Positions 1 to 64,000 of a stretch of DNA of 64,000 nucleotides are shown here, one piece after another. The notes below the pieces were generated by a model, which did not search any database, was not told where the DNA came from, and saw nothing but the letters and a program-made list of their open reading frames with translations. Position numbers and translations under genes: made by a program. The stretch's first letter is position 1. Every line of letters begins with the position of its first letter. The DNA lies in NCBI GenBank assembly GCA_013286795.1, contig JABDFA010000001.1, positions 38,195 to 102,194 of the forward strand, read 5' to 3'. Source of the stretch: Candidatus Babelota bacterium (lineage in GTDB: Bacteria > Babelota > Babeliae > Babelales > JABDEC01).

Positions 1-957
1 GATAAAAATGTTGCTAGAAAAAAGGCATATATAAAACCTACACCACAAAGTCAGTTATTTTTAGTTAACGATCCTATATATAATAGAGATGATTGTTTAA
101 GACCATTTTATGAGTTGAAATTAGAGTTTGAAAGATTGGGTTATGATCTAATTCAAACAGAGTCTTTAGAAAATTTGGATGATGCTTCAATTATTATAAC
201 ACAAGATGTTCCTGTTAATGATCTAAAAACTTTATCTAAATATCCAAAAGAAAAATTGTTCTTGTATATGTGGGAACCCCCATCAGTTTTTGATTATAAT
301 TTTGAAAAAAAATATCATGATTATTACTCTAAGATTATTACCTGGGCGGATGATCTTGTGGATAATAAAAAGTATTTTAAATACCATTATCCTTACAAGA
401 GTAAAATGATAGACGACATTGTAAGTTTTGATAATAAAAAACTATGTACCATGATAGCGTCTAATAAACATTCTTCCTATAAAGATGAACTTTATTCAGA
501 AAAACGAAAAATAGTGGATTTCTTTGAAAAATTAAACAGTAATGATTTTGAATTTTATGGAATGTTATGGGATAAATCTCAATATAGAAATTTTAAGGGC
601 TACACTAAAAATAAATTAGATTGTTTAAAGAATTACAAGTTTTGTATTTGTTATGAAAATACTAAAAACTCAAATGGTTATATAACTGAAAAGATTTTTG
701 ATTGTTTTAAATCCGGTTCTGTTCCTGTTTATTGGGGAGCTCCTAATATTGAACAGTATATTCCTAAGAACTGTTTTATAGACCGCAGAGATTTCTCTAA
801 TGATGTTGAACTTTATATTTATATGAAGGCTATGACAAGAGAAAAATATCTAACCTACATAAATAATATAAGAAAATATTTGGAAAGCGAAAAATCTGAT
901 CTTTATTCAATAAAAAACTTTGTAAATGTTGTTACAAGTGTGTGTTTAAATAAATGA
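1..957 (+). CDS. GT10-family alpha-1,3/4-fucosyltransferase-like protein, 5' end cut by the window edge
   Basis: Frame 1 is open from nt 1, with no stop before the listed TTG at 115. 'YKFCICYENTKNSNGYITEKIFDCF..VPVYWGAP' fits the GT10 FxxxFENSxxxxYxTEK motif. Long collinear blocks are shared with the ORF at 22510-23595 (WEPP.., DDLVDNKKY, ELYSE(K/R)R..(V/I)DFFEKLN.NDF(E/D)FYGM.WDK). Confidence 0.75.
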   Translation, partial: DKNVARKKAYIKPTPQSQLFLVNDPIYNRDDCLRPFYELKLEFERLGYDLIQTESLENLDDASIIITQDVPVNDLKTLSKYPKEKLFLYMWEPPSVFDYNFEKKYHDYYSKIITWADDLVDNKKYFKYHYPYKSKMIDDIVSFDNKKLCTMIASNKHSSYKDELYSEKRKIVDFFEKLNSNDFEFYGMLWDKSQYRNFKGYTKNKLDCLKNYKFCICYENTKNSNGYITEKIFDCFKSGSVPVYWGAPNIEQYIPKNCFIDRRDFSNDVELYIYMKAMTREKYLTYINNIRKYLESEKSDLYSIKNFVNVVTSVCLNK

Positions 958-976
958 ACTTTATGCGTAATTAGAT

Positions 977-1136
977 CCGTTGTACCACTCATCCTTCGAT
1001 TCCGCGCTACGCTCTACACTCAGGATGACTGAATAAGAAATAAAATGTCCCGGTCTGAGCGAAGTCGAAGCATCGGGACGAGTAGATCTAGGTAATTTTC
1101 TTAGCGCTCGTGGTGAGCCTGTCGAACCATACGAGC
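977..1136. repeat. GC-rich composite palindromic repeat (rearranged modules of the CCGTTCG...CGAACGG element family)
   Basis: A GC-rich island sits between convergent genes in AT-rich DNA. It has two hairpins, GTCCCG-GTCTGAGCGAAGTCGAAGCA-TCGGGAC and GCTCGT-GGTGAGCCTGTCGAACCAT-ACGAGC. The modules CCTTCGAT..ACTCAGG and GTGGTGAG..TCGAACCAT recur in the 56089-56204 copy, and TCTGAGCGA..GTCGAAG recurs in the 42119 and 51149 copies. Confidence 0.6.
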
Positions 1137-1167
1137 TAATAAAGCTTTTCGTGATATTTTGTGCCTC

Positions 1168-1827
1168 TTACAAGATAATACATTCATGCTTTCTTATAGG
1201 ACGACTCAAAATTTTCCTGATAGTTGGATTTTCTGTAAGATCAATTGGTCTTTTACCTTTTTGGTCTTGCAAAATTGGATTCGCACCAAATCTAAGTAAT
1301 ATTTTAATTATATCAGGATGAACATTTTTTTCTGCTGCCCGATGCAACAATGTGACACCATATTCATTAGAATAATTGATATCAATACCTTTTAATAATA
1401 ACAATGATATTATTTTTTTAAAATTTTCCTTTGTTTCATCATTTATAAAATCAAATTCTTGTTCTTTATCTTCTTTTTCTTCTCTTTCTCCAAATATAGA
1501 AGGATATTTTCCTAAATTTGACATAGTATAACCTAAAGCACAATCACCAAAGCTATCAACTATACGGACATTGGCTCCATTATCAATTAATAATTTAACT
1601 ATTTTATAATTTAAATTTTTACAAGCCATCATTAAAGCTGTGTGTCTATGATTATTTTCATCTATCATAGGAAAATCAACATTGTATCCTGATTCTATTT
1701 GTTTTTTAACTTCAGAAAAATCATTATGCTCCGCCGCTTTAAATAATTCGCTTCCATATGTGCTTTGATAACAAAAAATAAATAAAAATATATAAATATA
1801 TTTTTTCTTTAAAATCTTATTAAACAT
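1168..1827 (-). CDS. Secreted ankyrin-repeat protein ending in a CaaX box (CIIL)
   Basis: The N-terminal leader is MFNKILKKKYIYIFLFIFCYQSTYG. ANK repeats include 'TALMMACKNLNYKIVKLLIDNGANV' and 'TLLHRAAEKNVHPDIIKILLRFGANP'. The C-terminus is 'RKHECIIL*'. Confidence 0.85.
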   Translation of the reverse strand: MFNKILKKKYIYIFLFIFCYQSTYGSELFKAAEHNDFSEVKKQIESGYNVDFPMIDENNHRHTALMMACKNLNYKIVKLLIDNGANVRIVDSFGDCALGYTMSNLGKYPSIFGEREEKEDKEQEFDFINDETKENFKKIISLLLLKGIDINYSNEYGVTLLHRAAEKNVHPDIIKILLRFGANPILQDQKGKRPIDLTENPTIRKILSRPIRKHECIIL

Positions 1828-2047
1828 TTATCTCCTTTTATTAAACAAATTTTTATATTTTAAACATTGCAAAGTTTAAATGTTTTTAAAAATAACTTCT
1901 ATAATTTTTAAATTTTTTTTTCAAAAATATCAAGGCTCTCAGAATATATATATTTACATTCATTACATGTCATAGTTATGAAAGTGGTTTTATAAGTACA
2001 AAAGCGATATAATTGGGGTACTGGAAATATAAATTTACAAAGATATT

Positions 2048-2719
2048 ATGACAAAAAAACCAATAGAGAATATCTATATTTATAGAACTATATATGAAAA
2101 TGTAATTGCAGTTATATTTTTTTTAGCACTTACTTTTGCGACCTTGAGTATTATTAAAGAAAAGTATGTCTTTTGTAACAAATTAATTATTATAAAACAT
2201 CTATTTTTTTTAACATTAGCTTTTGTTGGATTTGTATATTCATTATACAACTTTTTCTATAAATTTTTAAAAAGAAAAAGCCCAATCTTATTGCTAACTG
2301 CATGTTCTTTAACATATGAACATAACGATATTATAAAGAAAAGTAGGTTTACAGGACAAACGCAGGATGGTCCTGCATTTTTCAACCCATTTATTCAAGA
2401 ATCAATTTTATGGACCGATATAGAAAGTATAACAATTGAAAAATATAAACGAGTACCTGGTAGATATTCTGGAAGTCTTTATTTTTGTATTAATAAGAAA
2501 AAAAATACTGAATCTATTTTAATATCGCTAAAATCAGTTGATTTACCATTGTATTATTTGTGCAAGTTTTTTAAAGAATATAAACCAATAAAAATATATC
2601 CTAATAGCTTTCTTATAAAGATTAAATCATCTCGTTATTATACATATTATTATTCATGGCGTTATTTATTTTGGCTGGCATTAGCAATATGTTATTGTAT
2701 TTATAAACTAAAATATTAA
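2048..2719 (+). CDS. Hypothetical membrane protein
   Basis: Long ORF with several hydrophobic segments (e.g. VIAVIFFLALTFATLSII, LFFLTLAFVGFVYSLY, YLFWLALAICYCIY). No recognisable motif. Confidence 0.5.
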   Translation: MTKKPIENIYIYRTIYENVIAVIFFLALTFATLSIIKEKYVFCNKLIIIKHLFFLTLAFVGFVYSLYNFFYKFLKRKSPILLLTACSLTYEHNDIIKKSRFTGQTQDGPAFFNPFIQESILWTDIESITIEKYKRVPGRYSGSLYFCINKKKNTESILISLKSVDLPLYYLCKFFKEYKPIKIYPNSFLIKIKSSRYYTYYYSWRYLFWLALAICYCIYKLKY

Positions 2720-2735
2720 TTTTAAAAAAATAATT

Positions 2736-3089
2736 TTATATTTTTCTTTCAAATGGACGAGGATCAAAAAATAGTTCTACTTTTGAAATAAGATGATTTT
2801 TAAAATCCATTAAAACTGCTGTTCTAACATTTCCAATAGGCGCTGGACAATCCAAATCATAAATTAAAATTACCTGATCTTTTGAACCAATTACTGTGCG
2901 TATATTAAGTTTTTCAAAAACAGTCATGAAATATTTTATACCATTAACAACAGCTTTTTTTCCACTCATGTTGGTTAATGGTCCCATATACTCTACATTA
3001 GAGTCTAAGTACTTTTCTGCTTCTGCTAAATTTCTATTATTTATTGCTTCATAATAAGCTTTTGCAGAAATTATATTTTTTTCTGTCAT
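2736..3089 (-). CDS. SnoaL/NTF2-like small protein
   Basis: 117 aa. The N-terminus 'AKAYYEAINNRNLAEAEKYLDSNVEY' is typical of SnoaL-like/NTF2 fold proteins. It is transcribed divergently from the TetR gene. Confidence 0.55.
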   Translation of the reverse strand: MTEKNIISAKAYYEAINNRNLAEAEKYLDSNVEYMGPLTNMSGKKAVVNGIKYFMTVFEKLNIRTVIGSKDQVILIYDLDCPAPIGNVRTAVLMDFKNHLISKVELFFDPRPFERKI

Positions 3090-3127
3090 ATAGAGTTCCT
3101 TATGTTTTAATTGTGTTGAGAACTTAA

Positions 3128-3151
3128 TTAAATATAGTAAACTATATTTAA
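3128..3151. promoter_or_regulatory. Perfect 11-nt-arm palindrome, candidate TetR operator
   Basis: TTAAATATAGT-AA-ACTATATTTAA lies in the 91-nt divergent intergenic region between the SnoaL-like and TetR genes. Confidence 0.5.
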
Positions 3152-3180
3152 TATTTCAAGTACATAAAGGAAGACCAAGA

Positions 3181-3801
3181 ATGGTAATATCTAAAAGAGC
3201 CTACAACTTAGAAAAAAGGCAAGCTAAGGCTCAAAAAACAAAGGACCGTATTCTAGTTTCAGCAAAAGAGCTTTTTGAATCTAAAGGATTTGAAAAAGTA
3301 ACTATTGAAGAAATTGCTATCAGAGCAGAAGTATCTGGACCTACAGTTTATTCTATTTTTCAATCAAAAAGTGGAGTTTTAAAGGATTTAATTGATGTAG
3401 CTCTTCCCCAAAAACATTATGAATCAATTATTCAAAAACTGGAAAAGGAAAAATCTGTATCTAAGCGTCTTGAATTAACTGCCAAGCTTTCTCGCCAAAT
3501 TTATGATGCAGAGAAAGAGCAATTAGGGTTGTTACCGGATGTATCAATTTTAAATTCAGAGCTTAAAAATCTAGAATTTGAGCGGGAACAAAGACGTTAC
3601 AAACGACAAGAAGAATCAATCAAAAGATTTAAAGAAAAAAACTTATTAGGAGAACTCAATACATCAAAAGCAAGAGATATTTTATGGGCTTTCACTGGTA
3701 GAGATTTTTACCGAATGTTAGTAATTGAGCGAGGTTGGTCTTCAGATGAATATGAAAAATGGTTGGCTAATATGTTGGTACAGATTTTACTTAAACCATA
3801 A
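3181..3801 (+). CDS. TetR/AcrR-family transcriptional regulator
   Basis: The N-terminal HTH 'ILVSAKELFESKGFEKVTIEEIAIRAEVSGPTVYSIFQSKSGVL' is a classic TetR_N signature. Confidence 0.85.
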   Translation: MVISKRAYNLEKRQAKAQKTKDRILVSAKELFESKGFEKVTIEEIAIRAEVSGPTVYSIFQSKSGVLKDLIDVALPQKHYESIIQKLEKEKSVSKRLELTAKLSRQIYDAEKEQLGLLPDVSILNSELKNLEFEREQRRYKRQEESIKRFKEKNLLGELNTSKARDILWAFTGRDFYRMLVIERGWSSDEYEKWLANMLVQILLKP

Positions 3802-3818
3802 AATCGAATTAAATAAAA

Positions 3819-4505
3819 ATGATAATACAAGAACAATCACAAGAAATCTGTTTTCAAATAGATTATAAAGTTCTGGAAAAAAAAGGGATCGTGATAGTAG
3901 GATTGAGTCCAGAAAACAGTTATTTCAAAAAAGAAACTATTCATGAACTTCTTAGTTTTCTGACAAATTTATTTTCTATGCTAAGAATAATGATTCCCGA
4001 TAAGCCTATACTACATACTTATAAAGCTCTTGGATATTCTATTCAAAAAGCCGAAAGAAAAGCTCGATTAAATGGAAATACCTTAAAAAATCATTGTAAT
4101 AATAGCATCAATGAAATATTAAAAATTCAATCTAATAAAGATATAAAAATTATTAATTGGGAACTTGAAATCGAATCTGAAGAAAATTATTTGCACGAAC
4201 TAAAAGCTTTATTTGCATTATATCAAAGCAAAACTTTATTTTATGAAGATGTGCGATCGACTAAATGGCAAGTTATTAAAAAAAATATGAAGGACCATTC
4301 AGACATAGAAAAATCATTAGATGAAGCTGTTATTTACCTGCTGAAAGAATTAGCATTTATTTTAGCTAGTCCACTTATGTTTAAAGTAGAAAATATAGCA
4401 TTTGTATATCATACAAATTGGCCTCCTTTTGAAAATCTTATTGCTGGGAAATATGATGGCAAAATAAGAAAGAATATAGGATTTCTTATTTGTGTAAAAA
4501 AATAA
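3819..4505 (+). CDS. tRNA-dependent cyclodipeptide synthase (CDPS, NYH-type)
   Basis: 228 aa. 'VIVGLSPENSYFK' matches the catalytic-Ser pocket of AlbC/YvmC (GISxxNSxF). 'ALGYSIQKAERKAR', 'YLLKELAFILASP' (Y..E) and 'FVYHTNWP' (YH) are collinear with the remembered AlbC/YvmC sequences. The gene starts 17 nt after the TetR stop. Confidence 0.8.
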   Translation: MIIQEQSQEICFQIDYKVLEKKGIVIVGLSPENSYFKKETIHELLSFLTNLFSMLRIMIPDKPILHTYKALGYSIQKAERKARLNGNTLKNHCNNSINEILKIQSNKDIKIINWELEIESEENYLHELKALFALYQSKTLFYEDVRSTKWQVIKKNMKDHSDIEKSLDEAVIYLLKELAFILASPLMFKVENIAFVYHTNWPPFENLIAGKYDGKIRKNIGFLICVKK

Positions 4506-4625
4506 AATTTAATCTATATACCTGGAAATTTGGGTAAATTTAATAAAATCGGCAAACGCATTGATTTTCTATTTGTATTTGATATAATATAGATTATTGT
4601 AATATATTATTTTTTAGGAGGTTTT

Positions 4626-5228
4626 ATGAAATTAAGATTATTTTTATCAGTGGCAATAGCTTTATTAATTGTTCCCACAATCAGCTTATCTATGATTAAA
4701 AAGCATAGAAGCCCACAAGAAAAATTATTTAAAGGTACAAGGTATAATGATTTAAATTTGGTACAAGAAGCTCTAGCAGAAGGAGCAGATGTTAATGCAA
4801 AAAATGACATTGGAAAAACTCCTTTAAATATCATAATCGATCATAACGGTTTTCGGAGTTCCAAAAATTCAGATATCGTATTATTAAAAATTATCGAATT
4901 ATTATTAAAGTCAGGCGCACATGTTAATGAAAAAAATAACTATGGCAACACTCCTCTTTATAGTCTGATTCGATTAAATTATGATCCTAATATTATTGAA
5001 ATGTTATTAAATGCAGGTGCTGATATTAATATTGGAAGCTCATATGAAGAAACTATTGGTGAGACTGCTTTAGATGTAGCAAAAGCAAAAAACAATGAAA
5101 AAATAATTAGGCTTCTTACAAAATGGTTAAAAGAATTAAGAAAAAAAGCTAAAGAAGAAACAGCTGCCTATTTAATACCTGATATTAGTGATATAGTTTG
5201 TGATTATGTTGTTGGCTCAAAAAAGTAA
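4626..5228 (+). CDS. Secreted ankyrin-repeat protein with the conserved C-terminal tail motif
   Basis: RBS AGGAGG lies upstream. The leader is MKLRLFLSVAIALLIVPTISLS. ANK repeats include 'TPLNIIIDHNG..', 'TPLYSLIRLNYDPNIIEMLLNAGADIN'. The tail is 'YLIPDISDIVCDYVVGSKK*'. Confidence 0.85.
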   Translation: MKLRLFLSVAIALLIVPTISLSMIKKHRSPQEKLFKGTRYNDLNLVQEALAEGADVNAKNDIGKTPLNIIIDHNGFRSSKNSDIVLLKIIELLLKSGAHVNEKNNYGNTPLYSLIRLNYDPNIIEMLLNAGADINIGSSYEETIGETALDVAKAKNNEKIIRLLTKWLKELRKKAKEETAAYLIPDISDIVCDYVVGSKK

Positions 5229-5390
5229 GATTAATTTGTTGTCCTGATTTGTTATATAATTGTTGTTGTTAATTTTTCTAGGCAATCTGATAAACTAGAT
5301 CTATATCTCGTGTTAATTATTTAATGAATGATGTAAAAGTAATATTTAATTCTGGATTTGATAGTAAAATTTCAAGAAAGAAAAAACTAG

Positions 5391-5810
5391 ATGAATAAAA
5401 ATTATTCTTTATCAAAAATATTGTTGCCATTATGTTTATTTATATTTTGTAAATCTAATTCGCAAGAGTATCAAGAAACTGTAGGTTTGATAGCTTCATT
5501 TTCCTCAGGAGTATTGGTGCCATTTTTAGCGAAAGATATAGAAAAATCTATTGCGCCATATTTAAGCCCATGTATAGAAAAAATCTTTGGCTCTTCAGCA
5601 AAATATGTTATAACTAAGCCTGATGAGTTAGGAATAAGCAGACTTTTAGAAAAAAAATTCATTTTAAAATTATTGATAATGATATCATTAAATCAAGTGA
5701 GTAAATACTTGTGTGTTAACCATACATCTATGCTCATTAAATCATCGATAGTTGGATGCATATTTGGGTATATAATAAAAAATTTCTACTTAAAATTTTA
5801 TTCAGTTTAA
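5391..5810 (+). CDS. Hypothetical protein with an N-terminal leader
   Basis: ORF only. The leader is ILLPLCLFIFCKSNS. No motif recognised. Confidence 0.35.
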   Translation: MNKNYSLSKILLPLCLFIFCKSNSQEYQETVGLIASFSSGVLVPFLAKDIEKSIAPYLSPCIEKIFGSSAKYVITKPDELGISRLLEKKFILKLLIMISLNQVSKYLCVNHTSMLIKSSIVGCIFGYIIKNFYLKFYSV

Positions 5811-6232
5811 TTATTTAGTGATTTAAAAGTCATAATTAAAGCCATTAAACAAGTTAATCCAAGAATAATATATCCAACATCTGGTACAGGTCTATTTTTT
5901 TTAGGTGGTAAAAATCTTAACGTAACTTTATGATCAATTTCTGTATCTTCAACAAAAACTTTTGGCCAACCAAATAAATACGGTAGCCACCAAGTGTTGA
6001 TATGACCAAAAAGAATAAGAGACAAATATAAGATTAAAAATATTTTAAAATAAAAACCATAAAAGAAACTTCCTAAAATTAAGATCATTAATAGGACCCA
6101 ATTTATAAATAAAAAAAGTTTCCATGTAGGTTTATTTGGGAACTTATCAATATCATTTACGGGAGGAATTGGAATAAAGTGTATTATAAAGAACCAAATT
6201 GCAAAAACAAGTTGATATATTATTGTATTCAT
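5807..6232 (-). CDS. Hypothetical polytopic membrane protein
   Basis: 141 aa with about four hydrophobic helices. Its stop overlaps the neighbouring ORF by 4 nt. Confidence 0.5.
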   Translation of the reverse strand: MNTIIYQLVFAIWFFIIHFIPIPPVNDIDKFPNKPTWKLFLFINWVLLMILILGSFFYGFYFKIFLILYLSLILFGHINTWWLPYLFGWPKVFVEDTEIDHKVTLRFLPPKKNRPVPDVGYIILGLTCLMALIMTFKSLNN

Positions 6233-6259
6233 ATTAATTTCTCTTTTATTAAAAAATGG

Positions 6260-7048
6260 TTAAAATATTTTATAAAAAAGATAGTCAGGTAAAAGTTTAA
6301 TTAACCACGCGATTAATCTCCATCTTTTAGTAACATAAGCATGGTTTCTTTTTTGTTCAATTGTATCACAAATTTGCGTAGCTGCTTTTTCTGGTGAAGC
6401 TTTCCAAAAATCAGATGATTTACCCATTTGAGTATCTACAAAACCAGGTTGAATATCAGTGACATGTATGTTTTTATTTAATCTCTTAAATTTTTCTCTT
6501 AATCCTTGTAAATAACTTGAAACAAAAGCTTTAGATGCGCTATAAATAGGAGCATCCGCAAAACCTCTAAGCGCAGCAATAGAAGATATGCCAACTATGT
6601 GTCCTTTATTTTGATTTAAAAAATATTGTGTTGCTACATTAACCATAGCTGTAAAACCTAAAACATTAACATCTATGATTTCTTTTTGTTTTTGCCAATC
6701 TAAATCCAAATTACCTGTTCCTGAACTTACAACAATTAAATCTAGGCCTTCCAATTCACCAATAAGATTTATTAAATCTTTTTGAGCTAATTCTGGTTTT
6801 GATATGTCCATAACCTTTATAAAAACATTTGAGCCAATATTTTTCTGTAAATCTTCAAGCAGATTTTTTCTACGGCCTGTAATACCAATTATATAACCGC
6901 GTTTTGATAATTCTTTAGCCACAGCTTCACCTATACCAGAAGAAGACCCAATAATTATTGCTTTTTTGGAATAATTTGATTCACCTGGAATTAGTGAAAA
7001 TGCATGTAAGATAAAAAATAATGAATAAAACAAATATTTTCTATACAT
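6260..7048 (-). CDS. Short-chain dehydrogenase/reductase (SDR) with an N-terminal leader
   Basis: The cofactor motif 'AIIIGSSSGIGEAVAKEL' (TGxxxGIG-like) and the catalytic 'YSASKAFV' (YxxxK) are present. The leader is MYRKYLFYSLFFILHAFSLIPG. Confidence 0.85.
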   Translation of the reverse strand: MYRKYLFYSLFFILHAFSLIPGESNYSKKAIIIGSSSGIGEAVAKELSKRGYIIGITGRRKNLLEDLQKNIGSNVFIKVMDISKPELAQKDLINLIGELEGLDLIVVSSGTGNLDLDWQKQKEIIDVNVLGFTAMVNVATQYFLNQNKGHIVGISSIAALRGFADAPIYSASKAFVSSYLQGLREKFKRLNKNIHVTDIQPGFVDTQMGKSSDFWKASPEKAATQICDTIEQKRNHAYVTKRWRLIAWLIKLLPDYLFYKIF

Positions 7049-7055
7049 GAAATTG

Positions 7056-7541
7056 CTATAATAATAAAAGAATTTGATTATAAAACTCTTTTAAAGATAT
7101 ATAAAATTTTGAGGTAGACAAGTTTCTAATATAGCGAACTTTATCTCTGTAATCAGTATCTTTTTCATCTAAAATATTTATCTCTTTTTTTAAAGTTTCT
7201 CTTTGTTGAATTGCTTCAGCGATAGCTTCTTTATCAATAAAATGTAGAGTGTCACCAATATTGTTTGAAAATGATTTAAACTGAATTAGACAATCAGTAA
7301 GTGAATCAAGTCCATCGAAATATTCTTGCCATGTTGCCCAACCACGTGAAGAATTAATAAACTCATTAATTTTTTTTATAAGTTCATTACATGTATTAAT
7401 TCGTTCATTTAATTGTTCTTTTAAGTTTTTAGTATCATCTTGATTAAGTGTGCAAATCTTAGATTTTATAGTTGCAACAGTAGAATAGTTTGAAGAAAAA
7501 GTTAAAGAAATAGTGCAAAGTAATAATGTTTTTTTAAACAT
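7056..7541 (-). CDS. Hypothetical secreted coiled-coil protein
   Basis: The leader is MFKKTLLLCTISLTFSS. The remainder is a heptad-like helical sequence. Confidence 0.45.
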   Translation of the reverse strand: MFKKTLLLCTISLTFSSNYSTVATIKSKICTLNQDDTKNLKEQLNERINTCNELIKKINEFINSSRGWATWQEYFDGLDSLTDCLIQFKSFSNNIGDTLHFIDKEAIAEAIQQRETLKKEINILDEKDTDYRDKVRYIRNLSTSKFYISLKEFYNQILLLL

Positions 7542-7576
7542 CGAATACTCCTAAGTTAAAAGGTTCAAAAAATAAA

Positions 7577-8089
7577 TTAATACATTACATGTCGTATTTT
7601 ATATACAATTTCTTTGTCACAAACAAAAACCTCATAATCTTTTTGAAGTTTTTCATATAAATGGCAATAGCATTCATCTGCATGATAATAAATATTTCGA
7701 ATGACAAGAGACTTTTTATTTTTTAAATAAATTGCAATATCACCATTACAAAGTCTAAACTTATCAATAAACGCTTCACGTGAACTGCTAGTACCACTAA
7801 CAATGTTCAATTTCCCTTCATTAATATCCTCTTTTGAAATATTTAATTCTTTAAAACTTTCTTCTATACATTTAAATTCAGAAAGCAAACGATTGTAGTT
7901 ACTGTTTTTTGATTGAATATATTTATAAAGAGCAAAAACTGAAGAAATAGTAGCGATGCTACCAATAGAGGCTATTTTTTGCGTTACACTTAAATTACCA
8001 TACAAATTTTTTAGTTGCTCAACATTAATAGCTTTAGCCTGTGATGCACAGATTAATGAAATTAAAAATAAAGTTTTGTTAAATTTCAT
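7577..8089 (-). CDS. Hypothetical secreted protein
   Basis: The leader is MKFNKTLFLISLICASQAKA, with an AKA cleavage-like site. No motif recognised. Confidence 0.45.
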   Translation of the reverse strand: MKFNKTLFLISLICASQAKAINVEQLKNLYGNLSVTQKIASIGSIATISSVFALYKYIQSKNSNYNRLLSEFKCIEESFKELNISKEDINEGKLNIVSGTSSSREAFIDKFRLCNGDIAIYLKNKKSLVIRNIYYHADECYCHLYEKLQKDYEVFVCDKEIVYKIRHVMY

Positions 8090-8326
8090 AAAATTCCCTA
8101 TATTTAAAGTCTGATAAAATACCTTATAATCATATTATCATGGTATTTTTATAAAGCAAAAGCTACCACATAGAATTTTTAAACATGTTTATTAATGAGG
8201 TTTATAAGGTTATTTTATCCCGATGATTTATTTCGATCTGTAAATAAACCTTTTCAAGTTGTTATTTTATAGTTTTATACTATACTTAAATGAGTAATTA
8301 TAATTAATGATTATAGGGGTCATTTT

Positions 8327-9022
8327 ATGAGCTATTTTACCAAAATTTCAATATCTATATTATTTTTAACATTATGTACAACAGGAATTGTATATCTTTA
8401 TCAAAGCGTAAAAAATAAAAATATATATTTAGCAGAATTAGATAAAAAAATTGAAGAAATGGATAATAATTTTGAATCTGCTAGTAACGATAATGCGTCT
8501 TTAGAGTTAAAAACTCTTATAAATCTTTTTGATCTTTATCATAAAATAGACAACTTTGAAAAAGATCTAGAAAAATATAATGATAAGGAAGATGGTTTTA
8601 TACAAATAAATTGCGCTGTTGAAAAACTAAAGATTCAACTTAATATAGTACATAAACTTCTTAAAGGTTTTCTTGAATTTGAAAACGATGAGGTTGTTAA
8701 GAATCTAATCTCAGTAATTAAAAATATGGATTGCACATTCAAGAAAATTCTTAATATGGACAAAATATTAAAAATAAAACTTGAGCAAGCTTCTACTCGT
8801 AATGAAAAAGCTCAAGCAGCTATTGAATCGCTATCTGATGCATCTCAATACGGTGAAGAAATGAAGGTCAATCATTATGAATTTTTTATTATTGCATCGG
8901 AGTTTTTCAATAAATATATTAATATATTAAATGACGAAGAAAGAAATAGTTTTTATAAAATTTTGAATGATCAAGATAAAAAAAGAGTTTACAACAATAT
9001 TTATGAACTACTAATACATTAA
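8327..9022 (+). CDS. Hypothetical N-terminally anchored coiled-coil protein
   Basis: The hydrophobic segment ISISILFLTLCTTGIVYLY is followed by a Lys/Glu/Asn-rich helical sequence. Confidence 0.45.
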   Translation: MSYFTKISISILFLTLCTTGIVYLYQSVKNKNIYLAELDKKIEEMDNNFESASNDNASLELKTLINLFDLYHKIDNFEKDLEKYNDKEDGFIQINCAVEKLKIQLNIVHKLLKGFLEFENDEVVKNLISVIKNMDCTFKKILNMDKILKIKLEQASTRNEKAQAAIESLSDASQYGEEMKVNHYEFFIIASEFFNKYINILNDEERNSFYKILNDQDKKRVYNNIYELLIH

Positions 9023-9090
9023 CATAGTTATGTAAAAAGTTTATAATCTAATAAAGCATAATAATTAAACAAAGAGAATTCTTTTTATTT

Positions 9091-10191
9091 ATGAAATTTA
9101 AAAATTCAATTAGTGTGTTAATTCTATTTTCTTTATGTAACAATCAGATCCATTCAATGGATCTGATCAAAAAAAGTATTAAAAATAATAAAAGGTTTGT
9201 TATTTGCGTTGCAATTGGAGGCTTAGCTTTAGTTGCAACTAAATTTATAAATTCAAAAAACAGTACTCCCAAAAATGTTTTTGGTGAACACATAGATAAG
9301 ATTAAACAGCCATTTACTTATAATGTCGTTTTATTTTTAATTGATTCTGGCAATTTTGGTACAAAGGATTTTCAAAACACGTCAGAAGCAGAACAAATTT
9401 GTGATAATCTAAATGATGCTCTAAAATTACAATGTGTATGTAAACAATGGCGAGAAATGTTCTCTGTAGATGTTATAGGTAATCTTTTAAAAAATAAGAT
9501 AGGCACTATTAAGATCAAAGAAGAAACTGAGGGATTAGCTATAATTGATTATACAATTTTACATCATGCCTTCAGAAATGGATATACCAATGTAGCAAAA
9601 TGTCTTATAATTTCAGGTTATGATGCCAATGCTAAATGCAAAAGACTAGATTTTAAATGGTACAAAGGCGCAGGACTCTCTACACATTTTATGAAATCTT
9701 TAAAAACATTTACTGGTTCTAATCTTGAAAATTATGTTAATAGAAATATAAAAGAATTATCAGAGTTTGAAATATTGCGTATCCAATCAAGAAATCACGA
9801 ATTTTACGTGAAACCTTTATTTTATGCTGTAATTAATAACCACCCCAAAACTGTTGAAAAATTAATACATTCAACTACCAATATCAATGAACCATTAAAT
9901 TATGAATTTAGTGTTCATATATGTGCTTATTACCCCAGAGGAAAAAAACCTTTCCTTGTTAAACGCCCAAAAGCTAGAAATAGTTTCATTGATATAACTC
10001 TAAAACTTTACTTAAATCTACTTGATATTGCTAAAATTAGGCAATACAGAGAAATTGAAAATATATTAGAAATTCATGGTGGAATTCATGCTTTAAATTA
10101 TGAAATTTCGCAAGAAGATCGAGACAAGCTTAATAAGTTAAAAGAAGAATGGCGAAATGAAGAAAGAAAGTCTTCTTTAGAGTATGTTTAA
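9091..10191 (+). CDS. F-box-like plus ankyrin-repeat protein with leader and TM segment
   Basis: '..ICDNLNDALKLQCVCKQWREMF' matches the C-terminal half of the F-box consensus (L..L..VCK.W..L). ANK-like repeats follow ('ILHHAFRNGYTNVAKCLIISGYDANAK', 'PLFYAVINNHPKTVEKLIHSTTNIN'). Confidence 0.7.
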   Translation: MKFKNSISVLILFSLCNNQIHSMDLIKKSIKNNKRFVICVAIGGLALVATKFINSKNSTPKNVFGEHIDKIKQPFTYNVVLFLIDSGNFGTKDFQNTSEAEQICDNLNDALKLQCVCKQWREMFSVDVIGNLLKNKIGTIKIKEETEGLAIIDYTILHHAFRNGYTNVAKCLIISGYDANAKCKRLDFKWYKGAGLSTHFMKSLKTFTGSNLENYVNRNIKELSEFEILRIQSRNHEFYVKPLFYAVINNHPKTVEKLIHSTTNINEPLNYEFSVHICAYYPRGKKPFLVKRPKARNSFIDITLKLYLNLLDIAKIRQYREIENILEIHGGIHALNYEISQEDRDKLNKLKEEWRNEERKSSLEYV

Positions 10192-10219
10192 TATGAAAAA
10201 TCAAGATGATTGAATAAAT

Positions 10220-10792
10220 TTAATCAATTTCTATTTCAAAAGCTTTTAACAAATCCAGAACTTCAGGAACAGAGAATTTGGCTTTCTTGATTACATTAAT
10301 TGTAGGGTCAATAAAATAATTTTTTGATTTTCTAAAATCTGATTTTGATAAGTTACATCTATTAAATATTGTTCCTGTAAGATCTGTCTCAGAAAAATTA
10401 GCTTCAATTAAATCAACATTGGTAAAATTAACATCTTTTAGCTTTGACCCCACAAATGAAGTTTTATTTAAGGACAATTTTTTAAAATCACAAAATTGTA
10501 ATATTGTATTATTAAAATTAAAAGATAATAAAGGTTTTTCACATTTAAAAAAGTCTAAACCAACAAGCTTACAATCTTTGAAGGTAACATCTTGGAATTT
10601 ACAATGGTCCAGGTTGATTAAATTAATGTTGCAATTGATAAATTCACAATCGTAGAAGTTCGCATAAGACCAGTCATTTTTTACAAAATTACACCTTTCA
10701 AAAATCATATTTTTTAGTGTATAGTTTTTGAAATCTTTATTAGTGTAATCTTTAGATCTAATTGTTTGATTTTCTAAAAATAATTCGTTCAT
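10220..10792 (-). CDS. Pentapeptide-repeat protein
   Basis: Continuous A(D/N)LxX-type five-residue periodicity is visible, e.g. 'ERCNFVKNDWSYANFYDCEFINCNINLINLDHCKFQDVTFKDCKL'. Confidence 0.85.
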   Translation of the reverse strand: MNELFLENQTIRSKDYTNKDFKNYTLKNMIFERCNFVKNDWSYANFYDCEFINCNINLINLDHCKFQDVTFKDCKLVGLDFFKCEKPLLSFNFNNTILQFCDFKKLSLNKTSFVGSKLKDVNFTNVDLIEANFSETDLTGTIFNRCNLSKSDFRKSKNYFIDPTINVIKKAKFSVPEVLDLLKAFEIEID

Positions 10793-11061
10793 TTACATTC
10801 AGTATAATCTTTTTTCCATTTTATTGTAATATGTTCCGTAGCTGTTTTTAAAGTATATCCAAACCACCGAAACCATAGAATTATATTTTTACCACCACAT
10901 ATTATTCCATTAGGATCTCTTCGGATATTAGAACAAAGTTCTTGAATGTATCCAGATTTTAGACGCCCATTTGGTGGAAATTCTACGCTTCTAATATCGC
11001 AGCGGTAAATCCTAAGGAAGCTATTTTGGATGTAAATTACTTTATTAATAAAATAAAAAAT
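10789..11061 (-). pseudogene. ATG-less 90-codon ORF translationally abutted (ATGA) to the pentapeptide gene. It is either a 5'-truncated remnant or uses a non-canonical start.
   Basis: My own translation of the minus strand reads '..YRCDIRSVEFPPNGRLKSGYIQELCSNIRRDPNGIICGGKNIILWFRWFGYTLKTATEHITIKWKKDYTECK*'. The frame is open from the TAG at 11062-11064 and contains no ATG/GTG/TTG. It is absent from the supplied ORF track. Confidence 0.3.
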
Positions 11062-11168
11062 CTAATTTCACAAGGACTTTAAACTATGAGTAACAATAAT
11101 CTACCAAGCAAAAGTGCACAAAGTGTACAAGATGCTTTAAATAAAAAAAGGGATTCAAGTATACAAAA

Positions 11169-12401
11169 TTAATTTTTATCATATTCATCAAGAGCATCAT
11201 TTAGAATCCGATTTAATTCTGTCGATGGATTAATTTTAACGATACCTGGTTCTGTAGGTGGATTAGAATATGCTTGATTGCTCCAGATTTTTATTTTTCC
11301 ATCATATGATCCTGATGCAAACGTATTTTCTGATAATGCACACAAGCTGGTAAGACCACTTTCATGGGCCTGAAAAGTTTTTATACATTTGCCGCTTTCT
11401 GTATCCCATATTTTTATGGTTTTGTCATAATATCCAGATATAGATACAACTATCTTAGTAGATAATACACATAAATGTTTTGCATCTGTTTCTAATGTTT
11501 TTTCACATTCACCTGTTTCTAAATTCCATATTTTAATCTTGCAATCATCATATCCTGAAACAAGTTTATTTTTTGATAGTATACATAATGTATGGATAGA
11601 ACTATTGTGATCCTTAAGTGTTTTTACGCATTCATTATTATTTAAGTTCCATATTTTTATTGTTCCATCATGTGATGCTGATGCTAATGAATTTTCGGAT
11701 ATGGCACAAAAAGCTGTAATGGAAGATTCATGCTCCGATAAAGTTTGCTCACATTTACCTGTTTTTAGATTAAATATTTTAATTGAATCTTGCTTGTATA
11801 AGTAATTATAAGGCTTATTTTCATGGAAGCTAAAAACAAGTTTATCAGAATTTAATATACATAATATACATTTACCAATATCATTAAATTCAAAAGTTCT
11901 TTCATGTCTACAATATAGCCAATCCTTTTTTACTAAGTCTAAAAAATCTAAATTCCATATATTTATTGTTTTTTTATGAAATGAATGTCCTGATATTAGA
12001 ATATTTTTTGAAGGCGAACATAAGGTATCAATTCGATTTCCCAAAAATTTGGTACTTATACAATTGTAAGTTCCTAAATCCCATATTTTTATGTATCCAT
12101 TATTTGATACTGCTGCTATTTTATTATCATCTAATTTACATAAGGAATCAACGACTTCAAAGCCACCAAGTTCTCTAGCTAATAATTCTTTGCATTCCCA
12201 TTTATCTTCTATTGGATCATATTCTTGAACTAATCTAGCTAAATCATCAATTAAATGCTGGGAAAGACATTCTTGGCGATATCCGGTGATTTTTTGAACT
12301 AATGCAGAAGATAAGTCTTCTTTTTCTTTTGATTCAGACATTGAGTTTATATTAAAAGTCACTACTGAAAGTAATAAAACTATTTTTAGTATATTATTCA
12401 T
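11169..12401 (-). CDS. Secreted WD40-repeat protein with an N-terminal F-box-like motif
   Basis: About seven repeats end in 'IKIWDL/IKIWNL/INIWNL/IKIFNL/IKIWDT'. The leader is MNNILKIVLLLSVVTFNINS. 'HLIDDLARLVQEYDP' lies upstream of the propeller. Confidence 0.85.
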   Translation of the reverse strand: MNNILKIVLLLSVVTFNINSMSESKEKEDLSSALVQKITGYRQECLSQHLIDDLARLVQEYDPIEDKWECKELLARELGGFEVVDSLCKLDDNKIAAVSNNGYIKIWDLGTYNCISTKFLGNRIDTLCSPSKNILISGHSFHKKTINIWNLDFLDLVKKDWLYCRHERTFEFNDIGKCILCILNSDKLVFSFHENKPYNYLYKQDSIKIFNLKTGKCEQTLSEHESSITAFCAISENSLASASHDGTIKIWNLNNNECVKTLKDHNSSIHTLCILSKNKLVSGYDDCKIKIWNLETGECEKTLETDAKHLCVLSTKIVVSISGYYDKTIKIWDTESGKCIKTFQAHESGLTSLCALSENTFASGSYDGKIKIWSNQAYSNPPTEPGIVKINPSTELNRILNDALDEYDKN

Positions 12402-12579
12402 ATTTGATACCCTTCATTCATTAAAATATTAATAATAAGCTTATATGTAATTATCAATTTGTCAAGAAAAGATCCTCGGTACAAATAGAATATTCGCTTG
12501 ACTTATATAATACTCATGATATTCTATTATTTAATAATTGTATATTTTTATTAAAAAATAGAACTGAAATAGGGGAACA

Positions 12580-13347
12580 ATGAGATATTTAAAATATTTA
12601 GTTTTTTCATTTATAGTAATTTCTTTTTCACAAACTATCAAACCTTTTGGGGCTGATTTGACTGAAGAAGAACAAATTGAGCTTGCAAAGCTAATGAGCT
12701 TGGAAGCTGAAAGCAAAAGAATTCAGGAAGAATCTAACAAAACAGAAGAAGACGCAGAGCTTAAAAAAGCTATTCAAATGAGTTTGGAATCTCAAGCTAA
12801 AGACAAAAAACATCTTTCTCAAGAAGAGCAAAAAAGGGTTAATGATATGCTTTGGGATGGGGTAAAGGCGAAAAATGCTGCATTGGTTAATAAAGCTTTA
12901 ACATCTGGAGCAAATTTCAATATCCTAATTCAATCTAATATCCCAATTCACTCTAAAATAACACCTTTAATATATTCTTCGAGTGTAGGCTATGAAGATA
13001 TTATAAAAACATTATTAGATGCTGGAGCAGATCCTAATATTAGAGATGATTATGGGAGAACATCTTTAATGTATGCTTCATTGTCTGGTTATGAAAGTGC
13101 AGTAAGGATGTTATTAGAAAACGGCGCTAATCCTAATATTATTGATGATGGTGGTGAAACTGCAGCAGATAAAGCTAAGAAAAACGGCTATAAAGCAATT
13201 GAACAAATATTAAGGGAAGCCCAAAGACAAGCAGTTAAAAAAGAAATTATTAAAAATACACCTTTGATTCCAGAATTTGCTGAAATAATTTCTGAATACG
13301 CTGAATGCCTCAAGCCTGAAAACTCAAAACGTAAGGAAATAAAATGA
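12580..13347 (+). CDS. Secreted protein with tandem UIMs, ankyrin repeats and the conserved C-terminal tail
   Basis: The two UIMs are 'TEEEQIELAKLMSLEAES' and 'TEEDAELKKAIQMSLESQ' (e-e-x-x-x-A-x-x-x-S-x-x-e pattern). ANK repeats include 'TPLIYSSSVGYEDIIKTLLDAGADPN', 'TSLMYASLSGYESAVRMLLENGANPN'. The tail is 'PLIPEFAEIISEYAEC'. Confidence 0.85.
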   Translation: MRYLKYLVFSFIVISFSQTIKPFGADLTEEEQIELAKLMSLEAESKRIQEESNKTEEDAELKKAIQMSLESQAKDKKHLSQEEQKRVNDMLWDGVKAKNAALVNKALTSGANFNILIQSNIPIHSKITPLIYSSSVGYEDIIKTLLDAGADPNIRDDYGRTSLMYASLSGYESAVRMLLENGANPNIIDDGGETAADKAKKNGYKAIEQILREAQRQAVKKEIIKNTPLIPEFAEIISEYAECLKPENSKRKEIK

Positions 13348-14195
13348 AAGTTGTTAAAATATTGTATTTAGGGGTATTTTTTAGTTGCATATTATCTAAT
13401 GCTGCAGAGTTAGAAGTAAAAGAAACAAATGAGCTTGATAGGCTTGAGAATTTTGTTCTATCATTTAATAAACAATTACATATTAATAAGCAGTTATTTA
13501 ATGCTATTTCAAAAGGTTCTTTAGATGATGTTAAAAAATCTTTGGAAAATGGTGCTAGCCTAACATCAATAAATTTATTAAAAGAATACAATACTCCTCT
13601 TTTTGCTGCTATTTATGCACCTATAACTGTCAATAAAATTCTGATAATTGAATTGCTGCTGAAAAAAGGTGCAAATCCAAATGACTCAGATGTAAAAGGT
13701 AAGACACCATTAAGTGCAGCATTGACTTTAAATGAAATTGTAAGAGAAGAGAGTAATCAAATTCCAGCTATAGTAAAACTTTTATTAGATTTTGGTGCTG
13801 ATGTAAATAAACCTTCTGGTGATGGATACACCCCTATTATGGAAGCTAGAAATAGAAGTACGCCTGATTTAATCAATTTATTGATCAAAAATGGAGCTGA
13901 CGTTAATGCTTATGAGGAAGAGGATGCTTCTACTGCTTTAATTCAAGCAGCAGAAAGAGCCGATAATGTAGCAGTAAGAGCTTTGTTATCTGCAGGTGCT
14001 GATATAAATCATAGGGATAATGAAGGAGAAACTGCGTATGAAGTTGCAGATAGACTTTGCAATGCCGAAACTGCTGAAATTATAAAAAGTTGGTCAGAGT
14101 TTATGCAAAAAGGGATAGAAAAAGAACTTTTTGAAATGGGCTATTCAGTTAATGATCTAAATAAAATTATTTCAAGCTATCTGTTTAATCTTTAA
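13344..14195 (+). CDS. Secreted ankyrin-repeat protein
   Basis: The start overlaps the upstream stop (ATGA). ANK repeats include 'TPLSAALTLN..', 'TPIMEARNRSTPDLINLLIKNGADVN', 'TALIQAAERADNVAVRALLSAGADIN'. The tail is 'VNDLNKIISSYLFNL*'. Confidence 0.85.
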   Translation: MKVVKILYLGVFFSCILSNAAELEVKETNELDRLENFVLSFNKQLHINKQLFNAISKGSLDDVKKSLENGASLTSINLLKEYNTPLFAAIYAPITVNKILIIELLLKKGANPNDSDVKGKTPLSAALTLNEIVREESNQIPAIVKLLLDFGADVNKPSGDGYTPIMEARNRSTPDLINLLIKNGADVNAYEEEDASTALIQAAERADNVAVRALLSAGADINHRDNEGETAYEVADRLCNAETAEIIKSWSEFMQKGIEKELFEMGYSVNDLNKIISSYLFNL

Positions 14196-14306
14196 AAAAG
14201 TAAATCTAAATAAGTGTATTTCTTAAACCACTCTAAAACCGGAACTTTTTACTTTGCCCTATACCTGTAATTTATCACTTTGCCATGACACTTTGTCACC
14301 AGAATA

Positions 14307-14336
14307 TTGACTTTTATATTTGTAATTATATATAAT
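14307..14336 (+). promoter_or_regulatory. Sigma70-like promoter for the 14374 ORF
   Basis: TTGACT, an 18-nt spacer, then TATAAT. AAGGAGG lies 6 nt before the ATG at 14374. Confidence 0.45.
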
Positions 14337-14373
14337 TTATTTAGTAAGAATATATAAAAAAAAGGAGGTAGAG

Positions 14374-14850
14374 ATGAAAAAGTTATTATTTATAATTTTT
14401 GTACTTTTTAATATAGGATTGAAAGGATCAGAAAACACAATTACTATACAAAATAAAACTAATGATCCCATAGAGGTAATTGATGCAGCTTTTTTACCAA
14501 AGAATTATTTCGGACCAAGTTCAAATGATTCAATATTTAATATACCAAACTATGAACCACCCAAGAATACAATTAAATCACTTAATGGGACTTCTAGTCG
14601 ATTCGACAACATTCCCTATTGGGATACAATACATATGATGCAAGTTCTGCACGATCATATTCTTGATACAATAGATGCAAATAGTACAAAAAAATTAGAA
14701 ATATCTAAAGATCAAAAAATATTGTTCGGACCAAAATCTACAGAATCAGTATCATCTCTTCTTGGCAAAGTAGAAGCAGGTAAAACTTATATTCTAAGTT
14801 ACACAAAAAAAATACATGGAATATTTACATTAAAAATAGAAATTTCATAA
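14374..14850 (+). CDS. Hypothetical secreted protein
   Basis: Strong RBS. The leader is MKKLLFIIFVLFNIGLKGS. No motif recognised. Confidence 0.5.
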   Translation: MKKLLFIIFVLFNIGLKGSENTITIQNKTNDPIEVIDAAFLPKNYFGPSSNDSIFNIPNYEPPKNTIKSLNGTSSRFDNIPYWDTIHMMQVLHDHILDTIDANSTKKLEISKDQKILFGPKSTESVSSLLGKVEAGKTYILSYTKKIHGIFTLKIEIS

Positions 14851-15008
14851 AACTATACTAACCTGCAAACATATATTAAGATCCATACTCTTCAGCACAG
14901 TACCAAAAGGACTGCTTTGTAAATTCTAATTGACATTTATATAAAACGCTATAAGCTTAAAAATATAGTGAATAGTTATTTAAATATACTTAATAATAGG
15001 GTGTCTCA

Positions 15009-15956
15009 ATGGAGATCAAAATAATAAAGGTTTTTACAATCTTTCTAGTTTTAGCTTTTTTCAATAATATAAGCAGTATGGGGCCTGGTATTTCTCCTAA
15101 TCAGCTTTTGATTGATAGTGCTGCGACTGGTGATCTTGAAGGCGTTAAAAATGCTTTGGAGCAAGGTGCAGATGTATATTATCAAGGTGGCAAATATAGA
15201 GAGAGTCGTTTCGATGACTTACCGGCAATTTTTTATGCTTGTGAAAGAGGACATTTAAATATTGTTGAATTTTTGGTTAAATCAGGCTTTGATCCTAACT
15301 TTGTTGAAGCTAGAAACTATACCCTTCTGGACTTTGCAATATGGAACAAACATACTAAAATCTTTGAATATTTAATTAAGAAAAACTTAACTAATCGTAC
15401 AAGAATAGTTAGCTATTTTAGTTTTTATGGATCTTATATTCCTCAGCTTGCAGTTTGGCATGGAGTAACTCCTTCTCGTTTAAGATACGAAAAAAACATT
15501 AGAGTAGTTATTCAAGATTTTGATCTAAAATTGAAAAAATGGTTATCTGAAAGAGATAGACAAATCAAAGAACTTTCAACTGTTGGGCGTGATAGTGAAG
15601 AAGGGTTACGCATAATAGAATCTTTGGAAAGTATCAAAAGTACTATATTAAGTATTTTAGATACCCAAGCTATTTTAAAAAAATTTGCATTAAGGCTTGC
15701 AAATCTTGAAAATAAAAGCTTTAAGGACATTGTTAAAAAAGCTAATCAGGTTAAAAAGAATAAGCTTAAAAACAAAATTAATGGATTAGGTATTTTACCT
15801 CATGTTATTGAAGATATGGTTGTTCAATATTCTTTATATCCAGAAAATTTTGAAGATTTCTTTAAGTTGTCAGATTATGAGCTTGATGATCTAGTCAAAA
15901 CCTACTCAGAGGAATTTGAAAAAAAAGAACGTGCTGAATCTTGTTTAATTATGTAA
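15009..15956 (+). CDS. Secreted ankyrin-repeat protein ending in a CaaX box (CLIM)
   Basis: ANK repeats include 'LLIDSAATGDLEGVKNALEQGADV' and 'PAIFYACERGHLNIVEFLVKSGFDPN'. An internal tail-like motif 'ILPHVIEDMVVQYS' is present. The C-terminus is 'RAESCLIM*'. Confidence 0.8.
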   Translation: MEIKIIKVFTIFLVLAFFNNISSMGPGISPNQLLIDSAATGDLEGVKNALEQGADVYYQGGKYRESRFDDLPAIFYACERGHLNIVEFLVKSGFDPNFVEARNYTLLDFAIWNKHTKIFEYLIKKNLTNRTRIVSYFSFYGSYIPQLAVWHGVTPSRLRYEKNIRVVIQDFDLKLKKWLSERDRQIKELSTVGRDSEEGLRIIESLESIKSTILSILDTQAILKKFALRLANLENKSFKDIVKKANQVKKNKLKNKINGLGILPHVIEDMVVQYSLYPENFEDFFKLSDYELDDLVKTYSEEFEKKERAESCLIM

Positions 15957-15975
15957 TAAGTTTCAAGTTTAAACT

Positions 15976-16119
15976 TTATATCAAATATTTCTTAAACCAA
16001 TCTAAGGCTAAATTAGCTGCTTGTTCTAAGGTTCCAGGTTCTTCAAATAAATGGGTTGCTTTTGGAACAATGGCGATTTCTTTTGTACACTTTAGTTTTG
16101 AATAAGCAATTTCATTTAA
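15976..16119 (-). pseudogene. 3' remnant of a dienelactone-hydrolase-type alpha/beta hydrolase
   Basis: My translation of the minus strand reads '..KEIAIVPKATHLFEEPGTLEQAANLALDWFKKYLI*'. There is no start codon and a TAA lies about 57 codons upstream. The 'ATHLFEEPG' C-terminus is, from memory, typical of the hydrolase usually found with the PRTase and erythromycin-esterase-like genes that flank this spot. Confidence 0.45.
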
Positions 16120-16191
16120 TTTTAAAACTATTTTTATTTTATACAAAAATATTTATATTTTTTAATATTAAAAAATAAGGGATATAATTTT

Positions 16192-17502
16192 ATGTCTTAT
16201 AAACCTGAAGTAATTGAAAATATTAAAAAATCTGCAGTTATTTTAGATGAAAAAGCTTATGATATTTTATTAGAAAAAATTGGGGATGCACAAGTAGTAC
16301 TTTTAGGCGAAGCGACCCATGGGACACATGAATTTTATGAAATTCGAGCTGAGATTACAAAAAAATTAATTTTACAAAAAGATTTTAATGCTATAGCAAT
16401 AGAGGGTGATTGGCCAGATGCTTATAATATAAATAATTATATACATCAAAAGAAATACAAAAATGCTCAGGAAGCTTTAGCTTCATTTGATAGATTTCCA
16501 ACATGGATGTGGAGAAATGTTTCTATATTAAAATTAGTTGAGTGGCTAAAAAATCATAATACAAAATCTAATGACCAAGTTGGCTTTTATGGACTTGATT
16601 TATATAGTTTATATAGATCAATAGATGCCGTAATTTTACATCTGGAAAAAATTGATCCAAAACTAGCACAAGAAGCTAGATATAAATATGCATGTCTAGA
16701 GCAATATCGTTATGATCCACAGGTATATGGATATTCAGTTTTTACAAAACTATCTGAATCATGTGAAAATGAGGTAATTGAAGTATTAAAGAAGCTTGAA
16801 GAACTTGAATGGAGATTTATAAAAGAGAAAAGGGAACAAGTAGATGAAGCTTTTTATATAACTCAAAATGGTAGAGTTGTTAAAAATTCTGAAAGCTATT
16901 ATCGTTATCTTTTTGTAAGTGAAATAAAAAATTGGAATCTCAGAGATTCCCATATGATGGAAACATTAGAAGAACTTATTAATTACTATAAAAAAAATGG
17001 TATTTCAAAGCCAAAAATTATAGTTTGGGCCCACAATTCACATATTGGAAATTCTAAGTTTACGCAAATGAGTAGTACAGGTGAATATAATATTGGCGAG
17101 CTTGTAAAAAATAAATTTGGCAACAATTCTTATAGCTTAGGATTTACAACTTATAATGGAACTGTTTCTGCTGCATCAGATTGGCATAGACCAGTAGAAC
17201 GTAAAATAATTAGAAATGCTTTATCAAATAGTTATGAGGAACTTTTTCATCAAGTTGAAATTCCACAATTTTTGTTAACACTTGAGGATAAGAATTTAGT
17301 TCCAAATGAATTGCTTGAAAGAGCCATTGGGGTTGTGTATGCTCCTCAAACTGAAAGATTAAGCCATTACTTTTATGCATCTTTGGCAAATCAATTTGAT
17401 GCAATAATCCATTGTGATAAAACTACTGCATTAGAGCCATTGGAAAAAAGTTCTGCTTGGATAGAAGGCGAGACTCCTGAAACTTACCCTTCAGGATTAT
17501 GA
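16192..17502 (+). CDS. Erythromycin-esterase-family (Ere/ChaN-like) protein
   Basis: 'VVLLGEATHGTHEFYEIRAEITKKLI..FNAIAIEGDWPDA' and 'IVWAHNSHIG' are characteristic of the family. Confidence 0.8.
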   Translation: MSYKPEVIENIKKSAVILDEKAYDILLEKIGDAQVVLLGEATHGTHEFYEIRAEITKKLILQKDFNAIAIEGDWPDAYNINNYIHQKKYKNAQEALASFDRFPTWMWRNVSILKLVEWLKNHNTKSNDQVGFYGLDLYSLYRSIDAVILHLEKIDPKLAQEARYKYACLEQYRYDPQVYGYSVFTKLSESCENEVIEVLKKLEELEWRFIKEKREQVDEAFYITQNGRVVKNSESYYRYLFVSEIKNWNLRDSHMMETLEELINYYKKNGISKPKIIVWAHNSHIGNSKFTQMSSTGEYNIGELVKNKFGNNSYSLGFTTYNGTVSAASDWHRPVERKIIRNALSNSYEELFHQVEIPQFLLTLEDKNLVPNELLERAIGVVYAPQTERLSHYFYASLANQFDAIIHCDKTTALEPLEKSSAWIEGETPETYPSGL

Positions 17503-18344
17503 GATATTACATTTTCAATAAACTTGCTGATATCTACTATTTTAATTTTTCCTTGAGATTTTCGATTAAGAGTATTAGTAACATAAATATTTTTTAATGT
17601 GCTATCTTCGAGTCTTTCATATGATCCGCTTGCAAATACCCCATGTGTTGCTGCAGCAGAAACATCTAATGCCCCTAATCTTTTAAGTTCATTACAAGCT
17701 TCAATAAGGGTACGGCCGGTCGATATCATATCATCAATTAATAAAATCTTTTTACCTGCAACATTACCCTCTATAGATTCAATTTTAGCAACATCTTTTT
17801 CAGGACGTATTTTATGTAAAAAAATTATCTCTTTATGACATTCATTTGCAACTTTTTGAGCAAATTCAACTGCGCCTTTATCTGGAGCAGCAACTGCATC
17901 ATAATTCTTTGCTACTTGGCAGAAAAAATCAAAATCTATAACATTTGTAACTTTCATAAATTTTTGTAAAACATCAAATGCATGAGCATGAACAATAATA
18001 GTTTTATTGAGTTTAAAGTTTTTTAGGATATTACAAATAAATTGCGCGCTATGTGATTCATCATGTTGTGCTATAGCTTGTCTTGCATAACCAAAATATA
18101 AAAATAATAGATTAATTTTTTTTGTACCTAAATATGTCAAAGTATCTAATAAAAAAAATAGTTCAAGAAGATTCTCAGCTGGTGGTTCAGTTGAAGCTAT
18201 GACCCAAACATCTTTTCCTTTAACATTTTCATTTATTTTTATAAATAGTTCACCGTCACTAAATTGCTCAATTCTGTAATCTGGTTTTGGCAAGTTTATT
18301 TTATCAGTAATATGATTGGCTGATTTAGTTGAAAAGATAATCAT
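17484..18344 (-). CDS. prs: Ribose-phosphate pyrophosphokinase (PRPP synthetase)-like
   Basis: 'FSDGELFIKINENVKGKDVWVI', 'LFLYFGYARQ' and the PRPP loop 'ILLIDDMISTGRTL' are present. Confidence 0.8.
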   Translation of the reverse strand: MIIFSTKSANHITDKINLPKPDYRIEQFSDGELFIKINENVKGKDVWVIASTEPPAENLLELFFLLDTLTYLGTKKINLLFLYFGYARQAIAQHDESHSAQFICNILKNFKLNKTIIVHAHAFDVLQKFMKVTNVIDFDFFCQVAKNYDAVAAPDKGAVEFAQKVANECHKEIIFLHKIRPEKDVAKIESIEGNVAGKKILLIDDMISTGRTLIEACNELKRLGALDVSAAATHGVFASGSYERLEDSTLKNIYVTNTLNRKSQGKIKIVDISKFIENVISHNPEG

Positions 18345-18973
18345 GAGTTTGCCTCACGTAATAATCTAATTGCTTCATCATCTTCAACTTGAGTAAAATT
18401 ATTATAAAATTGTCCAACACTTTGAAAATTTTCAGGAGTCATAAGACAAACTACTTCATCGGCATTATATTCTATTTTTTCTAAAGCTTCTTTGGATGAA
18501 ACTGGTAATGCTACTACAATTTTTTTTGGTTTATAACCTTTAATTAAAGATAGAGTTAGAAGCATAGTATTTCCGGTAGCAACGCCATCATCAACTACAA
18601 TAACAGTTTTATTATAAAGATCTAAGGGAGCCATTCCTTTTCTGTATTTTTCATTGCGATCTTTAAGTGTTTTACGTATAGAAACAATTTGATCTGCTAT
18701 ATAATCATGAAAATGTGGATTATCTTTAAAATTTGAATTCAAAACAACTTGCTGATCTGTAACTGCACCAATTGCATATTCAGGGTTTAAGGGAAATCCT
18801 ATTTTTTTTGAAAGAATTATATCTAATGGAATATTCAAACCTTTTGCAAGCACATAACCAAGTTCAAGTGCCCCTCTTGGAATTGCAAGAATAATTGCAT
18901 TGGGATCAGATTTATAATTTTGTAAATTTGAAAGTAACTTTTCAGCTGCATCATAGCGATCTTTAAACATCAT
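18341..18973 (-). CDS. Phosphoribosyltransferase-family protein
   Basis: 'FKDRYDAAEKLL..LAIPRGALELG' and the PRT loop 'VIVVDDGVATGNTM' are present. It shares a 4-nt overlap with prs. Confidence 0.8.
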   Translation of the reverse strand: MMFKDRYDAAEKLLSNLQNYKSDPNAIILAIPRGALELGYVLAKGLNIPLDIILSKKIGFPLNPEYAIGAVTDQQVVLNSNFKDNPHFHDYIADQIVSIRKTLKDRNEKYRKGMAPLDLYNKTVIVVDDGVATGNTMLLTLSLIKGYKPKKIVVALPVSSKEALEKIEYNADEVVCLMTPENFQSVGQFYNNFTQVEDDEAIRLLREANS

Positions 18974-19095
18974 TTTTTTGTATCCTTTTTTTATACAATT
19001 TAATAAATCACTATTTTAATAATCAATAAAACTTGTAAATTGTTATATTTTGTGACATTTTGTTTTTGGTTGTTATAGTTAAGTTTTTTGAGACT

Positions 19096-20028
19096 ATGTT
19101 GAAAAATAAAATTCTGTTTTTTTTGTTTATAGCTTTTGAATTAAGATCTGTAGATATGTATTTTTGTACAGCGTCTGATACAAAATTTTTTATATTTCTG
19201 ACTAATTTAATTGGAAGTATTCATAATACCAACTTTGATAATTTAAAAGAAATTGCAGTATTTGATTTGGGTTTATCACAAAATCAAGTTTTACAACTTA
19301 ACAGTATGCAAAAGGTGAAAGTTTACCAAGTTGAAAAAGTTCATCCTGATATTATTAAACAGTTTAAAACTACACCTTTGGGTAAACTTGTTCCTGGTTG
19401 GTATGCTTGGAAGCCTGTTGTAATAAAACAGGCTCTTGAGATGTTTCCATATGTTTTATATTTAGATGCAGGATTTTCTGTTTTAAAACCACTTGATGAT
19501 TTGTTTACGCATGTTAAACAAAATGGATATTTTCTTGTTACCAATGGAGAAGAATATATTGATGGACGATATAATCATGGTGTTTGGTGGCAGACTACTC
19601 AATATTTAAAAGATAAATTTGAATTAGATAAACCAGATAAAAGTTGGATATTATCTCAAGATTCTTTGATGGCCGGTTTTGGGGGATATTCTAGAAAAGC
19701 TCTTGATAATTTAGTTTCACATTGGTATGAAATGGCTAAAGATTTAAGAAATTTTGCAGATGATGGAACGACTCCAGAGGGTTTTGGAACGGCAAGACAT
19801 GATCAAGCTGTTCTTAGTTTGTTGTGTTACACTAAAAATATATCTGCTCATAAACTAGATCAAACTCAAAATACGCCAATCATTTTAAACGTCTATAATA
19901 TAAAAATTCCATTTTATTTAACATGTTTTGGTAAATACCTTAATAAAAAGACTCATGTGTTTCATACAAGATATTATCAAAATGAAAATGGTTTTTTTTG
20001 CAAATCTATAAGGTATAAAAATGTTTAA
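19096..20028 (+). CDS. Leader-bearing GT-A-like transferase, 'YFCTA' paralog family, copy 1
   Basis: The listed ORF starts at TTG 19060. The first ATG, at 19096, gives the leader MLKNKILFFLFIAF. The blocks MYFCTA.D..F, LIGSIH..NFDNLKEIAVFD, PGWYAWKPV.IKQAL.MFP, LKPLDDLF and DDGTTP.GFGT.RHDQ are shared with the 20021 and 37947 ORFs. Family membership is inferred from the pattern only. Confidence 0.6.
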   Translation: MLKNKILFFLFIAFELRSVDMYFCTASDTKFFIFLTNLIGSIHNTNFDNLKEIAVFDLGLSQNQVLQLNSMQKVKVYQVEKVHPDIIKQFKTTPLGKLVPGWYAWKPVVIKQALEMFPYVLYLDAGFSVLKPLDDLFTHVKQNGYFLVTNGEEYIDGRYNHGVWWQTTQYLKDKFELDKPDKSWILSQDSLMAGFGGYSRKALDNLVSHWYEMAKDLRNFADDGTTPEGFGTARHDQAVLSLLCYTKNISAHKLDQTQNTPIILNVYNIKIPFYLTCFGKYLNKKTHVFHTRYYQNENGFFCKSIRYKNV

Positions 20029-20965
20029 AAAAATTATCTTTATTATTATTATAATTTTTTCAAATTCTATTTTAAAATTGTCATCTGTAGATATGTATTT
20101 TTGTACTGCAGCAGATTCAAAATATTTTGATTATCTTGTGAATTTGATAGGAAGTATTCATAAAAATAATTTTGATAATCTAAAAGAAATTGCTGTTTTT
20201 GATATAGGTATGAATAAAGGAGAGTTGGATCATTTAAGTAAAATTCAAAAACTTAAAATATATCAAGTGAATTTAGTTCACCCTGATATTCTAAAACCTT
20301 TTAAAACTTTAAATGAAGGTAAAATGGTGCCTGGTTGGTATGCTTGGAAACCGGTTATAATTAAACAAGCTTTAGATATGTTTCCACAAGTGTTGTGGAT
20401 AGATTCAGGTTCTGTTGTATTAAAGCCTTTAGATGATTTATTTAAACATATTAAACAAAATAATTATTTTCTTTGTACAATAGGTAATGCAACTGAAAAT
20501 GGTAGATACAGAAATCCTGTAGAGTGGCAAACAACACAATATCTGAGAAAAAAATTTCAAATCGATACACCCGACAAAAATTGGATTTTACAGCAAGAAC
20601 CTATAAACGCTTCATTTATAGGAGTATCAAAAGAAGCGCTTGCTGATTTAGTATTGCCTCTTTATGAGTTTGCAAAAGATTTAAGAAATTTTGAGGACGA
20701 TGGGACTACGCCTGGTGGATTCGGTACATCTAGACACGATCAGTCAATTTTAGCTTTACATGTTTATACTAAAGGATTGAGGTTTTTAAAACAGGATTAT
20801 ACTCAAAACAATCCTATGCTTTTGAAAGTCGATAATCAAGAAGTTCCATTTTATATTACCTGGGACAGTGAAAGTGTTTCAGATAAAACCCACATTTTTC
20901 ATTCGAGATTTGATCTGAGATATACTACTCAATATAAACAGTTTGTGAGATATAAGAATGTCTAA
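20021..20965 (+). CDS. Leader-bearing GT-A-like transferase, 'YFCTA' family, copy 2
   Basis: Tandem paralog of copy 1. The start overlaps the upstream stop (AATGTTTAA). The leader is MFKKIIFIIIIIFSNSIL. Confidence 0.6.
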   Translation: MFKKIIFIIIIIFSNSILKLSSVDMYFCTAADSKYFDYLVNLIGSIHKNNFDNLKEIAVFDIGMNKGELDHLSKIQKLKIYQVNLVHPDILKPFKTLNEGKMVPGWYAWKPVIIKQALDMFPQVLWIDSGSVVLKPLDDLFKHIKQNNYFLCTIGNATENGRYRNPVEWQTTQYLRKKFQIDTPDKNWILQQEPINASFIGVSKEALADLVLPLYEFAKDLRNFEDDGTTPGGFGTSRHDQSILALHVYTKGLRFLKQDYTQNNPMLLKVDNQEVPFYITWDSESVSDKTHIFHSRFDLRYTTQYKQFVRYKNV

Positions 20966-22499
20966 GCTAAAACTTATATTTTTGTTATTATTAATATTTT
21001 CAAAAATAAATTGTTTAAAAATAGATAGAGTAATTCTAGCTACTGATAATAATCCAAATTATATCCAGTTTTGGCCCATAGTTTCAAAAGCATGGAAAAA
21101 TATTGTTGGAGTTAAGCCAACTTTAGCTTTAATAGCAGACAAGTCTGTAAAAGTTGATGAAACATTAGGTGATGTAATTCGTTTTGAACCTATTCCTGGA
21201 GTTTCCACCGCATTATATGCACAGTGTATACGTCTTTTACTTCCAGCATATTTTGAGGAAGATGGTTGTATTTTGTCTGATATTGATATGGTTCCATTAA
21301 ATAAAAATTATTTTTTGGATTCAGTAAAAAATGTTTCAGATAATTGTTTTATAACCTATAGACAATGGACAATCGAAACAGCAGGTAATGAAGAAGTTAA
21401 ATTTCCAATGTGTTATAATGCAGCTAAGGGAAAAGTTTTTAAAGAAGTTTTTAAGATTTCCGATCCAAAAGAGATACCAAAAATAATAAAATCTTGGAGT
21501 GCATTGAATCTTGGTTGGAATACAGATGAGATAATTTTATGTAAATCTTTATTTGAATGGAAAGATTATACTACTAGATGTGTCAATTTAGGCCATTCTG
21601 TTACAGATAGAATAGACAGAATAGGATGGGGTTATAATTCTGATTTATTAAAAAAGGGTAATTATGTAGATATGCACTGCCCTAGGCCATATACTAAATA
21701 TAAAAGCTTTATAGACAAAGTTTTAAGTCATATTGGATTAGAAAATCAAATTAATAAAAAACATAAATTTGTTATAGTTACTACATCTTTTAATAATGAA
21801 AAGTGGTATCTGAAAAATTTGGATTCTATTTTTGGCCAGAATTATACCAATTATAGAGTTATATATATAAATGATATTTCTACGGATAAAACTGGAAAAT
21901 TGGTTCAGGAATACATAAGAACAAGATGTTTAGAGTCAAAATGTGCTTATATAGAAAATCAAGAAAAAAAATATCAGGTTCGAAATTTATATGATGCTAT
22001 TCACATGTGTCAAGATGATGAAATAATTGTTACAGTAGATGGTGACGACTGGTTGCCTGATGATAACGTTTTAACAAAGTTAAATAAAATATATAACGAA
22101 AATGATATTTGGATGACCTATGGCCAATATCAAAATTCACAGGGTAAAATTGGAGGAGCTTCCCCATACTCTGATTATGTAATACAAACAAGATCATTTA
22201 GAAAAGATGATTGGCGAGCTACTCATTTAAGGACATTTAAAGCTTTTCTTTTTAAAAAAATAAAAAAAGAAGATTTGATGTACGAAGAAAAATTCTTAGA
22301 TATGGCTGGAGATTTAGCTTTTATGATTCCTATGTTAGAAATGGCCGGTAATAGATCAATGTTTATTCCGGAAGTTTTATATGTTTATAACATAGATAAT
22401 CCATTAATGGAAAACAAAGTTAATGTAGCAAGACAGAATCTTTTAGCTGATATTACAAGAAATAGAAAACAGTATTCTGTTTTAAGTTTGAATAATTGA
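20958..22499 (+). CDS. Two-module glycosyltransferase (N-terminal GT-A-like module plus C-terminal GT2)
   Basis: The N-terminal module carries 'RLLLPAYFE..ILSDIDMVPL' (DxD-like). The C-terminal module is GT2: 'FVIVTTSFNNEKWYLKNLDSIFGQNYTNYRVIYINDISTDKTG' and 'VDGDDW'. The leader is MSKLKLIFLLLLIFSKINC. It is a paralog of 24462-26024. Confidence 0.7.
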   Translation: MSKLKLIFLLLLIFSKINCLKIDRVILATDNNPNYIQFWPIVSKAWKNIVGVKPTLALIADKSVKVDETLGDVIRFEPIPGVSTALYAQCIRLLLPAYFEEDGCILSDIDMVPLNKNYFLDSVKNVSDNCFITYRQWTIETAGNEEVKFPMCYNAAKGKVFKEVFKISDPKEIPKIIKSWSALNLGWNTDEIILCKSLFEWKDYTTRCVNLGHSVTDRIDRIGWGYNSDLLKKGNYVDMHCPRPYTKYKSFIDKVLSHIGLENQINKKHKFVIVTTSFNNEKWYLKNLDSIFGQNYTNYRVIYINDISTDKTGKLVQEYIRTRCLESKCAYIENQEKKYQVRNLYDAIHMCQDDEIIVTVDGDDWLPDDNVLTKLNKIYNENDIWMTYGQYQNSQGKIGGASPYSDYVIQTRSFRKDDWRATHLRTFKAFLFKKIKKEDLMYEEKFLDMAGDLAFMIPMLEMAGNRSMFIPEVLYVYNIDNPLMENKVNVARQNLLADITRNRKQYSVLSLNN

Positions 22500-22509
22500 G
22501 GAGAAGGAA

Positions 22510-23595
22510 ATGAAGAAAATATTAATTTTTCTTATTGCTATATTTAGTACAGGTTTAATCTCTAGCAAATCAATTTTGTTTTATTCAGCAAATTGGGGTG
22601 ATATATTTTCAGATAATATCTCTTATTTTGATGGGTGTCCCATAAGCTCAAATAGAGATGAATGTAAGAAATTTCTATTTAATTTAAGAGCTACGTGTAA
22701 TTACTTAGGTTATGAAGTTAAGCAGGTATTTGATTTAAATAATATTAATAATTCTAATTTTGACTACCTTGTATGCTTTGATCTAAGACCGGAATATATG
22801 AACCAATTACCTAAATTCTCAAAAGAAAAGTTAATCGCATATTTATGGGAACCACCTACAACTTTATTGCATAATTATAATAAATCATATCATGAATTAT
22901 TTTGCAGGATTTTCACTTGGCATGATGATTTAGTTGATAATAAAAAGTATATAAAGTTTTTTTATCCTGTACTTAATTCATTAGATGTTGAAAAAAATAT
23001 AAATTTTAAAGATAAAAAATTATGTACTCTTATTGGGTCAGATAAATCATCGTCTGATCCTAACGAGCTTTATTCTGAAAGAAGAAGAGTAATAGATTTT
23101 TTTGAAAAATTAAATAATAATGATTTTGATTTTTATGGCATGTCCTGGGATAAAACAAAGTATAGAAATTATAAGGGACCAATTAGTACCAAGATTGATT
23201 ATTTAAAAAAATATAAGTTTTGTATAGCTTATGAAAACGAAAATGGCACTAAGGGTTGGGTAACAGAAAAACTATTTGATTGTTTTAATGCTGGTTGTGT
23301 ACCAGTTTATTGGGGAGCGCCAAATATTGGCCAATATGTTCCTAGTAATTGTTATATTGATAGAAAAAAATTTAGAAACACAGAAGAACTTTATCAATTT
23401 ATTAAAAATATTACCGAAGATGAGTATAACGAATATATTAAAAATATTTCTAATTTTATAGTAACTAGTAGTTCTTTTAAATATTCATGGGAAAATTTTG
23501 TTGATATTTTCTGCAAAAATCTTTTACCTGAATATGATAGAGAACTAGTATTTTCAGGACAAAAACTTGAACTTCTAAAGAGAATAGATAATTAA
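22510..23595 (+). CDS. GT10-family fucosyltransferase-like protein with leader
   Basis: 'YKFCIAYENENGTKGWVTEKLFDCFNAGCVPVYWGAPNI' is the GT10 motif. The leader is MKKILIFLIAIFSTGLISS. It is a paralog of the 1-957 gene. Confidence 0.8.
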   Translation: MKKILIFLIAIFSTGLISSKSILFYSANWGDIFSDNISYFDGCPISSNRDECKKFLFNLRATCNYLGYEVKQVFDLNNINNSNFDYLVCFDLRPEYMNQLPKFSKEKLIAYLWEPPTTLLHNYNKSYHELFCRIFTWHDDLVDNKKYIKFFYPVLNSLDVEKNINFKDKKLCTLIGSDKSSSDPNELYSERRRVIDFFEKLNNNDFDFYGMSWDKTKYRNYKGPISTKIDYLKKYKFCIAYENENGTKGWVTEKLFDCFNAGCVPVYWGAPNIGQYVPSNCYIDRKKFRNTEELYQFIKNITEDEYNEYIKNISNFIVTSSSFKYSWENFVDIFCKNLLPEYDRELVFSGQKLELLKRIDN

Positions 23596-24458
23596 TGTTA
23601 AAAATAAATAGATACTTAATTTTATTTATTTTTAGCGTTAAAATTTTTGCTGAAAATAAGGTCGATCTTATAGTATTTTCATATAATAGGCCAATGCAAT
23701 TGTATGCATTTCTTGAGTCTGTGCAAAAATTTGTAACCAATTTGTCTCAAATTAAAGTAGTCCATAGAATGGATGATAAATATGTTTCAGCTTATCAAGA
23801 AGTTCAAGAGCATTTTAAATGGGTAGAATTTTATAGACATCAAGATTCTACTGATTTTAAATATGTTACTTTAAAAAATATTTTTGAAACTTTTAATGAT
23901 TACGTTCTTTTTGCTGTAGATGATATCATAGTAACAGATTTTATTGATATAGATAAATGTGTAAATGCTTTAGTAGAATCTGAAGCTTACTGTTTTTTGT
24001 TACGGTTAGGTTCAAACATAAAAACTTCTTATATGATTGGCAAAGATAATTCTGCACCAAAAAATAATATCTTTAAAAATAATATTTATATTTATGAATT
24101 CAAAAATGGCGTAGGAGAATGGAATTACCCAAATAATCTTGATATGACTCTTTACAAAAAAAGTGATATTAAATCTGATATTTTTAGTCTTAATATGACT
24201 CGTCCAGGGAACTTTGAAGGCGATTGGGCTCTTATTCCTAAATTAGATAAAAAAGGATTATTTTTTGAACATTCAAAAATAGTTAATATACCAATGAATC
24301 TTGCTCAGGAAACGGGCAATAAAAACATGCGGCTTTACTCTACAGGTGAATTACTTAATAAATTTAATGAAGGTTATAAGATAGACATAAATGAGTTTTA
24401 TAAAATAAATAATGATTCACCACATATGGCATATGTTCCTAAATTTATAAAAAGATAA
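23595..24458 (+). CDS. GT-A-like glycosyltransferase (unclassified), paralog of 41224-42189
   Basis: 'DLIVFSYNRPMQLYAFLESV' is a GT-A N-terminal beta-alpha pattern and 'LFAVDDIIV' is a DxD motif. The leader is MLKINRYLILFIFSVKIFA. The junction with the upstream gene is TAATG. Confidence 0.55.
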   Translation: MLKINRYLILFIFSVKIFAENKVDLIVFSYNRPMQLYAFLESVQKFVTNLSQIKVVHRMDDKYVSAYQEVQEHFKWVEFYRHQDSTDFKYVTLKNIFETFNDYVLFAVDDIIVTDFIDIDKCVNALVESEAYCFLLRLGSNIKTSYMIGKDNSAPKNNIFKNNIYIYEFKNGVGEWNYPNNLDMTLYKKSDIKSDIFSLNMTRPGNFEGDWALIPKLDKKGLFFEHSKIVNIPMNLAQETGNKNMRLYSTGELLNKFNEGYKIDINEFYKINNDSPHMAYVPKFIKR

Positions 24459-24461
24459 ATC

Positions 24462-26024
24462 ATGTATAGAAAAAAATTATTTTTAAGTTTTATATTTTTA
24501 TGCACCTTTAATATCTATTGTTTAAAAATAAACAGAGTAATTTTGTCTACAGATAATAATCCGGTATATATGGAGTTTTGGCCAATAGTATCTAAATTGT
24601 GGAAAGATGTTATTGGAGTACAGCCTACATTAGCCTTTATTGCGGATAAATCAGTAAAAATAGATGAATCATTAGGTGATGTTATAAGATTTGAACCAAT
24701 TCCAGGTATTTCAACTGCAACATATGCCCAATGTATTAGATTATTGCTACCTGCTTATTTTGAAGATGAAGTTTGTATAACTTCAGATATTGATATGTTA
24801 CCAGTTAATAAAGATTATTTTGTTAATTCTATTAAAGGAATACCTGACGATTGTTTTGTAAATTATAAGAATGGTTATTATGAAAGAGATGGTTCTTTTT
24901 TGCAATATCCAATATGTTATAATGTTGCTAAGGGTAAAATTTTTAAAGAAATTTTTAAAATTGCTAGCATACAAGATATACCTTTAATTATCAAACAATG
25001 GGTAAGTAAAGGTTATGGTTGGAATACTGACGAAAGAATACTTTATAAGAGTTTGCATGAATGGTGTTATTTTAAATCAAGATTTATAAGATTGGGACAT
25101 CTGGATAAAGATAGAATAGATAGGTTTAGATATAGGGATCCTAAAGACGGAGAATGGTTTTTTCAATATGATGACAAATTATTACAGAATAATTTTTACG
25201 TAGATGCCCATTGCCCAAGACCTTACCATAAATACAAAAATGAAATTGATAATTTGGTTAATAAGTTAATTTTTAAATCTGAACTAGAAAAGCGAAATGA
25301 ATTTGTGATTATTGTACCTTCTTATAACAACGAAAAATGGTGCATAAAAAATTTAGAGTCCATTTTTAATCAGGGTTATTTAAATTATCAAGTAATATAT
25401 ATAAATGATTGTTCTACTGATAATACAGGCAAACTTGTACAAGAATATTTGAAATCAAAAAATTTAGAAAATAAATGTTGGTATATAGAAAATTTCGAAC
25501 GTAAAGGAGCTCTTGCAAATATATATCAATATGTTCATGCGTGTAAGAATAATCAGATAATTGTCCTACTTGATGGTGATGATTGGTTTGTTCATGAAAG
25601 CGTTCTGTCGATCCTAGATAAAGCTTATAAAAGTTCTGATATTTGGTTAACATATGGTCAATATATTGATACTAATTGTGTATTGGGCTGCGGAACTCTT
25701 TATCCAGAAAATATTATTAAAGAAAGATCTTACAGAGAAAATGAATGGCGAGCATCCCATTTGAGAACCTTCAGGGCTTTTTTATTTAAACATATTTGTA
25801 AAGAAGATTTATTATATGAAGGTAAGTTTTTCGATATGGCATGGGATTTGGCTTTTATGTTTCCTATGCTTGAAATGGCCGGCAAAAGATTTTGTTGTAT
25901 AGATCAAATTTTATATGTTTATAATTTAGATAATCCGATTAGTGATGCTAAGAAAGATAAAGATAGACAAGGTTTTTTAGATCGATACATTAGAAAAATG
26001 GCTAAATATGATATGTTAGATTAG
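24462..26024 (+). CDS. Two-module glycosyltransferase (GT-A-like plus GT2), paralog of 20958-22499
   Basis: 'ITSDIDMLPV', then 'FVIIVPSYNNEKWCIKNLESIFNQGYLNYQVIYINDCSTDNTG' and 'LDGDDW'. The leader is MYRKKLFLSFIFLCTFNIYC. Confidence 0.7.
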   Translation: MYRKKLFLSFIFLCTFNIYCLKINRVILSTDNNPVYMEFWPIVSKLWKDVIGVQPTLAFIADKSVKIDESLGDVIRFEPIPGISTATYAQCIRLLLPAYFEDEVCITSDIDMLPVNKDYFVNSIKGIPDDCFVNYKNGYYERDGSFLQYPICYNVAKGKIFKEIFKIASIQDIPLIIKQWVSKGYGWNTDERILYKSLHEWCYFKSRFIRLGHLDKDRIDRFRYRDPKDGEWFFQYDDKLLQNNFYVDAHCPRPYHKYKNEIDNLVNKLIFKSELEKRNEFVIIVPSYNNEKWCIKNLESIFNQGYLNYQVIYINDCSTDNTGKLVQEYLKSKNLENKCWYIENFERKGALANIYQYVHACKNNQIIVLLDGDDWFVHESVLSILDKAYKSSDIWLTYGQYIDTNCVLGCGTLYPENIIKERSYRENEWRASHLRTFRAFLFKHICKEDLLYEGKFFDMAWDLAFMFPMLEMAGKRFCCIDQILYVYNLDNPISDAKKDKDRQGFLDRYIRKMAKYDMLD

Positions 26025-26031
26025 ATTAAAT

Positions 26032-26991
26032 TTATATTTTATATCTACAATCATCTTGATATTTACTTATTAAATTTTTCCAATAATCAAAATGTAGCTT
26101 TTCTAATTTATATGTCTTATTTTTTATTTCTTTATATTTTTCTTGAAGAAAATTTTCAGTAATGTCAGCCCAATCATTAATAATTAAAACAGGTAAATTT
26201 TCAAAGAGTTGGTCAATTGAAGAGGTTTTAATTATTGGTATAGCGCCTAAATATAAAGCTTCCCAAGTTCTATGGCAATCCAACCCATTCCCTTGTGGAC
26301 TTAAAATAAATTTAGAGTTACATACATCTATTAGATAATCTAAGTAATCTTTTTTGGAATTTACTGTATAACAAAAGTTCTGGTTTTTAAAATACTCTAG
26401 AATTGGCTTGCGAATTTTAGGATTAGTGTCAATATTGAAATTTGAGTATAGAAAACATGTTCGTTCTTTTTTGTCTAAATTTTTTGAATATAGATTACTG
26501 ATAAGAATATCGTAATGTCTTCCCCAATGTTTGTTTTCTAAACCTATTGGTATAGGAATTAATTTTGGATGATTTGATAGGTTGCAATTTTGTCCAAACC
26601 ATGCAAAAATTTTTTTATCTTCAATATAATCGTGAAATTTTCCAGGGACACTAATATCCTCATTATGGGTTACTAGGATATATTTATGTTGAATTAATGG
26701 ATGCATGTATTTAAAAAAAGGTTCTAAAAAATTGCTGTTTACAAAAACAGAATCACCAAGCTTTACGGTTTCAGGCTTAAAGTCAAAATCTGTTTCATCA
26801 AAAATATGATCAGAAAATTTTCTAAAAGTATCTCCGGCAATAAAAGGGTACATGCCTGGTCTTTTAGAATGTACCAAAGGCACATTACATGAAGCTAAAT
26901 AGTTGACAAAAGATTGATCAAATTCTCTCGCTTTCCAAGCATTTAAATAAAAGCTTGTGATTAAAAATAGAAATATAAATTTTATTTTCAT
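26032..26991 (-). CDS. Exostosin-like (GT47-like) glycosyltransferase with leader
   Basis: The C-terminal 'SKFILSPQGNGLDCHRTWEALYLGAIPIIKTS' matches the exostosin-family signature (F.L.P.G....S.R..EAL..GCIPV). The leader is MKIKFIFLFLITSFYLNA. Confidence 0.55.
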   Translation of the reverse strand: MKIKFIFLFLITSFYLNAWKAREFDQSFVNYLASCNVPLVHSKRPGMYPFIAGDTFRKFSDHIFDETDFDFKPETVKLGDSVFVNSNFLEPFFKYMHPLIQHKYILVTHNEDISVPGKFHDYIEDKKIFAWFGQNCNLSNHPKLIPIPIGLENKHWGRHYDILISNLYSKNLDKKERTCFLYSNFNIDTNPKIRKPILEYFKNQNFCYTVNSKKDYLDYLIDVCNSKFILSPQGNGLDCHRTWEALYLGAIPIIKTSSIDQLFENLPVLIINDWADITENFLQEKYKEIKNKTYKLEKLHFDYWKNLISKYQDDCRYKI

Positions 26992-26997
26992 AATAGT

Positions 26998-27636
26998 TTA
27001 TTTTTTTGGGTCAAACCACCAAAAAGTGCTAACTACATGTATATTTTGGTTTAAGTCTTTGGCCATTTTTTCTACGGCTGTTCTTACGCTTGGCCACATC
27101 CAATCATCTCCACTTAAAATACCCCCCGGTTTAAGTTTTTTGTACCAGTTTGAAATATCATCGCATACATCCTCATATTTATGTGAAGCGTCTAGATAAA
27201 TAAAATCAGGAAATAAATTTAATGACTTTACAGCTTCTATACTACTCATTCTTATTGGAACAATCTTTTCTGCCAATCCTAGTTGACGCATGTTAGATAA
27301 AAATAGTGCATATAAATTTGGCAAATATTTTGAATAAACTGGATCATCTTTATGTTCTGGTGACCCGTTCCAAGTATCGATAGCATAAAGGATGCAATTG
27401 TTGGGCATATTTTGTGCTATAAATGATGTAGATAACCCCATCCAAGATCCAACTTCTACTATAGTTTTGGGGTTAATTTGATTCATTATATTTTTTATAG
27501 GCTCTCTGCTATATTCAGAAAACCAACCGTCTAAATTTAAAGGTAATAACTTGATCCATCTGTAGGGTTCCGGGTAATCGCCATTATTTGCGCTAATATT
27601 AAAAAATGCAAAAAATGTTAAAATTAAAAATATCAT
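26998..27636 (-). CDS. Class I SAM-dependent methyltransferase with leader
   Basis: 'IVEVGSWMGLSTSFIA' is motif I. 'IYLDASHKYEDV..LKPGGILSGDDW' is also present. The leader is MIFLILTFFAFFNISA. Confidence 0.7.
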   Translation of the reverse strand: MIFLILTFFAFFNISANNGDYPEPYRWIKLLPLNLDGWFSEYSREPIKNIMNQINPKTIVEVGSWMGLSTSFIAQNMPNNCILYAIDTWNGSPEHKDDPVYSKYLPNLYALFLSNMRQLGLAEKIVPIRMSSIEAVKSLNLFPDFIYLDASHKYEDVCDDISNWYKKLKPGGILSGDDWMWPSVRTAVEKMAKDLNQNIHVVSTFWWFDPKK

Positions 27637-28634
27637 TTTTTATTCTCTTGATTTTTTATGTACCAATCAATAGTTTTCTTTAATCCTTCATCTAAGTTAA
27701 TTTGTGCTTTCCAGCCAAGATTGTTTATTTTGGAAACATCTAATAGCTTTCTTTTCATACCATCAGGTTTGGTTGTATCAAAAATAATTTCTCCTTTAAA
27801 ACCTACAAGATTTTTGATTTTATATGCTAAATCTTTAATAGAAATGTCTTCCCCTCTGCCTACATTAATAATTTCATTGTCCTGATAGTTTTGCATTAAA
27901 AATAAACATGCATCGGCTAGATCCTCAGCACCTAAGAATTCTCTGTATGCGCTTCCAGTTCCCCATACCGTAACAGACTCAAGATTATTGTTTTTTGCAT
28001 TTACAAACTTATTTATTAAAGCAGAAAGCACATGACAATTATTTATATCAAAGTTATCGCCAGGTCCATATATATTAGTTGGCATACAGGCTATAAATTT
28101 TGTACCATGTTGTTTATTGTAAGCTTCACATAATTTTAATCCTGCAATTTTTGCTATTGAGTAAAATTCATTAGTTGGTTCTAAAGGCCCGCTTAATAAA
28201 TAACTTTCTTTAATTGGCTCAGTATAATTTTTAGGATAAATACATGATGAACCTAAAAATAATAGTTTTTTTACTTTGTGTTTATATGCAGCATGTATAA
28301 TATTTGTGGATATCATTAAATTGTCATAAATGAAATCTGCAGGTTTTTCTATATTTGCTTTTATTCCGCCAACTTTTGCAGCAGCTAAAAAAACATATTC
28401 TGGTTTTTCTGATTCAAAAAATCTTTCGACCATTTCTTGATTTCTTAAGTCTAGTTGGTTCGATGTGTAGGTTATAATGTTTTTAAATCCATTATCTAAT
28501 AATTTTTTTACTATTGTAGATCCTACTAAGCCTGTATGTCCGGCAACATATATCTTGGAGTTTTTGTTAAATTCGTTAGAAAATATAATATTGGTTCTTA
28601 AGATAAAAATAATTAACCATGATATTTTGTTCAT
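27633..28634 (-). CDS. GDP-L-fucose synthase family epimerase/reductase (Fcl or ColC-like) with an N-terminal hydrophobic extension
   Basis: It is collinear with the remembered E. coli Fcl sequence: 'IYVAGHTGLVGS', 'VFLAAAKVGGI.AN...PADFIYDNLMISTNIIHAA', 'LLFLGSSCIYPK', 'LEPTNEFYSIAKIAGLKLCEAYN', 'MPTNIYGP.DNF'. About 25 extra N-terminal residues are present (MNKISWLIIFILRTNIIFS). Confidence 0.85.
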   Translation of the reverse strand: MNKISWLIIFILRTNIIFSNEFNKNSKIYVAGHTGLVGSTIVKKLLDNGFKNIITYTSNQLDLRNQEMVERFFESEKPEYVFLAAAKVGGIKANIEKPADFIYDNLMISTNIIHAAYKHKVKKLLFLGSSCIYPKNYTEPIKESYLLSGPLEPTNEFYSIAKIAGLKLCEAYNKQHGTKFIACMPTNIYGPGDNFDINNCHVLSALINKFVNAKNNNLESVTVWGTGSAYREFLGAEDLADACLFLMQNYQDNEIINVGRGEDISIKDLAYKIKNLVGFKGEIIFDTTKPDGMKRKLLDVSKINNLGWKAQINLDEGLKKTIDWYIKNQENKK

Positions 28635-29872
28635 TATTTCCTTTCAAAATAATTATCTATTGTTTGTATTATAAGATCCAGATCTTGTATAGTTAAATCT
28701 TGATGACAACCTACATAAAATCCATTATCATTTATCCATTTTGCAACAGGATAATCCTCTTCTTTGATATTAAACATTTTCTTGTAAATTGGTTGGTTAA
28801 TTAGTGGAAGCATATTGCGTGTTTCTATACCATTATCTTCAAGATAATGAACCAAATTTTTTTTTGGTTCATTAAATAAAACTATAGGAAACATCATAAA
28901 AGCATGTGTACATTCTGGCCTTATTTTTGGTAATTGAAATTGTGCTTGCCATTTTTTAAGACCATTTGTTAAGTATTGGGCATTAAATTGTCTTTTGTTT
29001 ATCATTGGTTGCCAATCTTCCAGTTGGGCCAAACCTAGGGCTCCTTCCATTTCTGTTATTCTAAAGCTGTGACCTATACTAATAAAAGAAAATCTTTTTT
29101 CTATTATTTCTTTGAATTCAACTCCTCTTTTTTTATTATCATCCATTCCTATATATATGGAGTCTCTTCCATGATTTAAAAGAGATCGCATGGCTATTGC
29201 ATACTCTTTATTGTTGGTTATAGATAATCCTCCTACTCCTGTGGTTAAAAGATGTGCCACATATGTTGAAAAGCAGCCAATATCTCCTAAAGTTCCTACA
29301 GGTCTATTTTTGTAGGTAACAAACATTGTTTCACATGAATCTTCAATAATTTTTAGATTATATTTATTTGATATTTCTATTATCGGATCCATATCACAAG
29401 ATAATCCAAATAGATGGACTGGAATGATTGCACGAGTTCTAGAATTTATTTTTTGCTCGATTAACTCAGGATCTATCCCATAATATTCCTTTTCAACATC
29501 TACAAATACAGGTTTCATTCTACAATGTATTACTATATTTGATGTTGCAACAAATGTTATGGCTGGTACTAACACTTCATCATCGTCTTGCCAATTGTGA
29601 ATCTCTTTCATAGCTTGTAAAGCAATTTGTAGTGAGCTTGTTCCACTGTTACTAGTTAAACCGAACTGCGCTCCATGTATTGCTGCAAAATCTCTTTCAA
29701 ATTTTTGTAAAAATGGTCCATAGGATAATCTATTAGAATCTAGAACTTGATTTACATATTCTTTAGCTTTTTTACTTATTTTTAAAGTGCCAACAGAGAC
29801 TTTTATTTCTTCAGCTGAAATAAAGGTTGGTAAACACATACTGATAATTATATACGTTATAATTTTGTACAC
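28634..29872 (-). CDS. DegT/ColD-family PLP/PMP enzyme with His in place of the Schiff-base Lys (probable sugar 3-dehydratase), with a signal peptide
   Basis: It has DegT-family blocks ('VLDSNRLSYGPF..FE.DFA', 'NSGTSSLQIAL', 'IIEDSCETM'). The motif 'CFSTYVAHLLTTGVGG' aligns with the aminotransferase motif 'FSF..NKIITTGEGG', but His207 (codon 29252-29254) occupies the Lys position, as in ColD. The leader is MYKIITYIIISMCLPTFISA. Confidence 0.65.
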   Translation of the reverse strand: MYKIITYIIISMCLPTFISAEEIKVSVGTLKISKKAKEYVNQVLDSNRLSYGPFLQKFERDFAAIHGAQFGLTSNSGTSSLQIALQAMKEIHNWQDDDEVLVPAITFVATSNIVIHCRMKPVFVDVEKEYYGIDPELIEQKINSRTRAIIPVHLFGLSCDMDPIIEISNKYNLKIIEDSCETMFVTYKNRPVGTLGDIGCFSTYVAHLLTTGVGGLSITNNKEYAIAMRSLLNHGRDSIYIGMDDNKKRGVEFKEIIEKRFSFISIGHSFRITEMEGALGLAQLEDWQPMINKRQFNAQYLTNGLKKWQAQFQLPKIRPECTHAFMMFPIVLFNEPKKNLVHYLEDNGIETRNMLPLINQPIYKKMFNIKEEDYPVAKWINDNGFYVGCHQDLTIQDLDLIIQTIDNYFERK

Positions 29873-30020
29873 ACTTCTACCTTTTTATTAAAAATAAAAC
29901 TTTGAGTTTAATAATACATTATCTATAAAAAATCAATTTTCAATAAATTTGATATTGATAGTTTAAAAAATCTTTTGTAATTTGATTTTGATTATAATTT
30001 TTAAAAGGATTGAATGAATA

Positions 30021-30842
30021 ATGAATCGTAAAATAATATTAATGGGTTTTTTGATTATCTTTGAAATAGTATCCCAAAATAGACCGGTAATTTTAACCTC
30101 ATGTAATTCGCCTTTATTGGGAAACAGATTATTTAATTATTGTTTTGCTAAAATAATTGCTGAAAAATTTAATTGTGATCTAGTAGCAGAACCTATATTG
30201 GGCTTTAATATTGATTGTCCTAAAAAACCTTTTAACTCTTCTTTTTCAGTGCAATATATACAAGATCAAGATGCAAAGCCATACCTTAACATCCCATTTA
30301 AAAATATTTTAAATAATCAATATCCTATGAATTTTCAGATTCATGGCTATTTTCAAAGATATGAATATTTACAGCCTTATAAAGATCTTATAAAAAATAG
30401 TTGGTTAAAATTAAACGAACCAATTGAGCTACATGATAATAAAGATGATGTAGTTGTTCATGTACGTTTAAGAGATGGTATGTTTGAATTGCCTTTTGAG
30501 TATTATAAAAAATCTCTAAGTTTAATAAAATATAATAAATTATTTATTTGCACTGATAATCCAGATCATGAATTCATTAAAAATTTTGATCCATATAATC
30601 CTATTATAATTAGACACAAAGATATATTTGATCCAAATGCTACTCTTGGTGATTTCAGATTTATTATGTCATTTAATAAAATTATTTGTTCACAAAGTAC
30701 TTTTTGTTGGTGGGCTGCATTTTTATCTAATGCCACAGAAATTTATGCACCTAGACCCAATAAAGGTTTGATGAGTTGGCCTCAAATTCAACTTGAAGTC
30801 ACAGATGAATCTAGATATATATATGTAGAGTGTAATTGGTAA
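30021..30842 (+). CDS. GT11-like alpha-1,2-fucosyl/colitosyl-transferase with leader
   Basis: 'VVVHVRLRDG' is a variant of HxRRGDY, 'LFICTDNPD' is FSDD-like, and 'SQSTFCWWAAFLS' is GT11 motif IV. The leader is MNRKIILMGFLIIFEIVS. Confidence 0.7.
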   Translation: MNRKIILMGFLIIFEIVSQNRPVILTSCNSPLLGNRLFNYCFAKIIAEKFNCDLVAEPILGFNIDCPKKPFNSSFSVQYIQDQDAKPYLNIPFKNILNNQYPMNFQIHGYFQRYEYLQPYKDLIKNSWLKLNEPIELHDNKDDVVVHVRLRDGMFELPFEYYKKSLSLIKYNKLFICTDNPDHEFIKNFDPYNPIIIRHKDIFDPNATLGDFRFIMSFNKIICSQSTFCWWAAFLSNATEIYAPRPNKGLMSWPQIQLEVTDESRYIYVECNW

Positions 30843-30856
30843 TAGATTATATTTTT

Positions 30857-31711
30857 ATGAATATTAAGAAAGTCTTTTTCACGATTATATTTTTATTTTA
30901 TCTCAATACAAAATCTAAAAATTATCCAGACTTTAATTCTGCTCATGTATTTTTTAGAAATTCTTCACAAAACTTAGATTTATTTAGAGATATTTATAGA
31001 AAAAATAATCTAAATGTATTAAAGCCTAAGACTCAAGCAATTATACCATTAAAAATTCATCAAATTTGGATAGGGCCAAAGCCATTGCCAGAAAAATTTA
31101 AATGGATGATAAAAAGTTGGCAAGAAAAGCACCCAAATTGGGAATATAAATTATGGACCAATGAAGATTTAAAATATTTTAAATTAATTAATCAAGAAGC
31201 TTTTGATAAAGCACAAAATTGGGGGGCCAAATCTGATATATTTAGACTTGAAATATTAAAGAAGTTTGGTGGAGTATATGTTGATATTGATTTTGAGTGT
31301 TTAAAATCGCTAGATATTTTGCATCATACCTATAAGTTTTATTGTGGAGTTATAATTGGTGACGATGTTCTTGCAAATGGAATTATGGGTTGCATATCAG
31401 AGCACCCAATTATAAATGAGTATATTAGTCGAATAAAAATTTCTTCAAATTTCAGTGCATTAAATTGGCATGATGGTACAGATATTTTGAAAACAACTGG
31501 TCCATATATGTTTACCGATGTTTTTTTAAAATATATAAATATTGAGTCAAATCAAGAAAGAATTATAGCTTTACCTTCATCTTATTTTTTTCCTTTTCCT
31601 GCAACGTCAAGAGAAGAATTTTGGTTAAATAAAGTTACAAGAAATGAAGTAGAGAAATATTTTAAAGATGAATCTTTTGGTGTTCATTATTGGGCAACTA
31701 GTTGGCAATAA
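30857..31711 (+). CDS. GT32-family (DXD sugar-binding) glycosyltransferase with leader
   Basis: 'IPLKIHQIWIGPKPLP', 'SDIFRLEILKKFGGVYVDIDFECL' are present. The first ATG, at 30857, is preferred over the listed TTG at 30836, which overlaps the upstream stop. Confidence 0.75.
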   Translation: MNIKKVFFTIIFLFYLNTKSKNYPDFNSAHVFFRNSSQNLDLFRDIYRKNNLNVLKPKTQAIIPLKIHQIWIGPKPLPEKFKWMIKSWQEKHPNWEYKLWTNEDLKYFKLINQEAFDKAQNWGAKSDIFRLEILKKFGGVYVDIDFECLKSLDILHHTYKFYCGVIIGDDVLANGIMGCISEHPIINEYISRIKISSNFSALNWHDGTDILKTTGPYMFTDVFLKYINIESNQERIIALPSSYFFPFPATSREEFWLNKVTRNEVEKYFKDESFGVHYWATSWQ

Positions 31712-31736
31712 GTTTATAAATTAATAGAGAGTTAAT

Positions 31737-32447
31737 ATGAAAAAGAATATAATGTTTTTTTTATTAAATATGATTTTAATTGTACAAGCTAACATTCCAT
31801 TATTTAATAAAATGGATCCTTTTAGTACACATCAACCTATATTATATAGCTTAGCTTTGCAGACAGAGGGGCCCATAATCGAATTTGGATGCGGTTATGG
31901 CAGTACTGATTTATTACATGATATCTGTAAAAAAAAGAATCGACTTCTTATTTCTTTAGATGACAATTTAGAATGGATAGATATTTTCCGTAAAAAATAT
32001 TTAAATGATGGATATAATTCAGACAATTCTGGTTGGCATCAATTTTATTTTGTACCAGGAAAAAAGCATTCTGGTGATGATGATCCTGGACATTGGTTAA
32101 AATTTCTTCAAGAGTTTACTTTATTAAAAATAATTACTTTTGAGATATGTTTTGTTGATCAACATCCTTGGCTTGGTAGATATGAAACCGTAAAATATTT
32201 AAAAGATAAAGCTAAATACATTGTTCTTCATGATTGTGATTATTTTCCTCTTTATAAAATTTTTGGAAAAGAAATTTTAGCGACTGATAGAAAAAATCAG
32301 ATACCCGGAATTTATGATTTTAGTGATAGTTTTAAATATTTTAAAGTATTTTTTCCTATTAATCCTTGGCCTGGTGAAACAGGGCCACCTACTTTAGTTG
32401 GTAGTAATTTTGATTATAAGCTAATTAATCTTTTAAAAATGCAGTAG
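31737..32447 (+). CDS. Hypothetical leader-bearing protein with a Rossmann/MTase-like GxGxG
   Basis: 'IIEFGCGYGSTDLL' and 'VLHDCDYF' are present. The assignment is weak. Confidence 0.4.
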   Translation: MKKNIMFFLLNMILIVQANIPLFNKMDPFSTHQPILYSLALQTEGPIIEFGCGYGSTDLLHDICKKKNRLLISLDDNLEWIDIFRKKYLNDGYNSDNSGWHQFYFVPGKKHSGDDDPGHWLKFLQEFTLLKIITFEICFVDQHPWLGRYETVKYLKDKAKYIVLHDCDYFPLYKIFGKEILATDRKNQIPGIYDFSDSFKYFKVFFPINPWPGETGPPTLVGSNFDYKLINLLKMQ

Positions 32448-32452
32448 ATTTT

Positions 32453-33442
32453 ATGATGAAAAAATTTATCTATAGTTTAATATGCACTCAATTTTTAATA
32501 TTTAACTATTTATTTAGTGATAACAGTAATTTTGATATTTTGTGGCTGGATATGCAAATAAAATATCTAAATTTAGATAATAAATTTTCTAATCAAGATT
32601 TAAAAAAATCAGAAAATAAATTTTTTACTAATTATTGGCTGTCGTTAAAAGATCCCATTAGGAATTTGATAATAGGTAATTCAAATAAGAATTTTTTAGG
32701 TACTCCTGGATTATCGAATGCTATGGTAAGGGGTCTTCACGGAGAATTTGGCCTAGAGCAAAGATTTGAAGAGTGTTATTTGACTAATTGCTTGAGTTCT
32801 AACACTCAATTGAAAATTAAAAAAATTCAAGATTGTGATTTGCTTCCAAGAACCTCCAAATTGTTTAACTGTTCTACCAGCACTTTGGGGCATCTATTTT
32901 ATGCTGCTAAAATTATAGAAAATTTTGATAATGAGCCTAAAGTTATAGTTGAATTGGGTGGTGGTTATGGTAATTTGACAAGATTATTAAAGCAAATTTT
33001 TGATGACACAACAATTGTGATGTTCGATTTTCCTGAAGTATTAGCTATTCAGTATTTATTTTTGAAGTATACTTTGCCCGGCGTTAAAATTATTTGCCAT
33101 GAAAATCCTATAAATGGATCATTGGAAAAAGGGATACACTTAGTTCCAGTATTTGTAATGGATAAGTGTAAAATAGATTCAGATATATTTGTTTCAACTT
33201 TTGCATTAACAGAAACTCCTGAATATGTACAAAATGTTGTTATAGAAAATAAATTTTTTAATTCAAAGTTGAGTTATGTTACTGGACAAATAAATGGATG
33301 GCAGGGCATAGGTCATTTATTTGTTGACCATAAAAACGTTATGGATGGATTAAGATCTGTTTATAAAAAAGTTAAATGTGAGTTATTCCATATATTTTCA
33401 GAAAATCAGTTTTCATTTGAGACTATAGCTATTAAAGGATAA
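32453..33442 (+). CDS. Putative sugar methyltransferase (class I-like), paralog of 35114-36052
   Basis: 'VIVELGGGYGNLTRLLKQIF..IVMFDFPEV.AIQYLFL' and 'FVSTFALTETPEYVQ' are shared almost verbatim with the 35114 ORF. The leader is MMKKFIYSLICTQFLIFNYLFS. Confidence 0.5.
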   Translation: MMKKFIYSLICTQFLIFNYLFSDNSNFDILWLDMQIKYLNLDNKFSNQDLKKSENKFFTNYWLSLKDPIRNLIIGNSNKNFLGTPGLSNAMVRGLHGEFGLEQRFEECYLTNCLSSNTQLKIKKIQDCDLLPRTSKLFNCSTSTLGHLFYAAKIIENFDNEPKVIVELGGGYGNLTRLLKQIFDDTTIVMFDFPEVLAIQYLFLKYTLPGVKIICHENPINGSLEKGIHLVPVFVMDKCKIDSDIFVSTFALTETPEYVQNVVIENKFFNSKLSYVTGQINGWQGIGHLFVDHKNVMDGLRSVYKKVKCELFHIFSENQFSFETIAIKG

Positions 33443-33443
33443 T

Positions 33444-35114
33444 ATGAGAAGAATTTTAAGTTTTATTATTTTAACAACATGTTCTTTGCTTTCTGCAAAT
33501 CAATATTTTTGTACTGCTGCCAAAGATGAACATTTTAATAATTTGTTAAATAGTATTGGTAGTTTACATAAAACTAATTTTGAACATTTAAAAGAAATAG
33601 TTGTTTTTGACCTGGGACTAAAAGAGGATCAACTTGAACTTTTAAACAAAACGGAAAAAATTAAAGTTTATAAAACTAATATAACTACCTTGGATGAAGC
33701 GCGACCATTTGTATTTAAACAAGCATTAGAAATGTTTCCATATGTTTTATGGATAGATCCAGGGTTCATTTCTTTAAATGAAATGAATGATCTGTTTAAT
33801 TATATAAAGCAAAAAAAAACTTTTTTATGTATGCTGCCAAAATCTAAGTCTTTTAAGAATTTGACTGATGATGTTTATATAATAGATAAGTTTAATCTTA
33901 GGTCTCCAGGTAATAAATGGATATTATCTCAAAACCCTGTAGTTACAAGTATAGTAGGATTAGATAAATCTATGTTAGCAGAGATATCTGTTCCATATTA
34001 TGATATTTCTAATGAATTAAAATCCTACAATCAATCTATATTAAGTGTATTAGCATATACTAAATGTTTAAAAATTTTAAGAACTAATTTTGATAAAGAT
34101 GAACCTGTATATTTAGATATTGATTCAAAAACAGTACCTTTTTATTTTACTTTTGATAAATATAATAGTTCTGATTATAAACAATTTATAGTTTATAAAA
34201 CTGCGCAATTTGGTTGTCAGGCAAAAGAACTTAAGTTTATGTATCCTAAAAGTAACGACTGGTCGTTGAGTTTAGAGTTTATTAAATATTTAAAAGAAAT
34301 TTTTAATTTCGATGTTTTTATTGAGACAGGAACTTATAATGGAAGTACCTGTTCAAAAGCTGCTATTATATTAGATGAGATATACTCAATAGAGCTTGAT
34401 CCCAATTTTTATAAAAATTGTTTGGATAAATTTAAAGATCAACCAAAAATCCATTTGCACCTGGGCGATTCAAAAGATGTTTTAAAAACTATTTTACCTT
34501 CAATAAATAAAAAAATTTTATTTTATTTAGATGCTCATTGGTCCGGAGATACCATAAAGGGTGAAGAAAATACTCCAATACTAGGAGAGTTAAAAGCTAT
34601 AAAAGAGACTGGTATCAAAAACTCAGTAATTTTAGTAGATGATATCAGGCATTTTCAGAATAAATACTTGTCTGAAATTCATTTAGCAAATGGTAAAAAT
34701 TCTGGTGATGCGAATTATCCAACTTTGGATGAATTAAAGCAGGCTATTTTAAGTATTAATTCTGATTATAAATTTTTTATTTATGGAGATATGGCTATAG
34801 CTTATCTAAAAACTGAAAATGTTATACCATCTAAGATTATTCAAGCTATGAGTGTGATGAGATTATATGAGGATTATGAAAATGATTTTATCAAATTAAT
34901 TGATGCTGAAAATACAATATCGCAAGCTCAAGGATCAGAAAAAGACGGGATCGTTGGACTTATGGTTATTCCTGGGCCAGAATTATTTACAACTCATTAC
35001 AGATATTGGTATGGGCTTACTTTGATGAATGACAATAAACTTGATCAGGCCAAAGAACAATTTTCTAAATTAAAAAGTTTAGGCTTTAACAAAATAAAAA
35101 TGAAAAATATTTAA
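33444..35114 (+). CDS. Fusion protein: a degenerate 'YFCTA' GT-A-like module plus a methyltransferase-like module
   Basis: The N-terminus 'QYFCTAAKDEHF..IGSLHKTNFEHLKEIVVFDLG' resembles the YFCTA family but lacks the GWYAWKP and DDGTTPxGFG..RHDQ blocks. The C-terminus carries 'FIETGTYNGST..IELDP..LDAHW..ILVDDIRHF'. Confidence 0.55.
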   Translation: MRRILSFIILTTCSLLSANQYFCTAAKDEHFNNLLNSIGSLHKTNFEHLKEIVVFDLGLKEDQLELLNKTEKIKVYKTNITTLDEARPFVFKQALEMFPYVLWIDPGFISLNEMNDLFNYIKQKKTFLCMLPKSKSFKNLTDDVYIIDKFNLRSPGNKWILSQNPVVTSIVGLDKSMLAEISVPYYDISNELKSYNQSILSVLAYTKCLKILRTNFDKDEPVYLDIDSKTVPFYFTFDKYNSSDYKQFIVYKTAQFGCQAKELKFMYPKSNDWSLSLEFIKYLKEIFNFDVFIETGTYNGSTCSKAAIILDEIYSIELDPNFYKNCLDKFKDQPKIHLHLGDSKDVLKTILPSINKKILFYLDAHWSGDTIKGEENTPILGELKAIKETGIKNSVILVDDIRHFQNKYLSEIHLANGKNSGDANYPTLDELKQAILSINSDYKFFIYGDMAIAYLKTENVIPSKIIQAMSVMRLYEDYENDFIKLIDAENTISQAQGSEKDGIVGLMVIPGPELFTTHYRYWYGLTLMNDNKLDQAKEQFSKLKSLGFNKIKMKNI

Positions 35115-36052
35115 TGAAGTTTTTTAAAATTTTAATATTTAATTTATTACTAAGTTTAATGGTCCATATTAGATCAGAATCGTTTAATAATATATGGTCT
35201 AGAATGCAATATAAATTTTCAATATTAGAACTATATTTGTCTAATCAGAATTTTGAGAAAAGTAAGTTTTTTACTTCATTTTGGTACATAAGACTTAATA
35301 ATTTACGGAGTTTATTGCAAGGACCTGTAGATTATGATTTTCGAGCACATCCAGATATACTGGAAACTATGGTGCGTGGACCGGAGGCCTATCTAAGTTA
35401 TGAAGAGGATTTTCTAACTAATTATTTGAGTGAATTTACTAAAAAAAAGATAATTGGGTTTAAAGATGATGATGTCCAAGTAGCTAAAGTAAGTAAAGTT
35501 TTCAATTACTCGGCAAATACTGTGGGTCACCTATATGACGCATGTAGAATTTTAGATCATTATCAAAAGGACCCTGAAGTTATAGTAGAACTAGGCGGTG
35601 GATATGGTAATTTAGCTAAAATATTTAAACAAATTTTACCTGAAGTTACTATAATCATTTTTGACGCTCCAGAAGTGAATGCTATTCAATATTTATTTTT
35701 ATCTAAAATGTTACCACGCACGAAGATTTTTTTTGACATTGAACCAATTAATGATTTTTCAACAATTGAGAAAGGGTCTATCTATTTAGTACCTATTTTT
35801 TTTCTAACAAAATGCAAAATTAAAGCTAATATTTTTGTTTCAACTTTTGCTATTACAGAAACTCCTAAATTTGTTCAAGAACAAGTTATAAAGAAGAGAT
35901 TTTTTAATTCTGACTTGTGTTACATAACAGGTGATGTTAGTGATGTAGGATTAATAAAAAATTCTTTGGAATCGTTTTATAAAACAATTAATTATCAGCG
36001 GTCCCATATAGTTTTAAAGCATGCAACGTTTTTTGAGCTAATGACTTACTAA
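35114..36052 (+). CDS. Putative sugar methyltransferase (class I-like), paralog of 32453-33442
   Basis: 'VIVELGGGYGNLAKIFKQIL..IIIFDAPEVNAIQYLFL' is present. The junction with the upstream gene is TAATG. Confidence 0.5.
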   Translation: MKFFKILIFNLLLSLMVHIRSESFNNIWSRMQYKFSILELYLSNQNFEKSKFFTSFWYIRLNNLRSLLQGPVDYDFRAHPDILETMVRGPEAYLSYEEDFLTNYLSEFTKKKIIGFKDDDVQVAKVSKVFNYSANTVGHLYDACRILDHYQKDPEVIVELGGGYGNLAKIFKQILPEVTIIIFDAPEVNAIQYLFLSKMLPRTKIFFDIEPINDFSTIEKGSIYLVPIFFLTKCKIKANIFVSTFAITETPKFVQEQVIKKRFFNSDLCYITGDVSDVGLIKNSLESFYKTINYQRSHIVLKHATFFELMTY

Positions 36053-36077
36053 ATAATAGGATAAGGAAAAAGAAAGT

Positions 36078-37178
36078 ATGAAAGTCTTTAGAAGCAAAAT
36101 AGTTTTTTATATTTTACTTTTATTTAACTACAGTTTTTGTATCAATTACATAACCAATGAAAGAGGGTGCCAAATTGGAGATTCAATTGCGAATTATTGT
36201 TTAGCTAAAGCTTTGTCTATTAAATATCCTGATAAATTAAAATTTCTTTATACACCATTTATCCATTCTGATTTATTTGTTTTTGATTTACATGAAAAAA
36301 GAATAGAACAGAATATGCAGTTTTGCCAAAATATGAGTGCCTATAGTAATGAAAATATTTTACAAAATTCAGATAAGAACAATACGCTTTTTATTGCAAA
36401 TATAGAAACCAAAGTTGATGGCGTTGATCAATTTTTATTAAATACTTTAAAAAAAGAGGTTCAACTTAAACAGATTCCCGAAATTAACTCTATACCCGAT
36501 AATATGATTACGGTTGCTATTCACATTCGAAAAGGTAATGGTGGGGGACAGGTTTATGATGGAGAACAATCATCATTACAAATTTATGATTATGATAGGG
36601 ACCAAGTATGTTATTTAGATGATTATGTAAATTACCCTTTTGATTGGGAGTCTTATAGAAGAAATAGTGGAAAAATTGAGCATATTTTTTTGGCTAATTA
36701 TAAAGATTATGTAACGGATGAGATTTTTGGATGGGCGCCTGCTGGCAAGTTTTTGGACCAAGTTAGTCATTGGCAGACCAAATTCCCTCCTGAACAATAT
36801 TATATTGATCAAATAATAAAATTATCCAAAGAATTAGATAATCAAAAGATATATATTCAGATATTTACAGATGATAAGGACCCTAAAGCTTTAATAGAAA
36901 GAATAAAATTGGCTGTTAATTTATCTAATATTAGTTTTTATTTTGTAAATAATAGAAATTTATCTTTTAGGGATCAGGTTGCTCAGGATTTATATAGTAT
37001 GTCTAGATTTGATATTTTGATTAGGTCGCAATCTTATTTTTCAAGAGTTGCGGAATTAATAGGTGATCATAAATTAGTGATCTATCCGTTAGAATATAAA
37101 TGGGAAAGTGATAAATTAATTATGAATAAAATAGTAATTAAAGGTAATATTTTAAATTTAAAAAGGAGAATTCAGTGA
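36078..37178 (+). CDS. Putative fucosyltransferase-fold protein (GT11-like motif order) with leader
   Basis: 'ITVAIHIRKGNGGG', 'IQIFTDDKDP' and 'ILIRSQSYFSRVAELIG' occur in the same order as GT11 motifs I, II and IV. This is a weak call. Confidence 0.35.
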   Translation: MKVFRSKIVFYILLLFNYSFCINYITNERGCQIGDSIANYCLAKALSIKYPDKLKFLYTPFIHSDLFVFDLHEKRIEQNMQFCQNMSAYSNENILQNSDKNNTLFIANIETKVDGVDQFLLNTLKKEVQLKQIPEINSIPDNMITVAIHIRKGNGGGQVYDGEQSSLQIYDYDRDQVCYLDDYVNYPFDWESYRRNSGKIEHIFLANYKDYVTDEIFGWAPAGKFLDQVSHWQTKFPPEQYYIDQIIKLSKELDNQKIYIQIFTDDKDPKALIERIKLAVNLSNISFYFVNNRNLSFRDQVAQDLYSMSRFDILIRSQSYFSRVAELIGDHKLVIYPLEYKWESDKLIMNKIVIKGNILNLKRRIQ

Positions 37179-37945
37179 CTTTTTCTAAATTGATATTGAT
37201 TTCGGTTGTTTTTACAGCAAATGCAATTTGCGCTGATGAGGATTTAAATAAAAAATTGGATAGTTTTGCAGGAGTGGCATGTTCGCCAAAAGAAACTGTT
37301 TATAATACTTATAATTTATCTTTAAGATGTATACAAAATAATATACCGGGCGATTTTGTAGAATGCGGTGTAGCTGCTGGCGCGCAAATTGCAGCAATGG
37401 GTTATGCTTGCCAAAAATTGGATTCAAACAGAAAAATACTATTGTTTGATTCGTTTGAAGGTATCCCTTTGGCTGGTCCAAATGATACCCAGCAACCTGG
37501 AGTTGGATATTTGGGGCATAATACAAATGTTAAACATATAGAAGATTTACTAGTAAGTAGTAGAACAGTGTATCCTAATCATGACGTATCTGACCATTCT
37601 GTTGAGAAAGTTAAAAATAATATGAAGCGTTTTGGGATTCAGGAGCATCGCTTAGTTTATTATAAAGGGTGGTTCCAGCATGTTTTGCCTATTGTAGCTC
37701 CAATGATGGGAAATATAAGTTTGCTTAGATTAGATGGAGATTTGTATGAATCTACAAAAGTTTGTCTTGAATATCTTTATCCTAAAGTTAGTAAAGGTGG
37801 TTATATAATTATTGATGATTATAACTTAGAAGGATGCAAAAAAGCTGTAGATGAATATTTGAAGGCACATAATATTTTTCCTAAAATGACTTTGATTTGT
37901 TCAATTTTAGGTGGATTAGGTCCAATCTATTGGCAGGTTGAATAG
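37175..37945 (+). CDS. TylF/MycF-family O-methyltransferase with leader
   Basis: The start is GTG, 8 nt after AAGGAG. 'DFVECGVAAGA', 'LFDSFEGIP' and 'LLRLDGDLYESTKVCLEYLYPKVSKGGYIIIDDY' are present. Confidence 0.8.
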   Translation: MTFSKLILISVVFTANAICADEDLNKKLDSFAGVACSPKETVYNTYNLSLRCIQNNIPGDFVECGVAAGAQIAAMGYACQKLDSNRKILLFDSFEGIPLAGPNDTQQPGVGYLGHNTNVKHIEDLLVSSRTVYPNHDVSDHSVEKVKNNMKRFGIQEHRLVYYKGWFQHVLPIVAPMMGNISLLRLDGDLYESTKVCLEYLYPKVSKGGYIIIDDYNLEGCKKAVDEYLKAHNIFPKMTLICSILGGLGPIYWQVE

Positions 37946-37946
37946 T

Positions 37947-38873
37947 ATGAATCAATTCAAGATATATATTTTTTTATTTTTAAATTTAAATTCATATTTA
38001 GTTTTTTGTAATGAGGAAAATATAACTGATCTTTATTTTTGTACAGGAGCAGACTCAAAATATTATAATAATCTTTTGAATTTAATTGGAAGTATTCATA
38101 AAACTAATTTTGATAATTTAAAAGAAATCGCTGTATATAATCTTGGTTTATCAAATATTGAGCTTGAAAATTTAAATAAAATTCAAAAAGTAAAAACTTA
38201 CGAAATTGAATTAACTCATCCGGATCTTCTAAAGCAATTTAAAATGAATAATGAAGGCAAAGAAGTACCTGGTTGGTATGCTTGGAAACCTGTTGCTATA
38301 AAACAATCGCTAGAAATATTCCCCTATGTTTTGTGGATTGATGCAGGCATGGCAGTGTTAAAACCCTTAGATAATCTTTTTAGATACATAAAAAAAAATA
38401 AATATTTTTTATGTAATTTAGCTTCAAGAAATGTGGATAGGCAAACTACAAAATATTTAAAAGATAAATTTAAATTAAATATGCCTGAAAATGGCTGGAT
38501 ATTGGGCCAGATGCCAGTGGTAGGATTTATTATGGGAGGCTCAAGAGAAGCGATTGATATATTATTTGGACCCTTTTATGAATTTACAAAAGATCTAAGA
38601 AATTTTGAAGATGATGGGTCTGCACCGGAAGGTTTTGGTAATGGAAGACATGATCAAGCTTTGCTATCTATATTTGCATATTTAAATAATTTAAAAGTGA
38701 ATTTTATTGATTATTACAATAGTTCACCAATTATGTTAGATGACTATGCATTCTATTTAAGTATAGACAAAATCTATTTTCATCAAAATACTGATGTTTA
38801 TTACCTTGCTAGATTTGATGAAAATCACAATAAGTATGCCGCTTTTATTAAGTATAGAGATAAGAGTGAATAA
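37947..38873 (+). CDS. Leader-bearing GT-A-like transferase, 'YFCTA' family, copy 3
   Basis: 'LYFCTGADSKYYNNLLNLIGSIHKTNFDNLKEIAVYNLG', 'PGWYAWKPVAIKQSLEIFP' and 'DDGSAPEGFGNGRHDQALLS' are present. The ATG at 37947 is preferred over the listed TTG at 37938. Confidence 0.6.
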   Translation: MNQFKIYIFLFLNLNSYLVFCNEENITDLYFCTGADSKYYNNLLNLIGSIHKTNFDNLKEIAVYNLGLSNIELENLNKIQKVKTYEIELTHPDLLKQFKMNNEGKEVPGWYAWKPVAIKQSLEIFPYVLWIDAGMAVLKPLDNLFRYIKKNKYFLCNLASRNVDRQTTKYLKDKFKLNMPENGWILGQMPVVGFIMGGSREAIDILFGPFYEFTKDLRNFEDDGSAPEGFGNGRHDQALLSIFAYLNNLKVNFIDYYNSSPIMLDDYAFYLSIDKIYFHQNTDVYYLARFDENHNKYAAFIKYRDKSE

Positions 38874-39606
38874 ATTAATAAAATATTTCCTATGTCTTTT
38901 TGGATGTGTGCCAGTTTTTTCAGTTGAGTACGGAAATAGGAATCTTTCTAGTACTAAAGTTGTTATAGATTTAGTTAAACCATTTTTGCCCGATAATCCT
39001 ACAATTGTAGAAGCGGGAGCTTATGACGCAGATGACTCTATATTATTGGCTTCTGGCTGGCCCAATGGTTCCATTCATATTTTTGAGCCAGTTCCTGAAC
39101 TGTATGAAAAAATTATCAAAAAGATAACAGTTTATAAAAATATATATTCTTATAATTTAGCGTTGAGTGATAGTAATGGTGTTTCAAAGTTTTATATTTC
39201 TGAAAATATAAATGATCCTGGTCAGCCTACAGCTTCTAGTTCTTTATTGGAACCCAAAGAGCATTTGAATTATGTGCCTTATATTTTATTTAAAAAAGAA
39301 ATTTCGGTTCCTACTATAACATTAGATTCATGGGCAAAAAAGAATGGTATAAAGAATGTTGATTTTCTTTGGTTGGATATTCAAGGATATGAGTTTAAAG
39401 TTTTAAAATCTTCTGGCTGGATTTTAAAAACAGTGAAAGCATTTGTAATAGAAGTAGAATTTGTTGAAGCTTATAAAAATCAAGCCTTATTTTACGAAAT
39501 TCACTCTTGGGCCAAAGATCAAGGTTTTACCCTAGTTTCACGTAATTTTGAATTTAATTGGTGGTGCGGTGATGCTTTGTATGTCAGAAAAGAACTATTG
39601 AGCTAA
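38866..39606 (+). CDS. FkbM-family methyltransferase with leader
   Basis: 'IVEAGAYDADDS', 'IHIFEPVPELYEKI', 'YNLALSDSNGVSKFY' and 'LWLDIQGYEFKVLKS' are present. The listed start at 38794 lies inside the upstream gene. GTG 38866 (GTGAATAA overlap) gives the leader VNKLIKYFLCLFGCVPVFS. ATG 38836 is an alternative start. Confidence 0.7.
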   Translation: MNKLIKYFLCLFGCVPVFSVEYGNRNLSSTKVVIDLVKPFLPDNPTIVEAGAYDADDSILLASGWPNGSIHIFEPVPELYEKIIKKITVYKNIYSYNLALSDSNGVSKFYISENINDPGQPTASSSLLEPKEHLNYVPYILFKKEISVPTITLDSWAKKNGIKNVDFLWLDIQGYEFKVLKSSGWILKTVKAFVIEVEFVEAYKNQALFYEIHSWAKDQGFTLVSRNFEFNWWCGDALYVRKELLS

Positions 39607-39721
39607 AAAAGCCCTGATTAAACAGCTATTTTATACTAAAATTAATCTAAATGTTGCAAATATGAATAATTTTTCATTATACTCGTATTAAGTAATATAT
39701 TTATTAAAAATGGAGATTATT

Positions 39722-41209
39722 ATGAATAGAATTTTTAGTTCTCTTTTATTTATTAGTATTTTGGCGTCTAATTCAAGTTTAATTTATTCTTCACAGCAAG
39801 ACGTTGATTATCTTAAAGGTCTTGTGAAATATCAGGGTGATTTTCCAGGATTATCTAAATTAACCTTAAATAATGCTAAGGAGCAACTGAAGGATATTGG
39901 AGTTATAAAAAATCAATCTTTGCGTAACGGAGAAAATATCTTAGAAAACGTTGTAGGTTTAAAAGATTATCAATCAGCAACTCCAGTAGGAAATTTAAAA
40001 CAAATACAAGGAGACTTAAGAGCTGTGAAGGCATTAATTAATCTTGGTGTTGATATTAACATTAGGGATCAAAACTTGACTACTCCATTGATGATGGCTG
40101 CTTTTACTGGTCAAGATGGTATAGTTGAATATTTATTATCCAAAGGCGCTGATAAGAGTTTGCAAAATAGTGGAGATCATGATTATAAAACAGCTTTAGA
40201 TTACGCTATGGAATCTCAAGAAAAATACAAAGATGATCCAGTAATTTCAGCAAAATTACAAAAAATAGTTCGAATGTTATTATCTGACTCTAAACCAGAT
40301 ATGAGTGAGACAAAAAGAGGGGCTGAGTTTGTTTCAACACCTACTGAATCTGAAAATCAATTACAAGCTATTCAGCAAAATTTAAAGAAATTAAACGCTG
40401 ACGCTAAAATATTATTAGAAAAACCAAAAGGTCCTTTTAACAAGGCAACTATAAATAATTTATTAAGTAATATAAATAACTTAGATCTTAGAATAAGATC
40501 AGGAAAAACTGACACCACATCTGTAAAGAATTATACAGATGAGCTCAATAGATTAATCGATAGTTATAACAGTCTAAATCTATCCATTAATGGTCCAAGT
40601 ACACCTTCTTCAACTGTAGCTACAAATCAAAATGATATCAAAAGAGGAGTTGAATTTGTCTCAACGCCTACACCATCTTCAGAAACCCAAGGTAATCTAA
40701 GAGATCAATTACGTGATTTAAGAGACAATGATTTATTAACATATTTACAACCAAAAGTATTAGGTTTAAAAGAAAAACTAAGGGGAGAGAAAAAAGGTTT
40801 TGATGCCGTCATCGATCTATTATCTAAAATAGACAGATTAGAAACTTTTATAACTTATAGATTAACCTCAAGAATTCCTTTGATCAGTATAGATACTCAA
40901 AAATTAGCAATTTCAGAATTAAATGCGGATTATAATGATTTATTGTTTACATATACTGGAGAAGGTAATGATCCAATCTTGAATAAATTGAATCTTTTGA
41001 AATCTATAGCAGATAATTTGAAAAGTAGACCAAAATATACAGAATTCAAAACACAAGTTGATCAATTCAGTGATGCGGTAGATAAACTATTAAGTAATGC
41101 TAAGAACATGAAAAGAAATGAATTAGAAGGTAAGATAGGTAGTTTAGAAGTGGCACAATGGCATCTATATGAGCTTTTTGGCAAGGAATTTGAAACTGCT
41201 TCTAAATAA
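39722..41209 (+). CDS. Secreted ankyrin protein with two ~110-aa repeats carrying S/T/P-rich patches
   Basis: GGAG lies 6 nt before ATG 39722. ANK repeats include 'TPLMMAAFTGQDGIVEYLLSKGADK'. The duplicated segments start 'KRGAEFVSTPTESEN' and 'KRGVEFVSTPTPSSET', and 'GPSTPSSTVATNQ' is also present. Confidence 0.75.
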   Translation: MNRIFSSLLFISILASNSSLIYSSQQDVDYLKGLVKYQGDFPGLSKLTLNNAKEQLKDIGVIKNQSLRNGENILENVVGLKDYQSATPVGNLKQIQGDLRAVKALINLGVDINIRDQNLTTPLMMAAFTGQDGIVEYLLSKGADKSLQNSGDHDYKTALDYAMESQEKYKDDPVISAKLQKIVRMLLSDSKPDMSETKRGAEFVSTPTESENQLQAIQQNLKKLNADAKILLEKPKGPFNKATINNLLSNINNLDLRIRSGKTDTTSVKNYTDELNRLIDSYNSLNLSINGPSTPSSTVATNQNDIKRGVEFVSTPTPSSETQGNLRDQLRDLRDNDLLTYLQPKVLGLKEKLRGEKKGFDAVIDLLSKIDRLETFITYRLTSRIPLISIDTQKLAISELNADYNDLLFTYTGEGNDPILNKLNLLKSIADNLKSRPKYTEFKTQVDQFSDAVDKLLSNAKNMKRNELEGKIGSLEVAQWHLYELFGKEFETASK

Positions 41210-41223
41210 CTTTTTGGTAACTA

Positions 41224-42189
41224 CTATCTTTCTATAAATTGTGGAACATATTCCATATGGGGAGAGTTGTTGTTGATCTTATAAAATTGGCTAATGTCAA
41301 TTTTTAAACCAGATTTAAACTTTGTTAAAAGTTCTTGGTTAGAATATAATCCCATATTGCGGTTAGTAGATTGAGAATAACATAGGTTAAGTGGAATATT
41401 TAAAATCTTAGATTCTGCAAAAAATAAACCCTTTTTATTGTAATCAGATAAGTGATGCCAATAATATTCAAAAGTAGTTGGATTAACCATATTTATTGTT
41501 AATAAATCATTTTTAATATCTTCTTTTTTGTATATTGTCATATCGACAGTATTGGGGTATCTCCAATCTCCACAACTATTATTAAAAGTATACATGCAAA
41601 TATTATTATCAACCAAATTATATTCTGGAAGAGGAGTTGGGTTAATAAACATCATGTATGATTCTTTAATATTAAGTCCAAGTCGCAAATAAAATCCATA
41701 AGCATTAGTTAGTTTTAAAGCTTGCGTGCACTGTAAAATATCTATTTCATCTTTTACTATAATATCATCAACAGCATAGATTATATATTCTTCAGGTGAA
41801 TTAAAAGTGTATTCAAGAGTTAATATTTTAAAATCTGAATAAGGATCATTCCCCTGTTGATGAAATTTATAATGATTAAATCTTTTTTCGACTTCTTTAT
41901 ACGCATCCAAATAATCATGATCTGCTCTAAAAATTATGTGTGTTTCACCTAAATTTTTTACATACTTTTCTATAGATTCAAGAAGCGCATATAATTGTAA
42001 AGGTCTATTGTATGAAAATATAACTAGATCTGCTTTGTTTCCTGCAAATAAGTTTATAAAAATAGTTGAGAATAATGCTACTAAACATAATAATTTTTTT
42101 TTGGATTCGTATATAAGTCCGTTCGCCCTGAGCGATGTCTGAGCGACGAAGGAGTCGAAGACAGAGTCGAATGGGTTAACTATATTCAT
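41224..42189 (-). CDS. GT-A-like glycosyltransferase (paralog of 23595-24458) whose 5' end and start codon lie inside a GC-rich repeat
   Basis: 'ADLVIFSYNRPLQLYALLESI' and 'IYAVDDIIV' are present. The homology-supported body starts at '..KKKLLCLVALFSTIFINLFA', which has no canonical start of its own. In-frame ATGs occur only in or beyond the repeat (42189, 42375, 42384), so the end coordinate is uncertain. Confidence 0.6.
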   Translation of the reverse strand: MNIVNPFDSVFDSFVAQTSLRANGLIYESKKKLLCLVALFSTIFINLFAGNKADLVIFSYNRPLQLYALLESIEKYVKNLGETHIIFRADHDYLDAYKEVEKRFNHYKFHQQGNDPYSDFKILTLEYTFNSPEEYIIYAVDDIIVKDEIDILQCTQALKLTNAYGFYLRLGLNIKESYMMFINPTPLPEYNLVDNNICMYTFNNSCGDWRYPNTVDMTIYKKEDIKNDLLTINMVNPTTFEYYWHHLSDYNKKGLFFAESKILNIPLNLCYSQSTNRNMGLYSNQELLTKFKSGLKIDISQFYKINNNSPHMEYVPQFIER

Positions 42190-42323
42190 AAATATATTTA
42201 TGAATTCCCAGATATTATTTTTAATGAAACATTTAAAGCATAAATTACTTAAATTTTTTACCCATTCGACTCCCTCATTCGACTCGCGTAAACGCTCGCT
42301 CAGAGATCGCTCAGGGCGAACGG
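42119..42323. repeat. MITE-like GC-rich palindromic element (205 bp)
   Basis: The terminal inverted repeats are CCGTTCGCCCTGAGCGAT (42119-42136) and ATCGCTCAGGGCGAACGG (42306-42323). Imperfectly complementary GC-rich arms of about 60 nt flank an AT-rich centre. It is collinear with the 51149-51311 copy. Confidence 0.8.
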
Positions 42324-42433
42324 GATAAAGACAAGTTAATTTAATTTTTATATTAAAAATATGAGTATAATGCATAGTTATCACGAACGGATTTTAAATT
42401 TATCTTCCAACCAAATTAATTCCCTAACAGCTT

Positions 42434-43708
42434 TTAGGATTTTGCAGGTATTTCTTCACCATTATTTAACTTATTTTTTAGAGCAAGTTCATTTTGTTGT
42501 AATTTTTCCAAATAACACATTAAATTATGATACAAATGTGGAACCGCTGCTTTGATAGCATTCATAGTTGCATCTTTGCCAATGCTATATTCACCAGCAT
42601 GCCAAGCAGATTTGCTTAAAATTTCATGTCTAGTGTAATCATAAATTTGTTTATCAACAAAAAGTACCTCATTTTGAGGGTAAGGCAAATCTTTGGTCAT
42701 CTTTGCAAATAAAAAACAGGTTGGAATATTTTCTGGCCAATAATGTTCAGCAATTCTAATTAGTGGTTCTGCGCGATGTGATCTTAGTTGATAAGCTTTG
42801 AGATAATAATCCATAGCCATTTGCCAAGTAAATTTTTCATCTATTTTGGAAAGCGAATCAGATACTCTTGCAAGTCGATAAAATGTTTCATAATTTTCTT
42901 CATCCCAGCCAGGTTGATGAGAACGAAGTTCATAATATTTATAAGCATTATGCAAATCATTAAGACCTTCAAATGTTTGGGCTAAGTAAAATGTGGTGCG
43001 TGAATTTTCTGGATTTTTATTGTGATCTTTCAATAGTAGTTCTCTATCTCTAACCCAACGTTTTTGTGTAGCTTCTATTCCTCTGCTGGTAGGTTTATAT
43101 TCTAAGTATATATCTTTTGGAAGTCTATCATTACTAGAAATTGGTATTACTTCGTGGACAACTCCCATAAATCTACTATTTGAACCTTTTCTTATAAGTC
43201 TACAGTGGTAAAAATCTGTAGGATAACTGATTACGCGTATTAAATAGGCTTTACGAGTTAAATTATTTGCTTCCTTTTTACAAAAATCTAATAATCCTTC
43301 AACATTATGTGCATACCATTCCGCATCGATCATTAAAATAAATGCTGCATTTGGAAATTTCTCTTCAGCTAAATCAAGAGCTCTATTACGAGATGTTGAA
43401 AAATCAATAAAGGGTTCTTGAGCGATGTGCCCATTCTTTACATTATTTTGGTTAAAATAATCTTTTACTACATTAATTGTGTTATCGGTGGAACCGGTAT
43501 CAAAAATAAAGTAATCTTTTATTCCAGCTTTTATAAATGGTTCTAACGTTGCATTAATAACCTTTTCTTCATTTTTTACCATTAAAGTTACCACTAAAAG
43601 TGGATTGTAAATAACATCATCTAAATTAGGAGGGTATATTGAAAATGCATGAATAAATATTAGATTAGTGATAATAGTGAGTTGTAATAGATTTTTTTTG
43701 GATATCAT
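42434..43708 (-). CDS. GT2 glycosyltransferase with a C-terminal helical-repeat (TPR-like) region and a leader
   Basis: 'LVVTLMVKNEEKVINATLEPFIKAGIKDYFIFDTGSTDNT' and 'MIDAEW' are present. The C-terminal half has the helical repeats 'FYLAQTFEGLNDLHNAYKYYELR' and 'AMDYYLKAYQL'. Confidence 0.7.
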   Translation of the reverse strand: MISKKNLLQLTIITNLIFIHAFSIYPPNLDDVIYNPLLVVTLMVKNEEKVINATLEPFIKAGIKDYFIFDTGSTDNTINVVKDYFNQNNVKNGHIAQEPFIDFSTSRNRALDLAEEKFPNAAFILMIDAEWYAHNVEGLLDFCKKEANNLTRKAYLIRVISYPTDFYHCRLIRKGSNSRFMGVVHEVIPISSNDRLPKDIYLEYKPTSRGIEATQKRWVRDRELLLKDHNKNPENSRTTFYLAQTFEGLNDLHNAYKYYELRSHQPGWDEENYETFYRLARVSDSLSKIDEKFTWQMAMDYYLKAYQLRSHRAEPLIRIAEHYWPENIPTCFLFAKMTKDLPYPQNEVLFVDKQIYDYTRHEILSKSAWHAGEYSIGKDATMNAIKAAVPHLYHNLMCYLEKLQQNELALKNKLNNGEEIPAKS

Positions 43709-43802
43709 TACTCTATTTCCTTAAGTTAGTTTCTATTTTTGTAACTGAGTATTTTCTAACAAATTTTTTTGTTTATATCAATTACAAAATTAACTTAAAA
43801 GA

Positions 43803-45056
43803 TTAAATTAAATATTGGGCAACTATATTTGATAGATCTTTTAAAAGGGAAGTTGAATCAGTAATTTTATCTGTAAATTTTTCTCTTGAAATTTTCTTCA
43901 TTGTCTCTGCATTTTCTAGCAACTTGATCATCTTCTCAAACTCTTTTCCGTTATATTTTCTACTACGGGGGTTGATGGCAAATAATGCAGTTTTATATTT
44001 GTCATCAACTATTTTTTTCTCGCTTATAAATCCATTAGATATATATTGAATTATTTCTAAGACAGTATGTCCATCCACATCCTTAAAACCCAAATCTGCT
44101 CCGTGCCATATTAATAATGAAACTATGTCAATTCTATTATGTAAAGCAGCAAGCATTAAAGGGCTTATTTTAGTAGAGTAATCTGTTCTTTGACAAACAC
44201 CTGGATAATTTATATCAGTACCTTTATCTATTAAGAAATCTAATAATTCGCACGTTTCATCTTTATAATTTGAATCATAAAAATCGATTCTGTGTTGATC
44301 AAATAAAATAGCATTAAAAAAAATAGACCTTTCATCGATTATATCATGTATTATTGACTGATCATGATCTATTATGAGTTTTATAATCTTTGGATCCGTT
44401 TCCCGGTCCAATCCTAGAGTTAGAGAATTATCAAATTGATCGATATATTTTGTGTTGGCTCCTTTTTTTAAAGCAATTTCTACGAGTTCCAAATCATTAT
44501 CTTTAATAGTTTCTAGCAAATAATTATTTAAATTTAACTGATTATGTAAAATAGGTAGAATTTTTTCACGATTATATTTTTTGGCAAATTCTATAGCATC
44601 CATAATTTCTTTTTTATGTTTGCATTTTTTTACAAGTAATTGAGCTAATTTTAGATAATTATTTTGTATAGCAATCATTAGGGGAGTTAGATTCTCTTCT
44701 TGAAAAGTTACATCAGAATCTTTTTTAGAGAAACAAAAAGCTAATTGGGATTTGGTGATTTCTGTATTTGCCCCATTTTCTAGTAAGAATTTGCTCATTT
44801 TTATGTCATTGATTGTAGTAGCCCAAGTTAGACAAGTATGCTCATCTTCATCTTTAGAATTGATGTCAGCTCCATTTATTAGTGCTTCCTGCATAGTTTT
44901 TATATCCCCTTCTTTTGCAGCTAAATGTAATTTTTGATTAGGGCATAACACTACTTTATATGCAGTATTAAGCTTTTGTTTTTTTGCTGGACCTTGTTCC
45001 ATCGAATTAACTTGCACAGAAGATACTGAAATAAAAATTAATAATACTTTTTTCAT
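43803..45056 (-). CDS. Secreted ankyrin-repeat protein with the conserved tail
   Basis: There are multiple ANK repeats ('LHLAAKEGDIKTMQEALINGADIN', 'TCLTWATTINDIKMSKFLLENGAN', 'SPLMLAALHNRIDIVSLLIWHGADL'). The tail is 'LLKDLSNIVAQYLI*'. Confidence 0.85.
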   Translation of the reverse strand: MKKVLLIFISVSSVQVNSMEQGPAKKQKLNTAYKVVLCPNQKLHLAAKEGDIKTMQEALINGADINSKDEDEHTCLTWATTINDIKMSKFLLENGANTEITKSQLAFCFSKKDSDVTFQEENLTPLMIAIQNNYLKLAQLLVKKCKHKKEIMDAIEFAKKYNREKILPILHNQLNLNNYLLETIKDNDLELVEIALKKGANTKYIDQFDNSLTLGLDRETDPKIIKLIIDHDQSIIHDIIDERSIFFNAILFDQHRIDFYDSNYKDETCELLDFLIDKGTDINYPGVCQRTDYSTKISPLMLAALHNRIDIVSLLIWHGADLGFKDVDGHTVLEIIQYISNGFISEKKIVDDKYKTALFAINPRSRKYNGKEFEKMIKLLENAETMKKISREKFTDKITDSTSLLKDLSNIVAQYLI

Positions 45057-45162
45057 TTTTTCCCCTATAATATAATTGGTTTTTAGCTTATATAATTATT
45101 TTAACACACTTGTAAATTATGTCAATCTGAAATTTTGATTATTTAACAGGTATATTTTAAAA

Positions 45163-45789
45163 ATGAATAATACTCTATTACTGGCTTCTACTTCAAAATC
45201 TCGTCAAATTTTATTAAAAGAAGCCGGAATACCATATAAATTAGTTAGCCAATCTGCAGATGAATCAGCATGCGATTGGGGGCAGAATTTGCAGGAAGCA
45301 GTTGAATCTATAGCAAAGCATAAAATGGATCATGTCATTTTACATTCAGGCAAAGAAGGTGAAGTTTGTTATGTTCTTACTGCTGATACAATGGGGGTTA
45401 ATAGAAAAGGTGAAATTTGTGGCAAACCTAAAGACAAAAACGATGCCATTAGAATGATAAAATCTTATCGTTCTGGATCCCAGACTTATACAGCTTTTTG
45501 TTTAGATAAAAAGATATTTAAAAATAATAGTTGGTTAGTAGAAGAGCGAATTATTGAAATTGTAGGCGCTGAATATATTTTTTATATTCCTGATAATTGG
45601 ATTGAAAGATACTTTGAACTTGTTGAGCTGGAAGGTTTAAGTTTTTCCCAGTTTAGTGGTGCTGTTGCCATTGAAGCTTTTGGTGCCCAATTTGTTAAAA
45701 CTATAAACGGTTCATATACTGCTGTTATGGGATTACCTATGTTTGAATTACGTGAAGCTCTTGAAGAAATTGGTTTTTTTAAAAATTAA
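45163..45789 (+). CDS. maf: Maf-family nucleotide pyrophosphatase
   Basis: 'LLLASTSKSRQILLKEAGI', 'LTADTMGV..GEICGKPKDKNDA' and 'GSYTAVMGLP' are present. Confidence 0.8.
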   Translation: MNNTLLLASTSKSRQILLKEAGIPYKLVSQSADESACDWGQNLQEAVESIAKHKMDHVILHSGKEGEVCYVLTADTMGVNRKGEICGKPKDKNDAIRMIKSYRSGSQTYTAFCLDKKIFKNNSWLVEERIIEIVGAEYIFYIPDNWIERYFELVELEGLSFSQFSGAVAIEAFGAQFVKTINGSYTAVMGLPMFELREALEEIGFFKN

Positions 45790-47467
45790 ATTTTACCGGC
45801 AATTTTCCTGTTGATTTTAGGTTTCCAGCTAATACTTTAACTGCAGCTTCTTGCATGGGAACTGCGTCTTCATAAGTGACAATTATAGTATCAGCATCAT
45901 TAAAATAATTTAAACTGTATGGTGTGCCAAAGGCTATTACAATAATTTTTTTATCTAATTTTTTTAACTTATTAATTAATAAAAGTGTGTTATTAGCAAT
46001 ACCAAATTTTTGTGTCATAAATTTGTTCATCTGTCCCAAAGATATAATAATATTATTTTTATTTTGGGCTTGCTCTAAGCAAGCTAATAATTCTTGATCA
46101 GACATGCCAGATTCGCAGTATTTAATTTTGCAATTAAATTTTTCACACTCTTTTGCAAATTTATTTTCTGGTAATGAACCAACTTGTATAATTAAGCTAT
46201 TATTTAATAATTCAGGATTAAATTTTAAATTACTCGAATTTTTAACTAATGTAATTGCACTTTCGTATAATCTTTTTTGTAAAATATAAGCTTGTGGGCG
46301 AGTTAAAAAATCAGTATTAATTTCGTCTTGCCTGTTAAGTGCCCATTTTTTTGCTTTAAGAATTTTTAAAACTCGTAGATTTAATTCTTCTTCACTTACT
46401 AATCCAGATTTAATAGCTGCTTCTATTTTCTCTATAGCTGCAGGGATATCAAGAGGGCAAAGTAAAATATCATTTCCAGCTAAAAATGCCTGAAGTTCAA
46501 GTTCGCCTGGTTTGTAATATTTAGTAATAGCTTGCATGCCTAAACCATCAGTTATTACTAAGCCATTAAAACCAAGATTCTTTTTAAGTTCTTGTGTGAC
46601 AACAGAGTAAGATAAACTTGATGGTAGATTTGGTGATGGATCAAGTTCAGGAACAGAAAGATGTGCAGTCATAACTGCGCTTACACCAGAGCTAATTAAT
46701 TCTTTAAATGGGTATAATTCGATGTTATTAAGTCTTATTCTATTGTGCTTAATTACAGGAAGATCAAAGTGGGAATCTATATCAGTGTCACCATGTCCTG
46801 GAAAATGTTTTGCGCATGCAATAACGCCAGCATCTTGTAAACCTTGAGAATATAATTTTGCCAATTGAGCTACCCGTTTTGGATCATCACCAAATGAGCG
46901 ATCATGAATTACAGGATTTTTGGGGTTATTATTTACATCAACAACAGGTGCAAAATTTATATGCACACCAATTGCTTTACATTGTTTACCTACTTCGTAA
47001 CCCATTTGATATATTAACTGTTCGTTTTGAATTGCACCAAGCGTCATGTTTTTTGGATATCTTACAACTTTTTCTAGACGCATACTTAATCCCCATTCAG
47101 CATCGAGACCAATCAATAATGGAATTTTAGATAAGCTTTGATATTTTTTTGTAAAATATATTTGTTTTTCAGGTTCACTTTTGAATAAAAAAATTATGCC
47201 CCCAATGTTATATTCCTGAATCATTTTTGTGATATACTCTTCATCCATTTTATAAGGAGATTTTTGCATGGCTGATGCTAGCAATTCATCTGGCTGATCA
47301 AAACTAGATGCTGCTGCTACCATAAAAAGTTGACCAATCTTTTCTTTAAGGGTTAAAGATTGTAAAGTTTCTTCTGCCCATTTGTCTGAAGCCAGAAAGG
47401 GTGGATTGCAATATGATATATTGAACATTATGAAGACAGCAATTGAATTTAAACCATGCTTTAACAT
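45779..47467 (-). CDS. GH3 beta-N-acetylhexosaminidase (NagZ/YbbD-like) with a signal peptide and a C-terminal domain
   Basis: 'KIGQLFMV', 'DAEWGLSMR', 'NFAPVVDVN' and 'KHFPGHGDTDIDSH' (the NagZ-type motif) are present. Confidence 0.8.
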   Translation of the reverse strand: MLKHGLNSIAVFIMFNISYCNPPFLASDKWAEETLQSLTLKEKIGQLFMVAAASSFDQPDELLASAMQKSPYKMDEEYITKMIQEYNIGGIIFLFKSEPEKQIYFTKKYQSLSKIPLLIGLDAEWGLSMRLEKVVRYPKNMTLGAIQNEQLIYQMGYEVGKQCKAIGVHINFAPVVDVNNNPKNPVIHDRSFGDDPKRVAQLAKLYSQGLQDAGVIACAKHFPGHGDTDIDSHFDLPVIKHNRIRLNNIELYPFKELISSGVSAVMTAHLSVPELDPSPNLPSSLSYSVVTQELKKNLGFNGLVITDGLGMQAITKYYKPGELELQAFLAGNDILLCPLDIPAAIEKIEAAIKSGLVSEEELNLRVLKILKAKKWALNRQDEINTDFLTRPQAYILQKRLYESAITLVKNSSNLKFNPELLNNSLIIQVGSLPENKFAKECEKFNCKIKYCESGMSDQELLACLEQAQNKNNIIISLGQMNKFMTQKFGIANNTLLLINKLKKLDKKIIVIAFGTPYSLNYFNDADTIIVTYEDAVPMQEAAVKVLAGNLKSTGKLPVKFNF

Positions 47468-47551
47468 TTTTACCTCTAAAAACTTTTTTATATTTATTTG
47501 ATATAATAGTATATGTGGCTATAATTTCCAGGTTTAAAGTTGGGGTTTTTT

Positions 47552-48229
47552 ATGAGAATTAAATTATTTTTATTAATCTATCTAGGATCTATAGGCTCAA
47601 TCTATGGTATGAGCAAAATTGCTAATGAAATGCTTTTGGAGGGGATTGTTATGGGGAATATAGAACTTGTAAAAGAGGCTATAGAAAATGGAGCAGATGT
47701 AAATACCAAAAAAGGCCAAGATACGGCTTTAATGATGGCTGCTCGTAATGATAATGAAGACGTAGCAAGGTTATTATTAGATGCTAAAGCTGACTGTAAT
47801 ATGACCGATGATTACAGTTCAACTCCCTTAATGATTGCAGTGCGTCGTGGCAAAGAAAATTTAGTGAAGCTATTTTTACGTTATGGTGCTGATCCTGATA
47901 TTAAAAGCAGGTATGGCGATGTGGCTTTGTTATTAGCTGCATATGGCTATGGAATTATCGTGAAAATGGAGGATATACTAAAATTATTATTAGATGCAGG
48001 TGCTTCTCTGGATATAATGGACAAGCAAGGTCTAAATGTTTTAGATACAGCAAATAAAAAAAAAGACAAATCTCTTATAGAATTATTAGAAGCTGAATAC
48101 AAAAAAAGAGAAGAAAAAAGACAACAGGTGAATAAAGAGATTGTTGAATCAGGTTATCTATTGCCGGATTTAGCAAGCATAGTTTCAGAATATGCTGTTT
48201 GCGCAAAACAAAAGGGAGGAGGCAAATAA
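47552..48229 (+). CDS. Secreted ankyrin-repeat protein with the conserved tail
   Basis: ATG 47552 gives the leader MRIKLFLLIYLGSIGSIYG. There are 4-5 ANK repeats. The tail is 'YLLPDLASIVSEYAVCAKQKGGGK*'. It is a close paralog of 63278-63919 and of the N-terminus of 54909-56264. Confidence 0.85.
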   Translation: MRIKLFLLIYLGSIGSIYGMSKIANEMLLEGIVMGNIELVKEAIENGADVNTKKGQDTALMMAARNDNEDVARLLLDAKADCNMTDDYSSTPLMIAVRRGKENLVKLFLRYGADPDIKSRYGDVALLLAAYGYGIIVKMEDILKLLLDAGASLDIMDKQGLNVLDTANKKKDKSLIELLEAEYKKREEKRQQVNKEIVESGYLLPDLASIVSEYAVCAKQKGGGK

Positions 48230-48238
48230 AAGCCTCCT
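48217..48238. terminator. Hairpin between convergent genes (possible bidirectional terminator)
   Basis: AGGAGGC-AAATAAAA-GCCTCCT spans the stop of the ANK gene and lies just 3' of the 48248 gene. The T-runs are weak. Confidence 0.35.
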
Positions 48239-48247
48239 TAAATTAGA

Positions 48248-48718
48248 CTAATTTTCAAGAGATTTTTTAGTGGATGGTTTCCATCTTTTAAGAAGTTCTT
48301 TAAATAAAATCTCTTTTGCATCTGTTTTTGGGTTTCTTTCTATTTTTGATGCAACTACAGCAGCAGTAGATCTTAATGATGATGGATCAATGGTAAGTGT
48401 ATCTACATGATCAACCATAGGAATCTTATTTTTTTGAATTACATTACTAGCAGCTTGCTCATTAGCGGTTTCATAAAGGAGCATTTCTAAGAGACTCAAA
48501 AAGTCTACTATATTATTTTGCATAATTTCAGGTGAATTAGTTTTTTGAGTTTTTATTACAGTATCATAAAAACCATTTCTAAAAGCACGAGTAATTATTT
48601 TCTTTAAAGCATCTGCTTCATTGTCTACTAGCCATTCCATCAATTGTAAAAGCTCATAAGATAAAGTAAGTTTTTCGCTTGAACTTTCCATGTTAGCATA
48701 TGAATTTTGATTTTCCAT
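48248..48718 (-). CDS. Hypothetical protein downstream of the hspR-like gene
   Basis: The ATG at 48718 (MENQNSY) is preceded by AGAGAGG. No motif recognised. Confidence 0.45.
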   Translation of the reverse strand: MENQNSYANMESSSEKLTLSYELLQLMEWLVDNEADALKKIITRAFRNGFYDTVIKTQKTNSPEIMQNNIVDFLSLLEMLLYETANEQAASNVIQKNKIPMVDHVDTLTIDPSSLRSTAAVVASKIERNPKTDAKEILFKELLKRWKPSTKKSLEN

Positions 48719-48798
48719 TAAGAACCTCTCTTTGTTTAAGGACAAACATTTTACGGATCTCACGTGGAATCAGACTTACTGTTTTTAACTCTGGTGTA

Positions 48799-49293
48799 TT
48801 AATTATCATATTCAATTTCCCAATTATCAATGTCAATTGTTTCATTGTTTTTGATTGTTGATTCAGAGTCAGACGAGTTAGTTTGATTTGTTTTAATATT
48901 TTCTTTAAGTTTTAAAAGTTTATTTGCATTTTGCGATACGAATTGTTTGGAAGTTTCTACATCTTTAGTTAGATCTTCTTGTGTCTGTTCAAACATTTTA
49001 TTCATATCTTTTTGCATTTTTTTAATCTGTTTTTGTAGTTTCAAAATCATTTCTACACCAGCAAGATTTATTCCTAACTGATGAGTTAGATAAATAACTT
49101 CTTCAAGCTTATTTACATCCTCTTCGCCAAACATTCTTGTATTACCATCAGATCTTTTTGGAGTAATTAATCCCTCTTTTTCATAAAGTCTTATAGTTTG
49201 TTGATGAACAGCAAACATTTTGGCAACAGCTGATATTGAAAAATAACCCTTATTTTTTTTCATATTTTTTCCTGACAATAATTTTTTCTCCAT
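48799..49293 (-). CDS. hspR: MerR-family heat-shock regulator (HspR-like)
   Basis: The HTH is 'YFSISAVAKMFAVHQQTIRLYEKEGLITPKRSDGNTRMFGEEDV'. 'GINLAGVEMIL' resembles the HspR 'GINLAGIKRI' block, recalled from memory. Confidence 0.65.
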   Translation of the reverse strand: MEKKLLSGKNMKKNKGYFSISAVAKMFAVHQQTIRLYEKEGLITPKRSDGNTRMFGEEDVNKLEEVIYLTHQLGINLAGVEMILKLQKQIKKMQKDMNKMFEQTQEDLTKDVETSKQFVSQNANKLLKLKENIKTNQTNSSDSESTIKNNETIDIDNWEIEYDN

Positions 49294-49439
49294 GACACTA
49301 CCTTTTTTTGGCTTTTAAGCTAAGTATTAGTATAACATTTTATGATATATATGAATACTGAGTTTATTTATAGTTTACAAGATAATTTTTAAGGCTAGCA
49401 AACAATATTATTTCAAACTGTCAGAAATTATCTGGGGTA

Positions 49440-50546
49440 TCAAACATTAAACTTAACGTTTATGATATCTCCATCTTGAACTATATAGTCTTGACCGGCG
49501 GTTTTGATTTTCCCTAAATCCTTAAGTTTAGATATAGTTAAATATTCAAAGAGATCAGTGCAATTAAATACTTCTGCGCAGATAAAACCGCGTTCTAAAT
49601 CTGAATGTATTTCTCCGGATGCTTTACGAATACTTGTTCCTTTAATTATAGGCCAAGCATGAATTTCTTTTGGGCCACATGTAAAAAATGTTATTAATCC
49701 TAAATTTTTATAAGATTGCATGATAATTTGGTCGATTCCCTTTTGTTTTAATCCTACCATATCCATCATTTCTTTTGATTGTTCATCATCTAATTGAGAA
49801 AGTTCATATTCAAGTCTTACACAAATAGGTATAACTTTTTCTGGACCAAATTTTTTTACTACTTCTTTATAAAATTTATTTTCGTTATATGTTTCTATTT
49901 CATTTTCAGATATATTAGCGATAACTAAAAAATTTTTTGTTGATAGAAGGGGTATAATCTGAATTTGGCTATTTTTGATTAATTCTTGTGATTTTGTCAC
50001 TAAACCTTTGTCTAAGTTTTCTTTGATTTGTGTTAAAAGTTCAAGTTCAGTAGTCAATTCTTTTTGTTTTTTTGTATCATTTGTTGAAGTTTTTATTAAT
50101 TTAGGCAACTTTTCTAATCTGTTTTGTATGCTTTCAAGATCTTTTAGTATAAGTTCTGCAATTATTGTTTCATAATCGTCAATAGGGTTTATTTCTTTTC
50201 CTGAGTGATTTATGTTTGTATCTTCAAAGCAACGTAAGACATGTAAGATTAGATCTACTTCACGGATATGGCTAAGGAATTGGTTTCCTAAACCTTCTCC
50301 TGAGGCTGCTCCTTTTACTAATCCTGCAATGTCTACAAATGTCACACTAGTAGGAATTAACTTTTGAGAATTATATAGTTTTTGGAGTTGCTCCATTCTT
50401 GTATCTGGCACTTCTGTTATGGCTATATTTGGATCTATGGTACAAAAAGGATAATTTTCTGCAGGTACGCTTGATTTTGTTAATGCATTAAAAAGTGTTG
50501 ATTTACCTACATTTGGTAGGCCCACTAATCCAGCTTTTATACTCAT
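49440..50546 (-). CDS. ychF: Ribosome-binding ATPase YchF
   Basis: 'AGLVGLPNVGKSTLFNALT', 'FVDIAGLVKGAS.GEGLGNQFL' and the TGS-like C-terminus '..GQDYIVQDGDII' are present. Confidence 0.9.
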   Translation of the reverse strand: MSIKAGLVGLPNVGKSTLFNALTKSSVPAENYPFCTIDPNIAITEVPDTRMEQLQKLYNSQKLIPTSVTFVDIAGLVKGAASGEGLGNQFLSHIREVDLILHVLRCFEDTNINHSGKEINPIDDYETIIAELILKDLESIQNRLEKLPKLIKTSTNDTKKQKELTTELELLTQIKENLDKGLVTKSQELIKNSQIQIIPLLSTKNFLVIANISENEIETYNENKFYKEVVKKFGPEKVIPICVRLEYELSQLDDEQSKEMMDMVGLKQKGIDQIIMQSYKNLGLITFFTCGPKEIHAWPIIKGTSIRKASGEIHSDLERGFICAEVFNCTDLFEYLTISKLKDLGKIKTAGQDYIVQDGDIINVKFNV

Positions 50547-50687
50547 ATTAGTTTTCTTTCAAAAAAATATTGCAATTATAGTTTATAATTTATATATTAT
50601 ATTTTGCTTGAAAAATTAAATTTATTCAAATTTAATTGTAATTATAGTGTTGTTTAGTTCTAGTTTTTATACTAAAAAGGAGTTCTT

Positions 50688-50963
50688 ATGATGCATCATC
50701 ATTCATTTCTAGGAAAAACAGTGTGTCTTCTTGCTTGGCTTTTGTGCAGTTTAGCTGCAATATTTATTGGCTTATCAGCTTTTAATATTGAAGTTGGTTC
50801 TCTTAATTTCGTACAAATGCACCTAGCTGCATATATGAAGTATATCAAGATCGTTTTTGGTGTTGCTGGTGTTATTAGTCTTGTAGCCTTATTTTGTAAG
50901 TGCCATCATTGTATTACTCACAAAGGCAACGGTTCTTGTTGCTCTACAGAAAAACATAAATAA
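50688..50963 (+). CDS. Small two-TM membrane protein with a His/Cys-rich C-terminal tail
   Basis: RBS AAGGAG is present. There are two hydrophobic helices. The tail is 'CKCHHCITHKGNGSCCSTEKHK'. Confidence 0.5.
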   Translation: MMHHHSFLGKTVCLLAWLLCSLAAIFIGLSAFNIEVGSLNFVQMHLAAYMKYIKIVFGVAGVISLVALFCKCHHCITHKGNGSCCSTEKHK

Positions 50964-51148
50964 TTCTGATTTTAAATCAGTTATAAATATATAGGTGTCA
51001 GATAATTTTTTTGTCTACACCTATATTTATTTTACATAAATTCGATAATTAATTTATTTGCGAAGGCTTTATTCTGGTCAAGATATTAATAAAAAATTAT
51101 CAAATTCATCTTTATTATACACATCCTTATAGGGTAAAATCATCCAAT

Positions 51149-51311
51149 CCGTTCGCCCTGAGCGATGTTTGAGCGACGAAGGAGTCGAAAACAGAGTCGA
51201 ACGGGGTTTTTATATTGAAAAATAAATCAAAATTTTTAAAAATTTTTTACCCATTCGACTCCCTCTTCGTCTCGCGTAAACGCTCGCTCAGAGGTCGCTC
51301 AGGGCGAACGG
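51149..51311. repeat. MITE-like GC-rich palindromic element (163 bp)
   Basis: CCGTTCGCCCTGAGCGATGTTTGAGCGACGAAGGAGTCGAA... ...CGCGTAAACGCTCGCTCAGAGGTCGCTCAGGGCGAACGG. Both arms differ from the 42119 copy by only a few substitutions and single-base indels. It is intergenic, 37 nt 3' of the DOT1-like gene. Confidence 0.8.
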
Positions 51312-51347
51312 GAAAGATGTAAATCTATTTAAACAAAACAAGAAGAT

Positions 51348-52142
51348 TTATTTTTTGGCTTTTTTAGCAGCTTTTTTAGCTTTACCTTCAAGTTTATATA
51401 TATGAACTGGTGAACCTTCGGACCAAGTCATAGGTAGTTTATATTCTTTTATATGTTTTAGCCCAAAATCTTCATAGTTATCAGGCAAAGCTTTTAATGT
51501 AATTACAGTTAAACCTGGTTTTAATTTTGAAAATCTTTCTGTTAATTTTGCCATCAATTCTTCAGGATAACAGGTTGAACACATATAAATCACAGTGGCG
51601 TCGCTAATATTTTCTTTGGCTATATCGCCATTGTATAATTCAAATTTTCTGTCTTTAGTTATTAAATTCTTCTTTTCTAAATTTTTTCTTATAGTTTCTG
51701 CGTGGTGATTCCTGGTAGGAGAAAGTTCTATTCCTACAACTTTCTTAAAAGGATAATCCAGATACCCTTGTACAAGAACTTTTCCTGTTCCTGAGCCTAG
51801 ATCATACAAAACGTCTGTTTTTTTAATATTTAAATCATCTAAAACTTTTTTTAATGAATCAAACTTAATTTCTCCATAAACTGGACTGCCGCCAGTTTTT
51901 GTAACCATAGACCGTTCTGTATCACTGATTTGATGTTTAATGTTTTTATACATCTCATCTATTAAATCGGATGTGTTTATTTTCTTGCTTGCAGGTATAT
52001 CAGTTGTTACTTTTGCAGTTTTAGAAAGATTTGGCTTTATAGCGCAATTTTTAGTATTGTCTTTTTTTGCCTTACAATCAATAACATTATTCCATAATAT
52101 TAATGACATCGAAAATAATAAAAATTTTTGCATAACATTCAT
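51348..52142 (-). CDS. Secreted DOT1-like class I SAM methyltransferase with a Lys-rich C-terminal tail
   Basis: 'VYGEIKFDSLKKVLDDLNIKKTDVLYDLGSGTGKVLVQ', 'VGIELSP..HHAET' and 'YNGDI....ISDATVIYMCSTCYPEELMAKLTERFSKLKPG' are collinear with the remembered DOT1L core (YGETSFDL.., [13 protein letters not shown], GDF..., [13 protein letters not shown]...L.ERF..MK.G). The leader is MNVMQKFLLFSMSLILWNNV. The tail is 'GKAKKAAKKAKK*'. Confidence 0.65.
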   Translation of the reverse strand: MNVMQKFLLFSMSLILWNNVIDCKAKKDNTKNCAIKPNLSKTAKVTTDIPASKKINTSDLIDEMYKNIKHQISDTERSMVTKTGGSPVYGEIKFDSLKKVLDDLNIKKTDVLYDLGSGTGKVLVQGYLDYPFKKVVGIELSPTRNHHAETIRKNLEKKNLITKDRKFELYNGDIAKENISDATVIYMCSTCYPEELMAKLTERFSKLKPGLTVITLKALPDNYEDFGLKHIKEYKLPMTWSEGSPVHIYKLEGKAKKAAKKAKK

Positions 52143-52221
52143 ATTTTACTTCCTATAGTTTTGAATTACCACTTAGTAATAAATTTATACTTTCAAGTAA
52201 CTTTATTCAAGAAAAGCCTTT

Positions 52222-52251
52222 AAGAACAAAGAAAAACCCCGGTGTTTAATA
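52222..52251 (-). terminator. Rho-independent terminator of the 52286-53377 gene
   Basis: On the minus strand, CCCCGGT-(11 nt)-ACCGGGG is followed by TTTTTCTTT. Confidence 0.6.
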
Positions 52252-52285
52252 TAAACCGGGGTATAACTTTAGTTAAATTGATTAG

Positions 52286-53377
52286 TTACCGACCATTACC
52301 AAGATCTTCTCTTCTTTTTGCCATTGCTGCTTTTAAAGCGCCCATAAGATCAGCTTTTGCTTCTTGTTTTACTTCCTCACGAACTGGCTTTTTCGCTGCA
52401 GGGATTATCTTTATAGATGGACTAGCTATAGTTTTTGATATTGTTTCTTCAAGATCACCTATTGGTGGAGCATCTGGTATTCCTAATGTACTAATATCTT
52501 CTTGTACTGCTTCTACTATTGCACTTGTAACTTCTTTTTGTTCTTGTGGTGTTAATTGAGGATTTTCAGTTACTATTTTTGTTGCTTCTTTACGTACTAC
52601 ATTTCTAATATCTTCAGCTGCCAACGCTCTATTTCTAGTTACTATCGTATAATCTTCGGGCATTGTTTCTACTACCATTGGAGTAGGTGGCACAGGCATT
52701 GGTGTAGGAGTAACTTTAGTTGTGTCAGTTTCTACTTCAATCGGTATAGAAAAATTAGGAATAACTAGTTCTTCTGGCGTAAAATCTTTTTCGTGAAGAC
52801 TACTAAATGCTGTTGTGCATAATCCTTGTACAACATCACTTTGTAAAACACCAATAATAAATCCTAAAATTTTAATCATTGTATTTTTAGCTGTATCCAC
52901 TAGAGATGAAGGAAGTTTGAGTTTTTTAACTTGCGTTATAAGTTTTTCTATTATTGTATTACTAAAAGTTTTAATTAAAGATGGTAATTTTTGACATATA
53001 AGTGTAGGATCCTCTTCGTATCTTTCGAGTGCATGTCTTTTATTCAATTCATTTTTAATCGTTGGGCAAATAACATCTTTAAATACGTTAATTCTTATAA
53101 CACCAGGAATAATTTCTATAGATCCTTTTGGTTTAAAGTCAGAACCCTTTACACTTACTCCACCTATGAATTCCTTAAGCCACGCTACAATTTCTTTTTT
53201 TGTAGATCTTGGACTAGGGTAATCAGGTGTTACTACTCCAGCAAGATTAACTCCAGTTAATTGGTCTAATTTGCCAAATTGATCTGTAATTGTTTTACAG
53301 AATTCAGCTCTTGCATGTACCAAAGAATTACATACAATAGTCGTGAAAACAGTAATAAATAACAACATTTTTTTCAT
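52286..53377 (-). CDS. Hypothetical secreted protein with a Pro-rich segment and a basic amphipathic C-terminus
   Basis: The leader is MKKMLLFITVFTTIVCNSLVHA. 'TPTPMPVPPTPM' is present. The C-terminus is 'KADLMGALKAAMAKRREDL'. Confidence 0.55.
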   Translation of the reverse strand: MKKMLLFITVFTTIVCNSLVHARAEFCKTITDQFGKLDQLTGVNLAGVVTPDYPSPRSTKKEIVAWLKEFIGGVSVKGSDFKPKGSIEIIPGVIRINVFKDVICPTIKNELNKRHALERYEEDPTLICQKLPSLIKTFSNTIIEKLITQVKKLKLPSSLVDTAKNTMIKILGFIIGVLQSDVVQGLCTTAFSSLHEKDFTPEELVIPNFSIPIEVETDTTKVTPTPMPVPPTPMVVETMPEDYTIVTRNRALAAEDIRNVVRKEATKIVTENPQLTPQEQKEVTSAIVEAVQEDISTLGIPDAPPIGDLEETISKTIASPSIKIIPAAKKPVREEVKQEAKADLMGALKAAMAKRREDLGNGR

Positions 53378-53599
53378 TTTTTCTCCTTTTTAATTAACAT
53401 TTTAACCTGTTACTAAATTAATTATAACTTACAAATAGAAATAAAAGCAATACTTTGAAAATGGTTTTTTAATAAACAGGGGGATTTCTTGGCGAAAATG
53501 GCTATTTTAGGCGTTATTTTAATTATTTTAAGAGACTTTTTTGGGGTTAATTATTATATAATATTGCAGGTAGAATTGGCAAATGTGAGATTTTTAGAA

Positions 53600-53621
53600 G
53601 GGGAGTAGTGTTACTCCCCTG
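53600..53621. terminator. 9-bp-stem hairpin 3' of the 53631-53990 gene
   Basis: AGGGGAGTA-GTGT-TACTCCCCT. A T-run follows only on the plus strand, so the strand assignment is uncertain. Confidence 0.35.
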
Positions 53622-53630
53622 GGTTGATTT

Positions 53631-53990
53631 TTAGCTTTGACTAGGTCTTCTTACGTCTTTTTGTTTATTTGCAGGTTCTACAAATAATAGCGAAATAGCC
53701 TGTGCGGCAGCAGCCCATCCGGCTCTCATTAGGGTTGCGTTCCAATCGATTTTTCCATTGTCTCCAGATGTTCCTGCTATTAATACCAAGCTGATCAATG
53801 AACTCAATGCTACGCCTTGTCCTTTGCTTAAACTGCCATTTTTAACGGCAGCAAAAGAGATTAGCCTTGATAGTCCCCCAAAGCCAACGCCATATAATAA
53901 ATCATTTGAATTTATGTCAGCTTTTAGATTAGTTGCTGCAGAGCTTAACAATCCACCAAGTAAAATTGGTAAAAGAAATTTTTTGTTCAT
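53631..53990 (-). CDS. Small Gly/Ala/Ser-rich membrane or secreted protein
   Basis: The leader is MNKKFLLPILLGGLLSSAATNLKA. Gly-zipper-like hydrophobic stretches are present. Confidence 0.5.
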   Translation of the reverse strand: MNKKFLLPILLGGLLSSAATNLKADINSNDLLYGVGFGGLSRLISFAAVKNGSLSKGQGVALSSLISLVLIAGTSGDNGKIDWNATLMRAGWAAAAQAISLLFVEPANKQKDVRRPSQS

Positions 53991-54164
53991 ATGAACTCCT
54001 ATTATTTAGATATTTTATAACAGTACGCTGTATAATTTTATTGATTTAATGGGTTTTTGCAAAATTTTAATTTAAAAAAATGGTTAAAATTTGTTTTTTT
54101 TGGTAGAAATTTATACAAGATTTAACTGGGATATGTTTGATATTTGAATTAACTATTTTTAGGA

Positions 54165-64000: not shown

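Follow-up and report, generated by a model that had tools for sequence, protein, structure and literature searches.

A glycosylation island with export-type leaders in a putative Dependentiae bacterium

In classical O-antigen and capsule loci, whether Wzx/Wzy- or ABC-dependent, the enzymes are leaderless, and an initiating transferase, a polymerase and either a flippase or an ABC transporter accompany them. The island considered here, 24.6 kb at positions 19096-43708 of a 64,000-nucleotide window (the whole stretch analysed), shares their enzyme families (GT2, GT10, GT11, ColD/Fcl-type and FkbM/TylF-type) but differs in having leaders throughout and in the absence of the membrane machinery. 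Where, then, would such a set of enzymes act, and from which donors would it build? The named homologues and the gene content suggest that the DNA comes from an intracellular, obligately host-associated, AT-rich member of the Dependentiae (Babeliales-like).

Gene content of the island

The island holds 23 ORFs rather than the 24 counted in a first-pass annotation, which had described their tight packing correctly: neighbours overlap by 8 nt (20021/20028, 20958/20965, 37938/37945), 4 nt (27633/27636, 37175/37178) or 1 nt (23595, 28634, 35114). The ORFs fall into four strand blocks, 19096-26024 (+), 26032-29872 (-), 30021-41209 (+) and 41224-43708 (-), and the 148-nt divergent intergenic region between the second and third (29873-30020) presumably contains promoters. 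At the left edge of the window a second GT10 paralogue (1..957, +; PF00852, E 1.3e-14) is open from base 1 and runs off the end, so that more glycosylation genes probably lie upstream. A GH3 glycoside hydrolase with a leader (45779..47467, -; PF00933, E 1.8e-81) lies 2 kb from the island.

Glycosyltransferase domains are supported in 13 island genes, by Pfam or by AlphaFold2 models searched with Foldseek, where at least 14 had been proposed. The Pfam assignments comprise a GT10 protein of the fucosyltransferase family (22510..23595, +; PF00852, E 1.1e-15; leader MKKILIFLIAIFS), a GT11 protein of the alpha-1,2-fucosyltransferase family (30021..30842, +; PF01531, E 8e-10), a GT32 protein with the DXD sugar-binding region and TcdA/TcdB-like and Gb3-synthase-like matches (30857..31711, +; PF04488, E 3.4e-16), whose start is probably the ATG at 30857, and an RXYLT1_C/exostosin (GT47)-like enzyme (26032..26991, -; leader ...YLNA|WK) that scores 29.0 bits against PF24785 (cut-off 27) and 27.3 bits against PF03016, under its cut-off of 33.4. 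The protein at 36078..37178 (+) is unclassified, possibly GT11-like, and has no Pfam match. GT2 domains occur in three proteins. Two are the two-module enzymes at 20958..22499 (+; PF00535, E 1.5e-17, residues 273-424) and 24462..26024 (+; PF00535, E 7e-19), in which the GT2 modules stand and the N-terminal modules have no assigned family, that of 20958 having no Pfam match. The third (42434..43708, -) joins a GT2-like domain just above the cut-off (PF00535, E 5.9e-5, 23.5 bits against 23.3) to a helical C-terminal region.

The two families first described as unclassified and GT-A-like are indeed GT-A folds, although Pfam has no family for either. Family A, which is GT8-clan-like, comprises 19096..20028 (+; leader MLKNKILFFLFIAF; 58% identity to its paralogue 20021 in alignment A1), 20021..20965 (+; leader MFKKIIFIIIIIFS; no Pfam match), 37947..38873 (+) and the N-terminal part of 33444..35114 (+; leader ...LLSA|NQ; DUF1647, E 4e-5), which has the family's YFCTAA motif and an unclassified C-terminal domain. 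The exact proteins of 19096 and 37947, with the same starts, are in the database as P0126 and P0166. The structures matched by the family A model (pLDDT 95.7) are XXYLT1, LgtC and the catalytic domain of UGGT. Family B, with an invariant DD motif, comprises 23595..24458 (+) and 41224..42189 (-; 51% identity to 23595), and its model (pLDDT 94.3) matches POMGNT1, GnT-I, TarP and SpsA.

Three of about seven methyltransferase(-like) domains first proposed are firm: a class I enzyme (26998..27636, -; Methyltransf_24, PF13578, E 6.3e-18; leader ...NISA|NN), a TylF-type sugar O-methyltransferase (37175..37945, +; PF05711, E 8.5e-40; leader ...ANAICA|DE) and an FkbM-family enzyme (38866..39606, +; PF05050, E 3e-24; TIGR01444; leader MNKLIKYFLCLFGCVPVFS, its start chosen in the start analysis). 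Two paralogues, 32453..33442 (+) and 35114..36052 (+), match PF00891 weakly, under the cut-off (E 2e-3 and 2e-4), and two further candidates, the protein at 31737..32447 (+; leader ...VQA|NI; no significant Pfam match) and the C-terminal domain of 33444, are unclassified. The ColD-like dehydratase and Fcl/ColC-like synthase of the earlier annotation are both borne out. The DegT protein at 28634..29872 (-; PF01041, E 2.2e-92; leader ...FISA|EE) has a His at the position where aminotransferase 7b0m has its catalytic Lys, the signature of PMP-dependent ColD/E1-type sugar 3-dehydratases. The GDP-L-fucose synthase-like epimerase/reductase beside it (27633..28634, -; PF01370, E 1.7e-62) reaches 466 bits against NF047922, the NCBIfam model for GDP-L-fucose synthase (cut-off 500), and has 67% identity to Bacillus-type Fcl. 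A 3-dehydratase adjoining such a reductase implies a fucose- or colitose-type 6-deoxyhexose. The one other gene in the island, in the same strand block as enzymes, encodes an ankyrin-repeat protein with a leader (39710..41209, +; PF12796 and PF00023).

Within the island Pfam detected no phosphoglycosyl transferase, flippase, gmd or manC, and we found no polytopic protein there, in agreement with the first-pass annotation.

Anatomy of the leaders

With curated starts, 23/23 island ORFs pass a hydrophobic-leader test, a heuristic of our own and not a trained signal-peptide predictor, whose background pass rate is 5.5% for internal windows and 11% for shuffled sequences. The claim of a leader on every enzyme thus stands, with 41224 atypical (its hydrophobic segment begins after 32 residues) and 42434 weak. 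The n-region charge is +1 to +3 in 20 of the 23, uncharged stretches have a median length of 15 residues, and no island leader contains a twin-arginine motif. Wrongly chosen start codons, or the abundance of Ile, Leu, Phe and Lys in proteins encoded by AT-rich DNA, might produce leaders spuriously, and the window's GC of 27-30% and the pass rate of the shuffles favour this explanation to some extent. The island's pass rate, however, far exceeds the 5-11% background, and the start analysis, directed at the better downstream starts that might have undone the first-pass claim, found none usable in any island ORF. Ribosome-binding sites precede leader-including starts, among them the GTG starts of 28634-29872 (AAGG) and 37175 (AAGGAG), and housekeeping proteins of the same window (Prs, PRTase, Maf, YchF, DnaK, MiaA, CarD, and TetR- and MerR-type regulators) have no leader. 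In the Fcl-like protein the leader is a 20-residue segment immediately ahead of the Rossmann motif, where ordinary bacterial homologues begin MNKDAKIYVAGH.

When families A and B are profiled with their conserved first strand as the anchor, three zones emerge: a hydrophobic core (70-77% LIVFMWC, 0-2% charged residues), a zone three to five residues ahead of the strand enriched in small residues (family A reaches 51% Ala/Ser at -4 and family B 23% Ala at -5, where the background is 5% Ala), and directly after it the strand itself. Leaders end 3-5 residues (at the widest 3-8) ahead of the first catalytic strand, without a stem region; in the models of both families the N-terminal helix spans residues 2-17 and strand 1 lies at residues 23-25. 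This pattern resembles that of cleavable Sec signal peptides fused to soluble domains.

The first-pass annotation had instead proposed type II signal anchors in a Golgi-like organisation. In such a scheme uncleaved leaders would tether the catalytic domains to the inner membrane, facing the periplasm, and host nucleotide sugars would arrive by diffusion through the outer membrane. The parallel has substance. The eukaryotic Golgi likewise uses an N-terminal hydrophobic targeting sequence to place glycosyltransferases outside the cytosol, and the repertoires overlap (GT10, GT11, GT32, GT47-like, GT8-like, and GT6 in the related locus L008). A basic n-region ahead of a hydrophobic segment predicts an N-in/C-out topology, several leaders (31737, 33444, 36078 and 41224) have no textbook AXA motif and uncharged stretches of 19-23 residues, and the lack of polytopic proteins in the island also suits tethering. 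The island leaders nevertheless differ from Golgi-type anchors: the median stretch and the 2-17 helix are short for a membrane span, there is no stem, and the position-specific Ala/Ser enrichment just before strand 1 fits a signal peptidase I c-region. Enzymes of nucleotide-sugar synthesis, moreover, bear leaders in the island and in related loci; eukaryotic GMD and FX are cytosolic. We regard anchoring of this kind as rather unlikely.

Relatives with and without leaders

Database searches suggest that families A and B are almost exclusively leader-bearing proteins of Dependentiae/Babeliales. Of the 308 homologues of 20021 the named ones are from Babeliales, with leaders on 108/120, and of the 258 homologues of 23595 the named ones are from Dependentiae, TM6 or Babeliaceae, plus one from Chlamydiia, with leaders on 104/120. 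Among the 150 best cluster representatives for the GT10 protein 22510, 117 have leaders; the Fcl-like protein has leader-bearing relatives too, about 24 among its 120 best homologues, with leaders that differ in sequence. Among relatives leader sequences diverge while leader character is retained.

Leader-rich islands of similar organisation occur on metagenome contigs with GC of 31-46% (L008, L010, L013, L015, L016, L021, L037, L040, L065), and leader-bearing homologues of 36078 recur in leader-type loci (L001, L016, L040, L065). Co-located homologues of island families carry a leader in 42 of 54 cases beside a leader-bearing GT10 homologue, against 6 of 40 beside a leaderless one (Fisher p = 1.3e-9). 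In related loci leaders extend to ManC, Gmd, Fcl, a sulfotransferase and a GT4. GTP, NADP and PAPS, the substrates of such enzymes, have no known presence in the bacterial periplasm; all are present in the eukaryotic cytosol.

Each transferase might instead be an independent effector that modifies a host protein or glycan in the manner of a toxin, with no cooperation on one glycan. The TcdA/TcdB-like match of the GT32 protein would fit, as would the ankyrin gene inside the island, the wealth of leader-bearing effector-like proteins in the window, and a relative, P0341, that joins a signal peptide, a family B domain and ankyrin repeats in one protein. The co-located ColD-like, Fcl-like, TylF and FkbM enzymes point, however, to a modified-glycan pathway, and in both L008 and L021 nucleotide-sugar enzymes and sugar O-methyltransferases have likewise been kept together in an island, so we consider independent action improbable.

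Classical loci, of which L005 and L112 are examples, look different. Classical AT-rich loci with a GC of 0.27 have leaders on 2 of 22 ORFs, so base composition is not the cause of the leaders; since leaders are also kept at GC 31-46%, an artefactual origin is already contradicted and its probability close to negligible. The evidence supports the view that the leaders are real and selected for. On a Dependentiae contig (L112) whose GC, 0.30, matches that of the window, ManC, Fcl and Gmd are leaderless and accompanied by four polytopic proteins, a heptosyltransferase and HldE (LPS-core genes), which shows that two distinct architectures exist in one phylum. Leader-bearing homologues in classical LPS-type loci, which would have told against the first-pass interpretation, were looked for and only leaderless versions found there.

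These comparisons bear on a further explanation, that the hydrophobic N-termini merely hold classical enzymes at the cytoplasmic face of the inner membrane, with an initiating transferase and exporter encoded elsewhere in the genome. All the island's chemistry requires cytoplasm-type cofactors, and L001 has a MraY-like gene and an unclassified polytopic protein near its leader-type cluster. An unclassified polytopic protein also lies at 59801-61189 in the window, 16 kb off the island, and it counts against export as the preferred reading. Against a cytoplasmic tether, the positive charges stand ahead of the hydrophobic segment and not behind it; the same kind of leader occurs on a GH18+CBM2 chitinase-like protein (L007) and on the GH3 hydrolase, ankyrin and DOT1 proteins; and L112, placed in the same phylum, shows the leaderless version complete with polytopic partners. 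We judge this tether to have little chance of being correct.

Glycosylation clusters on IMG/VR contigs, at least one of them phage-like in look, similarly group glycosyltransferases, methyltransferases and nucleotide-sugar enzymes. Their relatives of families A and B differ in being leaderless, beginning directly at the first catalytic strand, and identity is low. The eukaryotic or giant-virus ancestry once suggested for the island is not borne out: the island has the GC of its flanks, the Fcl-like enzyme has its 67% identity to a Bacillus type, and the viral proteins that family A best matches in structure, giant-virus glycosyltransferases at 14-22% identity, are mixed with cyanophage proteins. 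The leader trait is the property of a lineage.

Where the glycan may be assembled

The window shares a habit described for the Dependentiae Babela massiliensis and Chromulinavorax destructans, in which short Sec-type leaders mark a large share of the proteome, chiefly ankyrin and eukaryote-like proteins, and a type II system is the proposed route across the outer membrane (PMC4378268, PMC6561590). In C. destructans 44% of CDS and 78% of ankyrin proteins have signal peptides (PMC6561590); in Babela such ankyrin proteins are presumed to reach the amoeba by secretion, and the type II system is the sole secretion system (PMC4378268). Babeliales are without most LPS genes (PMC4776705). The passages of the two secretome papers that name proteases, nucleases and ankyrin proteins as signal-peptide bearers make no mention of a whole leader-bearing Leloir pathway with its nucleotide-sugar enzymes, and we found no mention of an export-tagged one in the literature searched. 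In the window leaders also occur on proteins whose domains are of eukaryotic type (DOT1-like, ankyrin, WD40 and LRR-RING) and which should have no periplasmic substrate, and the first-pass report of leaders on the SDR at 6260-7048 and the DOT1-like protein at 51348-52142 was correct.

That the island is not a classical surface-polysaccharide locus, as first proposed, is supported by the leaders and the missing membrane machinery. The best-supported reading, which we consider probable though well short of assured, is also an early one: a Sec-exported glycosylation toolkit whose glycan would be assembled outside the bacterial cytoplasm from host nucleotide sugars and cofactors. There are two partial precedents. 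In Chlamydia trachomatis, GlgA takes part in extrabacterial glycogen synthesis in the inclusion lumen from a host nucleotide sugar (PMC4829429); there too housekeeping sugar enzymes gained secretion signals and a glycan is built outside the bacterium, but through type III secretion, with few enzymes and a homopolymer, in contrast to the Sec leaders, more than 20 enzymes and heteroglycan envisaged here. The Neisseria sialyltransferase Lst, in the outer membrane, uses host-derived CMP-NANA to act on the bacterial surface (PMC4324315), and is thus a Leloir-type transferase working outside the cytoplasm on a host donor, although a single capping enzyme on LOS of classical synthesis. Against the exported toolkit stand the weak or atypical leaders of 42434 and 41224 and the fact that more than 20 cofactor-dependent enzymes would have to fold, and acquire their NADP or PMP, outside the cell. 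Cysteine is not depleted in the leader-bearing Fcl proteins (mean 5.3 Cys against 3.6), which speaks weakly against adaptation to an oxidising periplasm without settling where they act.

That much of the Dependentiae proteome bears signal peptides was already known. In the mechanism we propose for the island, at least 13 Leloir-type glycosyltransferases, sugar O-methyltransferases and the ColD-type 3-dehydratase with its Fcl/ColC-like neighbour would each cross the inner membrane unfolded, lose the leader a few residues ahead of the catalytic domain, as the sequence pattern suggests, and fold and act either in the periplasm or at the cell surface or, if released by type II secretion or in vesicles, within the host cytosol. 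A lipid-carrier-initiating transferase, flippase and polymerase would not be needed. GDP- and UDP-sugars, NADPH, glutamate/PMP and SAM would come from the host, and the product would be a fucosylated, methylated glycan attached to surface molecules of the bacterium or to targets in the host.

Enzyme content of the island and the nature of its leaders

The island at 19096-43708 packs 23 ORFs, one fewer than the 24 claimed in the first-pass annotation, into four strand blocks with many overlaps of 1, 4 or 8 nt. Pfam recognises GT2 domains in the ORFs starting at 20958, 24462 and 42434, GT10 at 22510, an RXYLT1_C/GT47-like domain at 26032, GT11 at 30021 and GT32 at 30857, together with Methyltransf_24 (26998), TylF (37175), FkbM (38866), an NAD-dependent epimerase (27633), a DegT-family enzyme (28634) and ankyrin repeats (39710-41209, plus strand). 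Two glycosyltransferase families that have no Pfam hits, here termed A (19096, 20021, the N-terminal part of 33444, and 37947) and B (23595 and 41224), were modelled with AlphaFold from deep alignments. Family A is predicted with a pLDDT of 95.7 to adopt a GT-A fold nearest the GT8 clan (XXYLT1, LgtC and the catalytic domain of UGGT), and family B with a pLDDT of 94.3 to adopt a GT-A fold nearest POMGNT1, GnT-I, TarP and SpsA, with an invariant DD motif. The count of at least 14 glycosyltransferase genes made previously falls to 13 that are supported, whilst of some seven methyltransferase domains three are firm, two are weak and two lack support. The ankyrin protein at 39710-41209 contains two copies of the motif ‘KRG(A/V)EFVSTPT(E/P)S’ followed by coiled-coil-like sequence; the motif region is rich in Ser, Thr and Pro and could, speculatively, be a candidate glycan acceptor site.

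All of these proteins begin with a leader, a short basic and hydrophobic N-terminal segment. Our heuristic test, which looks near the N-terminus for an uncharged window of nine residues with a mean Kyte-Doolittle hydropathy of 2.0 or more, was passed by 23/23 island proteins with curated starts; the pass rates for internal windows and for shuffled versions were 5.5% and 11%. An alternative start between leader and catalytic domain was found in none of the 23 ORFs, and the GTG starts of the ColD-like (28634) and TylF genes are preceded by good ribosome-binding sites. PRPP synthetase, a phosphoribosyltransferase, Maf, YchF, DnaK, MiaA, CarD and TetR-/MerR-type regulators are all leaderless in the same window, and AT-rich classical loci (GC 0.27) have leaders on only 2 of 22 ORFs. 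The start analysis, the control windows, the AT-rich loci and the housekeeping proteins together exclude an artefact of start-codon choice or of composition, and the original observation of a leader on every island enzyme, which downstream starts do not remove, stands.

Ahead of the hydrophobic stretch the net charge is +1 to +3 in 20 of the 23 proteins, and the uncharged stretch has a median length of 15 residues (9–17 in 16 proteins, 18–23 in the remaining seven). Both AlphaFold models predict a helix at residues 2–17 that a short linker joins to strand 1 (residues 23–25). A leader profile anchored on the conserved first β-strand of families A and B, which avoids the circular picking of cleavage sites, has a hydrophobic core of 70–77% LIVFMWC with almost no charge, followed by a polar stretch enriched in small residues at particular positions: one position of family A is Ala or Ser in 51% of cases and one of family B is Ala in 23%, the background being 5%. 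In both families the first strand begins 3–5 residues after the enriched position. Plausible signal peptidase I sites, judged by pattern, are present in 23/23 proteins. The island leaders contain no twin-arginine motif and no true lipobox, the two lipobox-pattern matches lying past the leader and inside the catalytic domain. With a charged n-region, a short core, Ala/Ser enrichment and a strand close behind, the leaders are built, as far as sequence can tell, like cleavable Sec signal peptides of soluble domains rather than like stemmed Golgi-type signal anchors. The type II, Golgi-like anchor first suggested fits poorly, since the island proteins have no stem between leader and catalytic domain (the first catalytic strand follows after 3–8 residues) and their c-region is of the signal-peptidase type. 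The same two features count against a ‘periplasmic Golgi’ of type II anchors that stay uncleaved, although the longer leaders may be of this sort. A tether that holds the enzymes on the cytoplasmic face by their hydrophobic N-termini is disfavoured by the charge distribution and by the finding that chitinase-like, GH3, ankyrin and DOT1 proteins have leaders of this kind too.

Related loci and the question of ancestry

The epimerase at 27633 is about 67% identical to Bacillus-type enzymes and scores 466 bits against the NCBIfam model for GDP-L-fucose synthase (NF047922), just below the cut-off of 500. In the DegT protein at 28634, a His occupies the position of the catalytic Lys of the aminotransferase 7b0m (‘vaHllttg’ vs ‘gnKiittg’), a replacement that marks ColD/E1-type 3-dehydratases, and its hits include structures of ColD (2gms, 3gr9) and E1 (3bcx). 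The Fcl/ColC-type gene adjoins the ColD-like gene with a 1-nt overlap, and the pair recurs in L008, a related locus. The His signature, the Fcl-type score and this recurring adjacency point to a fucose- or colitose-type GDP-6-deoxyhexose branch, and the alignment and model score back the names of ColD-like dehydratase and Fcl/ColC-like synthase already given to the two enzymes. As noted before for the island, neither Gmd nor ManC was found by Pfam, here in a scan of island and other window ORFs. Both occur with leaders in related loci: ManC in L001 and L016, and Gmd in L001, L016 (two copies) and L021.

In the database, 308 relatives were found for family A and 258 for family B, of which the named ones are from Babeliales, Dependentiae or TM6, with one Chlamydiia record and one Limnocylindria-labelled record. 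Leaders were detected by a strict test in 108 of 120 family A and 104 of 120 family B relatives, and most of those that failed are either truncated or interrupted by a Lys in the leader. The corresponding figure for GT10 is 117 of the 150 best cluster representatives. For Fcl, leaders of unrelated sequence are present in about 24 of the 120 best matches, ordinary bacterial enzymes beginning MNKDAKIYVAGH, and in a quick NJ tree of 120 homologues the leader-bearing proteins do not resolve into one clade and come out as 13 small pure groups. L008 (GC 0.39) encodes leader-bearing versions of a two-module GT2, a GT2, TylF, FkbM, family B, ColD-like, Fcl, methyltransferase and GT6 proteins, and its toxin-antitoxin and HTH neighbour genes are leaderless. 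Searching metagenome contigs with the GT10 paralogue gave 78 loci, in eight of which (GC 0.31–0.46) 83–94% of ORFs are leader-bearing. Of the relatives of island families that lie in the same locus as the GT10 homologue, 42 of 54 have a leader when that homologue has one, compared with 6 of 40 when it has none (Fisher p = 1.3e-9). Judged on these sequence comparisons, leader-bearing glycosylation islands are a lineage trait and not a local oddity. L021 carries a leader-bearing sulfotransferase (PF00685, E 1.4e-21) and GT4. L008 19656-20390 and L021 4587-5333 and 6231-8180 encode a GT6 (ABO/alpha-Gal transferase family), the sulfotransferase just mentioned and a leader-bearing protein of 649 aa in which a DUF1796 papain-like domain is fused to an Fcl-like epimerase domain.

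A classical O-antigen or capsule locus has leaderless transferases, as in the contigs L005 and L112, whereas the island has leaders on 23/23 proteins. Pfam found no initiating polyprenyl-phosphate transferase in the island or the other window ORFs scanned, and the island holds no flippase, ABC exporter, polymerase or ligase, nor any polytopic protein, in agreement with the first-pass annotation. The contrast is most telling for L112 (GC 0.30), which includes an NCBI-named Dependentiae protein: it encodes leaderless ManC, Fcl and Gmd along with four polytopic membrane proteins, a heptosyltransferase and HldE, so the classical architecture exists as well in what is apparently the same phylum, at the base composition of the island. 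Two polytopic proteins may be mentioned here. The 462-aa product of 59801-61189 (plus strand) has at least ten hydrophobic segments, and no match to it was found in Pfam, NCBIfam or PDB sequences; it may be a flippase of the MOP type that has diverged strongly, or an unrelated protein. In L001, 2674-4107 (minus strand) encodes a polytopic protein of 477 aa that is unclassified and has no recorded Pfam family; it adjoins an MraY-like gene a few kilobases from the leader-type ManC/Fcl/Gmd cluster and may bear on attachment of the product.

A eukaryotic or giant-virus ancestry had been suggested for the island. Among viral proteins, those that match family A best in structure are indeed glycosyltransferases of giant viruses of protists (E 7e-14), and they score above its best PDB matches; with an identity of 22%, cyanophage proteins mixed in and a GC content equal to that of the flanks, however, such an origin is not borne out. 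The GC content of the island (0.265–0.30) is the same as that of its flanks, so nothing hints at recent import, and recent horizontal transfer, for which composition gives no signal, was set aside. IMG/VR contigs contain leaderless relatives of families A and B within glycosylation clusters, starting exactly at the first strand. At least one of these contigs looks phage-like; a comparison with known phages gave no match, and Pfam was uninformative. We rejected them as proof that host-internal enzymes need no leader, since a giant-virus identity is not supported and one looks phage-like, and use them solely to show that the leader is not intrinsic to families A and B. With relatives that start at the first strand, the leader is an add-on specific to the lineage of the island and a few Chlamydiae-labelled MAG records (L004; P0347).

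Other leader-bearing proteins of the window

Beyond the island, the window is rich in leader-bearing eukaryote-type domains (ankyrin, WD40, LRR-RING and DOT1-like methyltransferase), including at least eight ankyrin-repeat-like proteins with leaders, two of them confirmed by Pfam. The DOT1-like protein at 51348-52142 (minus strand; PF08123, E 8e-21), of the histone-lysine methyltransferase family, has a signal-peptide-like leader and a Lys-rich tail and is a candidate host-chromatin effector. A short-chain dehydrogenase at 6260-7048 (minus strand; PF00106, E 7e-35) and a WD40-like repeat protein at 11169-12401 (minus strand) have the same kind of leader, so the habit reaches other normally cytoplasmic enzymes, as had been proposed from the dehydrogenase and the DOT1-like protein. 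The translation of 54165-54902 (plus strand) reads as a leader, LRR-like sequence and, at the C-terminus, a RING-like pattern of Cys and His, and that of 54909-56264 (minus strand) as ankyrin repeats with inserts that are rich in Cys and resemble RING/U-box domains. Each is a candidate for a secreted mimic of an E3 ligase. With the lineage-specific families A and B and many leader-bearing ankyrin proteins, the window shows traits of a Dependentiae (Babeliales) genome; there are no rRNA or tRNA genes in it.

A leader-bearing GH3 hydrolase of the NagZ/beta-hexosaminidase type (45779-47467, minus strand) lies 2 kb from the island and may serve in glycan trimming or in peptidoglycan turnover. A second GT10 paralogue (1-957, plus strand) is cut off by the left end of the window, which makes a further glycosylation cluster upstream probable. 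A leaderless cyclodipeptide synthase (3819-4505, plus strand; PF16715, E 1.5e-30) sits beside a TetR-like ORF (3181-3801); such enzymes use aminoacyl-tRNAs and are unexpected in a genome-reduced intracellular bacterium.

Proposed export and use of host donors

P0341, a database relative of family B (429 aa), combines a signal peptide, a GT domain and C-terminal ankyrin repeats in one protein, a fusion which suggests that some family members dock onto host proteins. The island enzymes need NADPH, PMP/glutamate and SAM, and ManC, Gmd and the sulfotransferase in related loci need GTP, NADP(H) or PAPS. All of these are abundant in the eukaryotic cytosol, and we know of none that is available in the periplasm of a free-living bacterium. 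Signal peptides are reported for 44% of CDS and 78% of ankyrin proteins of C. destructans (PMC6561590). For Babela, type II is reported as the only secretion system, and signal-peptide ankyrin proteins as probably secreted into the amoeba (PMC4378268). Most LPS genes are reported to have been lost from Babeliales (PMC4776705). The signal-peptide richness of Dependentiae is already known; a leader-tagged glycosylation pathway in these bacteria was not described in the literature searched.

On the strength of the leader-bearing eukaryote-type proteins, P0341 and the Dependentiae literature, we propose that the island enzymes would be exported by Sec, processed, and then act outside the bacterial cytoplasm on host-derived donors, which is the most likely account of how the island works. 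The product would be a methylated glycan, fucosylated or colitose-containing, on the bacterial surface or on host targets, and its assembly would need neither lipid carrier nor flippase. A set of independent toxin-like effectors would leave the enzymes of nucleotide-sugar modification and sugar methylation unexplained. Once exported, the enzymes would work in the periplasm, at the cell surface or in the host cytosol. Fcl proteins with a leader show no depletion of Cys (5.3 vs 3.6 Cys), a weak hint against an oxidising compartment. By analogy, the principle of extracytoplasmic host-donor use is supported by two systems studied in experiments: by the secreted glycogen enzymes of Chlamydia, where host UDP-glucose is used in the inclusion lumen (PMC4829429), and by the Neisseria outer-membrane sialyltransferase Lst, which takes host CMP-NANA (PMC4324315). 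The island comes closest to two known kinds, the Dependentiae secretome and the extracytoplasmic use of host nucleotide sugars. A broader reading, to which we give slightly less than an even chance, is that LPS-less Dependentiae widely possess a complete Leloir-type assembly line outside the bacterial cytoplasm, found also in some Chlamydiae-labelled MAG records. This would comprise ManC, Gmd, Fcl, ColD-like enzymes, sulfotransferases, methyltransferases and over a dozen glycosyltransferases, in a Golgi-like, host-fed workspace (periplasm, surface or host cytosol) with no lipid carrier or flippase.

In textbook bacterial glycan synthesis, nucleotide-sugar chemistry takes place in the cytoplasm, and a lipid carrier then takes the product out. 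A lineage of intracellular bacteria appears to reverse this order, exporting the enzymes and running the chemistry on host donors. The islands also offer many natural, apparently export-tagged fucosyl-, galactosyl- and methyltransferases, and two unclassified GT-A families whose structures are confidently predicted. If the reversal is true, it bears on parallels with the secreted glycogen enzymes of Chlamydia and with virus-encoded glycosylation clusters, and it would help to explain both the large predicted secretomes of the Dependentiae and how these genome-reduced bacteria build or disguise their surface or remodel the glycans of their hosts.

Follow-up and report, generated by a model that had tools for sequence, protein, structure and literature searches.

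The GT-A-like glycosyltransferase gene on the minus strand at 41224–42114 lacks a start codon at its expected site and is preceded by a 205-bp palindromic repeat, e1 (42119–42323), through which its reading frame stays open. Translation may run through e1 and add an N-terminal tail to the enzyme; a probability of roughly 45% is assigned to this explanation. If so, a selfish hairpin repeat would provide both the only usable start and the new N-terminal tail of a conserved enzyme. All positions refer to the window, the whole 64,000-nt stretch of DNA that was analyzed.

Anatomy and copies of the repeat e1

e1 has no assigned strand and consists of two GC-rich compound arms with an AT-rich center between them. 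The 28-nt terminal inverted repeats (42119–42146 and 42296–42323) are complementary at 27 of 28 positions, and inner inverted repeats of 16 and 12 nt flank the center. Folded as RNA in the mRNA sense, the repeat reaches −104.8 kcal/mol (z = −12.4). The 28-mer terminus occurs four times in the window and is absent from 100 shuffles. With these termini and a second copy, e2, at 51149–51311, the palindromic element described in the initial annotation is real.

In the mRNA sense (minus strand) arm A (42257–42323) comes first. It reads PVRPERSLSERLRESNEGVEWV in the frame of the gene and contains an additional small hairpin, GCG-TTTA-CGC. The AT-rich center (42180–42256) forms the apical loop and varies between copies. 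It carries an in-frame ATG (42189–42187), at the position of which e2 has TTC. Arm B (42119–42179) reads NPFDSVFDSFVAQTSLRANG, and the same phase of this arm is open in e2 too. The peptides encoded by e1 in the gene frame include NPFDSVFDSFVAQTSLR and VRPERSLSER. The copy e2 is 163 bp long, has no assigned strand and is located between two convergent genes; none of its six frames is open.

Three further full copies and two solo arms (L005:6407 and L007:5473) are found on four contigs of the related metagenome Ga0207097. Copies of the family range in size from 159 to 228 bp, have the same termini and contain no transposase gene. There is no target-site duplication: inspection of the flanks of the five full copies (e1, e2, L004a, L005b and L006a) reveals no common direct repeat, not even one of 1 nt. 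Neither an intrinsic terminator nor a promoter was called on the gene strand in e1. Rfam gave only sub-threshold matches in the window, to models of long-hairpin plant miRNA precursors, and the Rfam and tRNA scans detected no RNA genes or tRNAs across its whole length. e1 belongs to a lineage-specific family of non-autonomous palindromic repeats of the REPIN/MITE type with arms of about 60–67 nt, and its host genome is AT-rich and Dependentiae-like.

The exact 28-nt terminus has no match in a collection of species-representative genomes that does not contain this genome. In unrelated phyla, a looser version of the terminus motif has over 105 matches, none of which belongs to the e1 family. e1 ends in CCGTTCGCCC, and related repeats of other phyla read CCGTTCGTCC, containing CGTC. 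The terminal module CCGTTCGYCCTGAGCGA...GTCGAAGG (the CCGTTCGCCCTGAGCGA module) recurs in Chloroflexota, Myxococcota, Sphingomonadaceae and Planctomycetota. This recurrence across distant phyla suggests a repeat superfamily that is very widespread and apparently has no name. A literature search for the e1 sequence or for palindromic repeats in Dependentiae found nothing relevant.

The glycosyltransferase gene and its lost start codon

The complete open reading frame of the gene extends from 41224 to 42384 (minus strand, 386 aa). Its body (41224–42114) encodes an N-terminal anchor helix, a KADLVIFSYNRP motif and an invariant DD. A paralog at 23595–24458, which starts with MLKINRYLILFIFS, shares 51% identity with it. 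The GT-A label of the initial annotation had no match at the sequence level in Pfam, NCBIfam or PDB; it is borne out by structure prediction. The AF2 model has a pLDDT of 93.8 and a pTM of 0.89, and Foldseek against the PDB retrieves SpsA (1h7q, E = 1.3e-8) as well as TarP and GnT-I with a probability of 1.0. Asp116 and Asp117 (AVDDI), a DxD-type metal/nucleotide-sugar motif, are invariant in 34 family members. The model thus confirms the predicted α/β/α fold of a GT-A glycosyltransferase. Throughout the family the N-terminus consists of a short n-region followed by one hydrophobic helix, without exception. As yet the family carries no annotation, and its members are mostly associated with Dependentiae. 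Upstream and in the same orientation lies a gene of the GT2 family (42434–43708, minus strand) with a normal AAGGA Shine-Dalgarno (SD) motif and ATG. Synteny with this gene is retained in the orthologous loci L001 and L002, and both genes probably share one transcript.

The gene body is intact through 297 codons in a genome of 28% GC. Compared to the 93%-identical ortholog L001, dN/dS is 0.095 at a dS of 0.36. Lineage-specific substitutions number 6 in the window and 7 in L001; these nearly equal counts indicate no relaxation or rate acceleration in the window lineage. Judging from these substitution patterns, the gene body is clearly under strong purifying selection now, or was until very recently. 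An error of sequencing or assembly in the homopolymer stretch next to the repeat, masking a normal in-frame ATG, is barely credible. Runs of A9, T5 and T3 are present and an adjoining repeat breaks assemblies, but independent contigs of the Logan assembly of run SRR8433578 agree with the window at every base of the spacer, of either e1 junction, of the A9 run and ATGTTT and of the 5' end that lacks a start. Furthermore, synteny on both flanks agrees with the relatives.

A normal ATG is kept in all three orthologs (L001, L002 and L003). In L001 a different family of palindromic repeats occupies the same slot and abuts a normal SD motif and ATG, and L002 and L003 retain the remnant of a palindromic repeat there. 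A palindromic repeat in the junction of the GT2 and GT-A-like genes is the normal state. e1 adjoins the expected site of the start codon, and no in-frame ATG, GTG or TTG is present between 42119 and the leader or anchor helix, as the initial annotation stated. Its further proposal of an insertion onto the original start codon is not supported, since the ortholog ATGs map 13–31 nt downstream of the e1 edge and a repeat in this slot is normal. The start was therefore lost by separate small changes and was not overwritten. Exact excision of e1, considered as a model of the pre-insertion sequence, would bring a TTG into frame (MSLSLIYESKKK...) and was rejected. No single insertion history is fixed, because the alignment to the three orthologs is ambiguous in the AT-rich stretch.

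The ancestral start region (42086–42106, minus strand) is scrambled. It contains ATC (42106–42104), the A9 run (42102–42094) and an out-of-frame ATG (42088–42086). ATC 42106 and ATG 42088 share a common frame, one base off that of the gene body. ATG 42088 opens an ORF of 27 codons, MFSSIILNYFYKLICRKQSRSSYIFIQ* (42005–42088, minus strand), and its ATG-TTT is like the one with which L002 and L003 start. A small indel may therefore have thrown the native start frame out of the gene frame, leaving a fresh pseudogene that is not productively translated; one candidate is an extra T just after ATG 42088, deletion of which yields MLVALFSTIFINLFAGNKADL. This is the leading alternative to translation through e1, though a somewhat unlikely one. 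It is favored by the A-rich, accessible context of ATG 42088 (opening energy 4.9 kcal/mol), by the ancestral ATG in all three orthologs and by the existence of the paralog, which could make the loss of the GT-A-like copy tolerable. A frameshift of this kind is usually fatal to a gene, but the body has 297 lesion-free codons, a dN/dS of 0.095 and no excess of substitutions. Inactivation would thus have to be very recent.

Alternatively, the shifted frame could be recoded, either by a +1 shift of ribosomes started at ATG 42088 on the T5 run (TAT TTT TAT, 42060–42064) or by slippage of the polymerase on the A9 run. A9 runs are sites of transcriptional slippage in endosymbionts, and on the T5 run tRNA-Phe would re-pair perfectly one base downstream and land in the gene frame. 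A stimulatory signal (rare or stop codon, SD motif) is absent from the T5 run, and the A9 run precedes ATG 42088, with no upstream ORF in another frame that can be joined to the gene. Both forms of slippage were rejected on these grounds. The shift would also produce a poorer anchor, with MFSSIILNYF-INLFA as leader, and recoding is considered very improbable.

Candidate starts and possible translation through the repeat

The frame of the gene is open through all 205 bp of e1, as first noted in the initial annotation, whereas all five remaining frames are closed. The two others on the gene strand contain 6 and 7 stops and no start past the last stop. Openness is not a trait of the family, because a stop interrupts e2 in the equivalent frame; L005b and L006a are also closed in the frames corresponding to the gene frame of e1. 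When the arms were kept and the center was shuffled, the gene frame stayed open in 4.4% of the trials (P = 0.044). Chance openness is therefore unusual, not extraordinary, and 4% is non-negligible because the case was picked for being open. A search of the protein universe with the e1-encoded peptide gave zero matches, and the parent protein itself was also not recovered.

Upstream of the conserved core the gene has three in-frame canonical starts, ATG 42189, ATG 42375 and GTG 42384; the next one in the 3' direction, TTG 41910, is already inside the core. Both ATGs had been listed correctly in the initial annotation, whereas its third ATG, at 42384, is a GTG. ATG 42375 and GTG 42384 are located in the AU-rich spacer that separates the GT2 stop from e1 (42324–42393, minus strand), which is preceded by an in-frame stop (42394–42396). 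Only the ATG in the loop (42187–42189) agrees with the suggested element-borne start, and the other two codons lie upstream of the element. The estimate of 40 or more foreign residues is inaccurate. A start at ATG 42189 yields MNIVNPFDSVFDSFVAQTSLRANGLIYESKKK followed by the anchor helix, with fewer residues than that, 24 element-coded and 29 ahead of the KKK, and a start at ATG 42375, where the 383-aa database entry P0001 begins, adds 87–91 residues.

The opening energies of ATG 42375 (5.0 kcal/mol), GTG 42384 (5.6 kcal/mol) and ATG 42189 (8.2 kcal/mol) compare well with 60 reference starts (median 7.7, maximum 17.7 kcal/mol). The canonical starts upstream of e1 and in its loop are thus as accessible as normal starts. 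So is the out-of-frame ATG 42088 with 4.9 kcal/mol, and the native start frame may therefore simply be frameshifted. None of the three in-frame codons has an SD motif, which favors the pseudogene, although just 28 of the 64 ORFs of the window possess one.

A candidate for a non-canonical start downstream of the element, which in the initial annotation counted against an element-borne one, does exist. The in-frame ATA at 42112–42114 (minus strand), 5 nt 3' of e1, would give the family-typical N-terminus (M)YESKKKLLCLVALF, and initiation there would produce a protein of normal length, (M)YESKKKLLCLVALFSTIFINLFAGNKADL, with e1 as a mere hairpin of the 5'-UTR. Both the architecture and the length of this N-terminus match the family. 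Bacterial translation table 11 allows ATA, ATT and ATC as rare start codons, and a similar pattern is seen at ATA 56072 in the window and at an ATC in the purD gene of L006. In the case of ATA 56072, which belongs to an ankyrin gene (54909–56264), the ortholog search for comparison with an ATG start gave distant ankyrin matches only. In the bacteria tested, ATA initiates translation very poorly, and here the base of the hairpin buries its ribosome-binding window, which takes 34.8 kcal/mol to open, twice as much as the worst of the 60 reference starts. There is no usable SD motif either, just ACGGA 3 nt upstream. ATA 42114 was rejected as a start on accessibility, and initiation at this codon is regarded as improbable.

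Translation through e1 would proceed as follows. e1 fills the short junction of the two co-oriented glycosyltransferase genes, and the downstream gene has lost its own ATG through small changes 13–31 nt downstream of the repeat, not through the repeat itself. As the gene is under purifying selection, the cell most likely continues to produce the enzyme. Initiation would take place at an accessible canonical codon in frame, either ATG 42375 or GTG 42384 in the spacer or ATG 42189 in the loop. Starting in the spacer would demand that the whole repeat be an open frame, as it is. Ribosomes would then traverse the entire repeat, or its last third from ATG 42189. The putative product, presumably functional, is a GT-A enzyme with a repeat-encoded tail of 29 to 91 residues before the membrane-anchor or signal helix. 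This position probably tolerates additions because the tail would stay in the cytoplasm or be cleaved off together with the leader.

In Rickettsia conorii, N-termini that carry RPE-1 are expressed (PMC3733652), and in-frame fusions of MITEs and RPEs have been reviewed (PMC10969869). Additionally, in a mini-census of nine cases, a small and partly ascertained sample that carries little weight, the open frame is that of the gene in six of the seven with any open frame. Against read-through, ribosomes must unwind a hairpin of about −105 kcal/mol. The ORF of L001 is open through its upstream repeat despite a perfect SD motif and ATG downstream, so such open frames arise without need. If the gene were a pseudogene, the open frame of e1 would be coincidental, aided by the stop-poor GC-rich arms (chance openness 4.4%), and the 383-aa P0001 would be an artefact of the gene caller. 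Callers over-extended the ortholog through unrelated repeats too (P0002, 376 aa), and REPs at the 5' ends of ORFs and at annotated N-termini are often non-coding (PMC3733652). On the other hand, the sole open frame of e1 is that of the gene and it continues through an open spacer with ATG and GTG, which makes chance unlikely.

Wider significance and comparison with known systems

If translation passes e1, it would represent a route for gene survival after loss of a start codon and for new protein termini, and Dependentiae, a phylum that has received little study, would gain its first example of this. More generally, and quite speculatively, hairpin repeats at gene 5' junctions in this lineage may be kept systematically in open phase with the downstream gene, because translation would have to pass through the hairpin, and they would serve as translated leaders and as a rescue from start loss. 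Translation would melt the structure that hides a downstream start, or the repeat would supply the start and a disposable N-terminal tail in front of a leader that is cleaved or acts as an anchor. The clearest case of this doubtful generalization would be e1 with its glycosyltransferase gene; others could be L004a with a pseudopilin gene, the purD hairpin of L006 and the ankyrin gene 54909–56264. Gene prediction in this lineage carries ORFs on through GC-rich repeats, as with P0001, P0002, the ankyrin gene and purD, so many N-termini in databases may be wrong.

The enzyme resembles SpsA, TarP and GnT-I/POMGnT1-like GT-A enzymes with an N-terminal signal anchor in its predicted fold, the DD motif and the single N-terminal helix. 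In contrast to these, it has no sequence match in Pfam, NCBIfam or PDB, and its transferase activity is only predicted.

e1 shares several properties with the Rickettsia palindromic elements (RPE; Ogata et al. 2000; PMC10969869, PMC3733652). Both are palindromic repeats of ~100–200 bp in AT-rich genomes of the intracellular type, and both lie in phase inside annotated ORFs, to which they add a repeat-encoded peptide. RPE-1 located at the N-termini of proteins is reportedly expressed in vivo. Unlike RPEs, the e1 family lacks an inherently open frame, e2 being interrupted by stops in each of its six frames, and only two copies are present in the 64 kb. e1 sits at a junction and 5' end and not within a conserved domain, and its translation is putative. 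In-frame coding RPEs are defined by ORF flanks that on both sides are homologous to the uninterrupted protein and by a family-wide ORF for a conserved peptide; with e1, just the downstream side is homologous to the family, the upstream side is an AT-rich spacer with no homolog support, and the repeat family has no such ORF.

Correia elements (CREE, Neisseria), ERIC, RUP, BOX and Nezha are bacterial MITEs that likewise are small, bounded by terminal inverted repeats and inserted near gene 5' ends; these non-coding repeats form co-transcribed hairpins (PMC10969869). Correia elements duplicate a TA target, carry an IHF site and have promoter-like ends; e1 showed none of these features. Like MITEs, the e1 family has terminal inverted repeats and dispersed small copies lacking a transposase gene, but its five full copies show no target-site duplication. 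Bacterial MITEs can alter expression or create fusions (PMC10969869).

REP, REPIN and BIME sequences (Bertels & Rainey 2011, PMC3116915; Di Nocera 2013, PMC3733652) are GC-rich imperfect palindromes that form inverted doublets and long hairpins, as e1 does. They occur mostly between genes of one transcription unit, lack a target-site duplication, include solo arms and coexist as several families per genome. At annotated N-termini they often act as non-coding post-transcriptional elements. The arms of e1 differ in their length of ~60 nt, their modular build around a long AT-rich center and the apparent absence of a GTAG tag, and the literature search found no report of such elements in the host phylum. 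The e1 family nevertheless has the hallmark of REPINs, two inverted GC-rich palindromic units in a hairpin together with solo remnants. e1 is thus RPE/REP-like, a kind of repeat at the front of a gene that is already known from other intracellular bacteria.

The palindromic element and its open frame

The 205-bp palindromic repeat e1 (42119–42323) lies at the 5' end of a minus-strand glycosyltransferase-like gene (GT gene, body 41224–42114). Its 28-nt termini are complementary at 27 of 28 positions, and inner inverted repeats of 16 and 12 nt lengthen the arms to about 61–67 nt each (arm A, 42257–42323, first in the mRNA; arm B, 42119–42179). The arms are GC-rich in a window of ~28% GC and the 77-nt centre is AT-rich. 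In mRNA sense the element folds into a single long interrupted hairpin (−104.8 kcal/mol, z = −12.4). Rfam gave only sub-threshold matches of e1 to generic long-hairpin miRNA-precursor models, and neither a terminator nor a gene-strand promoter was called. The window has four occurrences of the terminal 28-mer, against none in 100 shuffles, which reveals a second copy, e2 (51149–51311). This copy has the same orientation and a centre shorter by ~40 nt, and is sited between two convergent genes.

As the initial annotation stated, the frame of the GT gene is open through the whole of e1; it is the sole open one among the six. All six frames are closed in e2 and the equivalent frame has a stop, so the openness is specific to e1 and not a family property. 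Arm B is open in gene phase in both copies, and the codon matching ATG 42189 of e1 is TTC in e2. When the centre of e1 was shuffled with the arms kept, the gene frame was open in 4.4% of trials.

The GT gene and its orthologs

The GT gene ORF comprises 41224–42384 (−), 386 aa counted from GTG 42384; the database form of its product (P0001, 383 aa) starts at ATG 42375 (−). The product has no match in Pfam, NCBIfam or the PDB sequences. Its family has > 600 members of 286–305 aa, several labelled Candidatus Dependentiae, and a paralog in the window (23595–24458) is 51% identical. Every member begins with a short n-region, often basic, and a single hydrophobic helix, after which comes K(A/V)DLVIFSYNRP. 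The Foldseek neighbours of an AlphaFold model from the family alignment (pLDDT 93.8) are GT-A glycosyltransferases (SpsA, E = 1e-8; TarP; GnT-I), and D116 and D117 are invariant. This bears out the earlier label "GT-A-like".

A large glycosylation gene cluster spans 19060–43708, with many GT-like genes including two GT-A paralogs. It also contains a GT10-like fucosyltransferase C-terminal domain (22510–23595) and GT2 genes at 24462–26024 and 42434–43708, the latter being the co-oriented upstream neighbour. A syntenic Logan contig additionally has matches to GT11, Gly_transf_sug, TylF and Methyltransf_21.

Comparison with orthologs, as the initial annotation had proposed, covered three syntenic loci: L001 (ATG at 6253, 93% identity to the window protein), L003 (ATG at 19, 79%) and L002 (ATG at 6001, 71%). 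All keep a canonical ATG directly ahead of the hydrophobic helix. In L001 the slot between GT2 and the GT gene (6060–6256) holds a composite palindromic repeat of ~190 nt from a family other than that of e1, also found at 985–1136 and 56389–56471 of the window. Its terminus ...GTCGAAGGATACGA adjoins the ATG and gives an AAGGA Shine-Dalgarno (SD) motif. Repeat remnants GTCAAAGGACATA (L002) and CGATGGACATA (L003) lie 8–11 nt ahead of their ATGs. The ancestral, normal state of this slot thus includes a hairpin repeat. The window spacer contains CCGTTCGTG (42382–42390 (−)), which overlaps GTG 42384 and matches the repeat terminus CCGTTCGTCC in the latter's first 8 nt, either by chance or as a possible leftover of an older repeat.

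The window counterpart of the orthologs' start region, 13–31 nt downstream of e1, reads ATACGA-ATC-C-A9-TTATT-ATG-TTT. The proposal that e1 landed on or next to the original start therefore holds as to proximity, but e1 did not overwrite it. The start was lost through separate small changes, whose alignment to the orthologs is ambiguous in this AT-rich stretch.

The body of the gene has a dN/dS of 0.095 against L001 (dS 0.36), compared with ~0.9 for the leader and 0.045 for GT2. With L003 and L002 as outgroups, six body substitutions fall on the window lineage and seven on that of L001, which gives no indication that constraint on the body has relaxed. Any inactivation must be very recent. Such a recent pseudogene, with a coincidentally open frame and an artefactual database protein, is the main rival explanation, plausible but less likely than not; the L001 ORF was over-extended by the gene caller through its repeats (P0002, 376 aa) despite its ATG, so such extensions arise without need. 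A sequence error is scarcely credible. In an independent assembly (Logan, run SRR8433578) two contigs, each breaking inside e1, are identical to the window: the first runs through GT2 and the spacer into arm A (49 nt), the second through the GT gene 5' end (A9, ATGTTT and the junction) into arm B (29 nt). An assembly error is accordingly unlikely.

Candidate starts

Between e1 and the leader there is indeed no in-frame ATG, GTG or TTG; the first downstream is TTG 41910, within the conserved core. The in-frame ATGs reported at 42189 and 42375 are present, but the codon at 42384 is GTG. An SD-like motif precedes 28 of 64 window ORFs, and no good one is found at the candidate starts of the GT gene. 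Opening energies, the cost of unpairing −18 to +12 around a start in the folded mRNA, are 5.0 kcal/mol for ATG 42375, 5.6 for GTG 42384 and 8.2 for ATG 42189 in the apical loop of e1. Sixty reference ATG starts of the window have a median of 7.7 (IQR 5.6–8.9, maximum 17.7), and the ortholog ATGs 11.6–13.8 kcal/mol. In accessibility, the canonical candidates upstream of e1 and in its loop match ordinary starts.

A non-canonical start downstream of e1, which the initial annotation had set against its own reading, is disfavoured. Initiation at the in-frame ATA 42114 would yield a textbook family N-terminus, but ATA is a poor start codon and this one is sequestered in the base of the hairpin stem (34.8 kcal/mol), making it improbable. 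Recoding from ATG 42088 (4.9 kcal/mol) is more doubtful still. The frame of this ATG, shared with ATC 42106, is one base off the gene body and closes after 27 codons; removal of one T after the ATG would give MLVALFSTIFINLFAGNKADL.

The best explanation, with a probability of roughly 45%, is that the enzyme is still made. Ribosomes would initiate at 42375/42384 and/or 42189 and translate through e1, placing an e1-encoded tail of 29–91 residues ahead of the anchor/signal helix. The tail would be cytoplasmic or lost with the leader and should be tolerated. Initiation at 42375 or 42384 demands that the whole of e1 be open, as found; from 42189 only arm B would be translated. The earlier figure of 40 or more foreign residues is inaccurate: 24 are element-coded from 42189 (29 before KKK) and 87–91 from 42375. 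In sum, the initial observation is confirmed and its interpretation partly supported.

Repeats at other genes and in other genomes

Nine pairs of a repeat and its downstream gene were compared across the window and the recovered loci. In six of the seven with any open frame, it was the gene's frame that was open (p ~0.02, calculated from frame counts), a lead only, given the small and partly ascertained sample. In a 224-bp e1-family copy on a metagenome contig (L004:2181–2936, Ga0207097_1022) one of six frames is open. It is continuous with a downstream pseudopilin-like gene (…SSSG|FSFIEVALTIAIIGMM), and the arm motif GAAGAAGGAGTCGAATGGGT places AAGGAG-N4-ATG in the pseudopilin frame.

The 5' end of the gene for the ankyrin protein P0121 (54909–56264 (−), 451 aa) crosses two other GC-rich palindromic repeats, notably at 56090–56215 (PFPFALSIARSAMYRRV and GSWFDTFYFARLRRTLTTNG). 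As at the GT gene, the interval from the repeats to a signal-peptide-like stretch (KNLLSIFCLTSLTSIYS) has no canonical start; ATA 56072 is in frame, and the nearest ATG thereafter is 56006. On contig Ga0207097_1093 (L006:5468–5790) guaA and purD are separated by an e1-family copy, and the annotated 5' end of purD contains a 46-nt hairpin repeat. The first codon of the conserved PurD N-terminus (ILLVGNGGREHA) is ATC, 9 nt past GAAGGA of this hairpin repeat, and no canonical start intervenes; upstream, ATG 5685 is preceded by an AAAGGA SD of its own. Either the hairpin repeat was inserted in phase, or purD starts at ATC.

Further GC-rich islands of the window are a three-part composite of small hairpin repeats between convergent genes (985–1136), a hairpin of 65 nt that overlaps the stop codon of dnaK (56389–56471; ORF end 56459), a 187-nt composite upstream of dnaK (58589–58775), 59055–59099 and 53687–53743. 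Rfam and ARAGORN found no RNA genes across the entire window. Two products are eukaryote-like, as is typical of amoeba-associated bacteria: a leucine-rich-repeat-like sequence with a C-terminal RING-like motif (CAICLD...CPYC; 54165–54902 (+)) and the ankyrin protein, which carries the motifs CPVCR and CPLCR.

The exact e1 family turned up only in the window and on four contigs of metagenome Ga0207097, the sample of the 93% relative, with three full copies (159–228 bp) and two solo arms there. No target-site duplication was found at e1-family copies. The looser terminal motif CCGTTCGYCCTGAGCGA, with GTCGAA 25–50 nt on, occurs in multi-copy repeats of Dehalococcoidia, Sphingomonadaceae, Myxococcota, Planctomycetota and others. 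In GTDB genomes the module CCGTTCGYCCTGAGCGA(AGTC)GAAGG forms palindromic multi-copy repeats at host GC contents of 40 to 75% (Dehalococcoidia, Sphingomonas/Sphingobium, Kofleriaceae/Archangium, Planctomycetota, Burkholderiaceae, Binatia). Given this spread, the e1 family is apparently a local offshoot of a REP-like superfamily of very wide distribution, for which no name was found.

A literature search on such repeats in Dependentiae returned nothing. Elsewhere, REPs at annotated ORF N-termini are often non-coding and act as post-transcriptional elements, and in Rickettsia conorii N-termini decorated with RPE-1 are expressed (PMC3733652). In-frame fusions of MITEs and RPEs have been reviewed (PMC10969869). 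Both sides of the coding-versus-non-coding question on N-terminal repeats are already described in the literature.

Follow-up and report, generated by a model that had tools for sequence, protein, structure and literature searches.

The closest relative of the present protein for which data exist is LpDot1 (lpp3025) of Legionella pneumophila, a characterised enzyme with a solved structure (PDB 9ne1). LpDot1 acts as a virulence factor. It methylates nuclear proteins involved in RNA processing, among them the splicing factor SFPQ at K518, but not histones, and neither calf thymus histones nor recombinant H3 were labelled by the enzyme (bioRxiv 10.64898/2026.01.11.698932). The same work describes how DOT1L docks on its substrate: F131 positions H3K79 and is needed for H3K79 methylation, and loop 273-286 and helix 319-331 contact H2A/H2B and ubiquitin (bioRxiv 10.64898/2026.01.11.698932). 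In the tree of a 2022 review, DOT1 homologs of ‘Candidatus dependentiae’ stand beside those of Legionella, protists, and giant viruses (PMC10117894). RomA/LegAS4 of Legionella, NUE of Chlamydia, and Rv2067c of M. tuberculosis provide a broader parallel as bacterial methyltransferases sent to modify host nuclear proteins. However, RomA/LegAS4 and NUE have a SET domain, which is another fold, Rv2067c is a class I enzyme yet lies outside the DOT1 family, and these proteins are delivered via T4SS, T3SS, or mycobacterial secretion with no plain Sec leader. The sequence-only reading from which this analysis started had presented the protein as a possible nucleomodulin of a different, DOT1 class and DOT1 itself as essentially eukaryotic. 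Because bacterial DOT1-like effectors such as LpDot1 and Dependentiae homologs are already in the literature, no new class is opened by this locus, and the eukaryotic restriction is out of date, as our query found 887 cluster representatives at E ≤ 1e-10; the named homologs are bacterial, and giant viruses have homologs too.

The gene lies in a window of 64,000 nucleotides, the whole stretch of DNA that was analysed. The window DnaK is 75 to 78% identical to those of named Dependentiae/Babeliales members, and the bacterium is by its sequence a member of the Dependentiae (Babeliales) and an obligate associate of protists. Upon rereading the ORF list, we found a 264-aa protein running from MNVMQKFLLFSMSLILW... 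to ...EGKAKKAAKKAKK* and identical to that quoted previously, with a leader, a class I methyltransferase core, and a basic C terminus; the protein thus stood as described, and the correction concerns the strand, which is minus, with the stop codon at positions 51348-51350 (Table 1). The ATG is preceded, 6 nt upstream, by a Shine-Dalgarno-like box, which supports the first ATG, and hence the leader, as the true N terminus. An identical 264-aa protein is recorded in NCBI, JGI, and Logan assemblies.

Table 1. Features of the DOT1-family locus and its flanks (window positions)
Feature	Position	Strand	Basis
DOT1-family methyltransferase CDS, 264 aa	51348..52142	-	ORF list, Pfam DOT1 E 8e-21, AF2 mean pLDDT 88
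Leader, aa 1-23: MNVMQK + FLLFSMSLILW + NNVIDC (n-, h-, and c-regions), Sec-type, no canonical lipobox	52074..52142	-	Hydrophobicity scan
Disordered basic linker, aa 24-56, net charge +7	51975..52073	-	pLDDT 51-64, charge count
DOT1-type catalytic core, aa 57-250, net charge +2	51393..51974	-	pLDDT >90, Foldseek, Pfam
Motif I, D114-L-G-S-G-T-G120, SAM binding	51783..51803	-	Aligned to DOT1L D161-G167 and LpDot1
Motif IV variant, C188-S-T-C191, replacing DOT1L N241-N-F-A	51570..51581	-	Ungapped HMMER alignment
Lysine-rich tail, aa 251-264, LEGKAKKAAKKAKK, net +6, plus stop codon	51348..51392	-	Charge count, low model confidence
Shine-Dalgarno-like AGGAAG	52149..52154	-	Direct sequence reading
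Terminator-like hairpin CCCCGG, 13-nt loop, CCGGGG, T-run; ends upstream gene 52286-53377	52230..52261	-	Direct sequence reading
GC-rich palindromic repeat, convergent intergenic region 3' of the DOT1 gene	51149..51311	.	Terminal inverted 17-mers

Profile, sequence, and predicted-structure comparisons confirmed the assignment of the window protein as a true DOT1-family methyltransferase with the class I, seven-beta-strand fold. Residues 82 to 222 matched the Pfam DOT1 profile PF08123 over positions 16-163 of 205 with 75 bits, where the gathering score is 23, and the next-best methyltransferase families all scored under their cut-offs. The NCBIfam model NF041081 for archaeal protein-lysine methyltransferases gave E 2.5e-12 and 47 bits against a cut-off of 200. 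PF08123 was likewise present in all of at least 120 homologs among the matches listed. In a sequence search of the PDB, LpDot1 was the best-matching solved structure (E 1e-14; 33% identity over 155 aa), followed by DOT1L (1e-12), aKMT (3e-10), and yeast Dot1p (1e-4), and the three stretches that had been described as collinear with DOT1L reappeared in the HMMER alignment to PDB DOT1L chains. LpDot1 also ranked first when the AF2 model was compared with the PDB by Foldseek (E 9e-15, TM 0.77), and DOT1-family structures (LpDot1, DOT1L, Dot1p, T. brucei DOT1A, and aKMT) accounted for all 50 of the 50 matches listed. With DOT1L and Dot1p the protein thus shares family and fold, but it differs from the 1537-aa DOT1L in being about 240 aa long, in bearing a bacterial export leader, and in lacking the ubiquitin-binding helix. 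The archaeal aKMT4 of Sulfolobus islandicus (PDB 5fa8/5fad; TM 0.81 on target) is similarly a minimal DOT1-related class I protein-lysine methyltransferase, but one that is cytoplasmic, leaderless, and smaller (160 aa).

The residues expected to bind SAM were well preserved. D114, G116, G118, and G120 of motif I and E139, the acidic residue after beta-2, aligned without gaps to the D161-G167 segment (with D161, G163, and G165) and E186 of DOT1L in HMMER, and motif I and E139 were conserved at 96% or above across 224 relatives, with G172-D173 (DOT1L G221-D222) conserved too. W240 and Y249 were invariant in the family; W240 aligned to the conserved Trp of LpDot1 and is the likely counterpart of W305 in the C-terminal hairpin of DOT1L, and Y249 is probably that of Y312. 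The family-invariant R144, in contrast, is Leu in LpDot1. Motif IV, which follows beta-4, diverged from DOT1L: N241 aligned to C188, the family motif is MCSTC as opposed to INSSTL in LpDot1, and the catalytic Asn of the DOT1L V-N241-N-F motif was not found in the window protein and occupied column 188 in just 11 of 224 relatives, where Cys (171) and Ala (23) were more frequent. DOT1L N241 is Cys here, and Min et al. reportedly found in 2003 that N241 mutants of DOT1L are inactive, so that even the lysine specificity of this enzyme is putative. C188-x-x-C191 was also considered as a redox switch, either a disulfide or a metal site; this idea was abandoned since the two cysteines do not covary among relatives (CC 151, AC 20, CA 15).

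The named homologs belong to Dependentiae/Babeliales bacteria, and the family is abundant in Dependentiae. A genome scan with a 24-sequence alignment and one narrow peptide pattern recovered at least 25 loci, which, owing to the single narrow pattern, is a lower bound and is silent on universality in the phylum. BLASTP of the ORFs at these 25 loci revealed no neighbours in common with the window, and Pfam-annotated contexts varied by genome (bamA/PBP, dnaN-recF, or alr) so that they give no functional clue. Long relatives of 480 to 1035 aa carry two or three DOT1 domains in tandem or combine DOT1 with a further methyltransferase domain, and none of these fusions brings in an informative partner. 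Outside the phylum, homologs in Gammaproteobacteria and Francisellaceae MAGs were leaderless. Two giant-virus MAG homologs (L032 and L033) keep CSTC, R144, W240, and Y249, and the Hyperionvirus DOT1 protein A0A3G5AC17 matched our model with E 4e-15; like the window protein, all three viral proteins are short and single-domain. L032 shows 44% identity to the window protein and 53% to a bacterial member with a leader. It lacks a Sec leader itself, is K-rich at its N terminus whereas the window protein is K-rich at its C terminus, and is encoded beside genes for a MIF4G-domain protein and an EF-Tu-like GTPase. L033 has a hydrophobic N terminus. Giant-virus MAG bins may hold contaminant contigs, though the L032 contig carries the MIF4G gene. 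The leaderless state of the gammaproteobacterial homologs and of the closest giant-virus homolog (the best of two) points to action inside a eukaryotic host, and a pattern of leaderless and leader-bearing members is as expected if each lineage delivers the enzyme into the host cell by its own route.

The window protein probably starts with a Sec-type export leader, as predicted from its N-terminal sequence. We rejected the V-I-D-C stretch at aa 20-23 as a lipobox because of the Asp at position -1. A hydrophobicity scan detected leaders in 174 of 224 single-domain relatives, some of which have canonical cleavage sites (AQA/D and AMA/E) or lipoboxes (ISGC and VTGC). In the window, 45 of 65 non-overlapping ORFs carry a leader, including normally cytoplasmic enzyme types (a DegT aminotransferase, a GDP-sugar epimerase-type enzyme, and glycosyltransferases), and none was found on the housekeeping proteins DnaK, YchF, CarD, and MerR in the same window. 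Since a leader is the norm in this genome, it provides weak evidence for the DOT1-family gene. The mature N terminus begins with KAKK, and in E. coli, Sec export is hindered by basic residues that directly follow a cleavage site. In Chromulinavorax, a cultured member of the Dependentiae, signal peptides occur on 44% of CDS and 78% of ankyrin proteins, and Sec is the only export system described (PMC6561590).

Upon removal of the leader, a mature protein of about 240 aa and 27 kDa would remain, a size that could diffuse through nuclear pores. Nearly all of its net charge resides in the two disordered arms flanking the core, the linker and the tail. LpDot1 lacks a Sec leader, and Legionella effectors go via Dot/Icm; the two basic arms likewise distinguish the window protein from it; conversely, the low net charge of the core resembles the LpDot1 surface, which was described as relatively neutral (bioRxiv 10.64898/2026.01.11.698932). 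The basic character of the C-terminal tail was borne out, as 7 of its last 13 residues are K or R compared to 5 or fewer elsewhere, the highest among the C termini of the 65 non-overlapping window ORFs, against a proteome background of 12.6% K+R and 9.6% K. As a candidate nuclear localisation signal, the tail has one K-K-x-K match (aa 260-263), in a proteome that is itself lysine-rich. The linker shows no conservation in the family alignment, and about a fifth of relatives, 22 of 107, have a K/R-rich tail that reaches 10 aa or more. The arms are not homologous to the lysine-rich segment of DOT1L, and most relatives lack them.

We consider the probability slightly better than even that this protein is a Sec-exported, host-directed DOT1-type protein-lysine methyltransferase of LpDot1-like build. 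Like LpDot1, it is a stand-alone DOT1 catalytic domain from an intracellular bacterium of protists, and a host-directed effector, as had been suggested, remained the best reading in light of the leader, the basic tail, the association of the bacterium with protists, and the local neighbours, which comprise leader-bearing proteins of no assigned function and the eukaryote-like, leader-bearing LRR-RING and ankyrin proteins. In our proposed mechanism, a minimal SAM-dependent DOT1-family protein-lysine methyltransferase would be made with a Sec-type leader and exported as a mature form with a near-neutral catalytic core between two disordered lysine-rich arms. The enzyme may then exit the bacterium alongside the many other leader-bearing eukaryote-like proteins of the phylum, for which we know of no route across the outer membrane, and methylate lysines of host (protist) proteins by using host SAM. 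The basic arms could tether it to polyanions, for instance chromatin or RNA-protein particles, or aid nuclear entry. By anatomy, the likely mode of action would be that of an LpDot1-like core on non-histone nuclear proteins, unlike that of DOT1L on ubiquitylated nucleosomes.

The Dependentiae occur widely as parasites of protists and have hardly been cultured; to our knowledge, no function has been established for any of their presumed effectors. The DOT1-type enzyme is among the few of these whose biochemistry is clear and open to assay, and it has a characterised cousin in LpDot1. The subfamily carries a Sec leader in Dependentiae and none in Gammaproteobacteria or in the closest giant-virus copy, and is therefore a good case for asking how leader-bearing eukaryote-like Dependentiae proteins reach the host and on which conserved eukaryotic target intracellular parasites of three unrelated kinds have converged. 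A bolder version of the host-directed reading, which we regard as improbable though deserving some weight, is that MCSTC-type DOT1 proteins form a phylum-wide set of Sec-exported Dependentiae writers, exchanged with giant viruses of protists, that act on host chromatin, either on histones or on other proteins bound to nucleosomes, via histone-H1-like basic arms. If so, these proteins would be the first nucleomodulins to reach the host independently of a type III, IV, or VI machine and would operate with an altered catalytic motif, Cys replacing the DOT1 Asn.

Among explanations that depart from the LpDot1-like reading, we thought it rather unlikely that the enzyme remains associated with the bacterium, as a periplasmic protein, a lipoprotein, or a surface protein, and methylates lysines of the bacterium's own envelope proteins, for instance, against host ubiquitylation. 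A precedent may be Rickettsia PKMT1/2, whose lysine methylation of OmpB reportedly shields it from host ubiquitylation. Lipobox or long membrane-anchor leaders occur in some relatives and would hold those proteins at the bacterial envelope, one close relative is encoded directly after bamA and before a penicillin-binding protein gene, and the proteome is rich in lysine. The gene is also widespread in the phylum and often beside housekeeping genes (dnaN/recF and alr), a distribution more like that of a core gene than a mobile effector. Nevertheless, leaderless members of the same subfamily occur in giant viruses, which have no such envelope, the periplasm makes no SAM, and the gene neighbourhood was not conserved across the 25 genome loci.

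Of comparably low probability is that the host substrates are free histones, outside nucleosomes, or other chromatin proteins that are abundant and either basic or acidic, much as Rv2067c, a secreted class I methyltransferase, methylates H3K79 outside nucleosomes (PMC10739865). A free substrate would make the missing nucleosome-docking parts described below irrelevant. However, Rv2067c lies outside the DOT1 family and has a structure described as unlike that of DOT1L (PMC10739865), and the failure of LpDot1 to label calf thymus histones or recombinant H3 likewise argues against histones as substrates.

The original proposal, that the protein is a secreted DOT1L mimic methylating nucleosomal H3K79 (or the protist equivalent) in the host nucleus with its tail as an NLS or a nucleosome or DNA anchor, fared worse, and judging from the predicted anatomy, we find an H3K79 writer unlikely and give the proposal a low probability. 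True DOT1-family membership and the probable counterparts of W305 and Y312 would fit this proposal, and the basic arm beside the core recalls the lysine-rich segments of DOT1L and yeast Dot1p, which Min et al. in 2003 and Sawada et al. in 2004 reportedly found to be needed for nucleosome binding. Family-specific residues that stay invariant across hosts as dissimilar as amoebae and stramenopiles could also suggest a target under strong conservation, for example a histone. Against this, the nucleosome-docking parts were not found in the window protein. G84 stands opposite F131 in the ungapped alignment, and in place of the C-terminal helix 319-331 is the 14-residue tail, with the protein ending 15 residues past Y249 in a low-confidence Lys/Ala tail. 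We judged the 14-residue loop 273-286 to be missing from the distance that separates the last aligned residue from the conserved Trp, which is 21 residues here (L219 to W240) and 33 in DOT1L (272 to W305), a shortfall of 12. The HMMER alignment to DOT1L, moreover, starts only at DOT1L residue 111 and leaves the N-terminal region unmatched. Together with the replacement of N241 by C188, the inactivity on histones of LpDot1, which is equally reduced in lacking F131, loop 273-286, and the C-terminal helix, and the absence of the basic tail from about 80% of relatives, this anatomy speaks against H3K79 methylation of nucleosomes.

Least probable is an N-out/C-in membrane anchor that keeps the catalytic domain in the bacterial cytoplasm to methylate bacterial (e.g., DNA-binding) proteins as archaeal aKMT4 does, since, although KAKK directly after the hydrophobic segment fits the positive-inside rule, similar N termini occur on many cofactor-dependent window enzymes, and there is weak similarity to NF041081, that score is far below its cut-off, the h-region has only 11 hydrophobic residues and is too short to span a membrane, cleavable signals or lipoboxes of textbook form are common among the relatives, and the virus and gammaproteobacterial relatives speak against bacterial-protein targets.

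The GC-rich repeat noted 3' of the gene proved to be real and palindromic and lies 36 nt past the stop codon. Its terminal inverted 17-mers have 0.01 matches expected by chance, a second copy is located at 42119-42323, and a degenerate arm is located at 56188-56204. Folding of the repeat gave -90 kcal/mol (z -11.9). Against Rfam, no family reached its gathering score, the microRNA precursor hairpin families scoring 26 bits against 95. The repeat may be a MITE, and it could possibly act as a transcription stop. A SAM-alpha riboswitch candidate inside the CDS (16.8 bits against 36) was discarded as a chance match. Consensus scans for promoters and terminators detected nothing above chance, and the hairpin upstream of the DOT1 gene went unlisted in the consensus scan because its loop exceeds 8 nt. 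This hairpin, which ends the upstream gene, implies that the DOT1 gene forms its own transcription unit.

The 264-aa protein described in the sequence-only reading is the exact translation of an ORF at 51348..52142 on the minus strand, and an AGGAAG box 6 nt upstream of the first ATG supports this codon as the start and hence the hydrophobic N-terminus. A Pfam search matched DOT1 (PF08123) over aa 82-222 (E 8e-21; 75 bits, with a gathering score of 23), and the other methyltransferase families in this search were each under their own cut-off for the window protein. A HMMER search of PDB sequences gave only DOT1-type proteins as top matches, led by 9ne1_A (E 1e-14), sixteen human DOT1L constructs (about 1e-12), Sulfolobus aKMT (3e-10), and yeast Dot1p (1e-4), and all three stretches earlier described as collinear with DOT1L agree with the HMMER alignment. 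An AlphaFold2 model, with 100 sequences in its input alignment, had a mean pLDDT of 88 (>90 for aa 51-250) and low confidence at aa 1-50 and the final 14 residues. DOT1-family structures made up 50 of the 50 PDB matches listed by Foldseek, with 9ne1 ("a bacterial DOT1L methyl-transferase") at the top (E 9e-15; TM 0.77 on target) and DOT1L, Dot1p, T. brucei DOT1A, and aKMT after it among the matches listed. Since the 9ne1 sequence has the loops RDAIEYVYGE and INSSTL described in a preprint on the Legionella pneumophila protein LpDot1 (10.64898/2026.01.11.698932), we identify 9ne1 as LpDot1. The window protein almost certainly belongs to the DOT1 family.

The DnaK encoded in the window shares 75-78% identity with DnaK proteins named Candidatus Babeliales, Dependentiae, or TM6, and named homologs of the methyltransferase belong to these groups as well. 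Searched exhaustively with HMMER, 1.84 billion cluster representatives yielded 3644 relatives at E<=1e-3, of which 887 passed E<=1e-10 and 103 passed E<=1e-30, a family size that contradicts the earlier view of DOT1 as essentially eukaryotic. Tandem DOT1-type genes are frequent among relatives in other Dependentiae-like genomes (Table), and some single polypeptides contain two or three DOT1 domains (P0121-P0123, P0157, and P0195). No conserved gene neighbourhood was found among the loci of relatives. In the homologs P0010 and P0019 an additional motif I segment (LGSGVGKVTVQAL...) precedes the YGE motif and the usual place lacks one, a layout that points to domain rearrangement or permutation, or to an assembly artefact.

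Residues 1-23 are organised like a Sec signal, with n-, h-, and c-regions (MNVMQK / FLLFSMSLILW / NNVIDC). A comparable segment was found in 174 of the 224 single-domain relatives, many of them with textbook signals, including cleavage sites (...AATAQA/DE and ...NWAMA/EP) and lipoboxes (ISGC and VTGC), indicating that export of the catalytic domain is a family trait. Sec export of the window protein itself is likely. The predicted mature N-terminus begins with KAKK, which at the mature end would hinder export in E. coli. A signal-peptide-like hydrophobic N-terminus was present in 45 of 65 non-overlapping ORFs (window 1-64000; 100 aa or longer), including a DegT aminotransferase, a GDP-sugar epimerase-type enzyme, an O-methyltransferase, and glycosyltransferases (families 2, 10, and 47-like), and was absent from DnaK, YchF, CarD, and a MerR-type regulator. 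This share exceeds the 44% of CDS that carry signal peptides in Chromulinavorax destructans, where they also occur on 78% of the ankyrin proteins and only Sec has been described (PMC6561590). Because leaders are common both across the window and in Chromulinavorax, we regard them as the phylum's general label of non-housekeeping proteins and not as gene-specific evidence.

Members of the subfamily with CSTC, R144, W240, and Y249 were also present in two giant-virus MAG contigs, L032 and L033. The L032 protein is 44% identical to the window protein and 53% identical to P0142, a leader-bearing bacterial member whose gene has a bacterial context, adjoining iPGM and an EamA transporter. This viral copy has a lysine-rich N-terminus without a leader, and its gene adjoins those of an EF-Tu-like GTPase and a MIF4G-domain (eIF4G-like) protein. 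A Hyperionvirus "DOT1 domain-containing protein" matched the AlphaFold2 model at E 4e-15. Leaders were likewise missing from homologs in MAGs labelled Gammaproteobacteria or Francisellaceae and from a ~200-aa subclade that has a CSTA motif and, at 38% identity, comes closest to LpDot1. A leader in a Sec-reliant phylum, with none in the gammaproteobacterial MAG homologs or in the closest copy from a virus, whose replication takes place within the host cell, suggests the eukaryotic cell as the site of action in all lineages, which would be the simplest reading of these sequences. We modestly favor action on host proteins as the best-supported mechanism for the window protein; an enzyme outside the bacterial cytoplasm would require an external SAM source. 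The envelope of the bacterium itself as the target of modification is a live rival, if an improbable one.

Across the 224 relatives, motif I (D114-x-G-x-G-x-G120), E139, and G172-D173, which align ungapped to DOT1L D161-G167, E186, and G221-D222, respectively, are at least 96% conserved, except for position 173, which is D or N. Both W240, opposite a Trp of LpDot1 in the alignment, and Y249 are invariant. R144 is invariant in 224/224 relatives, but at this position LpDot1 has Leu and DOT1L has Pro. Opposite DOT1L N241 is C188, within the family motif [YF]-M-C-S-T-C-[FY]-[SP] (C in 171, A in 23, and N in 11 of 224 at this position). Together, C188 with its MCSTC motif and the invariant R144 mark these relatives as a distinct subfamily, one with conserved active-site surroundings of its own. 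DOT1L F131, cited in the LpDot1 paper as needed for H3K79 methylation (10.64898/2026.01.11.698932), has G84 opposite it. The distance from the alignment end to the conserved Trp is 21 residues versus 33 in DOT1L, so that the 14-residue loop 273-286, which contacts H2A/H2B in DOT1L, is missing, and, as the window protein stops 15 residues past Y249, the ubiquitin-binding helix 319-331 has no counterpart. Like the window protein, LpDot1 is a stand-alone DOT1 core without the same three DOT1L elements. LpDot1, conserved in all Legionella species, gave no labelling of histones; its substrates are SFPQ (at K518) and other nuclear RNA-processing proteins, and during infection it has an effect on paraspeckles and splicing (10.64898/2026.01.11.698932). 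M. tuberculosis Rv2067c methylates free H3K79, and its structure is described as unlike that of DOT1L (PMC10739865). We consider it unlikely that the window protein is a writer of nucleosomal H3K79.

The proposal of a nucleomodulin of a different (DOT1) class was anticipated by the LpDot1 work and by a 2022 review, in whose DOT1 tree the clades of Legionella cluster with protists, Megaviridae, Amoebophilus, and "Candidatus dependentiae" (PMC10117894), so that both the idea and the Dependentiae homologs were already known. This review was the sole match in a full-text search for DOT1 in Dependentiae; absent from it are the Sec leader as a family trait, the MCSTC/R144 signature, the basic arms, the tandem copies, and the contrast in leaders between lineages. 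The window protein is a further, uncharacterised candidate for the known group of bacterial DOT1-like effectors.

Net charge is +2 for the core (aa 57-250), +7 for the disordered linker (aa 24-56), and +6 for the tail (aa 251-264), and no other C-terminus among the window's 65 ORFs is as basic as the lysine-rich tail singled out in the sequence-only reading. Tails rich in K/R and 10 or more residues long were found in 22 of 107 relatives, some as long KKEKK-type runs; other relatives end directly after the last strand or have an acidic tail. The two arms are similar to the tails of linker histones and may be able to bind DNA, RNA, or acidic surfaces. With 9.6% lysine in the proteome, the one K-K-x-K match (aa 260-263) would be weak evidence for the suggested NLS. 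At 27 kDa, the mature protein could also enter nuclei by diffusion.

The DOT1 gene lies in a ~5-kb block between ychF and dnaK with genes for two leader-bearing proteins without a significant Pfam family, one LRR-RING protein, and one ankyrin protein. The hairpin and T-run ending the upstream gene imply that the DOT1 gene forms its own transcription unit. The GC-rich repeat copy noted 3' of the gene proved to be a 163-nt palindrome that occupies the convergent downstream gap and folds as a long hairpin (-90 kcal/mol; z -11.9), with no match to an Rfam family. This element is GC-rich in an AT-rich genome and has identical 17-nt inverted ends. Two mechanically called ORFs, 41224-42384 and 54909-56264, contain the 42-kb copy and the 56-kb arm, respectively, in their 5' ends, and both probably start farther downstream than called. 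The palindrome limits the block on one side and the degenerate arm on the other, and contig L001, assembled from short reads of the same organism, covers just this block, which would fit assembly breaks at the repeat if the element is multi-copy. The LRR-RING and ankyrin-repeat proteins are candidate mimics of host ubiquitin ligases; no Pfam RING match was found in the latter.

Table. Coordinates of features in the window and in contigs carrying relatives
Feature	Sequence	Position	Strand	Remarks
GT2	window	20958-22499		
GT10 fucosyltransferase	window	22510-23595		
GT47/exostosin-like	window	26032-26991		
Methyltransf_24 O-methyltransferase	window	26998-27636		
NAD-dependent epimerase	window	27633-28634		GDP-sugar type
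DegT aminotransferase	window	28634-29872		
GC-rich palindromic element	window	42119-42323		full copy
GC-rich palindromic element	window	51149-51311		full copy
GC-rich palindromic element	window	56188-56204		degenerate arm
Hairpin + T-run	window	52230-52261	minus	end of upstream gene
Leader-bearing protein	window	52286-53377	minus	proline-rich stretch TPTPMPVPPTPMVVETMPED; directly upstream of DOT1 gene
Leader-bearing protein	window	53631-53990	minus	upstream of DOT1 gene
LRR + RING-finger protein	window	54165-54902	+	leader; Pfam zf-RING_2 E 4e-7
Ankyrin-repeat protein	window	54909-56264	minus	CPVCR...CC and CPLCR motifs, RING/U-box-like
Tandem DOT1-type pair	L029	8001-9410		
Tandem DOT1-type pair	L030	8001-9466		
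Tandem DOT1-type pair	L034	5035-6523		
MCSTC-type DOT1 gene	L032 (giant-virus MAG contig)	53-814		253-aa product
MCSTC-type DOT1 gene	L033 (giant-virus MAG contig)	4905-5498		197-aa product

Elsewhere in the window, ~20 kb (19060-39600) encodes paralogous leader-bearing proteins with the look of a glycosylation toolkit (GT2 to DegT aminotransferase in the Table). The hydrophobic N-termini of the enzymes in this block are unexpected, since enzymes of these kinds usually reside in the cytoplasm; the N-termini could serve as Golgi-like anchors, or could direct export of the enzymes to the host. A 410-aa ORF with a leader at 11169-12401 on the minus strand is internally repeated, with DNA repeats 123-432 nt apart (families D9, D17, and D20), and its product may be a beta-propeller-type repeat protein.
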